Assembly (NCBI GenBank): GCA_950097015.1
Contig: CATNEN010000002.1
Location: 744,001-808,000 of the forward strand
Direction of reading: 5' to 3'
DNA length: 64,000 nucleotides
Source: Macrostomum hystrix
Taxonomy: Eukaryota; Animalia; Platyhelminthes
In this document: piece after piece, positions 1-64,000 of the stretch
How the letters are laid out: the number at the start of each line of letters is the position of its first letter
Position numbering within the stretch: the first letter of the stretch is position 1
Notes under the pieces: model-generated
Told to the model about the DNA's origin: nothing
Seen by the model: only the letters and a program-made list of their open reading frames with translations
The model's database searches: none
Position numbers and translations under genes: made by a program

Positions 1-115
1 AGGGGAGGGAGATAAGGGGAGGGAGATAAGGGGAGGGAGATAAGGGGAGGGAGATAAAGGGAGGGATTTAGGGAGAGGGAGATAGTGAGAATGAGATAAG
101 GAGAGAGAGATGCTA
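1..115. repeat. Purine-rich tandem repeat (14-bp unit aggggagggagata, degenerating)
   Basis: Direct tandem copies at the window start. Confidence 0.8.
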
Positions 116-565
116 AAAGGAGATGGAAAGAGGAAGATGAAATCGGGCAGATAAGGCGATGGATGGACAACAATGATTAAAACATGGATTACTTTGAAGT
201 GGATTCAGAACGCTAGTAAAAGTAGGAATGTACAATTAATAACATTGTGAATATATGACTTACGCCAGCTGTCAATCAAATTGCATTTCCGCATAATCCC
301 TTAATCTGTCTAGACGCATAAGCTCGATTTGAATTGCGGTCGAATTGGCATTCGGAAATGCTTGAGGAATGAATTCGCAGCAGATGCACTTATATCAGGG
401 TCTCTGATTAGTGTTCAAGTGGTCAGCACTGGAGATTTATTTTCACAATCAGTTCCCACACCGGAAGTGCTATCAAGACGGCTATCAAACAAGGCCGCTA
501 CTTCCTGTCAACAAAATATCTAATCAATTTTTTGTGTGAGTCCACTTTAGGAACTAAAAATATAA

Positions 566-705
566 CATTGAGGAGGTTGGCCCTCAAGGACGTAAATCAC
601 ACGACATGTCGCCATGCTTTCTCTACGCGGCTGGACTCGTGGTGGAATCGAACTCAGGGACCTCGGCGCGAGACGCGAACGCGTTAACCGCTTTGCCACC
701 GACCC
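566..705 (-). mobile_element. tRNA-derived SINE, 5' part
   Basis: Reverse complement reads GGGTCGGTGGCAAAGCGGTTAACGCG...GAGTTCGATTCC (Pol III A and B boxes), then body GAGGGCCAACCTCC shared with the copies at 35 kb and 46 kb. Confidence 0.75.
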
Positions 706-1189
706 AAACGTTCTTAGAATTCAAGTAGAAGTTCGTCATTCGTGTGGGCTACTCAAATTGGATAGTTCCCATTCGTCATTTATCCCCAGACCAGAACCGC
801 CGCCATTGGTTGGCTGGGTAGATGCAGTTGCTAAGCAAACCAACCTGATAAAAGTTGCTCCCAGCGCTGCAAACAAAGATTTGGCTGCCACACAAAAATT
901 CTCCCCCGCGTACTTCCGGCCCAGCAACAGAGCCGAGCCAAGCCGAGCAAATCAAACGACAGATAATTGACGAGTTCGCCATTGTCAGTCGGCGTCGACA
1001 GGTAAGGCCAAGCAGACTTGTGGAATTAACGATGGATAGGGCAAAAACACTGGGCCAACATGCTGGGAGAAAAGTTTTGGAAAGTACTTTAGGGAAAGGA
1101 GAATTAAGAGGGGATGGATTAGAAAGGAATAAAGAGAAGTGAGAGTAGGAAGATGTGAAATGAGTGGAAGAAATGAGAGAATAGGAGAG

Positions 1190-2270
1190 GGGAGAATGGG
1201 AGAGGGGAGAATGGGAGAGGGAAGAATGGAAGAGGGGAGAATGGAAGAGGGAATAATGGGAGAGGGGAGAATGGGAGAGGGGAGAATTGTAGAGCAGAGG
1301 ATGGAAGTGGGGATAATTGGAAAGGGGAGAATAGGAGAGGGGAGAATGGGAGAGGGGAGAATAGGAGAGGGGAGAATGGGAGAGGGAGAATGGGAGAGGG
1401 AAAAATTGGGAAGGGGAGAATGGGGAGGGGAGAATGGAAGAGGGAAGAATGGAAGAGGGAATAATGGGAGAGGGGAGAATGGGAGAGGGGAGAATTGTAG
1501 AGCAGAGGATGGAAGTGGGGATAATTGGAAAGGGGAGAATAGGAGAGGGGAGAATGGGATGGGAGAGGGGAGAATGTGAGAGGGGAGAATGGGAAAGGGG
1601 AGAATGGAAGTGGCGAGAATGGGAGAGGGAAGAATTGAGAAGGCGAGAATGGGAGAGGGAAGAATTGAGAAGGCGAGAATGGGAGAGGGAAGAATGGGAG
1701 AGGGGAGAATGGAAGAGGGAAGAATGGAAGAGGGGAGAATGGAAGAGGGGAGAATGGGAGAGGGGAGAATGGGAGAGGGAGAATGGGAGAGGGAAAAATT
1801 GGGAAGGGGAGAATGGGGAGGGGAGAATGGAAGAGGGAAGAATGGAAGAAGGAATAATGGGAGAGGGGAGAATGGGAGAGGGGAGAATAGTAGAGCAGAG
1901 GATGGAAGTGGGGATAATTGGAAAGGGGAGAATAGGAGAGGGGAGAATGGGATGGGAGAGGGGAGAATGTGAGAGGGGAGAATGGGAAAGGGGGGAATGG
2001 AAGTGGCGAGAATGGGAGAGGGAAGAATTGAGAAGGCGAGAATGGGAGAGGGAAGAATTGAGAAGGCGAGAATGGGAGAGGGAAGAATGGGAGAGGGGAG
2101 AATGGAAGAGGGAAGAATGGAAGAGGGGAGAATGGAAGAGGGGAGAATGGGAGAGGGGAGAATAGTAGAGCAGAGGATGGAAGAGGGGAGAATTGGAGAG
2201 GGGAGAATGGGAGAGGGAAGAATGGGAGAGGGGAAAACTGGAAAGGGGAGAATGAAAGAGGAAGAATGAG
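1190..2270. repeat. 15-bp purine minisatellite (atgggagaggggaga) with higher-order block duplication
   Basis: Tandem units; variant blocks such as agcagaggatggaagtggggataattgg recur near 1292, 1501 and 1894. Confidence 0.9.
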
Positions 2271-2484
2271 AATGGGAGACGGAAGAAATATGATGGGAGA
2301 AAATTGGAAGATAGGAGGAGATGATGAATTGGAAAAAGAGGAGAGAAGAGAGGATAGAATGGTAATAAATGAGAGGTTAGTCAAAGGAGCAAATGATTAT
2401 GCCGGTAGAAATTTTGCCAGCAAGGTTTACTGCTGATTCGATCGTATTTTCCAAGCGAAAGAAGAAAATGGGACAACAGATATG

Positions 2485-3062
2485 GAGAGGGGACAGGAGA
2501 TGAGGACTGGGGACAGGAGATAAGGACTGGGGATAGGAGATAAGGACTGGGGACAGGAGATAAGGAGACGGGACAGGAGATAAGGAGACGGGACAGGAGA
2601 TAAGGAGAGGGGACAGGAGATTAGGAGACGGGACAGGAGATAAGGAGACGGGACAGGAGATAAGGAGACGTGACAGGAGATAAGGAGACGGGACAGGAGA
2701 TAAGGAGAGGGGACAGGAGATAAGTACTGGGGACAGGAGATAAGGACTGGGGACAGGAGATAAGGAGACGGGACAGGAGATAAGGACTGGGGACAGGAGA
2801 TAAGGAGAGGGGACAGGAGATAAGGACTGGGGACAGGAGATAAGGACTGGGGACAGGAGATAAGGAGACGGGACAGGAGATAAGGAGAGGGGACAGGAGA
2901 TAAGTACTGGGGACAGGAGATAAGTACTGGGGACAGGAGATAAGGAGACGGGACAGGAGATAAGGACTGGGGACAGGAGATAAGGAGAGGGGACAGGAGA
3001 TAAGGACTGGGGACAGGAGATAAGGACTGGGGACAAGAGATAAGGAGAAGGGACAGGAGATG
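2485..3062. repeat. 20-bp minisatellite (ggggacaggagataaggact/gaga)
   Basis: About 28 tandem copies. Confidence 0.9.
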
Positions 3063-3769
3063 AGGTGTTAAGGGGCATGGGATAAGGAGAAGGGAGACAG
3101 GGAGAGGGAGGTAGTGAGAGAGATTCGGAGAGTGAGACAGGGAGAGAGAGATAATGAAAGGGAGATAAGGAGAAGGGAGACAGAGAGAGGGAGGTAGTGA
3201 GAGAGATTCGGAGAGTGAGACAGGGAGGGAGAAATAATGAAAGGGAGATAAAGAGAAGGAGAGAGGGATAGGGAGATAGGGAAGAGGAGATAGAAGATAG
3301 AATAGAGATAGAAGGAGACTAAAAGTATCTTTTGAAGTAATGAGAATACAAGGTGATGATTTTTAGGCAAACATTTCTGGATTAAAAAACTGTCACGTGA
3401 CTGATGCCCAGTTTTTCTGTGAAATGCGCGACTCCAGAAAATGATTTTCTTCAAATCTTCTTTTTCGAATTTTCCCGGTAATGAAGCCTCAGAATGCCCA
3501 TACATTAGAACCTCGTCTCAACTAACATTCGAAACATCGCCTAGAAATTTTTTATGGGCGAAGATACGAAGACCCAAAACCAAACTGACTGACTTTCGCA
3601 TTCTCATCGATTGGAAGCCCAGCTGTTGAGTGATTCCGAAATGGAAAAGTACATTGATTGTCTATACTGGGTCATGCTGTTGCGTTTTCAATTAGAACTC
3701 GGTGGGAAATCATAGGACGACAAGCAGGGTAGAAATTACAGAATCAAGGGGGTAGATACGTAGCTGTAG

Positions 3770-4070
3770 GATCAGGGGATAGTCAGATGAAGGATCAGGG
3801 GTACACAGATGAAGGACCAGAGGGTACACAGATAAAGGACCAGGGGATAGTCAGATGAAGGACCAGGGGGTAGACAGATGAAGGACCAGAGGTAACACAG
3901 ATGAAGGACCCGGGAGAAGACAGATGAAGGACCAGAGGTAACACAGATTAAGGACCAGAGGTAACACAGATTAAGGACCAGAGGGTACACAGATGAAGGA
4001 CCAGAGGGTACACAGATAAACGACCAGAGGGTACACAGATGAAGGATCAGAGGTAGACAGCTGAAGAATC
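3770..4070. repeat. ~23-bp minisatellite (cagatgaaggaccagagggtaca)
   Basis: About 12 degenerate tandem copies. Confidence 0.85.
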
Positions 4071-4513
4071 TGGGGTTGAACAGTCGGTAAACAGTGACTT
4101 AACAGTCTTACAGACATAATTGCATCGTCCAATCACTAAAATGTTTTGACTGACAGCTAAAATCTATGCTTGGCAGTTAGCTGTTGCACATTCTGACAAT
4201 ACACCGTAGTCACTATTATATATGAAGATGCTAAATTCGTGTCTTCGCCCAGTTGAATGTGGTCTAGTTCCAGAATGCACCTCCAATTAAGTCTTTGTCC
4301 TGAAAGACTTACCTGAGAAAAACCTATTGTGTTCTATTCAGAGCAGGTTCATTGTGCCAGGCTATAGCTTTGTTCCAACTTAGAAACAGGATTTAAAAGT
4401 ACTTTAGCAGATTCCGTCTAGCTAGCAGCGGACAGCAGAACTTAGCTATTAGTGTGTGTATCCACCTGTATCCACCGATAATCACTATCTGCATTGCATT
4501 GATTGCTTTCCAG

Positions 4514-5140
4514 AAGCGAATTTCGGAGGTTTCAGAACAGACCAGCTCAGCTGGCCAGGCTGCTGAGATCGAGGGTGCTGACGCCATCGAACTCAGCGTG
4601 ATGCTCACTCCCAGCATGACGGACTGCGATTCGCAGTCGCGTCCCAACCGCATCAACTCGCTGGCCAGTGAGCACCTGACTCAGGCCCGACAGGACTTGG
4701 CCGAGCGCACGCGGAAGCGGCCCCACATCAAGACCGCCAAGGTGCTCGGCGTCATCACCTTCTTCTACGTGTTGTCCTACCTGCCATTCTTTCTAGTTTA
4801 CAACTTTAACAAATCGGTGAGCGAAGGCGTCACGGGCCGTTGGATGGTAGAGACGGGCAACTTCTCGGCAGGCAAGTCCATCGACGCCTGGCCAGAGAGG
4901 CACAACAGCAGCGCGTGGGCATTCAGCTTCGACTCAGCTGTCGCCGGCGATGATGTGAGCGGTGGCGTCGGTGGCGGCAGTGACAGTGAAGCGTCGGTCT
5001 ATCACCAGGCGGTGAAGGTGATGTTCTATTTTTACTTCATCAATCATGGAGCCAATCCGCTGATCTATGGCTGCATGAACACCTATTTCAAGCAGCAGGT
5101 GTGCGCCCTCATTGGCTCGCTGAGGTGTCGAAGGAGGTGA
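4514..5140 (+). CDS. Terminal exon of a rhodopsin-like (class A) GPCR: ICL3, TM6, long ECL3, TM7
   Basis: Acceptor gctttccag at 4513; KTAKVLGVITFFYVLSYLPFFLV (TM6); FINHGANPLIYGCMNTYFKQQV (NPxxY plus helix 8); upstream exons not located. Confidence 0.85.
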   Translation, partial: KRISEVSEQTSSAGQAAEIEGADAIELSVMLTPSMTDCDSQSRPNRINSLASEHLTQARQDLAERTRKRPHIKTAKVLGVITFFYVLSYLPFFLVYNFNKSVSEGVTGRWMVETGNFSAGKSIDAWPERHNSSAWAFSFDSAVAGDDVSGGVGGGSDSEASVYHQAVKVMFYFYFINHGANPLIYGCMNTYFKQQVCALIGSLRCRRR

Positions 5141-5737
5141 AAAAATAAGGAACTCGGAATTAGCTTTCATTCCTGTGAATCTTTGCTTGAAACACTTTTC
5201 TTTTCCAACTGTACTTGAATATTTTATAAGTTTTGCTTCATGCTAAAATCGTCTTTTTGTCGAGCTGAAGCGAAATACGAGTAAATACGAGTAAATACGA
5301 GTTTGATAAAAATAGTCTTCATAAAGTGATTCGTATTTTGAGACTAGGGGTCAAGAGATTTCTGTGAATATTTATTTTTTCATTTAAACAAAGCCATTTT
5401 TGTAGTGCACGAGCGCAATTGTCTAGGCCATGGAGGTAGCAAACTAAATTTCAGAGTCAATTGTTTTGGCTGGCTCAATTGTCGTGTTTTTCTATTCTAG
5501 AAATCCTGTTTTGTTACTGTTTGAAGCAAACGCGGAAAACGAAAAAAGTCGACAAGTAAAACTAAAGAAACCGGACCTCACAAATTCAAACAGAAGTGAT
5601 TATTTATATTTTTTGTTTTGTTACTACATTGTCTTTGTTTTACTGCATAGTGGCGATATAAATGCAGCTTTTCATCGGTTTAAATGAATAACAGTGTTTT
5701 GATTGCTTGTCAGCGAAACCGTCTCTCTCAATTAATT

Positions 5738-5812
5738 TGGCCTCGCTGCGGGTGGATTCGAACTCAGGAACCTTGGTGCGAGAGGCAGACGCGTTAACCA
5801 CCGCGCCACTCA
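5738..5812 (-). mobile_element. SINE tRNA head fragment
   Basis: tggcctcgc...ggattcgaactcaggaaccttggtgcgagaggcagacgcgttaacc matches the family head. Confidence 0.7.
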
Positions 5813-6296
5813 CTCCGCCTAAAATTAGATTAAAAACATTGGGAATCAGATTTTAAACTATAGGATAATAACACCAATTAGGGTATTTCAGCTGGTAAAT
5901 TAGAAAATTAATGATTTAATTAAGACCTTCTTATAGTCTCATTAAGGTGTAAAATATGCCAATGAATGAAATATCACAGTTACACTGACATCTATGCAAC
6001 CATGCCAGTAACTTTCTCCATGGAACACAAATGCATGTAGGAACTCAAGCTTGTTAACAGTAGAGAGACTAAGGGGCCATTATAAATACCAAATCTTTTT
6101 GTGTATTTTCTGAAATATTCAACCAATCGCCTATGAACACGGGCTCTATCCGATGAAACAACTTCCAGAATCACAAATCATCGGCATCGTCGATATATTC
6201 AACGATTCTCGTCGGGGTGTCTCGTGGCAAAGACCGCCAATAAAGCCAAAAATTTTCTGCTCACAAAATTTTATCATGTAACCATGCCGGCTTAAA

Positions 6297-6416
6297 GGGG
6301 GTCCGTGGCAGAGCAGGTTATCGCGTTTGCCTCTCGCACCAAGGTCCCTAAGTTCGATTCCACGGCGAGGCCACATTTATTTGGGGCGCAGCCGCGGAGA
6401 GAAGGCTTGGGGGCTC
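6297..6416 (+). mobile_element. tRNA-derived SINE 5' part, running directly into the CT tract
   Basis: GGTCCGTGGCAGAGCAGGTTATCGCG (A box), AAGTTCGATTCC (B box), gaggccacatttatttggggcgcagccgcggagagaagg. Confidence 0.8.
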
Positions 6417-6422
6417 GGCGTG

Positions 6423-7432
6423 CTGCCTCCTCCTTCCTCCTTCCTCCTTCTTCCTCCTCCTCCTTCCTTCCTTCTCCTCCCTCCTTCCTCCTTCCTCCTT
6501 CCTCCTTCCTCCTCCTTCCTTCTCCTCCCTCCTTCCTCCTTCCTCCTTCCTCCTTCTCCTCCCTCCATCCTCCTTCCTCCTTCCTCCTTCCTCCTTCCTT
6601 CCTTCTCCTTCCTCCTTCATCCTCCTTCCTCCTCCTCCCTCGTTCTTCCTTACTTCCTTCTCCTTCCTCCTTCCTCCTTCCTCCTTCCTCCTCCTTCCTC
6701 CTTCCTCCTTCCTCCTCCTTCCTCCTTCCTCCTTCCTCCTTCCTCCTTCCTCCTCCTTCCTTCTCCTCCCTCCTTCCTCCTTCCTCCTTCCTCCTTCCTC
6801 CTTCTCCTCCCTCCTTCCTCCTTCCTCCTCCTTCCTTCTCCTCCCTCCTTCCTCCTTCCTCCTTCCTCCTTCTCCTCCCTCCTTCCTCCTTCCTCCTCCT
6901 TCCTTCTCCTCCCTCCTTCCTCCTTCCTCCTCCTTCCTTCTCCTCCCTCCTTCCTCCTTCCTCCTTCCTCCTTCTCCTCCCTCCTTCCTCCTTCCTCCTC
7001 CTTCCTTCTCCTCCCTCCTTTCTCCTTCCTCCATCCTCCTTCCTCCTCCTCCCTCGTTCTTCCTTACTTCCTTCTCCTTCCTCCTTCCTCCTTCCTCCTT
7101 CCTCCTCCTTCCTCCTTCATCCTTCATCCTCCTTCCTCCTTCCTCCCTCCTCCTCCTTCCTCCCTCCTCCTCCTTCATCCCTCCTCCTTCCTCCTTCCTC
7201 CTTCCTTCCTCCTCCTTCCTCCTTCCTCCTTCCTCCTTCCTCCTTCCTCCTTCCTTCCTTCCTCCTTCTTCTTTCTTCCTCCTTCCTCCTTCTTTCCTTC
7301 CTCCTTCCTCCTCCTTCCTCCTTCCTTCTTCCTCCTTCCTCCTTCCTTCCTTTCTTCTCCTTCCTCCTTCCTACTCCTTCCTCCCTTCTTTCTCCTTCCT
7401 CCTTCCTCCTCCTTCTTCCTCCTCCTTCCGCC
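6423..7432. repeat. Polypyrimidine (CCT/CCTT) low-complexity tract
   Basis: About 1 kb almost free of A and G on the + strand. Confidence 0.95.
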
Positions 7433-7659
7433 ATTCCAAAAACATTCCAAAAAAGAAAAAACAAAAAAAGGCTACAATGATGCGCTATATTGTCATATTT
7501 TATCATACCCATGCTTAATTACCACATACATTTATTGACATATTCAATCAAATACTTTAAATTGTTAAATTGTCTCCTTAAAACGCATAAACAAAAGAGC
7601 CTATTCACCGAACCACTCCTGCAAAGTCTCTGCTTCATCTACGCTCACTCACTGACGAC

Positions 7660-9279
7660 TCACTCCATATTCAGCACCACCAGTCGCATGTTCATATTGT
7701 CAGCCACCACCAGCTGCTCGCGCGCGCCTCCCGTCACCACCGCCAGACCAAATGGATGTCTGAATCTGCCGACACCGCTGCCGCTCTCGCCCGGCACCCC
7801 CAGAGTCCACAGCAGCGACCCGTCGTCTGCAGCCACTGCTCGCACTGAGTGACCCCTCCACTCACTCACGAACAGGCGGCCTCTCCTGTCCACGGCCACA
7901 CCCATTAGCCAAGCTAACTCTTTGAGGCCGCAACGCTCAGTCGGGTGCGAGGCGACCACCTGCTGGGTGCCAATGCGCACTCTGTGCACCTGCTTCTGCT
8001 TCCTGTCTGTCACCAGAATGCAGTTGTCGTGAACCGCCATGTTTCTAAGCATAGCAAAAGGAAACTCAGTCAGCGTGATGATCGTCTCCATCTCGCCAGT
8101 CGCTTTGCTGAATGCAACAATTTTGTTGCCACCAGACACAAACACGGAGGCTGCGTTGCTGCCGATTCCACCTATGTCACCGAAGCTAACGATTTGTGGT
8201 TCGATTCGACGCACCTTTCGACCGCTCAGGTCCGTCACTGTCACTGCGTCAGATTGAGCAATGAACAGCAGCTGACGGTCACAGTGAAGACCGCAGGTGT
8301 ACTTCTTTCGGTCGATGTCACAGTGGCACCGCAGATTCTTCGAGCCGTCCACAGACACCACCTGAAGGTGGTCCTTGTCATTACTTGCTGAAAATGATGC
8401 GAAGATGCAGGGCTGAGGCAGAGCCTCACCGCCGTCACTCGCTGACTCGGCGGCCACCACACGGCCTGAGCGGTCACCAACGAATCCGCTGGTGTCGCTG
8501 CACACCGCCAGCCACTGAACGAAGCCATCCAGCTTCACCTCGTGACTGTACACAATCGGATCGAACAATGCCTGTCTCGCCATCGCCATCGCCTTCATTG
8601 CGTCGTCGATCTCCTCGGGTGTCGCGCTGACCTCAGCGTCTCTCCAGCCCTCACCAGTCCACACGTTCACACGAGCCAACGCTCTGCCGAACTGCTCCGA
8701 CACCTGCCCCAGTCGCTCCAGCTGCTGCTCCGCTCCCAAGCTCTCCTCCAGCGACTTCTGCAGCCGATCAAAGTCCGCCTTCAAGTCATCGAGCGACAAC
8801 TCCATCGACATCGTCAGCTCGACAAGCTTCGACATCTCGCCTGCAGCCTCCGCCATCGACGTCTCCTGCCTGTAGCTTCTCACATCGTCCATGTCCCGCT
8901 GCCACACACGCGCTGTCTCAATCCGAGCTATCATCGGACCTGTCAGTCGATCTTCACTCGAATCCAGGTATATCCGCATTGTCTCATACAGCTGCTTCGC
9001 CCGTCGCAGCTGCTCCTCCATCTCGTGAATCCAATCTCCTCCACCACCTGCTGCACTGCCACCTGCAGCTTCGGCTTGTGGAAAGGCACGCAGCTTCTCA
9101 GCGACCTTCTCCTTCAGCTTGAGGGCATCCGCCACATCAACACTCAGGTGTTCCGAGCACAGGTAGCGCTCGGAGAACGGACCCAGGCCGACTGCAGCTT
9201 TTTGGCAGACGACGCAGATTGGGATCACTTCAGGAGGTCCTTCGGAACTCGAGCTGTCGCTGGAGTCTCCACGCTGCAT
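7660..9279 (-). CDS. TRIM-NHL-like protein: Cys/His zinc-binding N-terminus, coiled coil, NHL beta-propeller (539 aa, intronless ORF)
   Basis: CVVC..CSEH motif; helical heptad region; NHL repeats GVAVDRRGRLFVSEWRGHSV, FRHPFGLAV, VVADNMNMRLVV; AATAAA on the minus strand at 7531-7536. Confidence 0.8.
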   Translation of the reverse strand: MQRGDSSDSSSSEGPPEVIPICVVCQKAAVGLGPFSERYLCSEHLSVDVADALKLKEKVAEKLRAFPQAEAAGGSAAGGGGDWIHEMEEQLRRAKQLYETMRIYLDSSEDRLTGPMIARIETARVWQRDMDDVRSYRQETSMAEAAGEMSKLVELTMSMELSLDDLKADFDRLQKSLEESLGAEQQLERLGQVSEQFGRALARVNVWTGEGWRDAEVSATPEEIDDAMKAMAMARQALFDPIVYSHEVKLDGFVQWLAVCSDTSGFVGDRSGRVVAAESASDGGEALPQPCIFASFSASNDKDHLQVVSVDGSKNLRCHCDIDRKKYTCGLHCDRQLLFIAQSDAVTVTDLSGRKVRRIEPQIVSFGDIGGIGSNAASVFVSGGNKIVAFSKATGEMETIITLTEFPFAMLRNMAVHDNCILVTDRKQKQVHRVRIGTQQVVASHPTERCGLKELAWLMGVAVDRRGRLFVSEWRGHSVRAVAADDGSLLWTLGVPGESGSGVGRFRHPFGLAVVTGGAREQLVVADNMNMRLVVLNME

Positions 9280-10074
9280 TTTCAGATTCGAGGTCTAGAA
9301 AGCGAGTCGGAAAGAGGCCGTGAGAGTTGAAGACTGCTGCTGGAATCTGCCAGAACTCTAATATTATCTCAGTGTCAAAAATTCTCAACTTCAACTCGCT
9401 ACCTCAGAAAGCTGTGAAGCAGAAAAGTTGCAGAACTGCCGTAAGCAGGCCGATGCTGAGGCTCAGGTGAGAATGAGTTTCAATCAGACAGCAGTCGGAA
9501 GCTGTGCTCAAGAGTCTGAGATGACTCTCTTGTAAGCTAGGTGTCTCAGTTAAACTCTACTCTGTTGCTAAGCAACAGCAATAAGTTTGAGTCTGGTTGA
9601 CATATCAGAGAACAGAACAGAATGAGAACAGAATGAAATCCTTGGGCTGCTCTGCATCCCCAGCTCAGTGAATCGGCAAGAAACAGGGCGTTTGAAATCA
9701 GTTTTTGTTTATTCTCGGTCGAACGCGAATTCAAAATGCTTTCTGTGACTGCGTGCATTTCTCTGCGGCTGGGACAGAGAGGGCTGGCTCTGCGTAGCTG
9801 TGAGCACAGCTGGGCACCCACCTCTGCCTCCAACTGCTCACAATGGGAGCGTAGATTGGGCGTGTGTACTCAAATGCATTGTTTGTGCACTTAGCTGTGC
9901 CATCTTGAGCCCAAAGTACGACCCGAGACATTGTGGCTCTGCTTGTCAGACACTTTCTGACAGATCCGAGCTATTAGAGAGGCGATCGTCCTGTTAGAGT
10001 AAGGAAAAACAACAGACCAGCAGTTCAAGACGTTGGAAAATCTCATATTTACTTTTTTGTCTGATATTAGCCTC

Positions 10075-10190
10075 ATCAGCTCACATTAGCTTCATGAGCT
10101 CAAATTAGCTTCATCAGCTCACATAATCCTCATCAGCTCACAGTAGCTTCATCAGCTCACATTAGCTTCATGAGCTCACAGTAGCTTCAA
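10075..10190. repeat. ~19-bp tandem repeat (agcttcatcagctcacatt)
   Basis: About 6 degenerate copies. Confidence 0.75.
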
Positions 10191-10384
10191 CGCCACCTGC
10201 AGGCCAGAGAAGGACTTTGGCAGTGCCCTAAGTGCCCTATTCTTAGTCAATAACCTTTTTTATTCGCTTTTATGACTGTTTAACAAAATGTTTGTTGTTA
10301 ACAACAATATTGTTAGTAACAAAATTCTACCCGAGTACACCCGAGTCCACCAGATACACTCAACGTTTTCTTTCTGACCCTTCA

Positions 10385-10905
10385 ATGTTTCTTCCCCAAC
10401 CATGATCTCGTACCCAAATGTACATTCTATGCCTAAATATCTCGTCCACAAATGTACATTCTCCCCCAAAATGTCTCGTCCCTAAAAATATATTCAACCC
10501 CTCAAGATCTCCTCCCCAAATGTACATTCTACCCACAAATATCTCTTCCCCAAATGTACATTCTACCCCAAAAGATCTCTTCCCCAAATGTACGAGCTCG
10601 TACATTGTACCCATGAAGATCTCATCCCCAAAATGCATTCTACCCACAAACATCTCTTCCCCTAATGTACATTCTACCCAGAAATATCTCATCCCCAAAT
10701 GTACATTCTACCCACAAATATCTCTTCCCCAAATGTACATTGTACCCATGAAGATCTCATCCCCAAATATACATTCTACCCACAAATATCTCTTCCCCAA
10801 ATGTGCATTCTACCCCTCAAGATCCCCTCCCCAAATGTACATTCTACCCAGAAATATCTCATCCCCAAATGTACATTCTACCCCCAAAGATCTCTTCCCC
10901 AAGGT
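10385..10905. repeat. ~33-35-bp minisatellite (ccccaaatgtacattctacccacaaatatctctt)
   Basis: About 15 degenerate copies. Confidence 0.85.
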
Positions 10906-11334
10906 GCGGTTTAAGTATAAATCATCATTTTGCAACACTCTAATTTCAACAACAAATGTTGTGAATCTGCATTCTATACATATAAGCATGTTTATTAGGC
11001 CACAGTCACGTACAGCAGACAGCAGCAATTCCATTGATTTCCTCCTCATCAGTGTATTAGTGCACCGGGGGTTACAGGGCAAAGTCGGGAGATTCGGCCG
11101 AACGAGGTCGCCCTTGATTTCCCGACACCGAAGTGATTTATTATCCGACTCCCAACGCAACCACCAAAAATATTCGAGTCCCAATGCGAAGGAGACATGA
11201 GACCATTTCTTTTTCCCTGTGGTCACGTTCCCAACGGGAGTTCTGTTAGGGATAAAATAGAAACACAGAGAGATCAATACAAACACATCCCCAACAGCGC
11301 AATCTGAAGCTTGATTTGGGATTTATTGCCCAAG

Positions 11335-11925
11335 CAATCCTTCAGTGTTCTACTCCCCCCTGATCCTTCAGTCTTCTACTCCCCCTGATCCTTCAGTGTT
11401 CTACTCCCCCTGATCCTTCAGTGTTCTACTCCCCCTGATCCTTCAGTCTTCTACTCCCCCTGATCCTTCAGTGTTCTACGCCCCCCTGATCCTTCAGTGT
11501 TCTACTCCCCCTGATCCTTCAGTGTTCTACTCCCCCTGATCCTTCAGTGTTCTACTCCCCCTGATCCTTCAGTGTTCTACTCCCCCGGATCCTTCAGTGT
11601 TCTACTCCCCCTGATCCTTCAGGGTTCTACTCCCCCTGATCCTTCAGTGTTCTACTCCCCCTGATCCTTCAGTGTTCTACTCCCCCTGATCCTTCAGTGT
11701 TCTACTCCCCCGGATCCTTCAGTGTTCTACGCCCCCCTGATCCTTCAGTGTTCTACTCCCCCTGATCCTTCAGTGTTCTACTCCCCCTGATCCCTGATCC
11801 TTCAGTGTTCTACTCCCCCCGGATCCTTCAGTGTTCTACTCCCCCCGGATCCTTCAGTGTTCTACTCCCCCCTGATCCTTCAGTGTTCTACTCCCCCTGA
11901 TCCATCAATGTTCTACTCCCCCCTG
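11335..11925. repeat. 25-bp minisatellite (tgatccttcagtgttctactccccc)
   Basis: About 22 near-identical copies. Confidence 0.95.
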
Positions 11926-12399
11926 ATGCATGTCACATCGTAGAAATTGTGTGCAATTTAAAGTATGACATGTCATTATTAGTTTGTTTACAAAACGTGA
12001 TAAATTTGTAATAAATCAATCCCACTGGCCAGCTGAGTCCTGCTCAAGATGCTCAAGTGCAAAGACTCGGGCAAGAATCTGTCTTCCCGCGGATCAGCTA
12101 AGAATGTCTCTCGCCGAAACAGCAGCTGCAAAATTTGGGGATAATTACGCTTCTGAAATTTCCTTCCAGCTCTCCGGATTGCCACCTGGAGTAAGACGTA
12201 GCTTCAGAGATTCGTCGAACGTGCCGTCATCGACTTGTTTCAAGCCCTCCTGTCTGATCGTGTTTTTGGTTGACTAGGCATCTGTAATTCAGCTTTTAAG
12301 CCGAACTCGAAAATATATTTTCCCAGTTGATTGAGGCAAAGTAGAACTATGTGAATCTGAATGAGGTCGAAAGTTGGATGGATAATATTTATTTCTTCT

Positions 12400-12715
12400 C
12401 ATTCTCAGAACTTACAAATTGTATTAACATTCTCAGAACTTACAAATTGTATTAACATTCTCAGAACTTACAAATTGTATTAACATTCTCAGAACTTACA
12501 AATTGTATTAACATTCTCAGAACTTACAAATTGTATTAACATTCTCAGAACTTCTTATCCTACCAGACTTGACATTGACTTTTAAAAATACCATCCGACG
12601 AGATGTACATTGATAGTCTAGATTCTCGTCTCCTCAGATGTACATTGATAGTCTAGATTCTCGTCTCCTCAGATGTACATTGATAGTCTAGATTCTCGTC
12701 TCCTCAGATGTACAT
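12400..12715. repeat. Two short tandem arrays: 28-bp (attctcagaacttacaaattgtattaac) x5 and 35-bp (agatgtacattgatagtctagattctcgtctcctc) x3
   Basis: Direct reading. Confidence 0.9.
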
Positions 12716-12743
12716 CGAGAGTTTTAATCTCCTCCCTCTAGAT

Positions 12744-13325
12744 GAGGGGTCGGCACACTTATGAGCAAGCGGGCCAAAGAGAGAAACTAAAATACGACAG
12801 CAGGCCGAATTGACTGTAAAAATATGATATAGGGGAGAGATGAGACACGGGAGAGATGAGACACGGGAGAGATGAGACACGGGAGAGATGAGACACGGGA
12901 GAGATGAGACACTGGAGAGATGAGACACGGGAGAGATGAGACAAGGGGAGAGATGAGACACAGGAGAGATGAGACACGGGAGAGATGAGACACGGGAGAG
13001 ATGAGACAAAAGAGAGATGAGACACGGGAGAGATGAGACACGTGAGAGATGAGACACGGGAGAGATGAGACAAGGGAGAGATGAGACAGGGGAGAGATGA
13101 GACAAAAGAGAGATGAGACACGAGAGAGATGAGACAGGGGAGAGATGAGACAGGGGAGAGATGAGACACGGGAGAGATGAGACAGGGGAGAGATGAGACA
13201 CGGGAGAGATGAGACACGAGAGAGATGAGACACGGGAGAGATGAGACACGGGAGAGATGAGACACGAGAGAGATGAGACACGGGAGAGATGAGACACGGG
13301 AGAGATAAGACACAGGAGAGACAGA
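12744..13325 (+). mobile_element. Truncated hAT MITE (left end only) with internal 16-bp array gagagatgagacacgg
   Basis: gaggggtcggcacact...gggcc...acgacagcaggccgaattgactgta resembles the left end of the element at 13933; no right TIR seen. Confidence 0.65.
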
Positions 13326-13520
13326 GTGTCAGGTGAAGCATCAGGGTGTCAGGGGAGGCATCAGGGTGTCAGGGGAGGCATAAGGGTCTCAGGCAAGGCA
13401 TCAGGGTGTCAGGGGAGGCATCAGGGTCTCAGCGGAGGCATCAGGGTCTCAGCGGAGGCATCAGGGTGTCAGGTGAGGCATCAGGGTGTCAGGGGAGGCA
13501 TCAGGGTGTCAGGTGAGGCA
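13326..13520. repeat. 20-bp minisatellite (gcatcagggtgtcaggggag)
   Basis: About 9 copies. Confidence 0.85.
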
Positions 13521-13932
13521 GTAGATGCAAAATCTAATATTCGCTGAAGAAACTAAGAGCGGAGAGCCATATAACCGAGGATCGATAAGAAGGCCGGACA
13601 CCCAAATGGCGAGTTCGTCTGAGCGCAGCAGATTAATGTTTAAGTGTCTGAAATATATTTATTAGTGCTTTAGTTTTTCTGTACTTAATTTTTCTTCAAG
13701 ACAAAAAACTAATTTCGGACGTCAAGCTGCCTAAAATGTGCTTATATATGAAGATATTTTCTTGATAATTTGATAAGGTCAGCCTGGCAAAGCGAGGTGC
13801 TTGTAGAGGGCTATAAGCTGCTCATAGGTCTAATTAAGGTTGAGTAATTTTATGTGCCCCGGATAAAATAGGACGATTTTCCCCAGTCAGTTGCAGTGGT
13901 CCGTAAAAATATGGGATTCAGTCCCTCTATAG

Positions 13933-14698
13933 CAGGGGTCGGCAAACTTTTTAGCGAGTGGGGCCACGGAGAGAACCTATAGGACGACAGCGGGCCGTAT
14001 TAACTGTAGGAATATGAGAAAGAGGAGAGATGAGACACAGGATAGATGAGAAATGGGAGAGATGAGAAATGGGAGAGATGAGAAATGGGAGAGATGGGAC
14101 ACAGGATAGATGAGAAATGGGAGAGATGGGACACAGGATAGATGAGAAATGGGAGAGATGGGACACAGGATAGATGAGAAATGGGAGAGATGAGAAATGG
14201 GAGAGATGGGACACAGGATAGATGAGAAATGGGAGAGATGAGAAATGGGAGAGATGAGAAATGGGAGAGATGAGAAATGGGAGAGATGGGACACAGGATA
14301 GATGAGAAATGGGAGAGATGAGAAATGGGAGAGATGGGACACAGGATAGATGAGAAATGGGAGAGATGAGAAATGGGAGAGATGAGACATGGGAGAGATG
14401 AGAAATGGGAGAGATGGGACACAGGATAGATGAGAAATGGGAGAGATGATAAATGGGAGAGATGAGACACCGGATAGACGAGGCAGGGGAGGGATGAGCC
14501 AGAGATGAGAATAGATAAGACTGGAGAGAGACGGGAGACACGGCAGGGATGAGACAGGGGAGAGATAATTAGACAAAGGACAGATAAGACACTGGAGAGA
14601 TGAGACAGGATACTATAGGTGGTGGAAGGGGCAACGGGCCAGATTTAGGGGCTTCGAGGGCCGCATCTGGCCCGCGGGCCGGAGTTTGCCGACCCCTG
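13933..14698 (+). mobile_element. Non-autonomous hAT (Buster/Charlie-type) MITE with internal 16-bp array gagagatgagaaatgg
   Basis: Perfect 16-bp TIRs CAGGGGTCGGCAAACT / AGTTTGCCGACCCCTG; perfect 8-bp TSD CTCTATAG at 13925-13932 and 14699-14706, with central TA. Confidence 0.95.
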
Positions 14699-14952
14699 CT
14701 CTATAGGATTAGCTGCTTCTTGTGTTTCCACGCCTGCTTGCTAGTCCTTGAGTAGTGCTCACCATAATGGCAGTAGTAGAGCTATTAACTAATACTATAT
14801 TGTTGGACTTTGCAGGAAACCATTATTTAGATTAAAAAACTGCGGTTATTATTCTGTTACTTATCTAAAACTACTTTACATACTTTTTTGCTTGCGTAAA
14901 CAATCCTTATTTGATGCTGTCCTTTAATGGAAAGCATATCCGGTGAATCGTA

Positions 14953-15180
14953 AGAGGCGGTGTGTCATGTTATTATGACAGCCATGGAGTGGCAAATTTG
15001 GAGGGCAGTTAAATAACTGACTGGAGGATGGGGCGGCGGGCAGTTGAATAACTGACTGGAGGATGGGGTGGCGGGCAGGTGGAGGACTATTGAGCGTGGC
15101 AGAGGACTTTTTAACCATAGACTGCAAATTGAGCAGCCACTATTTTATATGAAATTCGATTTGGTTTGGCGCCCATTATA
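14953..15180. repeat. ~230-bp segment duplicated at 16761-16990, each copy followed by a CT tract
   Basis: agaggcggtgtgtcatg...tttggcgcccatt present twice with few substitutions. Confidence 0.9.
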
Positions 15181-16552
15181 TGCCTCCTCCTTCCTCCTTC
15201 CTCCTTCCTCCATCCTCCTTCCTCCTTCCTTCCTCCTTCCTACTTCCTCCTTCCTCCTCCTTCTTCCTTCCTCCTTCCTCCTCCTTCTTCCTTCCTCCTT
15301 CCTCCTTCCTCCTCCTTCCTCCTTCCTCCTTCCTTCCTCCTTCCTCCTTCCTCCTTCCTCCCTCCTCCTTCCTCCTTCCTCCTTCCTCCTTCCTTCCTCC
15401 TTCCTACTTCCTCCTTCCTCCTCCTTCTTCCTTCCTCCTTCCTCCTCCTTCTTCCTTCCTCCTTCCTCCTCCTTCCTCCTCCTTCCTCCTCCCTCCTCCT
15501 TCCTCCCTCCTTCCTCCCTCCTTCCTCCTCCCTCCTCCTTCCTCCCTCCTTCCTCCCTCCTTCCTCCCTCCTTCCTCCCTCCTTCCTCCCTCCTTCCTCC
15601 CTCCTTCCTCCTCCTTCTTCCTTCCTCCTTCCTCCTTCTTCATCCTCCTTCCTCCTTCTACCTTCCTTCCTCCTTCTTCCTCCCTCCTCCCTCCTTCCTC
15701 CCTCCTTCCTCCTCCCTCCTCCTTCCTCCCTCCTTCCTCCCTCCTTCCTCCCTCCTTCCTCCCTCCTTCCTCCCTCCTTCCTCCCTCCTTCCTCCTCCTT
15801 CTTCCTTCCTCCTTCCTCCTTCTTCATCCTCCTTCCTCCTTCTACCTTCCTTCCTCCTTCTTCCTCCCTCCTTCCTCCTCCTTCCTCCTTCCTCCTTCCT
15901 CCTTCTTCTTCCTTCCTCCTTCCTCCTTCTTCCTCCTCCTTCCTCCTTCCTCCCTCCTCCTTCCTCCTCCTTCCTCCTCCCTCCTCCTTCCTCCCTCCTC
16001 CCTCCTCCTTCCTCCCTCCTTCCTCCCTCCTTCCTCCTCCTTCTTCCTTCCTCCTTCCTCCTTCTTCATCCTCCTTCCTCCTTCTTCCTTCCTTCCTCCT
16101 TCTTCCTTCCTCCTTCCTCCTCCTTCCTCCTTCCTCCTTCCTCCTTCTTCCTTCCTTCCTCCTTCTTCCTTCTTCCTTCCTTCCTCCTTCTTCCTTCCTC
16201 CTTCTTCCTCCTTCCTCCTTCCTCCTTCCTCCTTCCTCCTCCTTCCTCCTCCTTCTTCCTCCTTCCTCCTTCCTCCTTCCTCCTCTTTCCTCCTTCCTCC
16301 TCCTTCTTCCTTCCTCCTTCCTCCTCCTTCCTCCTCCCTCCTCCTTCCTCCTCCCTCCTCTTTCCTCCTCCCTCCTCCTTTCACCTTCCTCCTCCTTCCT
16401 CCTTCCACCCTCCTCCTTCCTCCCTCCTTCTTGCTCCTTCCTCCCTCCTCCTTCCTCCTTCCTCCCTCCTCCTTCCTCCCTCCTCCTTCCTCCTTCCTCC
16501 CTCCTCCTTCCTACTCCCTCCTCCTTCCTCCTTCCTCTTCCTCCTTCCTCCA
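15181..16552. repeat. Polypyrimidine (CCT/CCTT) tract
   Basis: About 1.4 kb of pyrimidines. Confidence 0.95.
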
Positions 16553-16757
16553 TTCGAAAAAACATTCCAAAAAACAAATAACAAATGGCAAAATGTAACA
16601 ATGACACGCTATATTGTCATATTATATCATACCCATGCCTAATTACCAGATACGTCTATTGACATATTCAATCAAATACTACAAATTGTTCCTCTCGTTA
16701 AAACTTCAAACGCATAAACAAAAGAGCCTATTCACCGAAACACTCCTGCAAAGTCTG
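16545..16757. repeat. Orphan third copy of the NHL-gene 3' flank, cut at gcaaagtct
   Basis: ccattcgaaaaaacattccaaaaaac...gagcctattcaccgaaacactcctgcaaagtct matches 7432-7629 and 29225-29418. Confidence 0.85.
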
Positions 16758-16987
16758 CAAAGAGGCGGTGTGTCATGTTATTTTGACAGCCATGGAGTGG
16801 CAAATTTGGAGGGCAGTTAAATAACTGACTGGAGGATGGGGTGGCGGGCAGTTGAATAACTGACTGGAGGATGGGGTGGCGGGCAGGTTGAGGACTATTG
16901 AGCGTGGCAGAGGACTTTTTAACCATAGACTGCAAATTGAGCAGCCACTATTTTATATGAAATTCGATTTGGTTTGGCGCCCATTTT

Positions 16988-19900
16988 ATGCCTCCTCCTT
17001 CCTCCTTCCTCCTCCTTCCTCCTCCTTCCTCTTCCTTCCTCCTCCTACCTCCTCCTTCCTTTTCCTTCCCCCTTCCTCCTTCCTACTTCCTCCCTCCTCC
17101 TTCCTCCTTCCTCCTTCCTCCTTCCTTCCTCCTTCCTACTTCCTCCTTCCTCCCTCCTCCTTCTTCCTTCCTCCTTCCTCCTCCTTCTTCCTTCCTCCTT
17201 CCTCCTTCCTCCTCCTTCCTCCTTCCTCCTTCCTTCCTCCTTCCTCCTTCCTCCTTCCTCCCTCCTCCTTCCTCCTTCCTCCTTCCTCCTTCCTTCCTCC
17301 TTCCTACTTCTTCCTTCCTCCTCCTTCTTCCTTCCTCCTTCCTCCTCCTTCTTCCTTCCTCCTTCCTCCTTCCTCCTTCTTCTTCCTTCCTCCTTCCTCC
17401 TCCTTCCTCCTCCTTCCTCCTCCCTCCTCCTTCCTCCCTCCTTCCTCCCTCCTTCCTCCCTCCTTCCTCCCTCCTTCCTCCTCCTTCTTCCTTCCTCCTT
17501 CCTCCTTCTTCATCCTCCTTCCTCCTTCTTCCTTCCTTTCTCCTTCTTCCTTCCTCCTTCCTCCTCCTTCCTCCTTCCTCCTTCCTCCTTCTTCCTTCCT
17601 TCCTCCTTCTTCCTTCTTCCTTCTTTCCTCCTTCTTCCTTCCTCCTTCTTCCTCCTTCCTCCTTCCTCCTTCCTCCTTCCTCCTTCCTCCTCCTTCCTCC
17701 TCCTTCTTCCTCCTTCCTCCTTCCTCCTCCTTCTTCCTTCCTCCTTCCTCCTCCTTCCTCCCTCCTCCTTCCTCCTCCCTCCTCCTTCTTCCTTCCTCCT
17801 TCCTCCTTCTTCCTCCTCCTTCCTCCTTCTTCCTTCCTCCTCCTTTCTCCTCCTTCTTCCTCCTTCCTCCTTCCTCCTTCCTCCTCTTTCCTCATTCCTC
17901 CTCCTTCTTCCTTCCTCCTTCCTCCTCCTTCCTCCCTCCTCCTTCCTCCTCCCTCCTCCTTCCTCCTCCCTCCTCTTTCCTCCTCCCCCCTCCTTTCTCC
18001 TTCCTCCTCCTTCCTCCTTCCACCCTCCTCCTTCCTCCCTCCTTCTTGCTCCTTCCTCCCTCCTCCTTCCTCCCTCCTCCTCCTTCCTCCTCCTTCCTCC
18101 TTCCTCCTTCCTTCCTCCTTCCTCCTTCCTCCTTCCTCCCTCCTCCTTCCTCCTTCCTCCTTCCTCCTTCCTTCCTCCTTCCTACTTCCTCCTTCCTCCT
18201 CCTTCTTCCTTCCTCCTTCCTCCTCCTTCTTCCTTCCTCCTTCCTCCTTCCTGCTTCTTCCTTCCTTCCTCCGACTTCCTTCCTTCCTCCTTCTTCCTTC
18301 TTCCTTCTTTCCTCCTTCTTCCTTCCTCCTTCTTCCTCCTTCCTCCTTCCTCCTTCCTCCTTCCTCCTTCCTCCTCCTTCCTCCTCCTTCTTCCTCCTTC
18401 CTCCTTCCTCCTTCCTCCTCTTTCCTCCTTCCTCCTCCTTCTTCCTTCCTCCTTCCTCCTCCTTCCTCCCTCCTCCTTCCTCCTCCCTCCTCCTTCTTCC
18501 TTCCTCCTTCCTCCTTCTTCCTCCTCCTTCCTCCTTCTTCCTTCCTCCTCCTTCCTCCTCCTTCTTCCTCCTTCCTCCTTCCTCCTTCCTCCTCTTTCCT
18601 CATTCCTCCTCCTTCTTCCTTCCTCCTTCCTCCTCCTTTCTCCCTCCTCCTTCCTCCTCCGTCCTCCTTCCTCCTCCCTCCTCTTTCCTCCTTCCCCCTC
18701 CTTTCTCCTTCCTCCTCCTTCCTCCTTCCACCCTCCTCCTTCCTCCCTCCTTCTTGCTCCTTCCTCCCTCCTCCTTCCTCCCTCCTCCTCCTTCCTCCTC
18801 CTTCCTTCTTCCTTCCTCCTTCCTCCTCCTTCCTCCCTCCTCCTTCCTCCTCCCTCCTCCTTCCTCCTCCCTCCTCTTTCCTCCTCCCCCCTCCTTTCTC
18901 CTTCCTCCTCCTTCCTCCTTCCACCCTCCTTCTTGCTCCTTCCTCCCTCCTCCTTCCTCCCTCCTCCTCCTTCCTCCTCCTTCCTCCTTCCTCCTTCCTT
19001 CCTCCTTCCTCCTTCCTCCTTCCTCCCTCCTCCTTCCTCCTTCCTCCTTCCTCCTTCCTTCCTCCTTCCTACTTCCTCCTTCCTCCTCCTTCTTCCTTCC
19101 TCCTTCCTCCTCCTTCTTCCTTCCTCCTTCCTCCTTCCTCCTTCCTTCCTCCTTCCTACTTCTTCCTTCCTCCTCCTTCTTCCTTCCTCCTTCCTCCTCC
19201 TTCTTCCTTCCTCCTTCCTCCTTCCTCCTTCTTCTTCCTTCCTCCTTCCTCCTCCTTCCTCCTCCTTCCTCCTCCCTCCTCCTTCCTCCCTCCTTCCTCC
19301 CTCCTTCCTCCCTCCATCCTCCCTCCTTCCTCCTCCTTCTTCCTTCCTCCTTCCTCCTTCTTCATCCTCCTTCCTCCTTCTTCCTTCCTTTCTCCTTCTT
19401 CCTTCCTCCTTCCTCCTCCTTCCTCCTTCCTCCTTCCTCCTTCTTCCTTCCTTCCTCCGACTTCCTTCCTTCCTCCTTCTTCCTTCTTCCTTCTTTCCTC
19501 CTTCTTCCTTCCTCCTTCTTCCTCCTTCCTCCTTCCTCCTTCCTCCTTCCTCCTTCCTCCTCCTTCCTCCTCCTTCTTCCTCCTTCCTCCTTCCTCCTTC
19601 CTCCTCTTTCCTCCTTCCTCCTCCTTCTTCCTTCCTCCTTCCTCCTCCTTCCTCCCTCCTCCTTCCTCCTCCCTCCTCCTTCTTCCTTCCTCCTTCCTCC
19701 TTCTTCCTCCTCCTTCCTCCTTCTTCCTTCCTCCTCCTTCCTCGTCCTTCTTCCTCCTTCCTCCTTCCTCCTTCCTCCTCTTTCCTCATTCCTCCTCCTT
19801 CTTCCTTCCTCCTTCCTCCTCCTTTCTCCCTCCTCCTTCCTCCTCCGTCCTCCTTCCTCCTCCCTCCTCTTTCCTCCTTCCCCCTCCTTTCTCCTTCCTC

Positions 19901-22900
19901 CTCCTTCCTCCTTCCACCCTCCTCCTTCCTCCCTCCTTCTTGCTCCTTCCTCCCTCCTCCTTCCTCCTTCCTCCCTCCTCCTTCCTCCCTCCTCCTTCCT
20001 CCTTCCTCCCTCCTTCCTCCCTCCTTCCTCCTCCTTCTTCCTTCCTCCTTCCTCCTTCTTCATCCTCCTTCCTCCTTCTTCCTTCCTTTCTCCTTCTTCC
20101 TTCCTCCTTCCTCCTCCTTCCTCCTTCCTCCTTCCTCCTTCTTCCTTCCTTCCTCCTTCTTCCTTCTTCCTTCTTTCCTCCTTCTTCCTTCCTCCTTCTT
20201 CCTCCTTCCTCCTTCCTCCTTCCTCCTTCCTCCTTCCTCCTCCTTCCTCCTCCTTCTTCCTCCTTCCTCCTTCCTCCTCCTTCTTCCTTCCTCCTTCCTC
20301 CTCCTTCCTCCCTCCTCCTTCCTCCTCCCTCCTCCTTCTTCCTTCCTCCTTCCTCCTTCTTCCTCCTCCTTCCTCCTTCTTCCTTCCTCCTCCTTCCTCC
20401 TCCTTCTTCCTCCTTCCTCCTTCCTCCTTCCTCCTCTTTCCTCATTCCTCCTCCTTCTTCCTTCCTCCTTCCTCCTCCTTCCTCCCTCCTCCTTCCTCCT
20501 CCCTCCTCCTTCCTCCTCCCTCCTCTTTCCTCCTCCCCCCTCCTTTCTCCTTCCTCCTCCTTCCTCCTTCCACCCTCCTCCTTCCTCCCTCCTTCTTGCT
20601 CCTTCCTCCCTCCTCCTTCCTCCCTCCTCCTCCTTCCTCCTCCTTCCTCCTTCCTCCTTCCTTCCTCCTTCCTCCTTCCTCCTTCCTCCTTCCTCCTTCC
20701 TTCCTCCTTCCTACTTCCTCCTTCCTCCTCCTTCTTCCTTCCTCCTTCCTCCTCCTTCTTCCTTCCTCCTTCCTCCTTCCTCCTCCTTCCTCCTTCCTCC
20801 TTCCTTCCTCCTTCCTCCTTCCTCCTTCCTCCCTCCTCCTTCCTCCTTCCTCCTTCCTCCTTCCTTCCTCCTTCCTACTTCTTCCTTCCTCCTCCTTCTT
20901 CCTTCCTCCTTCCTCCTCCTTCTTCCTTCCTCCTTCCTCCTTCCTCCTTCTTCTTCCTTCCTCCTTCCTCCTCCTTCCTCCTCCTTCCTCCTCCCTCCTC
21001 CTTCCTCCCTCCTTCCTCCCTCCTTCCTCCCTCCATCCTCCCTCCTTCCTCCTCCTTCTTCCTTCCTCCTTCCTCCTTCTTCCTTCCTTTCTCCTTCTTC
21101 CTTCCTCCTTCCTCCTCCTTCCTCCTTCCTCCTTCCTCCTTCTTCCTTCCTTCCTCCGACTTCCTTCCTTCCTCCTTCTTCCTTCTTCCTTCTTTCCTCC
21201 TTCTTCCTTCCTCCTTGTTCCTCCTTCCTCCTTCCTCCTTCCTCCTTCCTCCTTCCTCCTCCTTCCTCCTCCTTCTTCCTCCTTCCTCCTTCCTCCTTCC
21301 TCCTCTTTCCTCCTTCCTCCTCCTTCTTCCTTCCTCCTTCCTCCTCCTTTCTCCCTCCTCCTTCCTCCTCCCTCCTCCTTCTTCCTTCCTCCTTCCTCCT
21401 TCTTCCTCCTCCTTCCTCCTTCTTCCTTCCTCCTCCTTCCTCCTCCTTCTTCCTCCTTCCTCCTTCCTCCTTCCTCCTCTTTCCTCATTCCTCCTCCTTC
21501 TTCCTTCCTCCTTCCTCCTCCTTTCTCCCTCCTCCTTCCTCCTCCGTCCTCCTTCCTCTTCCCTCCTCTTTCCTCCTTCCCCCTCCTTTCTCCTTCCTCC
21601 TCCTTCCTCCTTCCACCCTCCTCCTTCCTCCCTCCTTCTTGCTCCTTCCTCCCTCCTCCTTCCTCCTTCCTCCCTCCTCCTTCCTCCCTCCTCCTTCCTC
21701 CTTCCTCCTTCCTCCTTCCTACTCCCTCCTCCTTCCTCCTTCCTCTTCATCCTTCCTCCCCCTTCTTCCTTCCTCCTTCCTCCTTCCTCCTCCTTCTTCC
21801 TTCCTCCTTCCTCCTCCTTCCTCCCTCCTCCTTCCTCCTCCCTCCTCCTTCCTCCTCCCTCCTCTTTCCTCCTCCCCCCTCCTTTCTCCTTCCTCCTCCT
21901 TCCTCCTTCCACCCTCCTCCTTCCTCCCTCCTTCTTGCTCCTTCCTCCCTCCTCCTTCCTCCCTCCTCCTCCTTCCTCCTCCTTCCTCCTTCCTCCTTCC
22001 TTCCTCCTTCCTCCTTCCTCCTTCCTCCCTCCTCCTTCCTCCTTCCTCCTTCCTCCTTCCTTCCTCCTTCCTACTTCCTCCTTCCTCCTCCTTCTTCCTT
22101 CCTCCTTCCTCCTCCTTCCTCCCTCCTCCTTCCTCCTCCCTCCTCCTTCTTCCTTCCTCCTTCCTCCTTCTTCCTCCTCCTTCCTCCTTCTTCCTTCCTC
22201 CTCCTTCCTCCTCCTTCTTCCTCCTTCCTCCTTCCTCCTTCCTCCTCTTTCCTCATTCCTCCTCCTTCTTCCTTCCTCCTTCCTCCTCCTTCCTCCCTCC
22301 TCCTTCCTCCTCCCTCCTCCTTCCTCCTCCCTCCTCTTTCCTCCTCCCCCCTCCTTTCTCCTTCCTCCTCCTTCCTCCTTCCACCCTCCTCCTTCCTCCC
22401 TCCTTCTTGCTCCTTCCTCCCTCCTCCTTCCTCCCTCCTCCTCCTTCCTCCTCCTTCCTCCTTCCTCCTTCCTTCCTCCTTCCTCCTTCCTCCTTCCTCC
22501 CTCCTCCTTCCTCCTTCCTCCTTCCTCCTTCCTTCCTCCTTCCTACTTCCTCCTTCCTCCTCCTTCTTCCTTCCTCCTTCCTCCTCCTTCTTCCTTCCTC
22601 CTTCCTCCTTCCTCCTCCTTCCTCCTTCCTCCTTCCTTCCTCCTTCCTCCTTCCTCCTTCCTCCCTCCTCCTTCCTCCTTCCTCCTTCCTCCTTCCTTCC
22701 TCCTTCCTACTTCTTCCTTCCTCCTCCTTCTTCCTTCCTCCTTCCTCCTCCTTCTTCCTTCCTCCTTCCTCCTTCCTCCTTCTTCTTCCTTCCTCCTTCC
22801 TCCTCCTTCCTCCTCCTTCCTCCTCCCTCCTCCTTCCTCCCTCCTTCCTCCCTCCTTCCTCCCTCCATCCTCCCTCCTTCCTTCCTTTCTCCTTCTTCCT

Positions 22901-25015
22901 TCCTCCTTCCTCCTCCTTCCTCCTTCCTCCTTCCTCCTTCTTCCTTCCTTCCTCCGACTTCCTTCCTTCCTCCTTCTTCCTTCTTCCTTCTTTCCTCCTT
23001 CTTCCTTCCTCCTTGTTCCTCCTTCCTCCTTCCTCCTTCCTCCTTCCTCCTTCCTCCTCCTTCCTCCTCCTTCTTCCTCCTTCCTCCTTCCTCCTTCCTC
23101 CTCTTTCCTCCTTCCTCCTCCTTCTTCCTTCCTCCTTCCTCCTCCTTTCTCCCTCCTCCTTCCTCCTCCCTCCTCCTTCTTCCTTCCTCCTTCCTCCTTC
23201 TTCCTCCTCCTTCCTCCTTCTTCCTTCCTCCTCCTTCCTCCTCCTTCTTCCTCCTTCCTCCTTCCTCCTTCCTCCTCTTTCCTCATTCCTCCTCCTTCTT
23301 CCTTCCTCCTTCCTCCTCCTTTCTCCCTCCTCCTTCCTCCTCCGTCCTCCTTCCTCCTCCCTCCTCTTTCCTCCTTCCCCCTCCTTTCTCCTTCCTCCTC
23401 CTTCCTCCTTCCACCCTCCTCCTTCCTCCCTCCTTCTTGCTCCTTCCTCCCTCCTCCTTCCTCCTTCCTCCCTCCTCCTTCCTCCCTCCTCCTTCCTCCT
23501 TCCTCCCTCCTCCTTCCTACTCCCTCCTCCTTCCTCCTTCCTCTTCATCCTTCCTCCCCCTTCTTCCTTCCTCCTTCCTCCTTCCTCCTCCTTCTTCCTT
23601 CCTCCTTCCTCCTCCTTCCTCCCTCCTCCTTCCTCCTCCCTCCTCCTTCCTCCTCCCTCCTCTTTCCTCCTCCCCCCTCCTTTCTCCTTCCTCCTCCTTC
23701 CTCCTTCCACCCTCCTCCTTCCTCCCTCCTTCTTGCTCCTTCCTCCCTCCTCCTTCCTCCCTCCTCCTCCTTCCTCCTCCTTCCTCCTTCCTCCTTCCTT
23801 CCTCCTTCCTCCTTCCTCCTTCCTCCCTCCTCCTTCCTCCTTCCTCCTTCCTCCTTCCTTCCTCCTTCCTACTTCCTCCTTCCTCCTCCTTCTTCCTTCC
23901 TCCTTCCTCCTCCTTCTTCCTTCCTCCTTCCTCCTTCCTCCTCCTTCCTCCTTCCTCCTTCCTTCCTCCTTCCTCCTTCCTCCTTCCTCCCTCCTCCTTC
24001 CTCCTTCCTCCTTCCTCCTTCCTTCCTCCTTCCTACTTCTTCCTTCCTCCTCCTTCTTCCTTCCTCCTTCCTCCTCCTTCTTCCTTCATCCTTCCTCCTT
24101 CCTCCTTCTTCTTCCTTCCTCCTTCCTCCTCCTTCCTCCTCCTTCCTCCTCCCTCCTCCTTCCTCCCTCCTTCCTCCCTCCTTCCTCCCTCCATCCTCCC
24201 TCCTTCCTCCTCCTTCTTCCTTCCTCCTTCCTCCTTCTTCATCCTCCTTCCTCCTTCTTCCTTCCTTTCTCCTTCTTCCTTCCTCCTTCCTCCTCCTTCC
24301 TCCTTCCTCCTTCCTCCTTCTTCCTTCCTTCCTCCGACTTCCTTCCTTCCTCCTTCTTCCTTCTTCCTTCTTTCCTCCTTCTTCCTTCCTCCTTGTTCCT
24401 CCTTCCTCCTTCCTCCTTCCTCCTTCCTCCTCCTTCCTCCTCCTTCTTCCTCCTTCCTCCTTCCTCCTTCCTCCTCTTTCCTCCTTCCTCCTCCTTCTTC
24501 CTTCCTCCTTCCTCCTCCTTTCTCCCTCCTCCTTCCTCCTCCCTCCTCCTTCTTCCTTCCTCCTTCCTCCTTCTTCCTCCTCCTTCCTCCTTCTTCCTTC
24601 CTCCTCCTTCCTCCTCCTTCTTCCTCCTTCCTCCTTCCTCCTTCCTCCTCTTTCCTCATTCCTCCTCCTTCTTCCTTCCTCCTTCCTCCTCCTTTCTCCC
24701 TCCTCCTTCCTCCTCCGTCCTCCTTCCTCCTCCCTCCTCTTTCCTCCTTCCCCCTCCTTTCTCCTTCCTCCTCCTTCCTCCTTCCACCCTCCTCCTTCCT
24801 CCCTCCTTCTTGCTCCTTCCTCCCTCCTCCTTCCTCCTTCCTCCCTCCTCCTTCCTCCCTCCTCCTTCCTCCTTCCTCCCTCCTCCTTCCTACTCCCTCC
24901 TCCTTCCTCCTTCCTCTTCATCCTTCCTCCCCCTTCTTCCTTCCTCCTTCCTCCTTCCTCCTTCTTCTTCCTTCCTCCTTCCTCCTTCTTCCTCCTCCTT
25001 CCTCCTTCCTCCCTC
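16988..25015. repeat. ~8-kb polypyrimidine (CCT/CCTT) array with internal higher-order duplications
   Basis: Nearly pure C/T; rare variant words (ttgctcc, ccgact, ctcattcc, ccgtcc) recur in conserved order. Confidence 0.95.
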
Positions 25016-27302
25016 TGATGTGGAGTGTGCTGCGGAATCGAGTGGGGTTGTGGGCCAGCCAAATTTTTCCAATTTTTAGCAAGTCAATAATCGCGACCCA
25101 CATAGCAGCTGGCCGCAGAACACCATCATTAATCTTAGGGCCAGATTTGGGGCGGAGGTGAATTAAGTAGCCGCCGATTCCCCTTGTCTCGGATCTGTCT
25201 AGTCCCCTGTAGAAGTGACTGATCGCGGCCATAGCAATACTGTATGGACTAGTTTAGGTCATAATTCCCCTCCAAACCGCGATCAGATTGTAGGGATCAC
25301 TCATGCGTCTAGAGTGAGCATTAATTCTTCATGTCCCTTTTCTTTACTGTAACCCGAGCCGAAGCTCGATTATGACCTTTCCCCCTTTTAGATACATGTA
25401 ACGACACTATAGGCAGGTCGGCGCCTGCGCTTCCCATATCCCGGCGGGATCACAATCATTGGCCGACTGCCGGCAGACGCTCCTAGTGGGGCATCTGGCG
25501 ATTCTCGCCGCCGCTTCAGTGGGCAATTGGGGTGGCATAATGCCGACCCGATTCCTCGCTGACAGGCTGGCGAGCATGTGGGTTATTTGATGAATGCGAG
25601 GTTGACGGAACTGCAGGACTATTTAAGAAAGCGCGCTGCGCTGCCCCTAGAACCTTCAACCTACCTTTAACCTCCTTTTTTCCCTTGTCCGGTCCCGGAA
25701 CTCGGTCCTTGGACTCTCCCCCTTCTAGGCTAGCACCTAGTCCCTGAGCCTAAGGCTCCAGATCATAGCAGCAGGCAACTACCTGCTAGTGCCCTTAAGC
25801 GTAAGCCACCTCCTCAGGTGCGCTCCAAATTGAGCCTTGAGCTCCCTGCAGTCTGGCCCCTTGCCAACTGTACTCAGCAATCCCTCACCTATTCCCCTGT
25901 TCATTTGCATTCCCCCGCGAGATCGACGGCCTGCAGTGAAGCCAGTCAGCAATCAGATAAGTAACCCGCGCAGCGGACTTTTATTGCTATCCCTAAGGGA
26001 TCTTTACTTAGCTAGTGGGTAATAAGGGCAAGGGCAGGGATTTGTTTTTAGCCTAATAAACTATTCATTATCAATATGCCAAACCTTAATAATTAGGCCA
26101 ATTTAATAACAACTTAATTCCTTTTATCATGCTATTCTTTTCTCTTTATTTTATCGTTAGACAGCCCTCGATCATGAGTGGCTAACTTATTAGGGGGATG
26201 GGCTCTGGTGATGCCTAGCTGAAAGCTGCGGCAGGAGGACAACTGTGAGCGCGCATGAAAGTAATAAGGAGCTAGGGATTTGCGAGTAATATGCGGAGCG
26301 TAGCATGTGTTTCTCTGCTAGGGGTGGGGGAATTCCTTGGCGGGTTTTTCCTCTCTTTCTGGCGGATCAAGGAGTGCGTGTCAACCTCCCTTGTCAATTA
26401 AGTTTCCCTTCTGTTCCCCGCCTCTCGCTGCCGCCGCCATGGGAGCGAGGGGTGTGATCTAATAACCATCGCTTGCATAATCACTCAGCCAGTGTTCTGC
26501 TTAATCTCTCCTGCCTCTGATTTCCTCATCTCACACAGATTCGGATTTGCTAGTTATTTAATGTGTAGGCTGCAATCTAATGTAAGGAATGTGCCTGATG
26601 TTTCATGAGTAGGATTCCGGCTATGGGTTTCTCATTCGAGTTCGGAGTACCACCTTTCTAGACCACTGTAGCGCAGTTTCAGGAATCCCCTGTTGAGGCG
26701 TGTCTCGATTCATTCTGGGGTCTTCACCCTAGTCTAAAACGGAAGTTACAGAATGCCCTATTTTTCGGCTTGTCTGAGATCTGTGCGACAAACTAGGAGC
26801 TGTGAACTCCGGGGACCCAAGTTCCCAAATGTCTGCGGTGGCAACGTAGGCGCATTGGGTGGTGGCGCTACCCTAGATCATTTTCCGCTTTGCCAATAGC
26901 CTTTCCGCATTTCTAAGACAAGAGCCTGGGCCGAATCGACCACTGCTACCGCTGTTAGGAGTCAGTTATGAACATGCTACTGATGACAGTAGGCTATCTA
27001 GCTCTGTCCTACCTGCTTGCGGGTAGTCCGATATCTCTTTAGACTTTAGCCGGTTTCGAGCACTGCTTGGGGTAGGCACGGCAGTCACGCCTGTGGCCTA
27101 TGGGTTGAGTTGGACTGGCCAGCCTGAGGCCGAGAGGACCGCTCCCTGCATCCACTGTCTCTCCCTTCATCTCTCCCTTCATCCCTCTCCCCGCGATAAA
27201 TCGCGAGGCTTTGCGGTACGACTTCTAACTCTATCGCCATTCCCACACTCCCTTTCTCTCTTGAGGACAGGTCATCGGATTGCAAAACCCGCACCCACTT
27301 CA
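25016..27302. mobile_element. Possible solo LTR or non-autonomous element
   Basis: Mixed-composition 2.3-kb block with no long ORF, bounded by TGATGTGG...CCACTTCA (TG..CA, 7/8 inverted match); TATTTAA at 25620 and AATAAA at 26055; no TSD found. Confidence 0.3.
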
Positions 27303-27475
27303 CCAATCGCTATGAACACGGGCTCCATCCGATGAAACAACTTCCAGAATCACAAAACATCGGCATCGTCGATATATTCAACGATTCTCGTCGGGGTGTC
27401 TCGTGGCAAAGACCGCCAATATAGGCATAAATTTTCTGCTCACAAAATTTTATCATGTAACCATGCCGGCTTAAA

Positions 27476-27595
27476 GGGGGGTCCGTGGCAGAGCGATTAT
27501 CGCGTTTGCCTCTCGCACCAAGGTCCCTAAGTTCGATTCCACGGCGAGGCCACATTTATTAGGGGCGCAGCCGCGGGGAGAAGGCTTGGGGGCTC
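27476..27595 (+). mobile_element. tRNA-derived SINE 5' part (paralog of 6297-6416)
   Basis: A and B boxes; near identity to the copy A SINE. Confidence 0.8.
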
Positions 27596-27600
27596 GTCGT

Positions 27601-29222
27601 GCTGCCTCCTCCTTCCTCCTTCCTCCTCCTTCCTTCTCCTCCCTCCTTCCTCCTTCCTTCCTCCTCCTTCCTCCTCCTTTCTCCTCCTTCCACCTTCCTC
27701 CCTCCTCCTGCCTCCTCCTTCCTCTTTCCTTCCTTCTCTACCCTCCTTCCTCCTTCCTCCTGCCTCCCCCTTCCTTCCTTCTCCTTCCTCCTTCCTCCTG
27801 CCTCCTTCCTCCTTCCTCCTTCCTCCTTCCTCCTTCTTCCTTCCTCCTTCCTCCTTCCTCCGTCCTCCTCCTTCCTTCCTTCCTCCTTCCTCCTTCCTTC
27901 CTTCTCCTTCCTCCTCCTTCCTCCTCCATCCTCCTTCCTCTTCCTTCCTCCTTCCTTCCTTCCTCCTCCTTCCTCCTTCCTCCTTCTTCCTTCATCCTTC
28001 CTCCTTCCTTCCTTCTCCTTCCTCCTTCCTTCCTTCCTCCTACCTCCTTCCTTCCTTCCTCCTACCTCCTTCCTTCCTTCCTCCTTCCTCCGTTCTCCTT
28101 CCTCCTTCTTGCTTCCTCCTTCCTCCTCCTTCCTCCTTCCTTCCTCCTTCCTCCTTCCTCCGTTCTCCTTCCTCCTTCTTCCTTCCTCCTTCCTCCTTCC
28201 TTCTTCCTTCCTTCCTTCCTTCTCCTTCCTCCTCCTTCCTCCTCCTCCCTCTTTCCTCCTTTCTCCTTCCTTCCTTCTCCTTCCTCCTCCTTCCTTCCTC
28301 CTTACTCCTTCCTCCTACCTCCTTCCTTCCTTCCACCTTCCTCTTCGTTCCTCCTTCCTTCCTCCTTCCTCCTCCTTCGTCCTTCCTCCGTTCTCCTTCC
28401 TCCTTCTTCCTTCATCCTTCCTCCTTCCTTCCTTCTCCTTCCTCCCTCCTTCCTTCCTCCTACCTCCTTCCTTCCTTCCTCCTTCCTCCGTTCTCCTTCC
28501 TCCTTCATCCTTCCTCCTTCCTTCTCCTTCCTTCCTTCCTCCTTCCTCCGTTCTCCTTCCTCCTCCTACCTCCTTCCTTCCTTCCTCCTTCCTCTTCCTT
28601 TCTCCTTCCTCCTCCTTCCTCCTCCTCCCTCCTTCCTCCTTTCTCCTTCCTTCCTTCTCCTTCCTCCTCCTTCCTTCCTCCTTACTCCTTCCTCCTACCT
28701 CCTTCCTTCCTTCCTCCTTCCTCTTCGTTCCTCCTTCCTTCCTCCTTCCTCCTCCTTCCTCCTTCCTCCGTTCTCCTTCCTCCTTCTTCCTTCATCCTTC
28801 CTCCTTCCTTCCTTCTCCTTCCTCCCTCCTTCCTTCCTCCTACCTCCTTCCTTCCTTCCTCCTTCCTCTTCCTTTCTCCTTCCTTCCTTCTTCCTCCTTC
28901 TTCCTTCTTCCTTCCTCCTCCTTCCTCCTCCTTCCTCCTTCCTCCTTCGTCCTTCCGCCTTCCTCCTCCTTCCGCCTCCTTCCTCCTCCTTCCTCCTTCC
29001 TCCTTTCTCCTTCTTCCTCCTTCCTTCTTTCTCCTTCTTCCTCCTTTCTTCCTTCTCCTCCCTCCTTCCTCTTTCCTCCTCCTTCCTTCTTCCTTCTCCT
29101 CCCTCCTCCTCCTTCCTCCATCCTCCTTCCTCCTTCCTTCCTTCTCCTCCCTCCTCCTCCTTCCTCCTTCCTTCCTTCTCCTTCCTCCTTCCTCCTTTCA
29201 CTTTTACTCCTTCTTCCTCTAT
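27601..29222. repeat. Polypyrimidine (CCT/CCTT) tract
   Basis: About 1.6 kb, at the position homologous to 6423-7432. Confidence 0.95.
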
Positions 29223-29448
29223 CCTCCAAAAACATTCCAAAAAACAAAAACAAAATGCAACAATGATACCCTATATTGTCTTTTTTTATCATTTCTATGC
29301 CTACTTACCAGATACATCTATTGACATATTCAATAAAATACAACAAATTTTTCCTCTCGTTAAAATTTCAAACGCGCAAACAAAAGAGCCTATTCGCCGA
29401 AACACTCCTGCAAAGTCTCTGCTTCATCTACGCTCACTCACTGACGAC

Positions 29449-31040
29449 TCACTCCATATTCAGCACCACCAGTCGACTGTTCACATAGTCAGCCACCACC
29501 AGCTGCTCGCGCGCGCCTCCCGTCACCACCGCCAGACCAAATGGACAACTGAATCTGCCGACACCGCTGCCGCTGTCGCCCGGCACCCCCAGAGTCCACA
29601 GCAGCGACCCGTCGTCTGCAGTCACCGCTCGCACTGAGTGACCTTGCCATTCACTCACGAACAGGCGGCCTCTCCTATCCACGGCCACACCCACTGGCTC
29701 AGTAAACTTTTTGAGGCCGCAACGCTCAGTGGGAGGCGACCACCTGCTGGGTGTCAATGCGCACTCTGTGCACCTGATTCTGCTTCCAGTCTGTCACCAG
29801 AATGCAGTTGTCGTGAACCGCTAGGTTGCCCAGTCCAGCATCAGGAAGCTCAGTCAACGTCTCCATCTCGCCAGTCGCTTTGCTGAATGCAACAATTTTG
29901 TTGCCACCAGACACAAACACCGAGGCTGCGTTGCCGCCGATTGCTCTTATTTCACCGAAGCCAACGATTTGTGGTTCGATTCGACGCACCTTTCTACCGC
30001 TCAGGTCCGTCACTGTCACTGCGTCAGATTGAGCAATGAACAGCAGCTGACGGTCACAGAGAAGGCCGCAGATGTACTTCTTTCGGTCGATGTCGCAGTG
30101 GCACCGCAGATTCTTCGAGCCGTCCACAGACACCACCTGAAGGTGATTCTTACCATCGAATGATGCGAAGATGCAGGGCTCAGGCAGAGCCTCACCGCCG
30201 TCACTCGCTGACTCGGCGGCCACCACACGGCCTGAGCGGTCAACAACGAATCCGCTGGTGTCGCTGCACACCGCCAGCCACAGAACGTAGTCATCCAGCT
30301 TCACCTCGTGACTGAACACAATCGAGCAATGCCTGTCTCGCCATCGCCATCGCCTTCATTGCGTCTTCGATCTCTTCGGGTGTCGCGCTGACCTCAGCGT
30401 CTCTCCAGCCCTCACCAGTCCACACGTTCACACGAGCCAACGCTCTGCCGAACTGCTCCGACACCTGCCCCAGTAGCTCCAGCTGCTGCTCCGCTCCCAA
30501 GCTCTCCTCCAGCGACTTCTGCAGCCGATCAAAGTCCGCCTTCAAGTCATCGAGCGACAACTCCATCGACATCGTCAGCTCGACAAGCTTCGACATCTCG
30601 CCTGCAGCCTCCGCCATCGACGTCTCCTGCCTGTAGCTTCTCACATCGTCCATGTCCCGCTGCCACACACGCGCTGTCTCAATCCGAGCTATCATCGGAC
30701 CTGTCAGTCGATCTTCACTCGAATCCAGGTATCTCCGCATTGTCTCATACAGCTGCTTCGCCCGTCGCAGCTGCTCCTCCATCTCGTGAATCCAATCTCC
30801 TCCACCACCTGCTGCACTGCCGCCTGCAGCTTCGGCTTGTGGGAAGGCACGCAGCTTCTCAGCGACCTTCTCCTTCAGCTTGTGGGCATCCGCCACATCA
30901 ACACTCAGGTGTTCCGAGCACAGGTAGCGCTCGGAGAACGGACCCAGGCCGACTGCAGCTTTTTGGCAGACGACGCAGATTGGGATGGCTTCAGGAGGTC
31001 CTTCGGAACTCGAGCTGTCGCTGGAGTCTCCACGCTGCAT
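29449..31040 (-). pseudogene. Frameshifted paralog of the TRIM-NHL-like gene
   Basis: Split into ORFs 30291-31040, 29726-30319 and 29449-29757 by two 5-nt deletions relative to copy A (near 30325 and 29732); poly(A) signal reads AATAGA instead of AATAAA. Confidence 0.8.
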
Positions 31041-32214
31041 TTTCAGATTCGAGGTCTGGAAGGAGAGTCGGATAGAGGCCGTGTGAGTTGATAACTGCTG
31101 CCGGAATCTGCCAGAACTCTAATATTATCTCAGTGTCAAAAATTCTCAACTTCAACTCGCTACCTCAGAAAGCTGGGCAGCAGAAAAGTTGCAGAGCTGC
31201 CGTAAGCAGGCCGATGCAGAGGCTCAGGTGAGAATGAGTTTCAATCAGACAGCAGTCTAAAGCTGTGCTCAGGTTTTTGAGATGACTCTCTCGTAAGCTA
31301 GGTGTCTCAGTTAAACTCTTCTCCGTTGCCATGGAAACAGTGAGAAGCCTGAGTCTGGTCGATATTAGAGAACAGAATGAAATCCTTGAGTCGCTCTGCT
31401 CCGGCAGCTCAGTTTGTCGGCAAGAAACAGGGAGTTTGAAATCTGTTTTTGTTTATTCTCGGTCGAACGCGAATTCAGAATAGTTTCTGTGGCTGTGTGC
31501 ATTTCTCTGCGGCTGGGACAGAGAGGGCCGGCTCTGAGCAGCATTGAGCACAGCTGAGCACCCACCTCTTTCTTGAACTTCTCACAATTGGCAACTACAT
31601 GGCGTTGAGTGTACTCAAATGCATTGGCAGTGTACTTGGCTTGGTGCCGAGCGGAAGAGAAGTACTCAGTAGTAGATGCAACTGTTAGCACAGCTGATGG
31701 TAGAATGTGAGTAGATTGCTGAGTACTACTGCAGTTTAAAGTCAGCTAGTTAGCAATTAATATTGGCGAGTGTTCTGGCATCAATAGTTTATTCTGATTG
31801 GCTAGTGTATTTGAGTGCGTGTGCATTGCGAAGCGCAGCTTTGGTTGAGTCATACGCATTGCTGCTTTGGAGCAAAAATATCACGCACCTAACGCATTTG
31901 ATTATAACCAGAGTTCGTTTAGCGGTCGAAGACCGACAGCCCGGTTGAGCAGTTTGAACAGTTTGAACAGTTTGAGCAGTTTGAGCAGTTTGAGCAGCTT
32001 GGGCAGTACTGAATAGTTTGCTCACCAACAGAGTGAATCCTATAGTGACTCACAGTGTGAATCCAAGTGGGACTAAGAGAGTGAACCTCAGGGTGACTCA
32101 CAGGATTAATCTAAGTGTGACTCACGTGGTGAGTTAAGTGAATTTAACTTAGAGACTACGCTAGAGACTCACAGAGTGAATCTCAGAGTGACAAACAAAG
32201 TCAATTTAAAAGAG

Positions 32215-34030
32215 AATATCAGGGTGTATCCCAGTGATTCCCAGATTCATCTCAGAGTGACTCACAGGGTGTATCCCAGTGATTCCCAGATTCATCTCAG
32301 AGTGACTCACAGGGTGTATCCCAGTGATTCCCAGATTCATCTCAGAGTGACTCACAGGGTGTATCCCAGTGATTCCCAGATTCATCTCAGAGTGACTCAC
32401 AGGGTGTATCCCAGTGATTCCCAGATTCATCTCAGAGTGACTCACAGGGTGTATCCCAGTGATTCCCAGATTCATCTCAGAGTGACTCACAGGGTGTATC
32501 CCAGTGATTCCCAGATTCATCTCAGAGTGACTCACAGGGTGTATCCCAGTGATTCCCAGATTCATCTCAGAGTGACTCACAGGGTGTATGCCAGTGATTC
32601 CCAGATTCATCTCAGACTGACTCACAGAGTGTATCCCTGTGATTCCCAGATTCATCTCAGACTGACTCACAGGGTGTATCCCAGTGATTCCCAGATTCAT
32701 CTCAGAGTGACTCACAGGGTGTATCCCAGTGATTCCCAGATTCATCTCAGAGTGACTCACAGGGTGTATCCCAGCGATTCACAGATTCATCTCAGAGTGA
32801 CTCACAGGGTGTATCCCAGTGATTCACAGATTCATCTCAGAGTGACTCACAGGGTGTATCCCAGTGATTCCCAGATTCATCTCAGAGTGACTCACAGGGT
32901 GTATCCCAGTGATTCACAGATTCATCTCAGAGTGACTCACAGGGTGTATCCCAGTGATTCCCAGATTCATCTCAGAGTGACTCACAGGGTGTATCCCAGT
33001 GATTCCCAGATTCATCTCAGACTGACTCACAGGGTGTATCCCAGTGATTCCCAGATTCATCTCAGACTGACTCACAGGGTGTATCCCAGTGATTCCCAGA
33101 TTCATCTCAGAGTGACTCACAGGGTGTATCCCAGTGATTCCCAGATTCATCTCAGACTGACTCACAGGGTGTATCCCAGTGATTCCCAGATTCATCTCAG
33201 ACTGACTCACAGGGTGTATCCCAGTGATTCACAGATTCATCTCAGACTGACTCACAGAGTGTATCCCAGTGATTCCCAGATTCATCTCAGAGTGACTCAC
33301 AGGGTGTATCCCAGTGATTCCCAGATTCATCTCAGAGTGACTCACAGGGTGTATCCCAGTGATTCACAGATTCATCTCAGAGTGACTCACAGGGTGTATC
33401 CCAGTGATTCCCAGATTCATCTCAGAGTGACTCACAGGGTGTATCCCAGTGATTCACAGATTCATCTCAGAGTGACTCACAGGGTGTATCCCAGTGATTC
33501 CCAGATTCATCTCAGACTGACTCACAGGGTGTATCCCAGTGATTCCCAGATTCATCTCAGACTGACTCACAGGGTGTATCCCAGTGATTCCCAGATTCAT
33601 CTCAGAGTGACTCACAGGGTGTATCCCAGTGATTCCCAGATTCATCTCAGACTGACTCACAGGGTGTATCCCAGTGATTCCCAGATTCATCTCAGAGTGA
33701 CTCACAGAGTGTATCCCAGTGATTCCCAGATTCATCTCAGACTGACTCACAGGGTGTATCCCAGTGATTCCCAGATTCATCTCAGACTGACTCACAGGGT
33801 GTATCCCAGTGATTCACAGATTCATCTCAGAGTGACTCACAGGGTGTATCCCAGTGATTCCCAGATTCATCTCAGACTGACTCACAGGGTGTATCCCAGT
33901 GATTCCCAGACTCATCTCAGACTGACTCACAGGGTGTATCCCAGTGATTCCCAGATTCATCTCAGAGTGACTCACAGGGTGTATCCCAGTGATTCACAGA
34001 TTCATCTCAGAGTGACTCACGGCACGAAGT
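32215..34030. repeat. 45-bp minisatellite, about 40 copies (cagggtgtatcccagtgattcccagattcatctcagagtgactca)
   Basis: Highly homogeneous; each unit contains TGACTCA; no unique spacers. Confidence 0.95.
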
Positions 34031-34495
34031 GAATCTCAGAGTGAATTACAAAATTAATCATAAAAGATGACACAGTTATAAGTTATGCACAGCAAGAACA
34101 AAAACAGAACTAAGTTCAGTAGAAAACAACAGAGCCAAGTAAGTTTCCGTTGATTTAAATGCTATGCAAACTATCGACCTCGTTGCCGATTCAATCTGAA
34201 TTATTTGCGCACCTTTCAGAGTGTACAAACTGATGTACGTGAGCGAATTTCAAAGCTTGAAATTAAAATTCTGCAGTTAAGAAAAATTTTCTATGTTTAA
34301 TTGCGATGATCTCTTCCTATTGGTCAAACTGCGCCAGCCAATAGGAAGCGATCCAGCGGGCACATGCCCCTCCATTCAGTGAAACCTTTCTTCACACAAA
34401 ACCCACAACAATAATTCTAAGCGCAACGCATTTTTAACACTCCAATTATGTAAGAGAATAACTTGAACAAATAACAAAGCGTGTTCAGCAATTGG

Positions 34496-34626
34496 ATGGA
34501 GACAGAAGCAGCAGCAGCAATTGAACAATCAGAGACTGATGATTCGCGGCACTATAACATTCACGTTAGCAGTGAGAGAGGCTTCGACCTTCAGTTCTAC
34601 CCGAACTGGTTGCAGCAACAGCAGCA

Positions 34627-34657
<31 letters not shown>

Positions 34658-34681
34658 GCAATCTATGGAGAATCTAACTAA
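34496..34681 (+). CDS. Possible 61-aa acidic/polyQ small ORF
   Basis: ATG preceded by acceptor-like gttcag at 34488; (CAG/CAA)n run; inverted CCAAT pair upstream; no recognisable family. Confidence 0.25.
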
Positions 34682-34971
34682 GTTATTTCTAATCTAAAAT
34701 GTTACATTTTTTTCCTCCTTCCTACCGCCAAATTATGATTATTTAGCTATCATATTTCGAGCCATTAAATGTGCTAGTCTATATAGATTCAAGACACTAT
34801 TATATAATATATTTATATGAAAATAAGACTTTTATAAACAATGCCATATAAAAACAATGGAGCTTAATGTTGGGCGTGCTGTACTAGACAGTCCAGGTGA
34901 GAGTTCAGAGACTCACCTGTGGGTTTGTCACCCAATTTACTGTCTTGAGAACCAATCAGAGAAAGTGTACA

Positions 34972-35345
34972 CCCGCTGCGGGCGATTGCACATCATTATT
35001 TAGTGACACTCTAGTGACATAAGTGACATTATTTTGTCCCGCAGCCAGCGAGGAGGCAATTCTGCCCATTTCGCTGACTCCTGAGCACACACGCACACAG
35101 ATACTGTACGCAGGCACACACTCACACAGGTGTGTACATATGCCCTGTCTTGCTCATCGTCAGGCAGTGTACACTCTCACTGTGCCTTGGAGGTTGGCCC
35201 TCGAGGGCGTAACTTGCACTGTAAACCCCCAAGCCTTCTCTCCGCGGCTGCGCCCCAAAAAGAATGTGGCCTCGCCGCGGAATCGAACTTAGGGCACGTG
35301 GTGCGAGAGGCAAACGCGTTAATTACCCGCTCTGCCACCGACCCC
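34972..35345 (-). mobile_element. Near full-length tRNA-derived SINE
   Basis: Head (A/B boxes), core aaggcacagtgagagtgtacactgcctgacg, 3' hairpins cagcgaaatgggcagaattgcctcctcgctggctgcggg. Confidence 0.8.
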
Positions 35346-35949
35346 CGGGTGGGAAGTAGAGGGGGAGAATTAGTTTGTATGAAAGTGAATGTTGAGATTT
35401 AGAAGGATCCCCTGATCCTTCATCTCGCCGGATTCACTGATCCCTTCGCAAGGCCCAGCTGTTTCTACAAAATGACTCCTTGTTAGCATATTATGTTACT
35501 GACTACAGACTTTCGCCGAAGTTCAATTTATCAGTTCGGCAGTTGACATACTTTGTATGGTTTCTGAAGGATGGCTTTAAGAAAAACATGCTTTCATGCC
35601 AATATAAAATCTTTTTTTCGTAGTACGGAGCATCGTTGGGCTTATACGAAAAGTAAAAAAAATGATAAGTGGAACTATTATTAAAAATCAACGGTCTATT
35701 CACTTGCATTGTTGTCTACAATCAATACCTCTTATCTGGCTTGCTGTTGCCAAAGCTATTATCTAAAAAACTACTCATTAATGAGTAGCCGATAAACTTT
35801 ATACCCAGCAATGGCGCCATCCAAACTTTAGTGACATTTTCTGTTAGTTTGGACTTTGTCGTTACCAATGGCCGATCGTCATGAAAAGTACCTTGAAAAA
35901 CTCAATTTTACTATTTTTTTGTTCTTATGTGCTGTGGCACACCAATTTC

Positions 35950-36090
35950 CCCGAGCTCGATTCCGCAGCGAGGCCACATTCTGATTTGAGACCCCAGCTT
36001 CGGTGAGACGACTTGATGGCGGAACCTTCCAAGGCACAGTGAGAGTGTACACTGCCTAAGACTTCAGGGCAGCAGTACACACCTGTAGGA
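35950..36090 (+). mobile_element. Diverged SINE fragment
   Basis: gctcgattccgcagcgaggccacatt...ccaaggcacagtgagagtgtacactgcct. Confidence 0.7.
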
Positions 36091-36412
36091 ATGAGTGTGT
36101 AATCAAAGGATGTTTTGGAGTGCCAAACGAGAATTAAAAATACGAGTAAGGCTAACATAACATTGCTTTTTCAATTGCATCTTCCTAATTCAATTCCTTG
36201 CAGCCACTAATTATTATTTTAAAGTGCGAACTTGGCAATTTTTATATTTCGTGCATATGCAGCATTGCTACTAATGTGAGCTTGTCAGTAGCAAATCAAG
36301 CGTATATTGATTTTCTCATTCAATTTAGGTGTAGCAAATGACAAATTGAAACTACAGTTTTAGCGCAAAGTTTTTAAACAATTCTTTCCACTCTCAAATA
36401 TATGCTTCAGTT

Positions 36413-36721
36413 TTATTTGCTAGAAGGCAGGGGGGTCTCCCACGGGTGCATCTCGATCTGGCCGTTCTCGGTCTCCACCAGACTCATCGGGTTGGTGTTG
36501 GGCAGCATGTCGATGTGACCGTTGGTCTGCAGCAGCTTCTCCAGGATGTCGACCTCGATGTCCCAGTCTTCTTCCATCTCGTTCAGGTTGTAGTGCACCT
36601 TCTCGCCTTCCACAATGGACTCCACATAGTCGCCAGGTTGAACACCTTCGCGACTGTTGGCAGCGGCGGCGCCTGCGGAAGCCACGAGCAGAGCCAGGAG
36701 GAGCAGACAGAATTTCGGCAT
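36413..36721 (-). CDS. Small secreted acidic protein of unknown family (102 aa)
   Basis: Signal peptide MPKFCLLLLALLVASAGA; GC3-rich codons; acceptor ctccag 4 nt before ATG and donor aag|gtaaga at 36949 (5'UTR intron). Confidence 0.7.
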   Translation of the reverse strand: MPKFCLLLLALLVASAGAAAANSREGVQPGDYVESIVEGEKVHYNLNEMEEDWDIEVDILEKLLQTNGHIDMLPNTNPMSLVETENGQIEMHPWETPLPSSK

Positions 36722-37890
36722 GTCGCTGGAGTTGATTTGAGAAGTCTTCTACGAGACTTTTGACTAGAATCGAAAATAAAAGCTTTAATGTCAGACAGTG
36801 TCCTAAAGTTGTCAGCCAGAGCTTTACAATGTTGGATGAGGCTGAGACTTGCTAGACTGGGTTCTAACGTGTTGACAGGGTTTTGAATTGTTAGCGATTA
36901 ATGCGATCTTTTAAGCAAGTCTTAAATTTCATAGGAAATCCTGTCTTACCTTGGCTTGAATTCGTAAAAAAATGGCAAACGGAAGAGCCGACAAAGGAGA
37001 TAATCTTTCCAATCGAAAAGTCCCAAATCTGGTAGTTATAGCCCTCTGTCACTTGGGCCTTATCAGTGCGCAACAAGTTGCTGATTATTGTTCGATAATT
37101 AGCATACAATGGTTCGATTTCGGATTTCAACTCACCCTGGCGGGCCTCGTGAGAAACTGGCAGCAAAACCAATCGCGCACATTAAAAAGCATTTACTATT
37201 GAATGGCTATTATAGCCCTCCTAAATTGGTTATAAATTATGGTAAGGCCGACTGGAGAAACAATCTGGCGAGAACCGTCTCATCTGGCACAATGGCCAGT
37301 TTTGTGTCTCTTTACTTTTTTCCGCTGACGATTGCCAAGCAAGAGAAAAAAGGTCTGATAAGGTTGTCAGCATCAGCATATAAGCTAGTACACCGTTCGT
37401 TGAGTTCACAACAGAATTGAGAAGTGAGAATTCATTTCTGGTTTACTAGCATAGCCCTATTGTTAACGCAGCTGAACAAAAGTAAGTTTGCCGTTTGTAA
37501 TTACACTTCTCTATTGCTTCCACTTCAGGACCTTCTCAACGTGTTCTAACACGTGAACACTTGTTTCTACAACACGATCCCTCACCATGACCACTTGTTT
37601 CTACACCGTTATCCTGCATAGTGACTACAGGCTTCTACCCAATGATCATTCACAATTACCACTTGTTCCTTCCCAATAATCCTACAAATGACGATTTGTA
37701 CCTTCATTCTGATCGTTCACAATGACCACTAGTTCCTTCCCAATAATCCTACAAATGACGATTTGTACCTTCATTCTGATCGTTCACAATGACCTCTAGT
37801 TCCTACCGCATAATCCTTACCTCTTTTTTACCTCTTGCTCGCTCATGTCTCCATGATCCCATCGCCCCCCATCCCGCCATCCGCAGCGTC

Positions 37891-38292
37891 ATGCTGAAGC
37901 TCGTGTGCGCCCTGGCGCTCCTGTCGCTGACCTCGGTCAGCCTGAGCGCCCGCCTGCCCGACACTGCCGTCGCCAACGATCGAGTGTTCACCGAAGACGA
38001 GAACGAGTCTCTGAACCGCTACATCAAGGCCCTGCTGGAGAACCTGAAGGAGGAGATGCCGAAGGGCATCCCGGAGCTCGGCATTCCGCCGCTGGAGCCG
38101 CTGCACATGCCGGAGATCAGGACCGAAATCAAGGAGGGCGTCGCCCACATCCGTCTGCACATGCTGGACCTCATCATCGAGGGCCTGTCCAGCTTTGTTG
38201 TTCGCGAGGTCAAGGGCGACCTGAACACTCTGAGCTTCTCCCTGGACCTGTTCCTGCCGGAAATCACCGGACAGAGCTTCTACGATCTGGAC
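37891..38292 (+). CDS. Exon 1 of a secreted JHBP/takeout plus Der p 7-like (TULIP superfamily) lipid-binding protein
   Basis: Signal peptide MLKLVCALALLSLTSVSLS; GIPELGIPPLEPL motif; phase-0 donor gac|gtgagt at 38293. Confidence 0.8.
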
Positions 38293-38401
38293 GTGAGTCG
38301 CATCGACTGTTTTATGTTTTATATGTTGAAAAATGTTTTTCAATCCATGCAATAATATGTTATCTAGATTATCTACTCGCATTATTTTACCTTCCACGCA
38401 G

Positions 38402-39388
38402 GGCAAGGTGCTGATTTTCCCACTGTACGGTCGTGGCATGGCCGGCCTGAAGGTCAACGATCTGCACTTCAAGGGCTCCGCCCGCATCACCATCAAGAAC
38501 ATGGAGATGCTGCAGCTCGACCACTTCGATCTGCACATCGTGTTCTCCCAGATCCAAGTCTACCTGGAGAACATCGTCGGCGGTGGCAACCTGGGCAACA
38601 TTGTGAACACGTTGCTCAACATGCTCGGCAAGCTGCTGTACGACAAGTTCAAGGACCAGCTCCTGCCACCGCTGAACCGCATCATCAAGGACGCCCTGAA
38701 CGAGCAGCTGGCCAAGATCAAGCTTTCCGACCTCATCGGCGGCATCGGCGCTGCGCCCGTCAGCCGGTTCAGCGTGTCTCCAGTTCAGAACTCCGTCAAC
38801 ACCTACATTGACATGCTGATGGAGAATCTGCGTCCGTACCTTCGCGAAAACGGCATGGACCCAATGAGCCTTCCGGACATGTCCACCGGCTTCTCCAAGA
38901 AGATCTGGTTCGTCACCTGGCACGGCGGCGCCAGCATCAGCCAGGGCAGCCTTCGCAGCCTGTCCAGCATCCACCGAACTGGCAACTTCGGCCTCCAGCA
39001 GACCGGAAATCGACTCACCATCGACGGCGCTGTCGGTGTCAACGGTCTGTGGGGCAGCTTCCGCGCCAGCGCCTGGTTCATGGCCATCAGGATCTCGGCT
39101 GGCATCGAGCTGACGGTCCAGACTGTCCGGGTCCGCGCTCGCCTGCACGCCGACATTGACAACGACCTGAAGGCCGTCCTGGAGCAGTTCAACATCACCG
39201 AGGTGTCCAACATTGGCGTGAAGGTCAGTGGCCTCGGACCTCTGAACTGGATCCTGGGCCCCCTCGCCACCCTGGTCGTGAACGGAGTCCGCGGCAAGAT
39301 CATCCAGGCCATCGAGAACCCCATCAAGTCCAAGGTCAACGACCTGCTGAAGAACCTGAAGATGCCAAACTTCAGTCTGATTCATTGA
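38402..39388 (+). CDS. Exon 2 of the JHBP/Der p 7-like protein (spliced product about 462 aa)
   Basis: Acceptor ccacgcag at 38401; in-frame join YDLD|GKVLIFPLYGRG; second domain begins NSVNTYIDMLMENLRPYLRENGMDPMSLPD. Confidence 0.8.
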   Translation, partial: GKVLIFPLYGRGMAGLKVNDLHFKGSARITIKNMEMLQLDHFDLHIVFSQIQVYLENIVGGGNLGNIVNTLLNMLGKLLYDKFKDQLLPPLNRIIKDALNEQLAKIKLSDLIGGIGAAPVSRFSVSPVQNSVNTYIDMLMENLRPYLRENGMDPMSLPDMSTGFSKKIWFVTWHGGASISQGSLRSLSSIHRTGNFGLQQTGNRLTIDGAVGVNGLWGSFRASAWFMAIRISAGIELTVQTVRVRARLHADIDNDLKAVLEQFNITEVSNIGVKVSGLGPLNWILGPLATLVVNGVRGKIIQAIENPIKSKVNDLLKNLKMPNFSLIH

Positions 39389-40290
39389 CAAGCTGTCAAT
39401 CAATATGCAAGCTGGTTAGAATGTGAGAATCTGCGAGGGTTTAAAGTAGCATAAAAAATAGTCAAAATACACGGATAGATGACAGGAGTTTGTGAACAGT
39501 TCTTTAGTTATCATAATTTGTTATTTTTGGTTAGAACATTGTGAATATTTCGAATACCAAATTTTTTTTCTTTAATTTATATCTCTAAAAATATTCAACT
39601 AATCGCCATGAGAATCCAGTACACAGGCTATTTTGTCGCTATATTCGATGAAACAAGTTCTAGAATTTCAAAGCATCAGCTTCGTCGAGATTAAACGATT
39701 CTCGTCTCGACGAACTGTCAGTAAGTCGCAAGGACTTTTGTTTTTAAGATCCCAGTCACCAGGATCCTCTTCATCCACTGATTATGTCTGCTGACTGACG
39801 ACTGCAATTAGAGATGCAAATCGGGTGCTATTGTTGAAGGTCCCGACGATCGCTGCAGACGCTCCAGACGACGATTGTAACACACTAAAAGTGGGGAACG
39901 AACCTCACGCTGGCAGACCGAGACCGGTTTCTGGCTTGTTTGCCTTCGTCAGTCAGCCATAGCCATACGCAGTCCTCTCCCGCCACTCTTAGTGTGCACA
40001 GAAGTCTCTTTTAAGCTTGCCATTATTATGGCGATACTTTTTAGTGTTATGTGAGAGTTTTGCAGCCAAGTCTTTGCTTTTCTACTGTTGTCAGTAGTCT
40101 GAATTGTATCTCTCACAGCGATGAAGGGGACCCTGTTGCCTGGGAAGCTCAGAACAAAGGTTTGAGATGTTGTTCTTGTCACTAGCGTCTTAGACAAAAG
40201 TCGCTGCATTATCTCGACGAAAGTTCGTTTATCGTAAAGGGCGAAAAAATTATTCCATATGGTCGACTTTCACGAAAATCGGTTGTACTA

Positions 40291-41456
40291 TTGGTTTTGT
40301 CAGCCTAGCTGAGAATAGCCACCCAAAATGAGAATCCTGCCTACGCTGACTGCGAAGGCCCTGGCTGCGTGCAGCCTTAGTCTATGGGCCATAGACTATA
40401 AAGGATAAGCAAAGTGATAAAAAGGCATCCAATGTGAGAATCGATGGCTTTTTCTTTTTCCCCCAGCTCTCTCCACTCCTCCAAGCGCAACTCCTCCATC
40501 ACTGCTTCTCCATCACCCACAGTCTCGTTGCTTTCTTGCCTATTTATCCAACACTTAGAATTAACAGAGTTCAGTCTTCACCACTGCAATAAAAATGCCC
40601 GCCTCATCTGTGGACCGCCAGCGACTCATCGCGGCCATTGAAAATGGAAGCTCACTAAGGGAAGCAGCAGCCGTCCTGCAACTGCCTGTCCCAACTGCCT
40701 ATAGAATTGCCCGTCAGCATCGCCTAGAAGGAAGAACTGAGGCGCTTCCTCGAGGTGGTCAACGACTTCTTAAAGTTGATGATGAAATGCGGCAATTTCT
40801 GAACCAGAAGCTGCAAGAGAACCCCTTCCTAACGTTAAAAGAGATGGCCAACTGCATGGCTGCACAGTTTCCGGAGAAGCCTCAAGTGGGGTACAAGACG
40901 GTCGATCGGATGCTCCAATGGATGCTATACACCCTGAAGCTCGGAACGAAGGGCAGTGACACCAGAGCGAGCTGCAATCTGCCTGAAAACATCGAGGCCC
41001 GGAGAGAATATACCAACTTCATGCTGCACCTTGACGCCTCCGTACACATCGTCTATTTGGACGAAACTGGATTCAACTTGTGGCTACGGCGATCGCAAGG
41101 CCGTGCTATCAGGGGTCGCCCTGTTAAGCGGACTGTGACGGCACAAAGAGACGACTCTTTGGGCAGTGCATTGAGGACGGCTATTTTAACTCTTTATTTT
41201 ACTGTACTGTATGATCCAGTGTGTTCCTGTTTCCGTTATTCCGTTCAAGCTATTGGCTAGTCATATGGCTCAGAAGGTATAAAAATAAAAGAATACGACT
41301 CATAGACCAATCGATTCTCACATTGGATGGCTTTTTATCACTTTATTGTCTATGGCCCATAGACTAAGGCTGCACGCAGCCAGGCCCTTCGCAGTCAGCG
41401 TCAGGCAGGATTCTCATTTTGGGTGGCTTTATTCTCAGTTAGGCTGACAAAACCAA
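40291..41456 (+). mobile_element. IS630/Tc1/mariner-superfamily DNA transposon, internally deleted, with ~150-bp TIRs
   Basis: Left ttggttttgtcagcctagctgagaat... to 40447 is the reverse complement of 41307-41456 apart from one short indel; TA at the left flank, TTA at the right. Confidence 0.9.
40595..41260 (+). pseudogene. Truncated IS630/Tc1-like transposase
   Basis: HTH region GSSLREAAAVLQLPVPTAYRI; ENPFLTLKEM; first catalytic Asp in VYLDETGFNLW; similarity ends after TVTAQR, so the second D and the E are missing. Confidence 0.85.
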
Positions 41457-42282
41457 TTACTCGCTAAAACTAATGCGCCGAATACACAGATAATCATTGG
41501 CTTTGTCACTTCTGACGCTTAATTCAGTTCCTGTTTCACAGATGCTGCTCATTTTACGGGTTATAAATCGATTTAGAACCACAGCGCATTGCAAGCTTTA
41601 TATGAGCTTATTTGGTGGATATTTCTAAAAACCTTAGATTTATCTAATTAATATTAGTAAAATAAATATTTAAAGCAGGTGCTATTTAAATTTCGTATTT
41701 TGTATTATACCGTTAAATTACTTTTTTACTATATTAAATATATTTAACATGAAATTAAAAAATGAGCTATTAACATCGACCGGGGCAATCAATTAAAATA
41801 CAATTTAGTTATTTAGAAAATTAAAACCTAAAAATGATGAAATGACCAGATAAAAAATAGGAAAGGATTTTTAAACTGCTTGCAATAAAACTGATTTTAA
41901 AGACGGCAAAATATGTTACAAAAATGGATGGTTTTATTGCTTTAAATGTCTGGTGGGCAATTATATACTCCATGATAGTCACACAATTTGTTTTATTACA
42001 AATTTTAAATTATAATAAAACGAAACATATAAAATTGAAATCTAAAACGATTGTAAACATCAAAAAATCTTTTATTATTACAGTTTCGACTGATGCCAGT
42101 GCAATAGTGTATTATATTACAAACGCGTGTAAACTACTTGGATATGAATAAATAAGTAGTACATGTGGGAATATTACTTGATTGAATGTCAATCATATAA
42201 TATGATAAATATGCAATATTAAACAGTGAGATACGGAATCAAATGTCAGTCTATTTACATTGCAACAACAATGAAGTTCACT

Positions 42283-42447
42283 TCAGTGCTTGAACATACA
42301 ACGGCTCCCGTAGCGACAAATGCGACTAGGGCCGTGAAATGACCGGCATTCCTTAGACTTATAGTTGCTGGGCCTCTGTCGATTGCGCAGGTCGTCAAAA
42401 CCGTGCGCGAACTTGCACTTCTTGCCGAATGGACAAACTGTGCCCAT
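42283..42447 (-). CDS. Exon 2 of a TIS11/ZFP36-type tandem CCCH zinc-finger protein
   Basis: Acceptor gctcacag; translates MGTVCPFGKKCKFAHGFDDLRNRQRPSNYKSKECRSFHGPSRICRYGSRCMFKH*; not in the ORF track (<60 aa). Confidence 0.85.
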   Translation of the reverse strand: MGTVCPFGKKCKFAHGFDDLRNRQRPSNYKSKECRSFHGPSRICRYGSRCMFKH

Positions 42448-42699
42448 CTGTGAGCAAAGAGTGTTTTTTCTGTGCTTATACTAGTGCGGCTACTAATAGT
42501 AGAGTAAGGGGTGGAAAGTAGACGGTGAGAAATAGACTGGAGGGAGAAGCAGGTGAGAAATATATTATATTCTATTATTACATGAAGTTGGATAACAAGT
42601 AGAGGATAGAATCAGATAGATTAGAAGTTGAGGGTGAGAATTAGACTGGGTGAGAAGTAAAGGGTGAGAATTAAAGTGATTAGAAGAAGATAGTGTAAA

Positions 42700-42900
42700 T
42701 AATATTAAGGGGTAAGAAGTAGAGGGTGAGAATTAGATTAAGGGGTGAGAAGTAGAGGGTGAGAATTAGATTAAGGGGTGAGAAGTAGAGGGTGAGAATT
42801 AGATTAAGGGGTGAGAAGTAGAGGGTGAGAATTAAATTAAGGGGTGAGAAGTAGAGGGTGAGAATTAGATTAAGGGGTGAGAAGTAGAGGGTGAGAACAT
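42700..42900. repeat. 33-bp minisatellite (aggggtgagaagtagagggtgagaattagatta) inside the CCCH-gene intron
   Basis: About 6 copies with degenerate flanks. Confidence 0.85.
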
Positions 42901-42983
42901 GAGTGGGTGGAAATTAGTGGGTGAGAATTATAGAGTAAAAGTTTTGTGATTGAGTTGTACTGGAAAATGGCATAAAAACTCAC

Positions 42984-43100
42984 CGCAAAGTGCCGGCAGA
43001 TCTCAGTCTTGAACAGGTCGCCATCGAAGACACCGGAGCGGCCTTCTAAGCTACCACTGCTGCAGCAGCTGCTCGCGCATGTCTGTGCGATAAGGCGCAT
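42984..43100 (-). CDS. Exon 1 of the tandem CCCH zinc-finger protein
   Basis: ...DLFKTEICRHFA followed by phase-0 donor gcg|gtgagt; the start codon is uncertain because an internal acceptor gcacag is also present. Confidence 0.75.
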
Positions 43101-43943
43101 GTAAATGAGATTTTTATTAGAATTGGAGACGATATGATAAAGATAACGTGTTTTTATCTATTTTTTCGAAGTAATTCGAAGTAAATTTTGAAAGCGTTAA
43201 TACTGATTGAAACTTACGTCACTTGAAGTCTCGGAGTTCATGCTGATTTGGTAGCGATTCTATTGTTCAGTGAAGAAGACTGTTTGATGCCTTAAACTGG
43301 AACTTTGTGTTCTATGAATGATTAATAAATCATAATTCATTTTTAGTTTTGATGCTGTCAGTTATATAGAGTGCTGCGACACCAGCCCGGAGGATGGAGT
43401 GGGTGGGTTGTCTGACGGCGCATTTTCGTTTCGGTCTATCTCTCATTGGCTGGTGTCGCTAGTTGAATTGGAATCAACTGGCCAATAGCGACTCGCCAAA
43501 AACGGCAAAGCTGCACGCGCGTTCCTCCTGCTCCTACCCCCCCTCCCGCAGGGGTCGATAACTCCGCCGCAGGAGGTCGCGGCCGCTGTCAAGAACCAGC
43601 GCGTGACAAGTTGGCCCCATCGCAACGGGGGACGGTATTAGAATATCGACTAGGACAAGACAGGAGTCAGGACCAGTCCGTGCAGGGTATTAGGAGTTCG
43701 TTAGGATCTCCCGCTGTTTAGAAATTTCGAATCGAAAAAAGTAATGGCGCAAGGAATTAACAATTTTTTCAGCTGCTTCTAGGACTAAACTATTTTAGGG
43801 AAGGAAGGAATTAACGCTTGGGACATTGTATTAGCGAATTTGATTTGAATGACACGTTAAATTTTTCATTCTAGGGAATAATTGACTTATTACTTTCTGC
43901 CATAGATTCTACCTATTCAGTCTATTGCTATAATCCCCCAGTA

Positions 43944-44123
43944 TTTGCAGGGCTGCTGACAGTGCACATCCCGCACAGGTGTGTACATCTGCGCTGACTT
44001 TCTCATCGTCAGGCAGTGTGCACTCTCACTGTGCCTTGGAGTTTGGTTCTCAATGTCCCCCATGCGCCACAAATAAATGTGGCCTCGCCACGGAATCGAG
44101 CTCAGGGACCTTGGTGGCAACTC
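43944..44123 (-). mobile_element. Internally deleted SINE copy
   Basis: Partial head, core aaggcacagtgagagtgcacactgcctgacgatgagaaagtcag, 3' end gcagccctgcaa. Confidence 0.75.
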
Positions 44124-44757
44124 ACGCCCCTTGTCCATAGTCATAAATTATTAATAGTCAGGACCTATACCAAGGAAATTGTCATTTTTTACATGCTTTC
44201 TGCAGAGCTCGAATTCTTTAACAAAGCTTATTTAAATTGCTTGCAAATCAAAATAAAAATGCGCTGCTTCAAGTTGTGTATAATATTTTGTTTAATATGA
44301 ACACCTTAGCAACTACACTGTAATGAAGCTTGACTTTGATTGTCTAGCTCAGTTTGTTTGCTTAGGAAGCAATGAAATGGATGAATCGATTTCAATAACA
44401 GAGAAAGCGAGTTAAATTTAAGTTGGCAACAAAATATTTGATATATACCAGTTAGTAACCATTTCAGATTTTGGATTTATAATCGATGATTGCGCAATTA
44501 GAGTACTGAAGGCGAGTGTTGAAGGCGAGTGTTGAACTGAATATAACAAAAGAACAGTAAATACACAAGTCTGGATCAGACCGCTAAGTCCAGCAGAATA
44601 ATAGAAATTGCAAAAACAAGTCGACAACAATTAATTGTAATAATTCTTGAAAAGTAAACACTCTGACCATTCGGAACCGTTCATGGAGAACTATTTTTAA
44701 TTAAAGAATGAAACACCGACTCCTGCACGCTTGAGTAATGTTTTTAAGTACGATTTT

Positions 44758-45026
44758 ACCATAGACTAAGTCCTTCCTGTATTGGTTTCGGTTTGCGGAC
44801 TATTTTTATTTGTTTTTTAATAAAATGCTTTTTTCTAACATTTCTTACAGTTCTGACTTTAAAAACATTTTTAATCCCCACTTTGGCCTCGGCCAGCTGC
44901 CTATCTCCTCAGTGTATTTTCATTTAATCCCCAGCTTGGCCCGGCCTATTGGCTATAAATCCTACGTATTTATGGCCTAGGCCAGTCATTTAACGGCCTA
45001 GGCCGATTAAACATATAGTCTATGGT
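44758..45026. mobile_element. Possible MITE
   Basis: 11-bp inverted ends ACCATAGACTA / TAGTCTATGGT; internal ggcctaggcc palindromes; no TSD. Confidence 0.35.
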
Positions 45027-45080
45027 CACAGTTGCTGTAAACAGTTTTAGTAGTGCAATCTCGTGAGCCGGGCCAAGCAT

Positions 45081-45311
45081 TAGGATAAATACCCCCCCCC
45101 CAAATCGTTGTCTATGGCCTAGGAACGGCTTCGGACTGCGCTTCTGGGCCTCGGCTTCGCCTCGGCCAAGAAACGTGTCCTCAGCATGGATGAATAATAT
45201 AACTTATTGTATTTATAGTTATATTATTCAGATGAAGACAGTTATATTATTCATCCATGGTCCTCAGCCGTTCCTAGGCCAAAGAAACGAAATCAGGGGG
45301 GTATTATTCTA
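45081..45311. mobile_element. Palindromic (foldback) MITE-like element
   Basis: Nested inverted repeats: aatacccc/ggggtatt, tggcctaggaacggct/agccgttcctaggcca, and a perfect 20-bp catggatgaataatataact/agttatattattcatccatg. Confidence 0.65.
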
Positions 45312-45479
45312 TACTTAACAGTTCGGCAATTTTTTTAAGTATATGTTTACAATAAACAAAATCTTTCCTGCATTCCTGACCACACGCTGTGGCCAATGGT
45401 CAAAAGACAATTTAGACAATAAAAAATAGTTTTAAAAGCAATACGGAAGAGGTGAAAATATTTTTATGAATGAGAGAAG

Positions 45480-45945
45480 GGAGGGGACTTGATGAGAGAG
45501 AAACATGGAGAGTCGGTAGGAGAGAAGGAAGAGAAGAGAAGGAAAAGAAGAAAAGGAAGACGAGAGAAGGAAGTAGAGAAGGAAGGGGAGAAGGAAGGGG
45601 AGAAGGAAGGGGAGAAGGAAGAGGAGAAGGAAGAGGAGAAGGAAGAGGAGAAGGAAGAGGAGAAGGAAGTAGAGAAGGAAGGGGAGAAGGAAGGGGAGAA
45701 GGAGGGGGAGAAGGAAGAGGAGAAGGAAGAGGAGAAGGAAGAGGAGAAGGAAGAGGAGAAGGAAGAGGAGAAGGAAGAGGAGAAGGAAGAGGAGAAGGAA
45801 GAGGAGAAGGAAGAGGAGAAGGAAGAGGAGAAGGAAGAGGAGAAGGAAGAGGAGAAGGAAGAGGAGAAGGAAGAGGAGAAGGAAGAGGAGAGAAGGAAAA
45901 GAAGAAAAGGAAGATGAGAGAAGGTAGGGGAGAAGGAATGGGAGA
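45480..45945. repeat. Purine tract with 12-bp unit ggagaaggaaga
   Basis: About 26 copies plus degenerate flanks. Confidence 0.9.
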
Positions 45946-45952
45946 AAGAAGG

Positions 45953-46336
45953 GGGTTCGGTGGCAGAGCGGTTACCGCGTTTGCCTCTCGCACCGTCCCT
46001 AAGTAAGTTCGATTCCACGACGAGGCCACATTTATTTGGGGCGCAGCCGCGGAGAGAAGGCTTGGTGGCTTGTCGTGCAATTTACGCCCTTGAGGGCCAA
46101 CCTCCAATGCACAGTGAAGTATACACTGCCTGACGAGAAAAATACGAGACGAGAAATGACGAGAAATGACCCTGAGAAAGTCAGGGGGGATGTACACACC
46201 TGTGTGAGCGTGTGCCTGCGTGTGTGCTCAGGAGTCAGCGAAATGGGCAGAATTGCCTCCTCGCTGGCTGCGGGTCTAGTGTCACTAAATGGTGTGCCAC
46301 TGCCCGCAGCCCTCCTGCAATTATTATTATTATTAT
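45953..46336 (+). mobile_element. Full-length tRNA-derived SINE with (TTA)n tail
   Basis: Head GGTTCGGTGGCAGAGCGG...AAGTTCGATTCC, core, two 3' hairpins, ends cctcctgcaa(tta)5. Confidence 0.85.
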
Positions 46337-46949
46337 GGGAGAAGGAAGAGGAGTGAAGGAAGGAGAGAAGGATTGAAGAGCTGAGTTGAGTCAAGGGTAG
46401 CGAAATGCAGTCTCATTCCTAATCCAAAAATCAGACCTCATCGCAGTGAATTGCGCAACAATAGTCGGCAGTTCGCGGAACAGAACACAGTTCATCAATA
46501 GCCCAAAAGAGCTGGGTGTATTAAAGAATGAAAAGTGGCATGGGTATCAGTTTCCTAGCATGAAACAGGCATTGTTTTAGTTTGCACAGATCAAGTTGAA
46601 TTTGTCCCAGATAAAATCCAGCACACATGCATTGTCCTGTGCCTTTTGGCTTGCAATTATATAAAAAACGGATTGCAATGACTCCTTCAGATTTTCGATA
46701 CATCCAATTGCCTGAATCAACAAAAGCATTAAAGCAGTTAGTCAGGAAATTCGGCAATTGGGGGTCAGATAAGTCTCGATGAAATCCGATATTAAGAATT
46801 CAGTTCTGTTCTGAAAAATAACTTTTGATACAAGAATATAGCCATGCCCATCGGAAAACATATCTATTAGGGCACCACCGCCCACGCACTGATAAAGCAA
46901 AACACAGTTCTATGTATGACAGTATTACATAGCATTATAGTATGACACA

Positions 46950-47580
46950 GGAGCTGAAAACAGAGGAATCGAAGCAGGAGCTGAAAACAAAGGAATCGAA
47001 GCAGGAGCTGAAAACAAAGGAATCGAAGCAGGAGCTGAAAACAAAGGAATCGAAGCAGGAGCTGTAAAAACAGGAATCGAAGCAGGAGCTGTAAAAACAG
47101 GAATCGAAGCAGGAGCTGTAAAAACAGGAATCGAAGCAGGAACTGAAAATAGAGGAATCGAAGCAGGAGCTGAAAACAAAGGAATCGAAGCAGGAGCTGA
47201 AAACAAAGGAATCGAAGCAGGAGCTGAAAACAAAGGAATCGAAGCAGGAGCTGAAAACAAAGGAATCGAAGCAGGAGCTGTAAAAACAGGAATCGAAGCA
47301 GGAGCTGTAAAAACAGGAATCAAAGCAGGAGCTGAAAAACAGAGGAATCGAAGCAGGAACTGAAAGCAGAGAAATCGAAGCAGGAACTGAAAGCAGAGAA
47401 ATCGAAGCAGGAACTGAAAGCAGAGGAATCGAAGCAGGAACTGAAAGCAAAGGAATCGAAGCAGGAGCTGAAAACAAAGGAATCGAAGCAGGAGCTGAAA
47501 GCAGAGGAATCGAAGCAGGAGCTGTAAAAACAGGAATCAAAGCAGGAGCTGAAAAACAGAGGAATCGAAGCAGGAGCTGT
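46950..47580. repeat. 27-bp minisatellite (gaatcgaagcaggagctgaaaacaaag)
   Basis: About 23 copies. Confidence 0.95.
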
Positions 47581-48029
47581 GAAAAAAGCAATCGAAGCTG
47601 GATTGCAACAACAGAATTGCACTAATCAGAAAAGAATTGATTCAAAAGACATAATTATTATTCTGTTTTTTACGAAAACAAAATACAATGCAGCTTTGTT
47701 AGATTATTGTTATGTTTATATATTTATATATTACAGCATTTTACATTTGAAACTACATCTACGGACAAAGAAAACCATGCTGCCTAAAGAAAGCACAGGC
47801 AAATAAAACTTGAAGCTCTGCTAAAAAGTATTTTCATAAAAGAGATTCGGAACAACCTAAAGAAAGTTAACAATATAGTACGAGTAATTTAAGAATATTT
47901 AGCATCAAGTGAAACTGCTATTTGTTATTACTGCAGCTCGAATGAGTTCACAAATTAATCGAAACAAATGGAAAGCTCTTTTTGTTATGAATTGCTAATC
48001 TAATTAACTATCTACGAAACCTATTTCAC

Positions 48030-48780
48030 CCTGCTATCTTTCTTCTCTCTAAGCCCACACACTGCTATCTTTCTTCTCTCTAAGCCCACACACTGCTATC
48101 TTTCTTCTCTCTAAGCCCACACACTGCTATCTTTCTTCTCTCTAAGCCCACACACTGCTATCTTTCTTCTCTCTAAGCCCACACACTGCTATCTTTCTTC
48201 TCTCTAAGCCCACACACTGCTATCTTTCGTCTCTCTAAGCCCACACACTGCTATCTTTCTCCCCTACAAAGTCACCCACTAACTTTCTACCCTAAAAACT
48301 CACCCACTAACTTTCTACCTTCCAAACTCACCCACTATCTTTCTACCCTCCAAACTCACCCACTAAATTTCTCCCTACAAACTCACCCACTAACTTTCTA
48401 CCCTCCAAACTCACCCACTAACTTTCTACCCTCCAAACTCACCCACTAACTTTCTACCCTCCAAACTCACCCACTAACTTTCTACCCTCCAAACTCACCC
48501 ACTAACTTTCTACCCTCCAAACTCACCCACTAACTTTCTACCCTCCAAACTCACCCACTAACTTTCTACCCTCCAAACTCACCCACTAACTTTCTACCCT
48601 CCAAACTCACCCACTAACTTTCTACCCTACAAACTCACCCACTAACTTTCTACCCTCCAAACTCACCCACTAAATTTCTCCCTACAAACTCACCCACTAA
48701 CTTTCTACCCTCCAAACTCACCCACTAACTTTCTCCCCTCCAAACTCACCCACTAACTTTCTACCCTCTAAATCCACTCA
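48030..48780. repeat. Two adjacent minisatellites: 31-bp (cacactgctatctttcttctctctaagccca) and 28-bp (aaactcacccactaactttctaccctcc)
   Basis: About 7 and about 18 copies. Confidence 0.9.
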
Positions 48781-48786
48781 CTAACT

Positions 48787-48890
48787 TACGAGGGCCCACC
48801 TCTAAGGCACAGTGAGAGTGTACACTGCCTAAAGGTGACACATTCGGAGTCACCAAATGCCCGCAGACCTCCTGCAACTATTATCATAAT
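48787..48890 (+). mobile_element. SINE core plus 3' end fragment
   Basis: gagggcccacctctaaggcacagtgagagtgtacactgcct...tgcccgcagacctcctgcaactatta. Confidence 0.7.
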
Positions 48891-48927
48891 TAATATGATA
48901 AATTCACACTTAATAGTTTCTCAGTAG

Positions 48928-49585
48928 CTAGGTATCCCCAGTCAGATCAAACAGATTGTCAGACCGGCCCAGCACAGAGTAGGCAGCGGACACAGCGGAG
49001 GCAAGCAGCGATGCTGCGGCACTCCGGCTAACAAGAAATGGCACACCTGGCCACGAGTACAACTCAGTTGAGACCGCAGCGCTGGACAATGAGTTAGGAT
49101 TGCTGTAGCTGTTCAATAGGCGCCGTCCGAGACTGCGCCAGTTGGGTCGGCCAACAGCCAAGACAGTTAGAAGGGCTTGGCCAATCAGGAACACAGCCAG
49201 GCCACCGTTGGATAGTGGAGACATTGGGCGAACATACTGGCGATAATATGCGGCATAGGGCAGCAGTGTTAGACATGCTGTTAGACAGAACAGTTCTAGC
49301 AAGCTGGACAGACTGGCCGGAAAGAATTTATCATTGTCGCTGACAAAGCTCTGCAGAGCGACTATTAAAGCTGACGATTTTGATGATAATTTCTTCTGAT
49401 TGTTTGCCAACAACTTTTCAATCTCTCTTATCGCATGTCGCTTAGCTAGATAATGATGAGGCACAACTGCAAGGTAGTTTGCCGATGTATCAGCTGCCGA
49501 TACGGCTGACAAACACCATAATTCAGCTGCCTTCTGATCAATGCTGCTGCTGCTGCTGCTGATTGCTGCATGACGTTTAGGAATT
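48928..49585 (-). CDS. PGAP4: Exon 2 of a PGAP4/TMEM246-like GPI side-chain GalNAc transferase homolog
   Basis: Acceptor cccgcag at 49586; phase-2 join; WCLSAV..NYLAVV, LLELFCL, TM segments and VLAVGRPNWRSLGRRL are colinear with PGAP4 as I recall it. Confidence 0.6.
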
Positions 49586-49679
49586 CTGCGGGTGTTGATT
49601 TAAATAAAATCTTATCGAAAATATATTGTACTCTTATAGCTGTCTATTATTCTACCTGCAATATTTGCTACTCTATTTA

Positions 49680-50330
49680 GAATGTCTATCAATTTGCCTG
49701 TAACGTCTACTGATTTACAGAATGTCTATCAATCTACCTGCATTCTCTACTGATCTATCTAGAATGTCTATCAATTTGCCTGTAACGTCTACTGATTTAC
49801 AGAATGTCTACCAATTTGCCTGTAATGTCTACTGATCTATCTAGAATGTCTATCAATCTACCTGCATTGTCTACTGATCCATCTAGAATGTCTATCAATT
49901 TGCCTGTAACGTCTACTGATTTACCCAGAATGTCTATCAATCTACCTGCATTGTCTACTGATCTATCTAGAATGTCTATCAATCTATCTAGAATGTCTAT
50001 CAATCTACCTGCATTGTCTACTGATCTATCTAGAATGTCTATCAATCTATCTAGAAAGTCTATTAATCTACCTGCATTGTCTACTGCTCTATCTAGAATG
50101 TCTATCAATATACCTGTAATATCGACTGCTCTATCTAGAATGTCTATCAATATACCTGTAATATCGACTGCTCTATCTAGAATGTCTATCAATATACCTG
50201 TAATATCGACTGCTCTATCTAGAATGTCTATCAATCTACCTGCAATGTCTACTGTTTTTTATTTAGAATGTCTATCAATTTACCTGCAATGTCTACTGTT
50301 TTTTATTTAGAATGTCTATAAATTTGCCTG
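49680..50330. repeat. ~42-bp intronic minisatellite (tagaatgtctatcaatctacctgcattgtctactgatctatc)
   Basis: About 15 variant copies. Confidence 0.9.
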
Positions 50331-50869
50331 TAACGTCTATTGACCTATCAATATAATTTTTTAATTATATAAAATCTCGCAGAGACAACCGATTAAACCA
50401 AACGATTGACACTTGGACTAGCATGTTTTGGACCCTGTAAATGGCCTTACATTGCGCAATCACAGCACATTCGCACACGGTAATTTTCAAATTCGCTCTC
50501 GCTTGTCAACTATAATTGACATCGGTTGTCAAGCTAAGTTAACTTTGACAGGCGGAGATGAACCGTGAAAACTTGGATTTTCTCTTCTTTCGTGGTCTTT
50601 CTTTCAAATGCTTGACACAAGACACGCATCACACCCTTCAGGTCTTATAGTTAACACTTCTGAAAAGAATTCTAGAAAACGCAACCCTATACTCGTTTTT
50701 AGCCCCCTAATAAGAGGGCAAATATAATTTACTCTGATGTCAACAGGCAGACGGGCAAACACCTTCAGCAGTCTTTCCCCAGCAGCAGAGAACCAATGTC
50801 CCCCCCAGACGGCAACCAATGTCCCTTCTAGATTCGCTATAAAGAATCCTATTTTCTATGGTTTAATCC

Positions 50870-51860
50870 ATCCCTCCATCCTGGATCCCATTTCTGATTC
50901 TTTAATCCCTCCATCATGGATCCCATATCTGATTCTTCAATCCCTCCATCCTGGATCCCATTTCTGATTCTTTAAACCTTGGATCCCATTTCTGATTCTT
51001 TAATCCCCCATCCTGGATCCCATTTCTGATTCTTTAATCCCTCCATCTTGGATCCCATTTCCAGTGCTCTAATCCCTCCATCTTCGATCCCATTTCTGAT
51101 TCTTTAATCCCTCCATCTTGGATCCCATTTCCAGTGCTTTAATCCCTCCATCCTGGATCCCATTTCCAGTGCTTTAATCCCTCCATCCTGGATCCCATTT
51201 CCAGTGCTTTAATCCCTCCATCCTGGATCCCATTTCCAGTGCTTTAATCCCTCCATCCTGGATCCCATTTCCAGTGCTTTAATCCCTCCATCCTGGATCC
51301 CATTTCCAGTGCTTTAATGCCTCCATCTTGGATCCCATTTCTGATTCTTTAATCCCTCCATCCTGGATCCCATTTCCAGTGCTTTAATCCCTCCATCTTG
51401 GATCCCATTTCTGATTCTTTAATTCCCCATCCTGGATCCCATTTCAGATTCTTTAATCCATCCATCTTGGATCCCATTTCTGATTCTTTAATCTCCCATC
51501 CTGGACCCCATTTCAGATTCTTTAATCCCTCCATCCTGGAACCCATTTCTGATTCTTTAATTCCCCATCCTGGATTCCATTTCTGATTTTTTAATCCCCC
51601 ATTCTGGATCCCATTTCTGATTCTTTAATCCCCCATCCCGGATCCCATTTCCCGTGCATTTATCCCCCCATCCTGGATCCCATTTCCCGTGCAATCATCC
51701 CCCATCATGGATCCCATTTACCGTGCATTAATCCCCCATCATGGATCCCATTTCCCATTCTTCAATCTGTCTATCGTGGATCCCATTTCTGATTCATAAA
51801 TCCCTCCATCTTAGATCCTATTTCCAGCGCTTTAATCCCCCATCTTGGATCCCATTTTCC
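50870..51860. repeat. 35-bp intronic minisatellite (aatccctccatcctggatcccatttccagtgcttt)
   Basis: About 27 copies. Confidence 0.9.
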
Positions 51861-51885
51861 ATTGTTTAATCCAACAGTATCCCAC

Positions 51886-52442
51886 CTGTTCGCCTCTCTC
51901 TGATTCGAGAGTCCAGTTCTATTGGGCCTGGGTCCCAGCACTGGCAGAGCCACACCCCAGCTGGCCAATGCGGAGCTGACAACGCCATCCTCGCTGCAGA
52001 TGTACACTCGAATGCTGGCAAAGGCATGGCCAGATGGTTCGATCTTTGATTGAAGATTGACAGCTTCTAACAGTGCGTGGGCGGACACAGGCAGGAGGCC
52101 GCCGCCATCAGCCGATGACGTCAGCAAGCCGATGGTGAGATTAAGACCCATTCGTTCAGTTCTAGAATCATCCGGCACACGGTGATATTTCCAGCGCGAA
52201 CCGCCCAGCTGATCAAGAAATGCTCGAGCCTCCGATGCCGCAGCCGCAGTGTCGCTGCGTCTTCTAGTGCCAGCAATGGCCTGGTTACCAAAATAATAGG
52301 CTGAGCCGGGCAATTGACCGCATAGCAACGGCAGGACGATGCAGAACTGTAGCAGCAGCTGAACTGTCATGAGTTTAGTGGGCAGGCCCCTTGTGATAGC
52401 TCGCCACAGCATACGATAGGAGAACATGGGCATGAACATCAT
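51886..52442 (-). CDS. PGAP4: Exon 1 of the PGAP4/TMEM246-like gene (spliced product about 404 aa)
   Basis: N-terminal TM LLLQFCIVLPLLCGQLPGSAYYF; LNLTIGLLT; IRVYICSE; donor aacag|gtggga at 51885. Confidence 0.6.
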
Positions 52443-52619
52443 TTTATTCACACCTGTGTCACGACTAATTTAGCTGAAATTGCGTATGGAAACATGCTAG
52501 CATACCTTACAGGTTTACTTACTAACCTACTGTTCTCAATTATTTTGAGTAATTCTAACACTCACAATTATTTCTATTATTTGTGTCATCATCATAACTC
52601 ACAATCAATCTTAACTATT

Positions 52620-53750
52620 CCACTTCCTCTAATCTACCCCACTCTAATCTATCCCACTCCCTCTAATCTACCCCACTCTAATCTATCCCACTCCCTCTAA
52701 TCTACCCCACTCTAATCTATCCCACTCCCTCTAATCTACCCCACTCTAATCTATCGCACTCCCTCTAATCTACCCCACTCTAATCTACCCCACTCCCTCT
52801 AATCTACCCCACTCCCTCTAATCTACCCCACTCTAATCTATCCCACTCCCTCTAATCTACCCCACTCCCTCTAATCTACCCCACTCTAATCTATCGCACT
52901 CCCTCTAATCTACCCCACTCTAATCTATCCCACTCCCTCTAATCTACCCCACTCCCTCTAATCTACCCCACTCCCTCTAATCTACCCCACTCCCTCTAAT
53001 CTACCCCACTCCCTCTAATCTACCCCACTCCCTCTGATCTACCCCACTCCCTCTGATCTACCCCACTCCCTCTGATCTACCCAACTCCCTCTGATCTACC
53101 CCACTCCCTCTGATTCATCCCACTCCCTCTGATCTACCCCACTCCCTCTGATCTATCCCACTCCCTCTGATCTATCCCACTCCCTCTGATCTACCCCACT
53201 CCCTCTGATCTATCCCACTCCCTCTGATCTACCCCACTCCCTCTGATCTACCCCACTCCCTCTGATCTACCCAACTCCCTCTGATCTACCCCACTCCCTC
53301 TGATCTATCCCACTCCCTCTGATCTACCCCACTCCCTCTGATCTATCCCACTCCCTCTGATCTACCCCACTCCCTCTGATATACCCAACTCCCTCTGATC
53401 TACCCCACTCCCTCTGATCTATCCCACTCCCTCTGATCCATCCCACTCCCTCTTATCTATCCCACTCCATCTAATCTAACCCACTGTATCTTATCTATCC
53501 CACTCCCTCTTTTCTAACCAAAACTGTCATATTTATCCCACTCTGCCATATCCATCCCACTCTATCTTATCCATCCCACTCTATCTTATCCATCCCACTC
53601 TATCTTATCTATCCCACTCTATCTTATCTATCCCACTCTATCTTATCCATCCCACTCTATCTTATCCATCCCACTCTATCTTATCTATCCCACTCTATCT
53701 TATCTATCCCACTCTATCTTATCTATCCCACTCTCTCTTATCTATCCCTC
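52620..53750. repeat. 19-bp minisatellite family (ccactccctctaatctacc grading into cccactctatcttatccat)
   Basis: About 55 copies showing a gradient of variants. Confidence 0.9.
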
Positions 53751-54133
53751 TCACTTATACATATGTCGGTATCTAATCTATCACATTGTCTTTAATCTAT
53801 CAGCCTTCTAAATTGATCAATTAGTTCTACGAGAACAATCTCAGAGAAAATGGAAAAAACAACCGAAAAAGGTGTATTCTTTGAAAAATAAATTCGCAAG
53901 ATAAAACTAGACAAAGGATGTAACTTAACAGCTACCTGAAATAATAAATATATATTTGGTGTGATTATTTAGGCAGCTAACACAACTTGACGATCATTAC
54001 TACTAGAAGCATTCTAGAAACAGTTATTTAACAGTTGACTTTAGGCTACGCAATTTTAGAAGTGCTTTGGTTCTTATTTCAGCAAAAAAGTAACGAAAAT
54101 GTAAGGTTCGTTAGTTTTTATCAACGTTAATAT

Positions 54134-54625
54134 TCATTTGACATCATCAAAGCTAGGCGCGGAGCCGGACTCAATGTCCTCAATGAATGATTTATAATAG
54201 CCTTCGTGCTTTTTAGCGCACCGCATAACGGCATTGTGCGTATCCTCGAAAGCTTTCCTAGCCGACGGATCTTCGAAGGCCGAGTCGTCCTTCAGCAAGC
54301 CGTCGATGTTGGCCATGAATCGGCGAAAATACACGCCACATGGGCCGGTGACATACTTGGCCACGCAGCCGCAGTGCCAGTTGTAGCTGCCGTCGGGTCG
54401 CTTGAACCCTGGCAGGCTGTACTTGTTGTCGATGTCAAAATAGCCAGTCATTGACAATGTCGGATAGGCGTCCGAGCGAGTCAGGAAGGTCGCTACGTGG
54501 GGCGGCCGATTGGAGGCGCCTGATGGGATCTGCTTGGACCAGGAGGCCCGACTGTCCGACACTCTGGCGGCGTCGGGGTCGGACATTTCCGGACTTGTTG
54601 CGGCTGCTGCTGCTGCGGTTGACAT
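54134..54625 (-). CDS. CHCHD4: Divergent MIA40/CHCHD4-like mitochondrial intermembrane-space import oxidoreductase (163 aa)
   Basis: PDGSYNWHCGCVAKYVTGPCGVYF matches the Mia40 NGxINWxCPC...GPCG signature; C-terminal VMRCAKKHEGYY. Confidence 0.7.
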   Translation of the reverse strand: MSTAAAAAATSPEMSDPDAARVSDSRASWSKQIPSGASNRPPHVATFLTRSDAYPTLSMTGYFDIDNKYSLPGFKRPDGSYNWHCGCVAKYVTGPCGVYFRRFMANIDGLLKDDSAFEDPSARKAFEDTHNAVMRCAKKHEGYYKSFIEDIESGSAPSFDDVK

Positions 54626-54729
54626 TGCGCGGATTGGGTCTGGAATAGACAGTCGGGTGTCAAGAAATCAATTGTGATGGAAGATAGAAGCATGTTGAAT
54701 AATTTGCTCTCAGGTGAAATAGAATTTGC

Positions 54730-55750
54730 CTCTTCAGATGTTCTAATAGACTATTCAGGTGTTCTAATGGACTGTTCAGGTGTTCTAATTGACTGTTCAG
54801 GTGTTCTAATGGACTATTCAGGTGTTCTAATGGACTATTCAGGTGTTCTAATTTATCAACGTTCAGGTGTTCTAATTGACAGTTCAGGTGTTCTAATATA
54901 CTATTCAGGTGTTCTAATCGACTTTTCAGGTGTTCTAATTGACTGTTCAGGTGTTCTAATGGACTATTCAGGTGTTCTAATGGACTATTCAGGTGTTCTA
55001 ATGGACTATTCAGGTGTTCTAATTGACTGTTCAGGTGTTCTAATTGACTGTTCAGGTGTTCTAATATACTATTCAGGTGTTCTAATCGACTTTTCAGGTG
55101 TTCTAATTGACTGTTCAGGTGTTCTAATTGACTATTCAGGTGTTCTAATTGACTTTTCAGGTGTTCTAATTGACTGTTCAGGTGTTCTAATGGACTGTTC
55201 AGGTGTTCTAATAGACTATTCAGGTGTTCTAATGGACTATTCAGGTGTTCTAATGGACTATTCAGGTGTTCTAATGGACTGTTCAGGTGTTCTAATTGAC
55301 TGTTCAGGTGTTCTAATAGACTATTCAGGTGTTCTAATGGACTATTCAGGTGTTCTAATAGACTATTCAGGTGTTCTAATGGACTATTCAGGTGTTCTAA
55401 TGGACTGTTCAGGTGTTCTAATTGACTGTTCAGGTGTTCTAATGGACTGTTCAGGTGTTCTAATGGACTGTTCAGGTGTTCTAATGGACTGTTCAGGTGT
55501 TCTAATATACTATTCAGGTGTTCTAATGGACTATTCAGGTGTTCTAATGGACTGTTCAGGTGTTCTAATGGACTATTCAGGTGTTCTAATTTATCAACGT
55601 TCAGGTGTTCTAATTGACAGTTCAGGTGTTCTAATATACTATTCAGGTGTTCTAATCGACTGTTCAGGTGTTCTAATATACTATTCAGGTGTTCTAATCG
55701 ACTGTTCAGGTGTTCTAATTGACTGTTCAGGTGTTCTAATTGATTGTTAA
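54730..55750. repeat. 21-bp minisatellite (ttcaggtgttctaatggacta)
   Basis: About 48 copies; accounts for the 358-aa SGVLMDY ORF. Confidence 0.95.
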
Positions 55751-56139
55751 GGTGTATTATAATGTTCTTTATAAGGTCCCAATTGAAATAATAGGTTTAG
55801 ATCAACTAGCATAAATAAGAAAAAAACCACAATTTAACCAAAATAGATAACACAGCAGTCACACTACTAGCAGTAATGTGTATCAGTGGAAAACATTTTT
55901 TGAAATTCTCACCGACCAGTTAACAGTGCAACACAAAAGGCAGTAAGACATTACTCTATTATTCGGCTTTAAGTCACAATTTCGATAAAGTTGTCCACCT
56001 AGGCAGAATAAAAAAATATTTTAAAGTGCCAAACTTGGATTACCTGGATTATAAATTTTAAAGGGCAACGATGTTTCGGTTGGTCTTAGAAATGTTAGAG
56101 AGCATAGGCAATGATCTTTCAAAATGACCAAATTTTAAA

Positions 56140-56400
56140 ATTCAATGATCCATCAAAATGACCATCGTTGAAAGTGCAATGATCCTTCAAAATGACCATC
56201 GTTGAAAGTGCAATGATCCTTCAAAATGACCATCGTTGAAAGTGCAATGATCCTTCAAAATGACCATCGTTGAAAGGGCAATGATCCTTCAAAATGACGA
56301 TAGTTGAAAGGGCAATGATCCTTCAAAATGACCATCGTTGAAAGGGCAATGATCCTTCAAAATGACCATAGTTGAAAGGGCAATGATCCTTCAAAATTAT
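56140..56400. repeat. 34-bp minisatellite (gaaagtgcaatgatccttcaaaatgaccatcgtt)
   Basis: About 7 copies. Confidence 0.9.
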
Positions 56401-56589
56401 CAAAATTATCAAAATTATCATTGTAAAAAGCAATGACCTTTAAAAAATATCATTTTAAGACTAATGACCATTTACACTTTTAATAACAACGGGTTTGAAT
56501 GAGCAATTTTAGTTGATAAAAATACGAATAGATAATTATCAGATTTTCAGATGTAAAAAATCAATCGATTCAAAAAGACACAAAAGCAA

Positions 56590-56928
56590 TCAAGTCCTTT
56601 CTCTTGCATTTCCACTCTCAAACAATCTCTTGTAGTCGTTCTTATCAAAGATTCTACTGGGCACAGCGGGTGCCAGTGGATCCAATCCGCCATTGGCAGC
56701 TGCTCCGGCGGCCTCTCGCAGAACCCGCTCGTCGCGCTCGTCGGCAACAGAACGCGACTTGAGTTTGTCGGCTGACGAAGAGTCACTAGCCATTGGCGGA
56801 TTCAAAATTCTTTCAACGTTGTAGCCGATGATGCCGATAGCCAGGGCGAATGGGAACACGATGACGTTGGCAGCAGGACTAGCCCGAGTCACAAAGGTGC
56901 GCATCACTTGCAGAATGATTGGCCACAT
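56590..56928 (-). CDS. SMIM12: Small integral membrane protein 12 (UPF0767 family)
   Basis: MWPIILQVMRT..IVFPFALAIGIIGYNVE..SVADERDERVLRE..IFDKN follows the SMIM12 pattern. Confidence 0.8.
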   Translation of the reverse strand: MWPIILQVMRTFVTRASPAANVIVFPFALAIGIIGYNVERILNPPMASDSSSADKLKSRSVADERDERVLREAAGAAANGGLDPLAPAVPSRIFDKNDYKRLFESGNARERT

Positions 56929-57589
56929 GATGCTTTACTCTGCAAGTTTTTCATTGGCTCAAGTGGGTCACGTGACAATTTGTTGGAGTTCCCCAACAAA
57001 TTATTCTATTTATAGCCCCGAAAGAATGATTCCCGAAGTTTCTGCCGTTAAACACTAGTAAAAAACGAAGTCTTGGTGGTAATATTAAAAGGAAAAAAAT
57101 AAGATAAAGACACAAACGTGAAAACTGTTTAAAGTGAACAATATACTATATTTATTTTTGCATAATAAAATAAAGATAAATAGATCACAATAACACAAAC
57201 AAATAATTATGCTTCAAAATGTAAGTACATAATTTGGCATGTAATAATTTCTTGTATTGCATTATAAGAAAAATTCTATAACTTTTATAAGAGTAAAGAA
57301 CTAAGGTAGACAATATTGAGAGGAAGATTAAGTACTGTCGAATCATAACACAATGCTTAAGTAATTAAGTCATGCACTTAAGCCTCCATTTATTGGAGCA
57401 GTTAAACAAAGCAAACAAAATTAAAAGAGAAAATGAAATTCGCAAATAAGCAAAATAAAACCAAAAGAACGTGGAGACGTATTGCATTACAATACCCATC
57501 AAATACAGAAACCCGAATCCTAGTTTAGGATTATTAATTAATAAAAACTATATTTGATCGAAGTTAAAAGGATTTTATCAGGACGTTAG

Positions 57590-58130
57590 GTCAGGCGGGA
57601 GTGTACATTGAAGGCTAGAGGGGGCTGTGGGCAGTTTAGGTCAGGCGGAGTGTACATTGAAGGCTAGAGGGGGCTGTGGGCAGTTTAGGCCAGGCGTGAA
57701 GTGTACATTGAAGGCTAAAGGGGACTGTGGGCAGGTTAGGCCAGGCGGGAGTGTACATTGAAGGCTAGAGGGGGCTGTGGGCAGTTTAGGCCAGGCGTGA
57801 AGTGTACATTGAAGGCTAAAGGGGACTGTGGGCAGGTTAGGCCAGGCGGGAGTGTACATTGAAGGCTAGAGGAGGACTGTGGGCAGTTTAGGCCAGGCGT
57901 GAAGTGTACATTGAAGGCTAGAGGGGGACTGTGGGCAGGATAGGCCAGGCGTGAGTGTACATTGAAGGCTAGAGGGGGACTGTGGGCAGGTTAGGCCAGG
58001 CGTGAGTGTACATTGAAGGCTAGAGGGGGACTGTGGGCAGGTTAGGCCAGGCGGGAGTGTTCATTGAAGGCTAGAGGGGGACTGTAGGCAGGTTAGGCCA
58101 AGCGGGAGTGTTCATTGAAGGCTAGAGGGT
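57590..58130. repeat. ~51-bp minisatellite (gtgtacattgaaggctagagggggactgtgggcaggttaggccaggcgtga)
   Basis: About 10 copies. Confidence 0.9.
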
Positions 58131-59420
58131 TGTGGTGGGTGGAACACATAAATCTGAAAGAAAGTTTATCATAGCCAAATCTTATAGTTTACTTAAATTT
58201 ATGGAAAGCTGTAAATGTAGCAAATTGGATTTTAAAGAACATTTTGACCTGGTTATCATCAATCTGAAAATAATAAATTATGCCAATGAAAGACAAAAAG
58301 AGGTAAGAAGTAAAAAAAGAAACGATTAAAATAAAAATGATGCTTTCTACCCTTAATTACTCGTAGATTACAGCGAAATAGGATAAAATGTTAGAACAAA
58401 GTTATTAAACTTAACTCGGTTGTAATTTATGTGTGGTGCATACTACTAAGAGTAACATCAAATAATGAAATTGAATTTTTATACGTATTGAACTAGTAGA
58501 ACAAAGGAAGTAAGGCAAAAAACCGATTCTGATGCATACAATTTGGTTTCAGACTGCACAATGCATATTTTGCTTATAATTAGATTGCGAACTGCGATAA
58601 TACAAATTTAGCCAGACTCATTATAATTATAAGGCGCATTAAATTAAACCAGAGAAAAGTAACTTTGCACAGCTAAATATATTAGAACTTCGTCAATTGA
58701 ATTCAAGCAGCTTATTCAACACGGAAGGTTAAATAAATAAAGATTTGGAATGCCGCATAAATAGTTAGAAGAAAAAACACAAAATAATTGCTATAAAATC
58801 GAGGAAAAATAGAATTCAAAGGAAAAGTAGTAAATGAAAAATCAAAACAGTTTGTAACAGTGGACAACAATAACGAAGAAGACACAAAATTTCACAGAAA
58901 AAATTAATCGGGTGTATAATTATTAGGCTGTGACTTAAAATATTAAACAACACAGTTTCAACAGAGACCAGTTGATTCAGCTTGACAGACTAGGTGTTTT
59001 AAAAAACAAATACCATGTGAAACAGAGAGACAGAACAAGGACTTTACGGATGAGGCGGGCAGAACAAAGACCTAACAGAACAGACGCAACCTCGAACATA
59101 TAGAACATGTAAATACAACAAAGACTACGAGCATAGATGGAAAAAACAAAATACAGACAGAACAAGGCGGATGATAGAACAAAGACCAGATTAAACTAAA
59201 TAGTTGATTACGCCTGCCCCAAACGGGCCAGATGTGCAGCCGACAGCACAGTCGCAGCTATTGCGCTGCGCATCTGAAGGCTGCGTACGGCTGTTCAGTC
59301 CATGGACTCGATGGACGCCACACCCACCCTCAATTATCCCAGCTAATGCTGGTGACAATGTAACAGCTGGGTGAACTGAAGCAATGCAGAGTCTTTATAA
59401 TGGACACAAATTGTTCAAGT

Positions 59421-59476
59421 GGAGTCAGAAATCGAACCCCCGACCTTCAAGCTGGGAGTCCGACGCTCTAACCTCC
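59421..59476 (-). pseudogene. Degenerate tRNA-like sequence (tRNA pseudogene or head of a second SINE family)
   Basis: Reverse complement ggaggttagagcgtcggactcccagcttgaaggtcgggggttcgatttctgactcc has a T-loop GGTTCGA but no complete cloverleaf. Confidence 0.45.
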
Positions 59477-59543
59477 TCTAAAGATCAGATGGAAAATACA
59501 AAACAAAGACCAGAACAGAGACAGAAAGAGACAATTATAATTT

Positions 59544-60109
59544 TCACCGCTTAGGAATACCAATCGGTCCGTAGTCAGGGAACAGGTGGGTCATGATAAA
59601 CAGTGCTATATCCTCGTGGTTCCAGTAGGCCGTGTGGCTGGTCAGCACGCTGACGTAGGAGGATTCATAGCGACCTTCGCGCAGCTGATAATCCAGCCGC
59701 TGCTCCAGTTCTGTGCGATGCTGCAGGAAGGACTCGTAGACGTTGATCGGAGGTCGCGGCGTTACAGCAGACGGTGAGGCTTCGTCTCGTTCGCCATTGC
59801 CGACGCGTTCTTCAGCATAGTCGGTGCAGTCAAACTCGTCGTCGTCATCGACGACAAAATTACTGGCGAAGGTTTTCATTTCGGCCATCACTGGCGCCGA
59901 GGCGGCCGACATGCCGGAAGTGCTAGAAGCAACGGAGCCGCTGGCCGAGGCAATCTTGCGAAAGCCGACGCCGCTGCTGCTGCTGAAGCGAGACGGACTC
60001 GGCGATGATGGATGGTTGACCGCTGGGTCACCTGATGATGCTTGTTGCTGCTGCTGCTGTTGCTGCGACTTGCCACTAGTGAAGCGCGACAGAAATGAGT
60101 TGAAACGAT
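59544..60109 (-). CDS. DDHD1: DDHD1 (PA-preferring phospholipase A1), terminal exon
   Basis: RLDYQLREGRYESSYVSVLTSHTAYWNHEDIALFI is the DDHD-domain C-terminus; phase-1 acceptor ccttcag. Confidence 0.85.
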
Positions 60110-60659
60110 CTGAAGGAGGTGATGGACGTTAATAACGTTGGTGTCTTTAGAGCGAACAAATTTACAGATTTGAATAGGTTTTAAAGTACCTTTAACAGGG
60201 TTCAATTTTTTTCGCGTAGGATCATTAGGATAATAGTTATATACAGTCAGTCTTGGCGTTATAAATTATAAATATGATTAGGATTATTAGTTCCTTAATT
60301 AATAGTTTACTTCAGTAAAAATAGTTTTTAATGGTTTATTTCGCTTGTTTATTTAGGTGCAACAATTATTACGCTAGAACCATAGTTTAACGTTCACCGT
60401 AACTGTCCACTAGATTATTTAGATCATAAAGATGTTTATTTACCCACGTAATCTGAAAAAAAATAGTTTAAATCGAACTAAAATTAGACTGATAAATGCA
60501 ACATGCGGCTTAAAATCAAAGAAGGACTAGTATAAGCGATATACTCGTAAGTGAAAGTGTAGGCCAAAACGTGTAATAACTCAAAGGCGCTTGGGTTACG
60601 CAAAGACAAATAATCAAGAGAGTATAAACTCTGGATATTTATGACAGATCTGGGAAAGA

Positions 60660-61350
60660 GTTAGTCTAGAGGGAGTGTACATTCAGGATAGAAATAAACA
60701 TAAGGAGAGCTTGGCCGAGAGTGTACATTTAATGGAGAGTTTGCCGGGAGTGTACATTCAGGATAGAAATAATCTGGGGAGAAGTTTGCCGGGAGTGTAC
60801 ATTCAGGATAGAAATAATCTGGGGAGAAGTTTGCCGGGAGTGTACATTCAGGATAGAAATAATCTGGGGAGGAGTTTGCCGGGAGTGTACATTCAGGATA
60901 GAAATAATCTGGGGAGGAGTTTGCCGGGAGTGTACATTCAGGATAGAAATAATCCGGGGAGGAGTTTGCCGGGAGTGTACATTCAGGATAGAAATAATCT
61001 GGGGAGGAGTTTGCGGTTGGCCCAGAGTGTACATCTAAGATAGAAATTAACTTGGGGAGAGTTTTGCCGGGAGTGTACAAAATCAATGGCTCGTACATTC
61101 AGGATAGAAATAATCCGGGGAGGAGTTTGCGGTTGGCCGGGAGTGTACATTCAGGATAGAAATAATCCGGGGAGGAGTTTGCGGTTGGCCGGGAGTGTAC
61201 ATTCAGGATAGAAATAATCCGGGGAGGAGTTTGCCGGGAGTGTACATTCAGGATAGAAATAATCTGGGGAGGAGTTTGCGGTTGGCCGGGAGTGTACATC
61301 TAGGATAGAAGTTAACTTGGGGAAAGTTTTGCCGGGAGTGTACATTTAGG
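60660..61350. repeat. 45-bp intronic minisatellite (gccgggagtgtacattcaggatagaaataatctggggaggagttt) with 53-bp variants
   Basis: About 13 copies within a DDHD1 intron. Confidence 0.9.
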
Positions 61351-61693
61351 ATACGAAGAATCTTGGTGGAGCGGTCGATTGTGAGACATTGTAAATTTAG
61401 GGGTTAGACTTGGGTGTACATTAAGAATATAATTAATTGGTTGTCTAATACATGTAACAAGTACATAAAGAGTAAGAATAGAATTTTAAAAGCAAAATTT
61501 GATTCGAAACAATGAGAAACGAGAAAATGATATTTTAGCAGATATCTGTTAAACTCAAAAGTCTGGAATCGACAAAATGCAAAGCGAATTCTTGATTTAA
61601 AAAAGCTAAAAGTGCAAAGCACACTACACAACACTTGAATTAGGCTACATTCAAATTAATATCTAATTAAGAGAGATATTATACGATACTGAC

Positions 61694-61768
61694 CTGACAG
61701 TGAGACTTCGCTAGCCACCGCTCTGAGATTGTCCTGCATCTCAGAGCTGCTTGGGCGGCGGGACTCGA
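61694..61768 (-). CDS. DDHD1: DDHD1 75-nt internal exon (phase 1-1)
   Basis: taactag|tc gag tcc ... ctg tca g|gtcagt; open and frame-preserving (ESRRPSSSEMQDNLRAVASEVSLS). Confidence 0.6.
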
Positions 61769-61895
61769 CTAGTTAAAGATTGCGAAGGAGTAGACAGGCA
61801 GGCATTAAATTGCGTGTTAATATACTAGCTTGTATATGATGGAGAAAATATAACAAAACAGAAAGGTAACAGTCATCTCTACTTAAGGTGACTTT

Positions 61896-61925
61896 TCGCG
61901 GATTCGAGCTCAGGGACCTCGTTGC
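61896..61925 (-). mobile_element. Short SINE head remnant
   Basis: cgcggattcgagctcagggacctcg matches the B-box region of the family. Confidence 0.45.
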
Positions 61926-62029
61926 TATTTGACGAAAATGGCAACAGAAAATTGGCTCCATAAGCTATAGATAAAAAACTAGATATTCCCGAAAGGAAAA
62001 CAAAGAAATATGAAAGGAAGATGGCTCAC

Positions 62030-62387
62030 TTGGCTTATCACCGCTGGCCATCTGAACCGGATCCGATTGGCAAGCCCCCAGACCACGAGAGCAGCCAGTG
62101 TCGCTGTGTCGAGACGACAATTCGTCAAAATTCAATTCGGGCAGCTGGGATGTATCGCCAGACTGAGATGAATCCATCAGCTGCTGCTTTGAAGTGTCGC
62201 CTCGTTTGCTAGGCGATCCAGAAGTCGCTGACGTTACCGCAGCAGCAGCAGCAGCAGCCTGATGATGCTGCAGTGGCTCCTGAGGCAGAGTGTGATAGGG
62301 CGGCTTGTTCATGGCGTCAACCCGATGGATGTACACCGGCTGTATTGTTGAGTAGTGCTTCAAGATCAGCGGCTCCAGGCGGTAGGC
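62030..62387 (-). CDS. DDHD1: DDHD1 internal exon
   Basis: Acceptor tttttag; AYRLEPLILKHYSTIQPVYIH; donor ccaa|gtgagc. Confidence 0.85.
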
Positions 62388-62729
62388 CTAAAAATGAAAT
62401 CAAAACGATGCGATTTCAAAGAAGAAAGATCACGGTATTCATGTTACATGTTGGTTCAATAATGTAAAAACTAACGCTATGATCAATAAAATATACTGAA
62501 GAAGACAGCTGACATGCTTAAATGATGAAATTGTGTGATGGCAGAAAAACTGGTAGCTTTCGCCACTGGACACCCCGACGAGAATCTTTCCTAGGTAGAG
62601 CCGACAATTTTAACCTCGATTTAACACTTTCTACTGTTAAACTACTTATGAGAATGATAAGTAGTATGCATTGAGTATGCAGTAGTGAGTAGTATGCAAA
62701 GGGACGAATATCTAAAATAAATTTCTCAC

Positions 62730-62879
62730 CACAGGATCGGCCGGATGGTAAATATTATAGATGTGATTAACTATTGATTTCGGCACAATATCCTCCTGGC
62801 TGCCGTTGCCTTTCGGTCGTATGCCACGAAGAGCTAGAAAAACAGCCAATGGAGAGCCGAGACAGAATAGGTTCTCCAG
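62730..62879 (-). CDS. DDHD1: DDHD1 internal exon
   Basis: LENLFCLGSPLAVFLALRGIRPKGNGSQEDIVPKSIVNHIYNIYHPADPV (start of DDHD domain); cag acceptor and gtgaga donor. Confidence 0.9.
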
Positions 62880-63189
62880 CTGCAATGTTGCAAATTAATG
62901 TAAAATCCGGTAACTTTATAAGCCGACTATTTTCTTGTGTTAAAGATGAATGCAGATTTTTACAGCGAATAAAATAGTTGCTACAAACGCAGCGAACCTC
63001 AAATAAATATACAAGTACATTCTTCCACAAAAATAAATTAGAAATAAAAATGACCACCTCAGTGCCTTACACACGATTGTACATTATTTTTACAAATTAT
63101 TCTTACCAACTGAAGATAGACCCATTAACCTAATTAAAATTTTTTATTCTGTATGGCAAAAAATCGATTGCTTTAAAGATAGGCATCTG

Positions 63190-63360
63190 AATGTACATTT
63201 GTATCAACACCCGAATGTACATTTGAATGTACATATGAATGTACATTTTAATGTACACATGGATGTACATTTAAATTTACATATGAATGTACATTTGAAT
63301 GTACACATGGATGTACATTTAAATGTACATATGAATTTACACTCGAATGTACACTGGAAT
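63190..63360. repeat. 12-bp tandem repeat (gaatgtacattt and variants)
   Basis: About 14 copies. Confidence 0.85.
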
Positions 63361-64000
63361 TTAGATACTCCAACCAAAAAATGAGACCAAAAAGCCTAAG
63401 ATAAAAATATTCACACAAGAGGAAGATGTCACACGATTTTTGTAAATATGTTAACAATGTACATCCTCGAGTGTATGGGCCGCCAACTCTATTGAGATAC
63501 TAGTGTAGATGGTCATTCGTACAAATTTACATACCCCTATGTACACGCACGCACTAACTTGCACGGTTTAAATTGTTTTGTAAAGCGATTGACTGAAACA
63601 TATGACACATGATAAATTCCGAAACCATTAGGAAAAATTATTCCAAATAAGCGATAGCACATGCTTCAAGTTAGAACATTATAGAACATAGTTCGTTATA
63701 ATAAATGCCTGATATATATATTTTTAAATACAGACACATCACACGAGCTTAGATTGCATGAAAATTGGTTAAAACCGTTACCGGAAATGAGAAGCTGTAC
63801 TGGTACTGGACTGCAGATTATAAATCTATTTGATTACAATAATGATTTACCTGCGGCAGGCCTCTCCAAAGAGGGCCCGATTTGAAATTTATTGGAAAAT
63901 TTGCTTGCTGAAAAAGTTTGCATGATCAATAGACAGTCTGCTTAACAGCTGCTTACTTATGTGATTCTAATATTATTAGTAAAACTAACAGATTAGTAAT

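Follow-up and report, generated by a model that had tools for sequence, protein, structure and literature searches.

Conserved framework and hypervariable propeller face in a family of probably TRIM-NHL-derived genes from Macrostomum

Two gene copies on the reverse strand of the window (the whole 64,000-nucleotide stretch of Macrostomum hystrix DNA analysed here), which we call A and B, are members of a larger family whose copies differ above all at sites on one face of a β-propeller and are related to one another in a reticulate way. We consider it likely that this is a TRIM-NHL-derived family of the Macrostomum lineage, with copy A intact and copy B inactivated, in which gene conversion preserves a common framework while diversifying selection acts on the top face of the propeller.

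Results

An intact gene and a frameshifted copy

Copy A is an intact, intronless 539-aa gene (7660-9279, stop codon included, reverse strand) that occupies a single open reading frame and gave a 100% match in the genome search. Its product combines a mini zinc finger with a coiled coil and an NHL propeller. Upstream of the ATG the frame stays open for just 5 codons, and 21 residues precede the single finger, a B-box-like C-x2-C-x15-C-x2-H motif with one zinc site (residues 22-44; 9148-9216, reverse strand). Residues 42-206 (8662-9156, reverse strand) are predicted by AF2 to form long helices, at 42-64, 82-146 and 149-206, and a coiled coil. Residues 243-539 (7663-8553, reverse strand) are assigned to an NHL β-propeller by Foldseek and the family profile, and the site models place 23 selected sites in it. 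The AF2 model has a pLDDT of 79 overall and of ~90 in the propeller. An AATAAA is present 123 nt past the stop codon of copy A and is missing from copy B.

Copy B (29449-31040, reverse strand) is spread over three frames, 30291-31040, 29726-30319 and 29449-29757, according to the open reading frame list and the alignment to copy A. Relative to copy A it carries four deletions, all given here on the reverse strand: two in-frame deletions of 9 bp, one at 30158/30159 (A codons 296-299, inside a hypervariable loop) that is common to paralogs L010 and L015 and one at 29860/29861 (A codons 399-401) that is private to B, and two private deletions of 5 bp, at 30324/30325 (A codons 239-241) and 29733/29734 (A codons 444-445). 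Each 5-bp deletion shifts the frame, and the first open reading frame piece meets a stop 13 codons past the first shift. Because of these two frameshifts, for which the assembly is the sole basis, copy B as assembled is a dead or truncated gene and not an intact paralog. Contigs from public reads reach two of the three private deletion sites (29861/29860 and 29734/29733) and there carry undeleted, paralog-type sequence; at 29734/29733 the contig of a paralog has the 5 bases that B is missing. The 13 public runs contain less than half of the sampled words, and the contigs, from four runs, are short and collapsed across paralogs, too fragmented to separate them, so that they neither confirm nor refute the deletions.

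The initial annotation had put the differences between the copies at about 5 residues in the N-terminal part and roughly 35 residues plus two in-frame indels in the propeller. Reading B in the frame of copy A, we count 5 residue differences in codons 1-240 (V18A, L53H, I103R, R189L and D225E) and 38 in codons 241-539, and every motif pair that had been quoted is present; the indels are the part to be revised, to four deletions in B of which two are frameshifting. Purely synonymous codons number 3 and 10 in the same two intervals. The copies differ at 16 of the 21 comparable selected sites, versus 22 of 267 other propeller sites (Fisher p 4e-12). At 40 of the 62 nucleotide differences in the propeller the states are also seen in other paralogs, while 12 are private to B and 10 to the intact A. 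The A/B pair alone thus proves little: judged by these shared states, most A/B differences are variants common to other paralogs rather than changes made after the duplication.

Both copies lie in duplicated blocks delimited by blastn: 6118-9881 around copy A, which holds the gene, ~600 bp of upstream sequence and a downstream polypyrimidine array, and 27299-31626 around copy B. Within the window, 6428-9881 aligns to 28142-31626 with an 88.8% match. The flanks diverge by 13.1% (5′) and 15.7% (3′), and by 17-21% distally, versus 1.4% in the N-terminal coding sequence; silent divergence is ~2% in the N-terminal part and 6-9% in the propeller. TRF places the arrays, which are (TCCTCCT)n-like, at 6426-7426, directly 3′ of copy A and polypurine on the gene strand, and at 27607-29197, 3′ of copy B. 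Similar arrays are found 3′ of paralogs L001-L010. Searching the entire window for direct repeats gave this polypyrimidine satellite alone, with nothing on the genes, and a window search for mobile-element genes found none beside either copy. The sole match of that search was an HTH open reading frame at 40595-41260, distant from both copies.

A Macrostomum family related to TRIM-NHL proteins

In the genome we count at least 15 close paralogs that are intact, with 76-91% identity, further ones of 27-57%, and ~10 broken or partial copies, with clusters on contigs C2 and C11. Together with copy B, these broken or partial copies bear out the birth-and-death evolution that had been suggested. Outside relatives were found in Macrostomum lignano alone, at 44-57% identity; UniProt labels these proteins as “B box-type domain-containing”.

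Membership in the NHL-repeat family is evident from the profiles: Pfam NHL (PF01436) matches 25 of 27 members (best E 3e-10), with copy A on its own scoring 19.3 bits, slightly below the 20-bit cut-off, and the family profile compared with NHL domains gives E values of 8e-27 for TRIM71, 2e-23 for Thin, 2e-18 for TRIM2/3 and 2.5e-8 for Brat. The top Foldseek matches of the copy A model are the NHL domains of Thin, TRIM71, TRIM2 and TRIM3, and the predicted propeller superposes on six-bladed NHL domains with a TM score of 0.74-0.79 and an rmsd of 3.2-3.8 Å. DSSP counts 26 strands in the model; a six-bladed propeller needs 24.

The N-terminal part is further from the canonical pattern. Pfam finds neither a RING nor a zf-B_box match in any of the 27 members; to our knowledge, Brat also lacks a RING. 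C22, C25, C41 and H44 are invariant in all 27 members, and their spacing would fit ligands 1, 2, 4 and 5 of the B-box2 consensus. The description of the genes as TRIM-NHL-like stands for the predicted fold, the profile matches and the predicted coiled coil and not for the RING, which is absent; the B-box would be one reduced to a single zinc site, and the name TRIM fits only loosely.

Variation is confined to one face of the propeller

Selection analyses covered 14 paralogs, leaving out L015 (76% identity), L019 (57%), more distant paralogs and all broken copies, and used custom codon-model code whose M0 likelihood equals that of IQ-TREE, with relative branch lengths fixed. The initial annotation had named a propeller ω well below 1 as the contrary outcome; across the 14 paralogs it is 1.0, with a site-wise ω of ~12 at 23 sites. 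M2a is preferred over M1a with an LRT of 414.7 (ω2 11.9, p2 0.09), a test of a kind that is inflated by recombination and multi-nucleotide changes; propeller quarters analysed each with its own tree still give LRTs of 60-149. M2a also puts 45% of propeller sites at ω 1. The sites with posterior >0.95 are 253, 255, 298, 299, 301, 327, 329, 343, 368, 370, 410, 412, 456, 457, 459, 474, 475, 507, 508, 510, 528, 529 and 531. The N-terminal part, with ω 0.355 and an LRT of 4.0, carries no signal of positive selection. Pooled pairwise pN/pS is 0.091/0.108 in the propeller and 0.023/0.052 in the N-terminal part, and at the 24 hypervariable codons (at least 5 residue types) pN reaches 0.54, versus a framework pS of 0.088. 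The same 23 sites are variable among the paralogs of M. lignano, with 4.2 residue types versus 1.65 elsewhere (p 1e-12).

Mapped on the predicted structure, as the initial annotation had proposed, all of the variable positions lie in or beside alternate (d-a and b-c) loops: of the hypervariable codons, odd-numbered loops hold 19 and even-numbered loops 0, and the remaining 5 are found two residues into the next strand (Fisher p 3e-5), a face assignment that uses the predicted structure and strand parity instead of coordinates. In NHL domains it is the d-a and b-c loops that define the top surface (PMC4015489), and in NHL register the hypervariable positions are those of the FxxPxG and DxxNxR motifs. 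The loops of the bottom face are conserved (πN 0.028).

Within the top-face loops as a class, πN/πS is only 1.05 (95% interval 0.75-1.5), because silent diversity is raised there as well (πS 0.188 versus 0.07-0.08 elsewhere). Invariant and selected codons are pooled in this class, whose πS is elevated, and we therefore rely on the site models and on the comparison with framework and flanks. Silent diversity is also twofold in invariant codons adjoining hypervariable ones, and a local mutational or templated process could contribute to the variable loops.

Net charge over the 23 selected residues ranges from -3 to +5 among the 14 paralogs and is mostly -1 to +1, and Trp, Tyr, Met and Phe are abundant. 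Such an aromatic-rich, near-neutral surface is at least as compatible with protein or peptide ligands as with RNA. The proposed combination of a conserved scaffold with a hypervariable face is supported at the level of the family, with ω ~12 at 23 sites on the d-a/b-c side; as stated for the A/B pair it is not supported, since B is frameshifted and most of the A/B differences are also seen in other paralogs.

Exchange of sequence among paralogs

The four-gamete test fails for 36% of informative site pairs (Rmin 40), and PHI gives p values of 0.015-0.036. Along the propeller of copy B the nearest paralog changes from segment to segment, and partial copies near L010 show a perfect match to L010 or L008 along 90 nt. 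Silent diversity climbs along the gene, being 0.015 at its 5′ end and ~0.1 at its 3′ end, and pS at invariant codons is 0.046 in the N-terminal part and 0.088 in the propeller, a silent asymmetry of ~1.9-fold. In a GENECONV-like run-length test, no long tracts were significant for A or B (global p at least 0.19), so any conversion tracts would be short. The case for conversion comes from the four-gamete failures, PHI, the variants that paralogs have in common and the greater divergence of flanks than of coding sequence. Gene conversion, which the initial annotation had offered as an alternative to selection, is borne out by the silent asymmetry and by coding divergence far below that of the flanks, although it does not exclude selection.

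Discussion

In the scheme that we favour, tandem and dispersed duplication would make new copies, many of which would die; frequent short-tract conversion would hold the coding framework alike among the copies, most strongly at the 5′ end, and diversifying selection would keep ~23 d-a and b-c loop residues of the top face different between them. The top face would then be the ligand-binding surface, with the long coiled coil probably serving dimerisation, and the family would form a repertoire, carried in the germline, of cytosolic proteins that bind targets which are diverse or change fast. Because they lack a RING, the proteins would themselves be binders or adaptors and not ubiquitin ligases.

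It is possible, if not what we would expect, that selection is real and its driver is not pathogens: the family may take part in reproductive conflict, in allorecognition, or in control of the animal’s own mobile elements or RNAs. No datum points specifically to pathogens, canonical TRIM-NHL proteins regulate RNA in the germline and in stem cells (PMC4015489, PMC5908797), and fast turnover of reproduction-related Macrostomum genes is reported (PMC10092323). Reproductive conflict may involve sperm or seminal proteins of these hermaphrodites; however, a secreted seminal role is unlikely, because inspection by eye shows no signal peptide at the N terminus. The selected surface is also not consistently basic, unlike that of RNA-binding NHL domains.

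Variation might instead be produced by directed mutation, either local hypermutation or templated replacement of patches from partial or dead copies, and not by selection. Multi-nucleotide codon changes are many (11 of the 48 differing A/B propeller codons have at least 2 nucleotide changes), silent diversity is elevated at and beside the variable codons, paralogs share loop variants in differing combinations, and propeller-only partial copies exchange sequence with intact genes. Such a process would, however, have to target, in every blade, i/i+2 residue pairs at both the entry to strand a and the b-c turns while leaving the intervening codons untouched, and framework codons within the same loops are invariant at the protein level. 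Long tracts were not detected, and raised silent diversity beside selected sites is also what long-kept divergent variants predict. We regard directed mutation as an improbable substitute for selection.

Conversion alone, in which the N-terminal half is homogenised, the propeller reveals how old the duplicates really are and diversity is not selected for, appears slightly more improbable still. It accounts for the 5′-to-3′ rise in silent diversity, the difference at invariant codons, the diverged flanks and the plentiful four-gamete failures. However, the nonsynonymous asymmetry is 4-fold overall and >20-fold at the selected sites, far above the silent one, which cannot explain an ω >1 limited to one face; pN at the hypervariable codons exceeds even the divergence of the distal flanks, the equally exposed bottom loops are conserved, M. 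lignano varies at the same sites, and the per-segment tests already indicate that ω >1 survives when recombination is taken into account. Relaxed constraint on the propeller loops, with pseudogene decay of B yielding the A/B asymmetry, is very improbable: it fits the frameshifts of B and the share of propeller sites at ω 1, but few differences are private to B and nearly as many to intact A, the pattern is present among 14 intact genes with ω well over neutrality, and the bottom loops are conserved.

Like TRIM71/LIN-41, TRIM2, TRIM3, Thin/TRIM32 and Brat, the proteins of the family combine a zinc finger, a predicted coiled coil and a C-terminal NHL propeller, and these TRIM-NHL proteins are their closest matches in fold and profile, with the FxxPxG and DxxNxR repeat motifs in register. 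They differ in that the family lacks a RING and has a four-ligand finger in place of full B-boxes, and in a top face that is hypervariable, aromatic-rich and near neutral where the canonical one is conserved and basic. The family is intronless and has dozens of copies, whereas an animal has three to five of the canonical genes (PMC4015489). In Brat and LIN-41, the top face is the ligand face (PMC4015489, PMC5908797).

A closer evolutionary parallel is found in the HNWD genes (het-d/het-e) of Podospora anserina: the framework of their WD40 propeller is homogenised by concerted evolution, and positive diversifying selection acts on the top platform, at pairs of residues in the d-a loop and the b-c turn (PMC1805685). 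Equivalent loop positions and both forces are found in the Macrostomum family. The fungal genes use WD40 and not NHL repeats, exchange occurs between repeats within and between genes, and the HNWD proteins are of NLR architecture and include a death-effector domain.

In antiviral TRIMs, the variable loops of the B30.2/SPRY domain are under positive selection. These proteins share with the family a coiled-coil scaffold and lineage-specific tandem expansions; unlike the family, they have a SPRY recognition domain, a RING and demonstrated antiviral function. For primate TRIM5α and fish finTRIM, positive selection is reported to concentrate in loops at the surface of the C-terminal recognition domain (PMC3845644, PMC3137616).

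Our literature search returned no diversifying recognition repertoire on an NHL propeller and none in flatworms, and no paper linking Macrostomum with NHL. The known scaffolds of such repertoires are LRR, Ig, SPRY and WD40, and NHL domains are otherwise conserved binders of RNA or protein with few copies per genome.

The family offers a clean example of concerted evolution and diversifying selection on the same genes. If it is a recognition system, it would give an entry to innate immunity and genome defence in a regenerating model flatworm clade, and a natural case of one propeller face re-tuned on a constant framework, which would be useful for binder engineering. A stronger version, which we think rather unlikely, is that Macrostomum has an antibody-like germline repertoire of cytosolic NHL receptors that recognise viruses, mobile elements or other non-self inside cells, with short-tract conversion constantly re-assorting the loops, and with dead copies such as B and propeller-only fragments acting as a reservoir of variants. 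If so, animals would have in this family their own equivalent of the fungal HNWD genes and an innate-immune scaffold not yet described.

The TRIM-NHL-like family

Searching the genome (220 Mb, 42 contigs) for the family of A and B, two homologous minus-strand genes in the window (C2:744001-808000), returned at least 15 intact, full-length paralogs without introns (76-91% identity), further members at 45-57% and dozens at 27-37%, together with about 10 broken or partial copies. Hypothetical proteins of Macrostomum lignano (44-57% identity) are the sole relatives that we found outside this genome.

The AF2 model of A (pLDDT 79) displays a small finger (residues 21-41), long helices (residues 42-206) and a disordered linker leading to a propeller (residues 243-539, pLDDT ~90). 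Structurally, the model comes closest to NHL domains from Thin, TRIM71/LIN-41, TRIM2 and TRIM3 (TM 0.74-0.79), the family profile matches the TRIM71 NHL (E 8e-27), and 25 of 27 members have a Pfam NHL match. None of the 27 has a Pfam match to RING or B-box, and finger residues C22, C25, C41 and H44 are invariant in the family. The proteins have a TRIM-NHL-like architecture that lacks a RING and whose finger has a single zinc site, and the missing RING in these sequences argues against the proteins having ligase activity of their own.

Near several members, fragments 44-45% identical to the N-terminal finger/coiled-coil part lie on the opposite, plus strand (17324-17686, 43972-44370, 947727-948038 and 954557-954868 of C2, the contig carrying the window). 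They may represent a related neighbour gene in divergent orientation; the genome search reported no such fragment adjoining A or B.

Copies A and B

Copy A (7660-9279, minus strand) is a single unbroken ORF of 539 codons, to which copy B (29449-31040, minus strand) aligns over its full length with 96% identical columns, aligned flanks counted. The initial annotation counted the residue differences correctly: 5 residues change within codons 1-240, whereas the propeller has 38 changes and two 3-codon deletions. It saw only two in-frame indels, however, and overlooked the broken state of B. Alignment to A and comparison with paralogs show four deletions in the coding region of B. Three are private to this copy (5 bp between 30325/30324, 9 bp between 29861/29860 and 5 bp between 29734/29733), and the fourth, of 9 bp between 30159/30158, also occurs in paralogs L010 and L015. 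Since both 5-bp deletions shift the frame, B appears as three ORF pieces in three frames, the first ending 13 codons past the first frameshift, and as three matches with a stop in the genome search. The AATAAA found 123 nt past the stop of A (7537-7542) is absent from B, whose aligned site (29320-29330) reads AATAGA.

Selection on the propeller

A codon alignment of 14 intact paralogs (L001-L014, without L015, L019 or any broken copy) gave pS 0.052 and pN 0.023 for the N part (codons 1-240), and 0.108 and 0.091 for the propeller. Within the latter, the values are 0.350 and 0.54 at 24 hypervariable codons with 5-10 residue types, and 0.088 and 0 at codons of invariant residues. GY94 site models were fitted with our own code (M0 likelihood -4415.80, versus -4415.78 from IQ-TREE). 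The propeller has an M0 omega of 1.00 and strongly favours M2a over M1a (LRT 414.7, p 9e-91); the class at omega 11.9 comprises 9% of sites, and 23 sites exceed a posterior of 0.95. The N part has omega 0.355 and a non-significant LRT of 4.0. Because the family is reticulate, we re-tested the four quarters of the propeller on separate trees and obtained LRTs of 97.5, 64.0, 60.2 and 148.7. Private changes are likewise concentrated in the propeller (1 in the N part versus 12 for B, 1 versus 10 for A).

The variable residues lie on one face, as assigned from strand/loop parity (26 strands in the DSSP string of the predicted model) and profile register rather than geometry. Of the 24 hypervariable codons, 19 fall in odd-numbered loops and 5 two residues into the next strand, with none in or adjoining even loops (Fisher p 3e-5). 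Even loops have piN of 0.028, so exposure alone is insufficient to make a loop variable. In the profile alignment to TRIM71, residues 456, 457 and 459 occupy the x positions of FxxPxG at the entry to strand a, while 474/475 and 528/529 follow the D of DxxNxR in the b-c turn. The b-c and d-a loops define the top surface of NHL domains, the face with which Brat binds RNA (PMC4015489). The model of A suggests that its last blade is completed by the first strand, as in LIN-41 (PMC5908797).

The same 23 sites are also variable among seven M. lignano paralogs, with 4.22 residue types versus 1.65 at the other propeller positions (p 1e-12). Compared with those other positions, the selected sites are richer in Trp (7-fold), Tyr (16-fold), Met (4-fold) and Phe (2-fold), and their net charge ranges from -3 to +5.

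Gene conversion

Gene conversion, initially proposed as an alternative to selection, also proves true and acts alongside it, as seen from four-gamete failures, PHI, variants shared among paralogs and the contrast between flanks and coding sequence. The four-gamete test is failed by 36% of informative site pairs (Rmin 40), and PHI gives p 0.015-0.036. The duplicated block spans ~3.5 kb (6428-9881 matches 28142-31626). Outside the gene, A and B diverge by 13.1% on the 5' side (603 nt) and 15.7% on the 3' side (216 nt): distal flanks differ by 17-21%, proximal flanks (230 nt upstream, 70 nt downstream) by only 3-6% and N-part coding sequence by 1.4%. Silent diversity among paralogs is lowest at the 5' end (0.015) and increases along the gene, reaching ~0.1 close to the 3' end.

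The nearest relatives of the B propeller are L004/L010 in one segment and L002/L003/L005 in another, not A. At 40 of the 62 propeller nucleotide differences between A and B, both states recur among the other paralogs; private differences number 12 in B and 10 in A. A run-length test found no long conversion tracts, so the exchanges are short.

At invariant codons, silent diversity is 0.148 within two codons of a hypervariable codon versus 0.078 otherwise, and top-face loops as a class reach 0.188. This fits divergent loop variants that have been kept for long and are linked to the selected sites; local mutational input may also contribute around these loops.

Directly before the window and downstream of L010 (L029:29-851 and L029:1498-2336, genome C2:732.5-734.8 kb) lie two partial copies in tandem that cover only the propeller (A nt 780-1620); most of the first 540 nt is identical between them. 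Further 3', one has a perfect 90-nt match to L010 and the other to L008, on another contig, which points to sequence exchange between propeller fragments and intact genes.

Repeats and neighbouring genes

An almost pure 9.8-kb polypyrimidine array of (TCCTCCT)n type occupies 15185-25012 (GC and AT skews both near -1), and shorter arrays of this type (6426-7426 and 27607-29197) lie 200-400 bp 3' of A and B. The same tract, polypurine when read on the gene strand, is found 3' of L001-L010 and not of L011-L015 or more distant members, and therefore belongs to the unit in which this subfamily was duplicated. Tracts of this kind can form triplex DNA, and they might promote breakage or exchange. Between A and B are also tandem arrays of a 25-nt unit (23 copies) and a 16-nt unit (30 copies), listed in that order at 11337-11927 and 12833-13321. 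On the plus strand, an ORF at 38333-39388 carries JHBP/takeout (E 2e-16) and group 7 allergen (E 1e-30) domains, and a 221-aa ORF at 40595-41260 has homeodomain-like HTH domains (E 1e-5, below the Pfam cut-off) of the kind seen at transposase N termini.

Evolution of the family

The literature searched holds no description of a comparable NHL family. The closest mechanistic analogue is HNWD of Podospora, in which WD40 propeller repeats evolve in concert while pairs of d-a loop and b-c turn residues are under diversifying selection (PMC1805685). The contrast between A and B is a sample of the family-wide pattern, not divergence since their duplication. Conversion and purifying selection probably keep the framework alike, selection probably keeps one face of the propeller diverse, and family copies arise and die.
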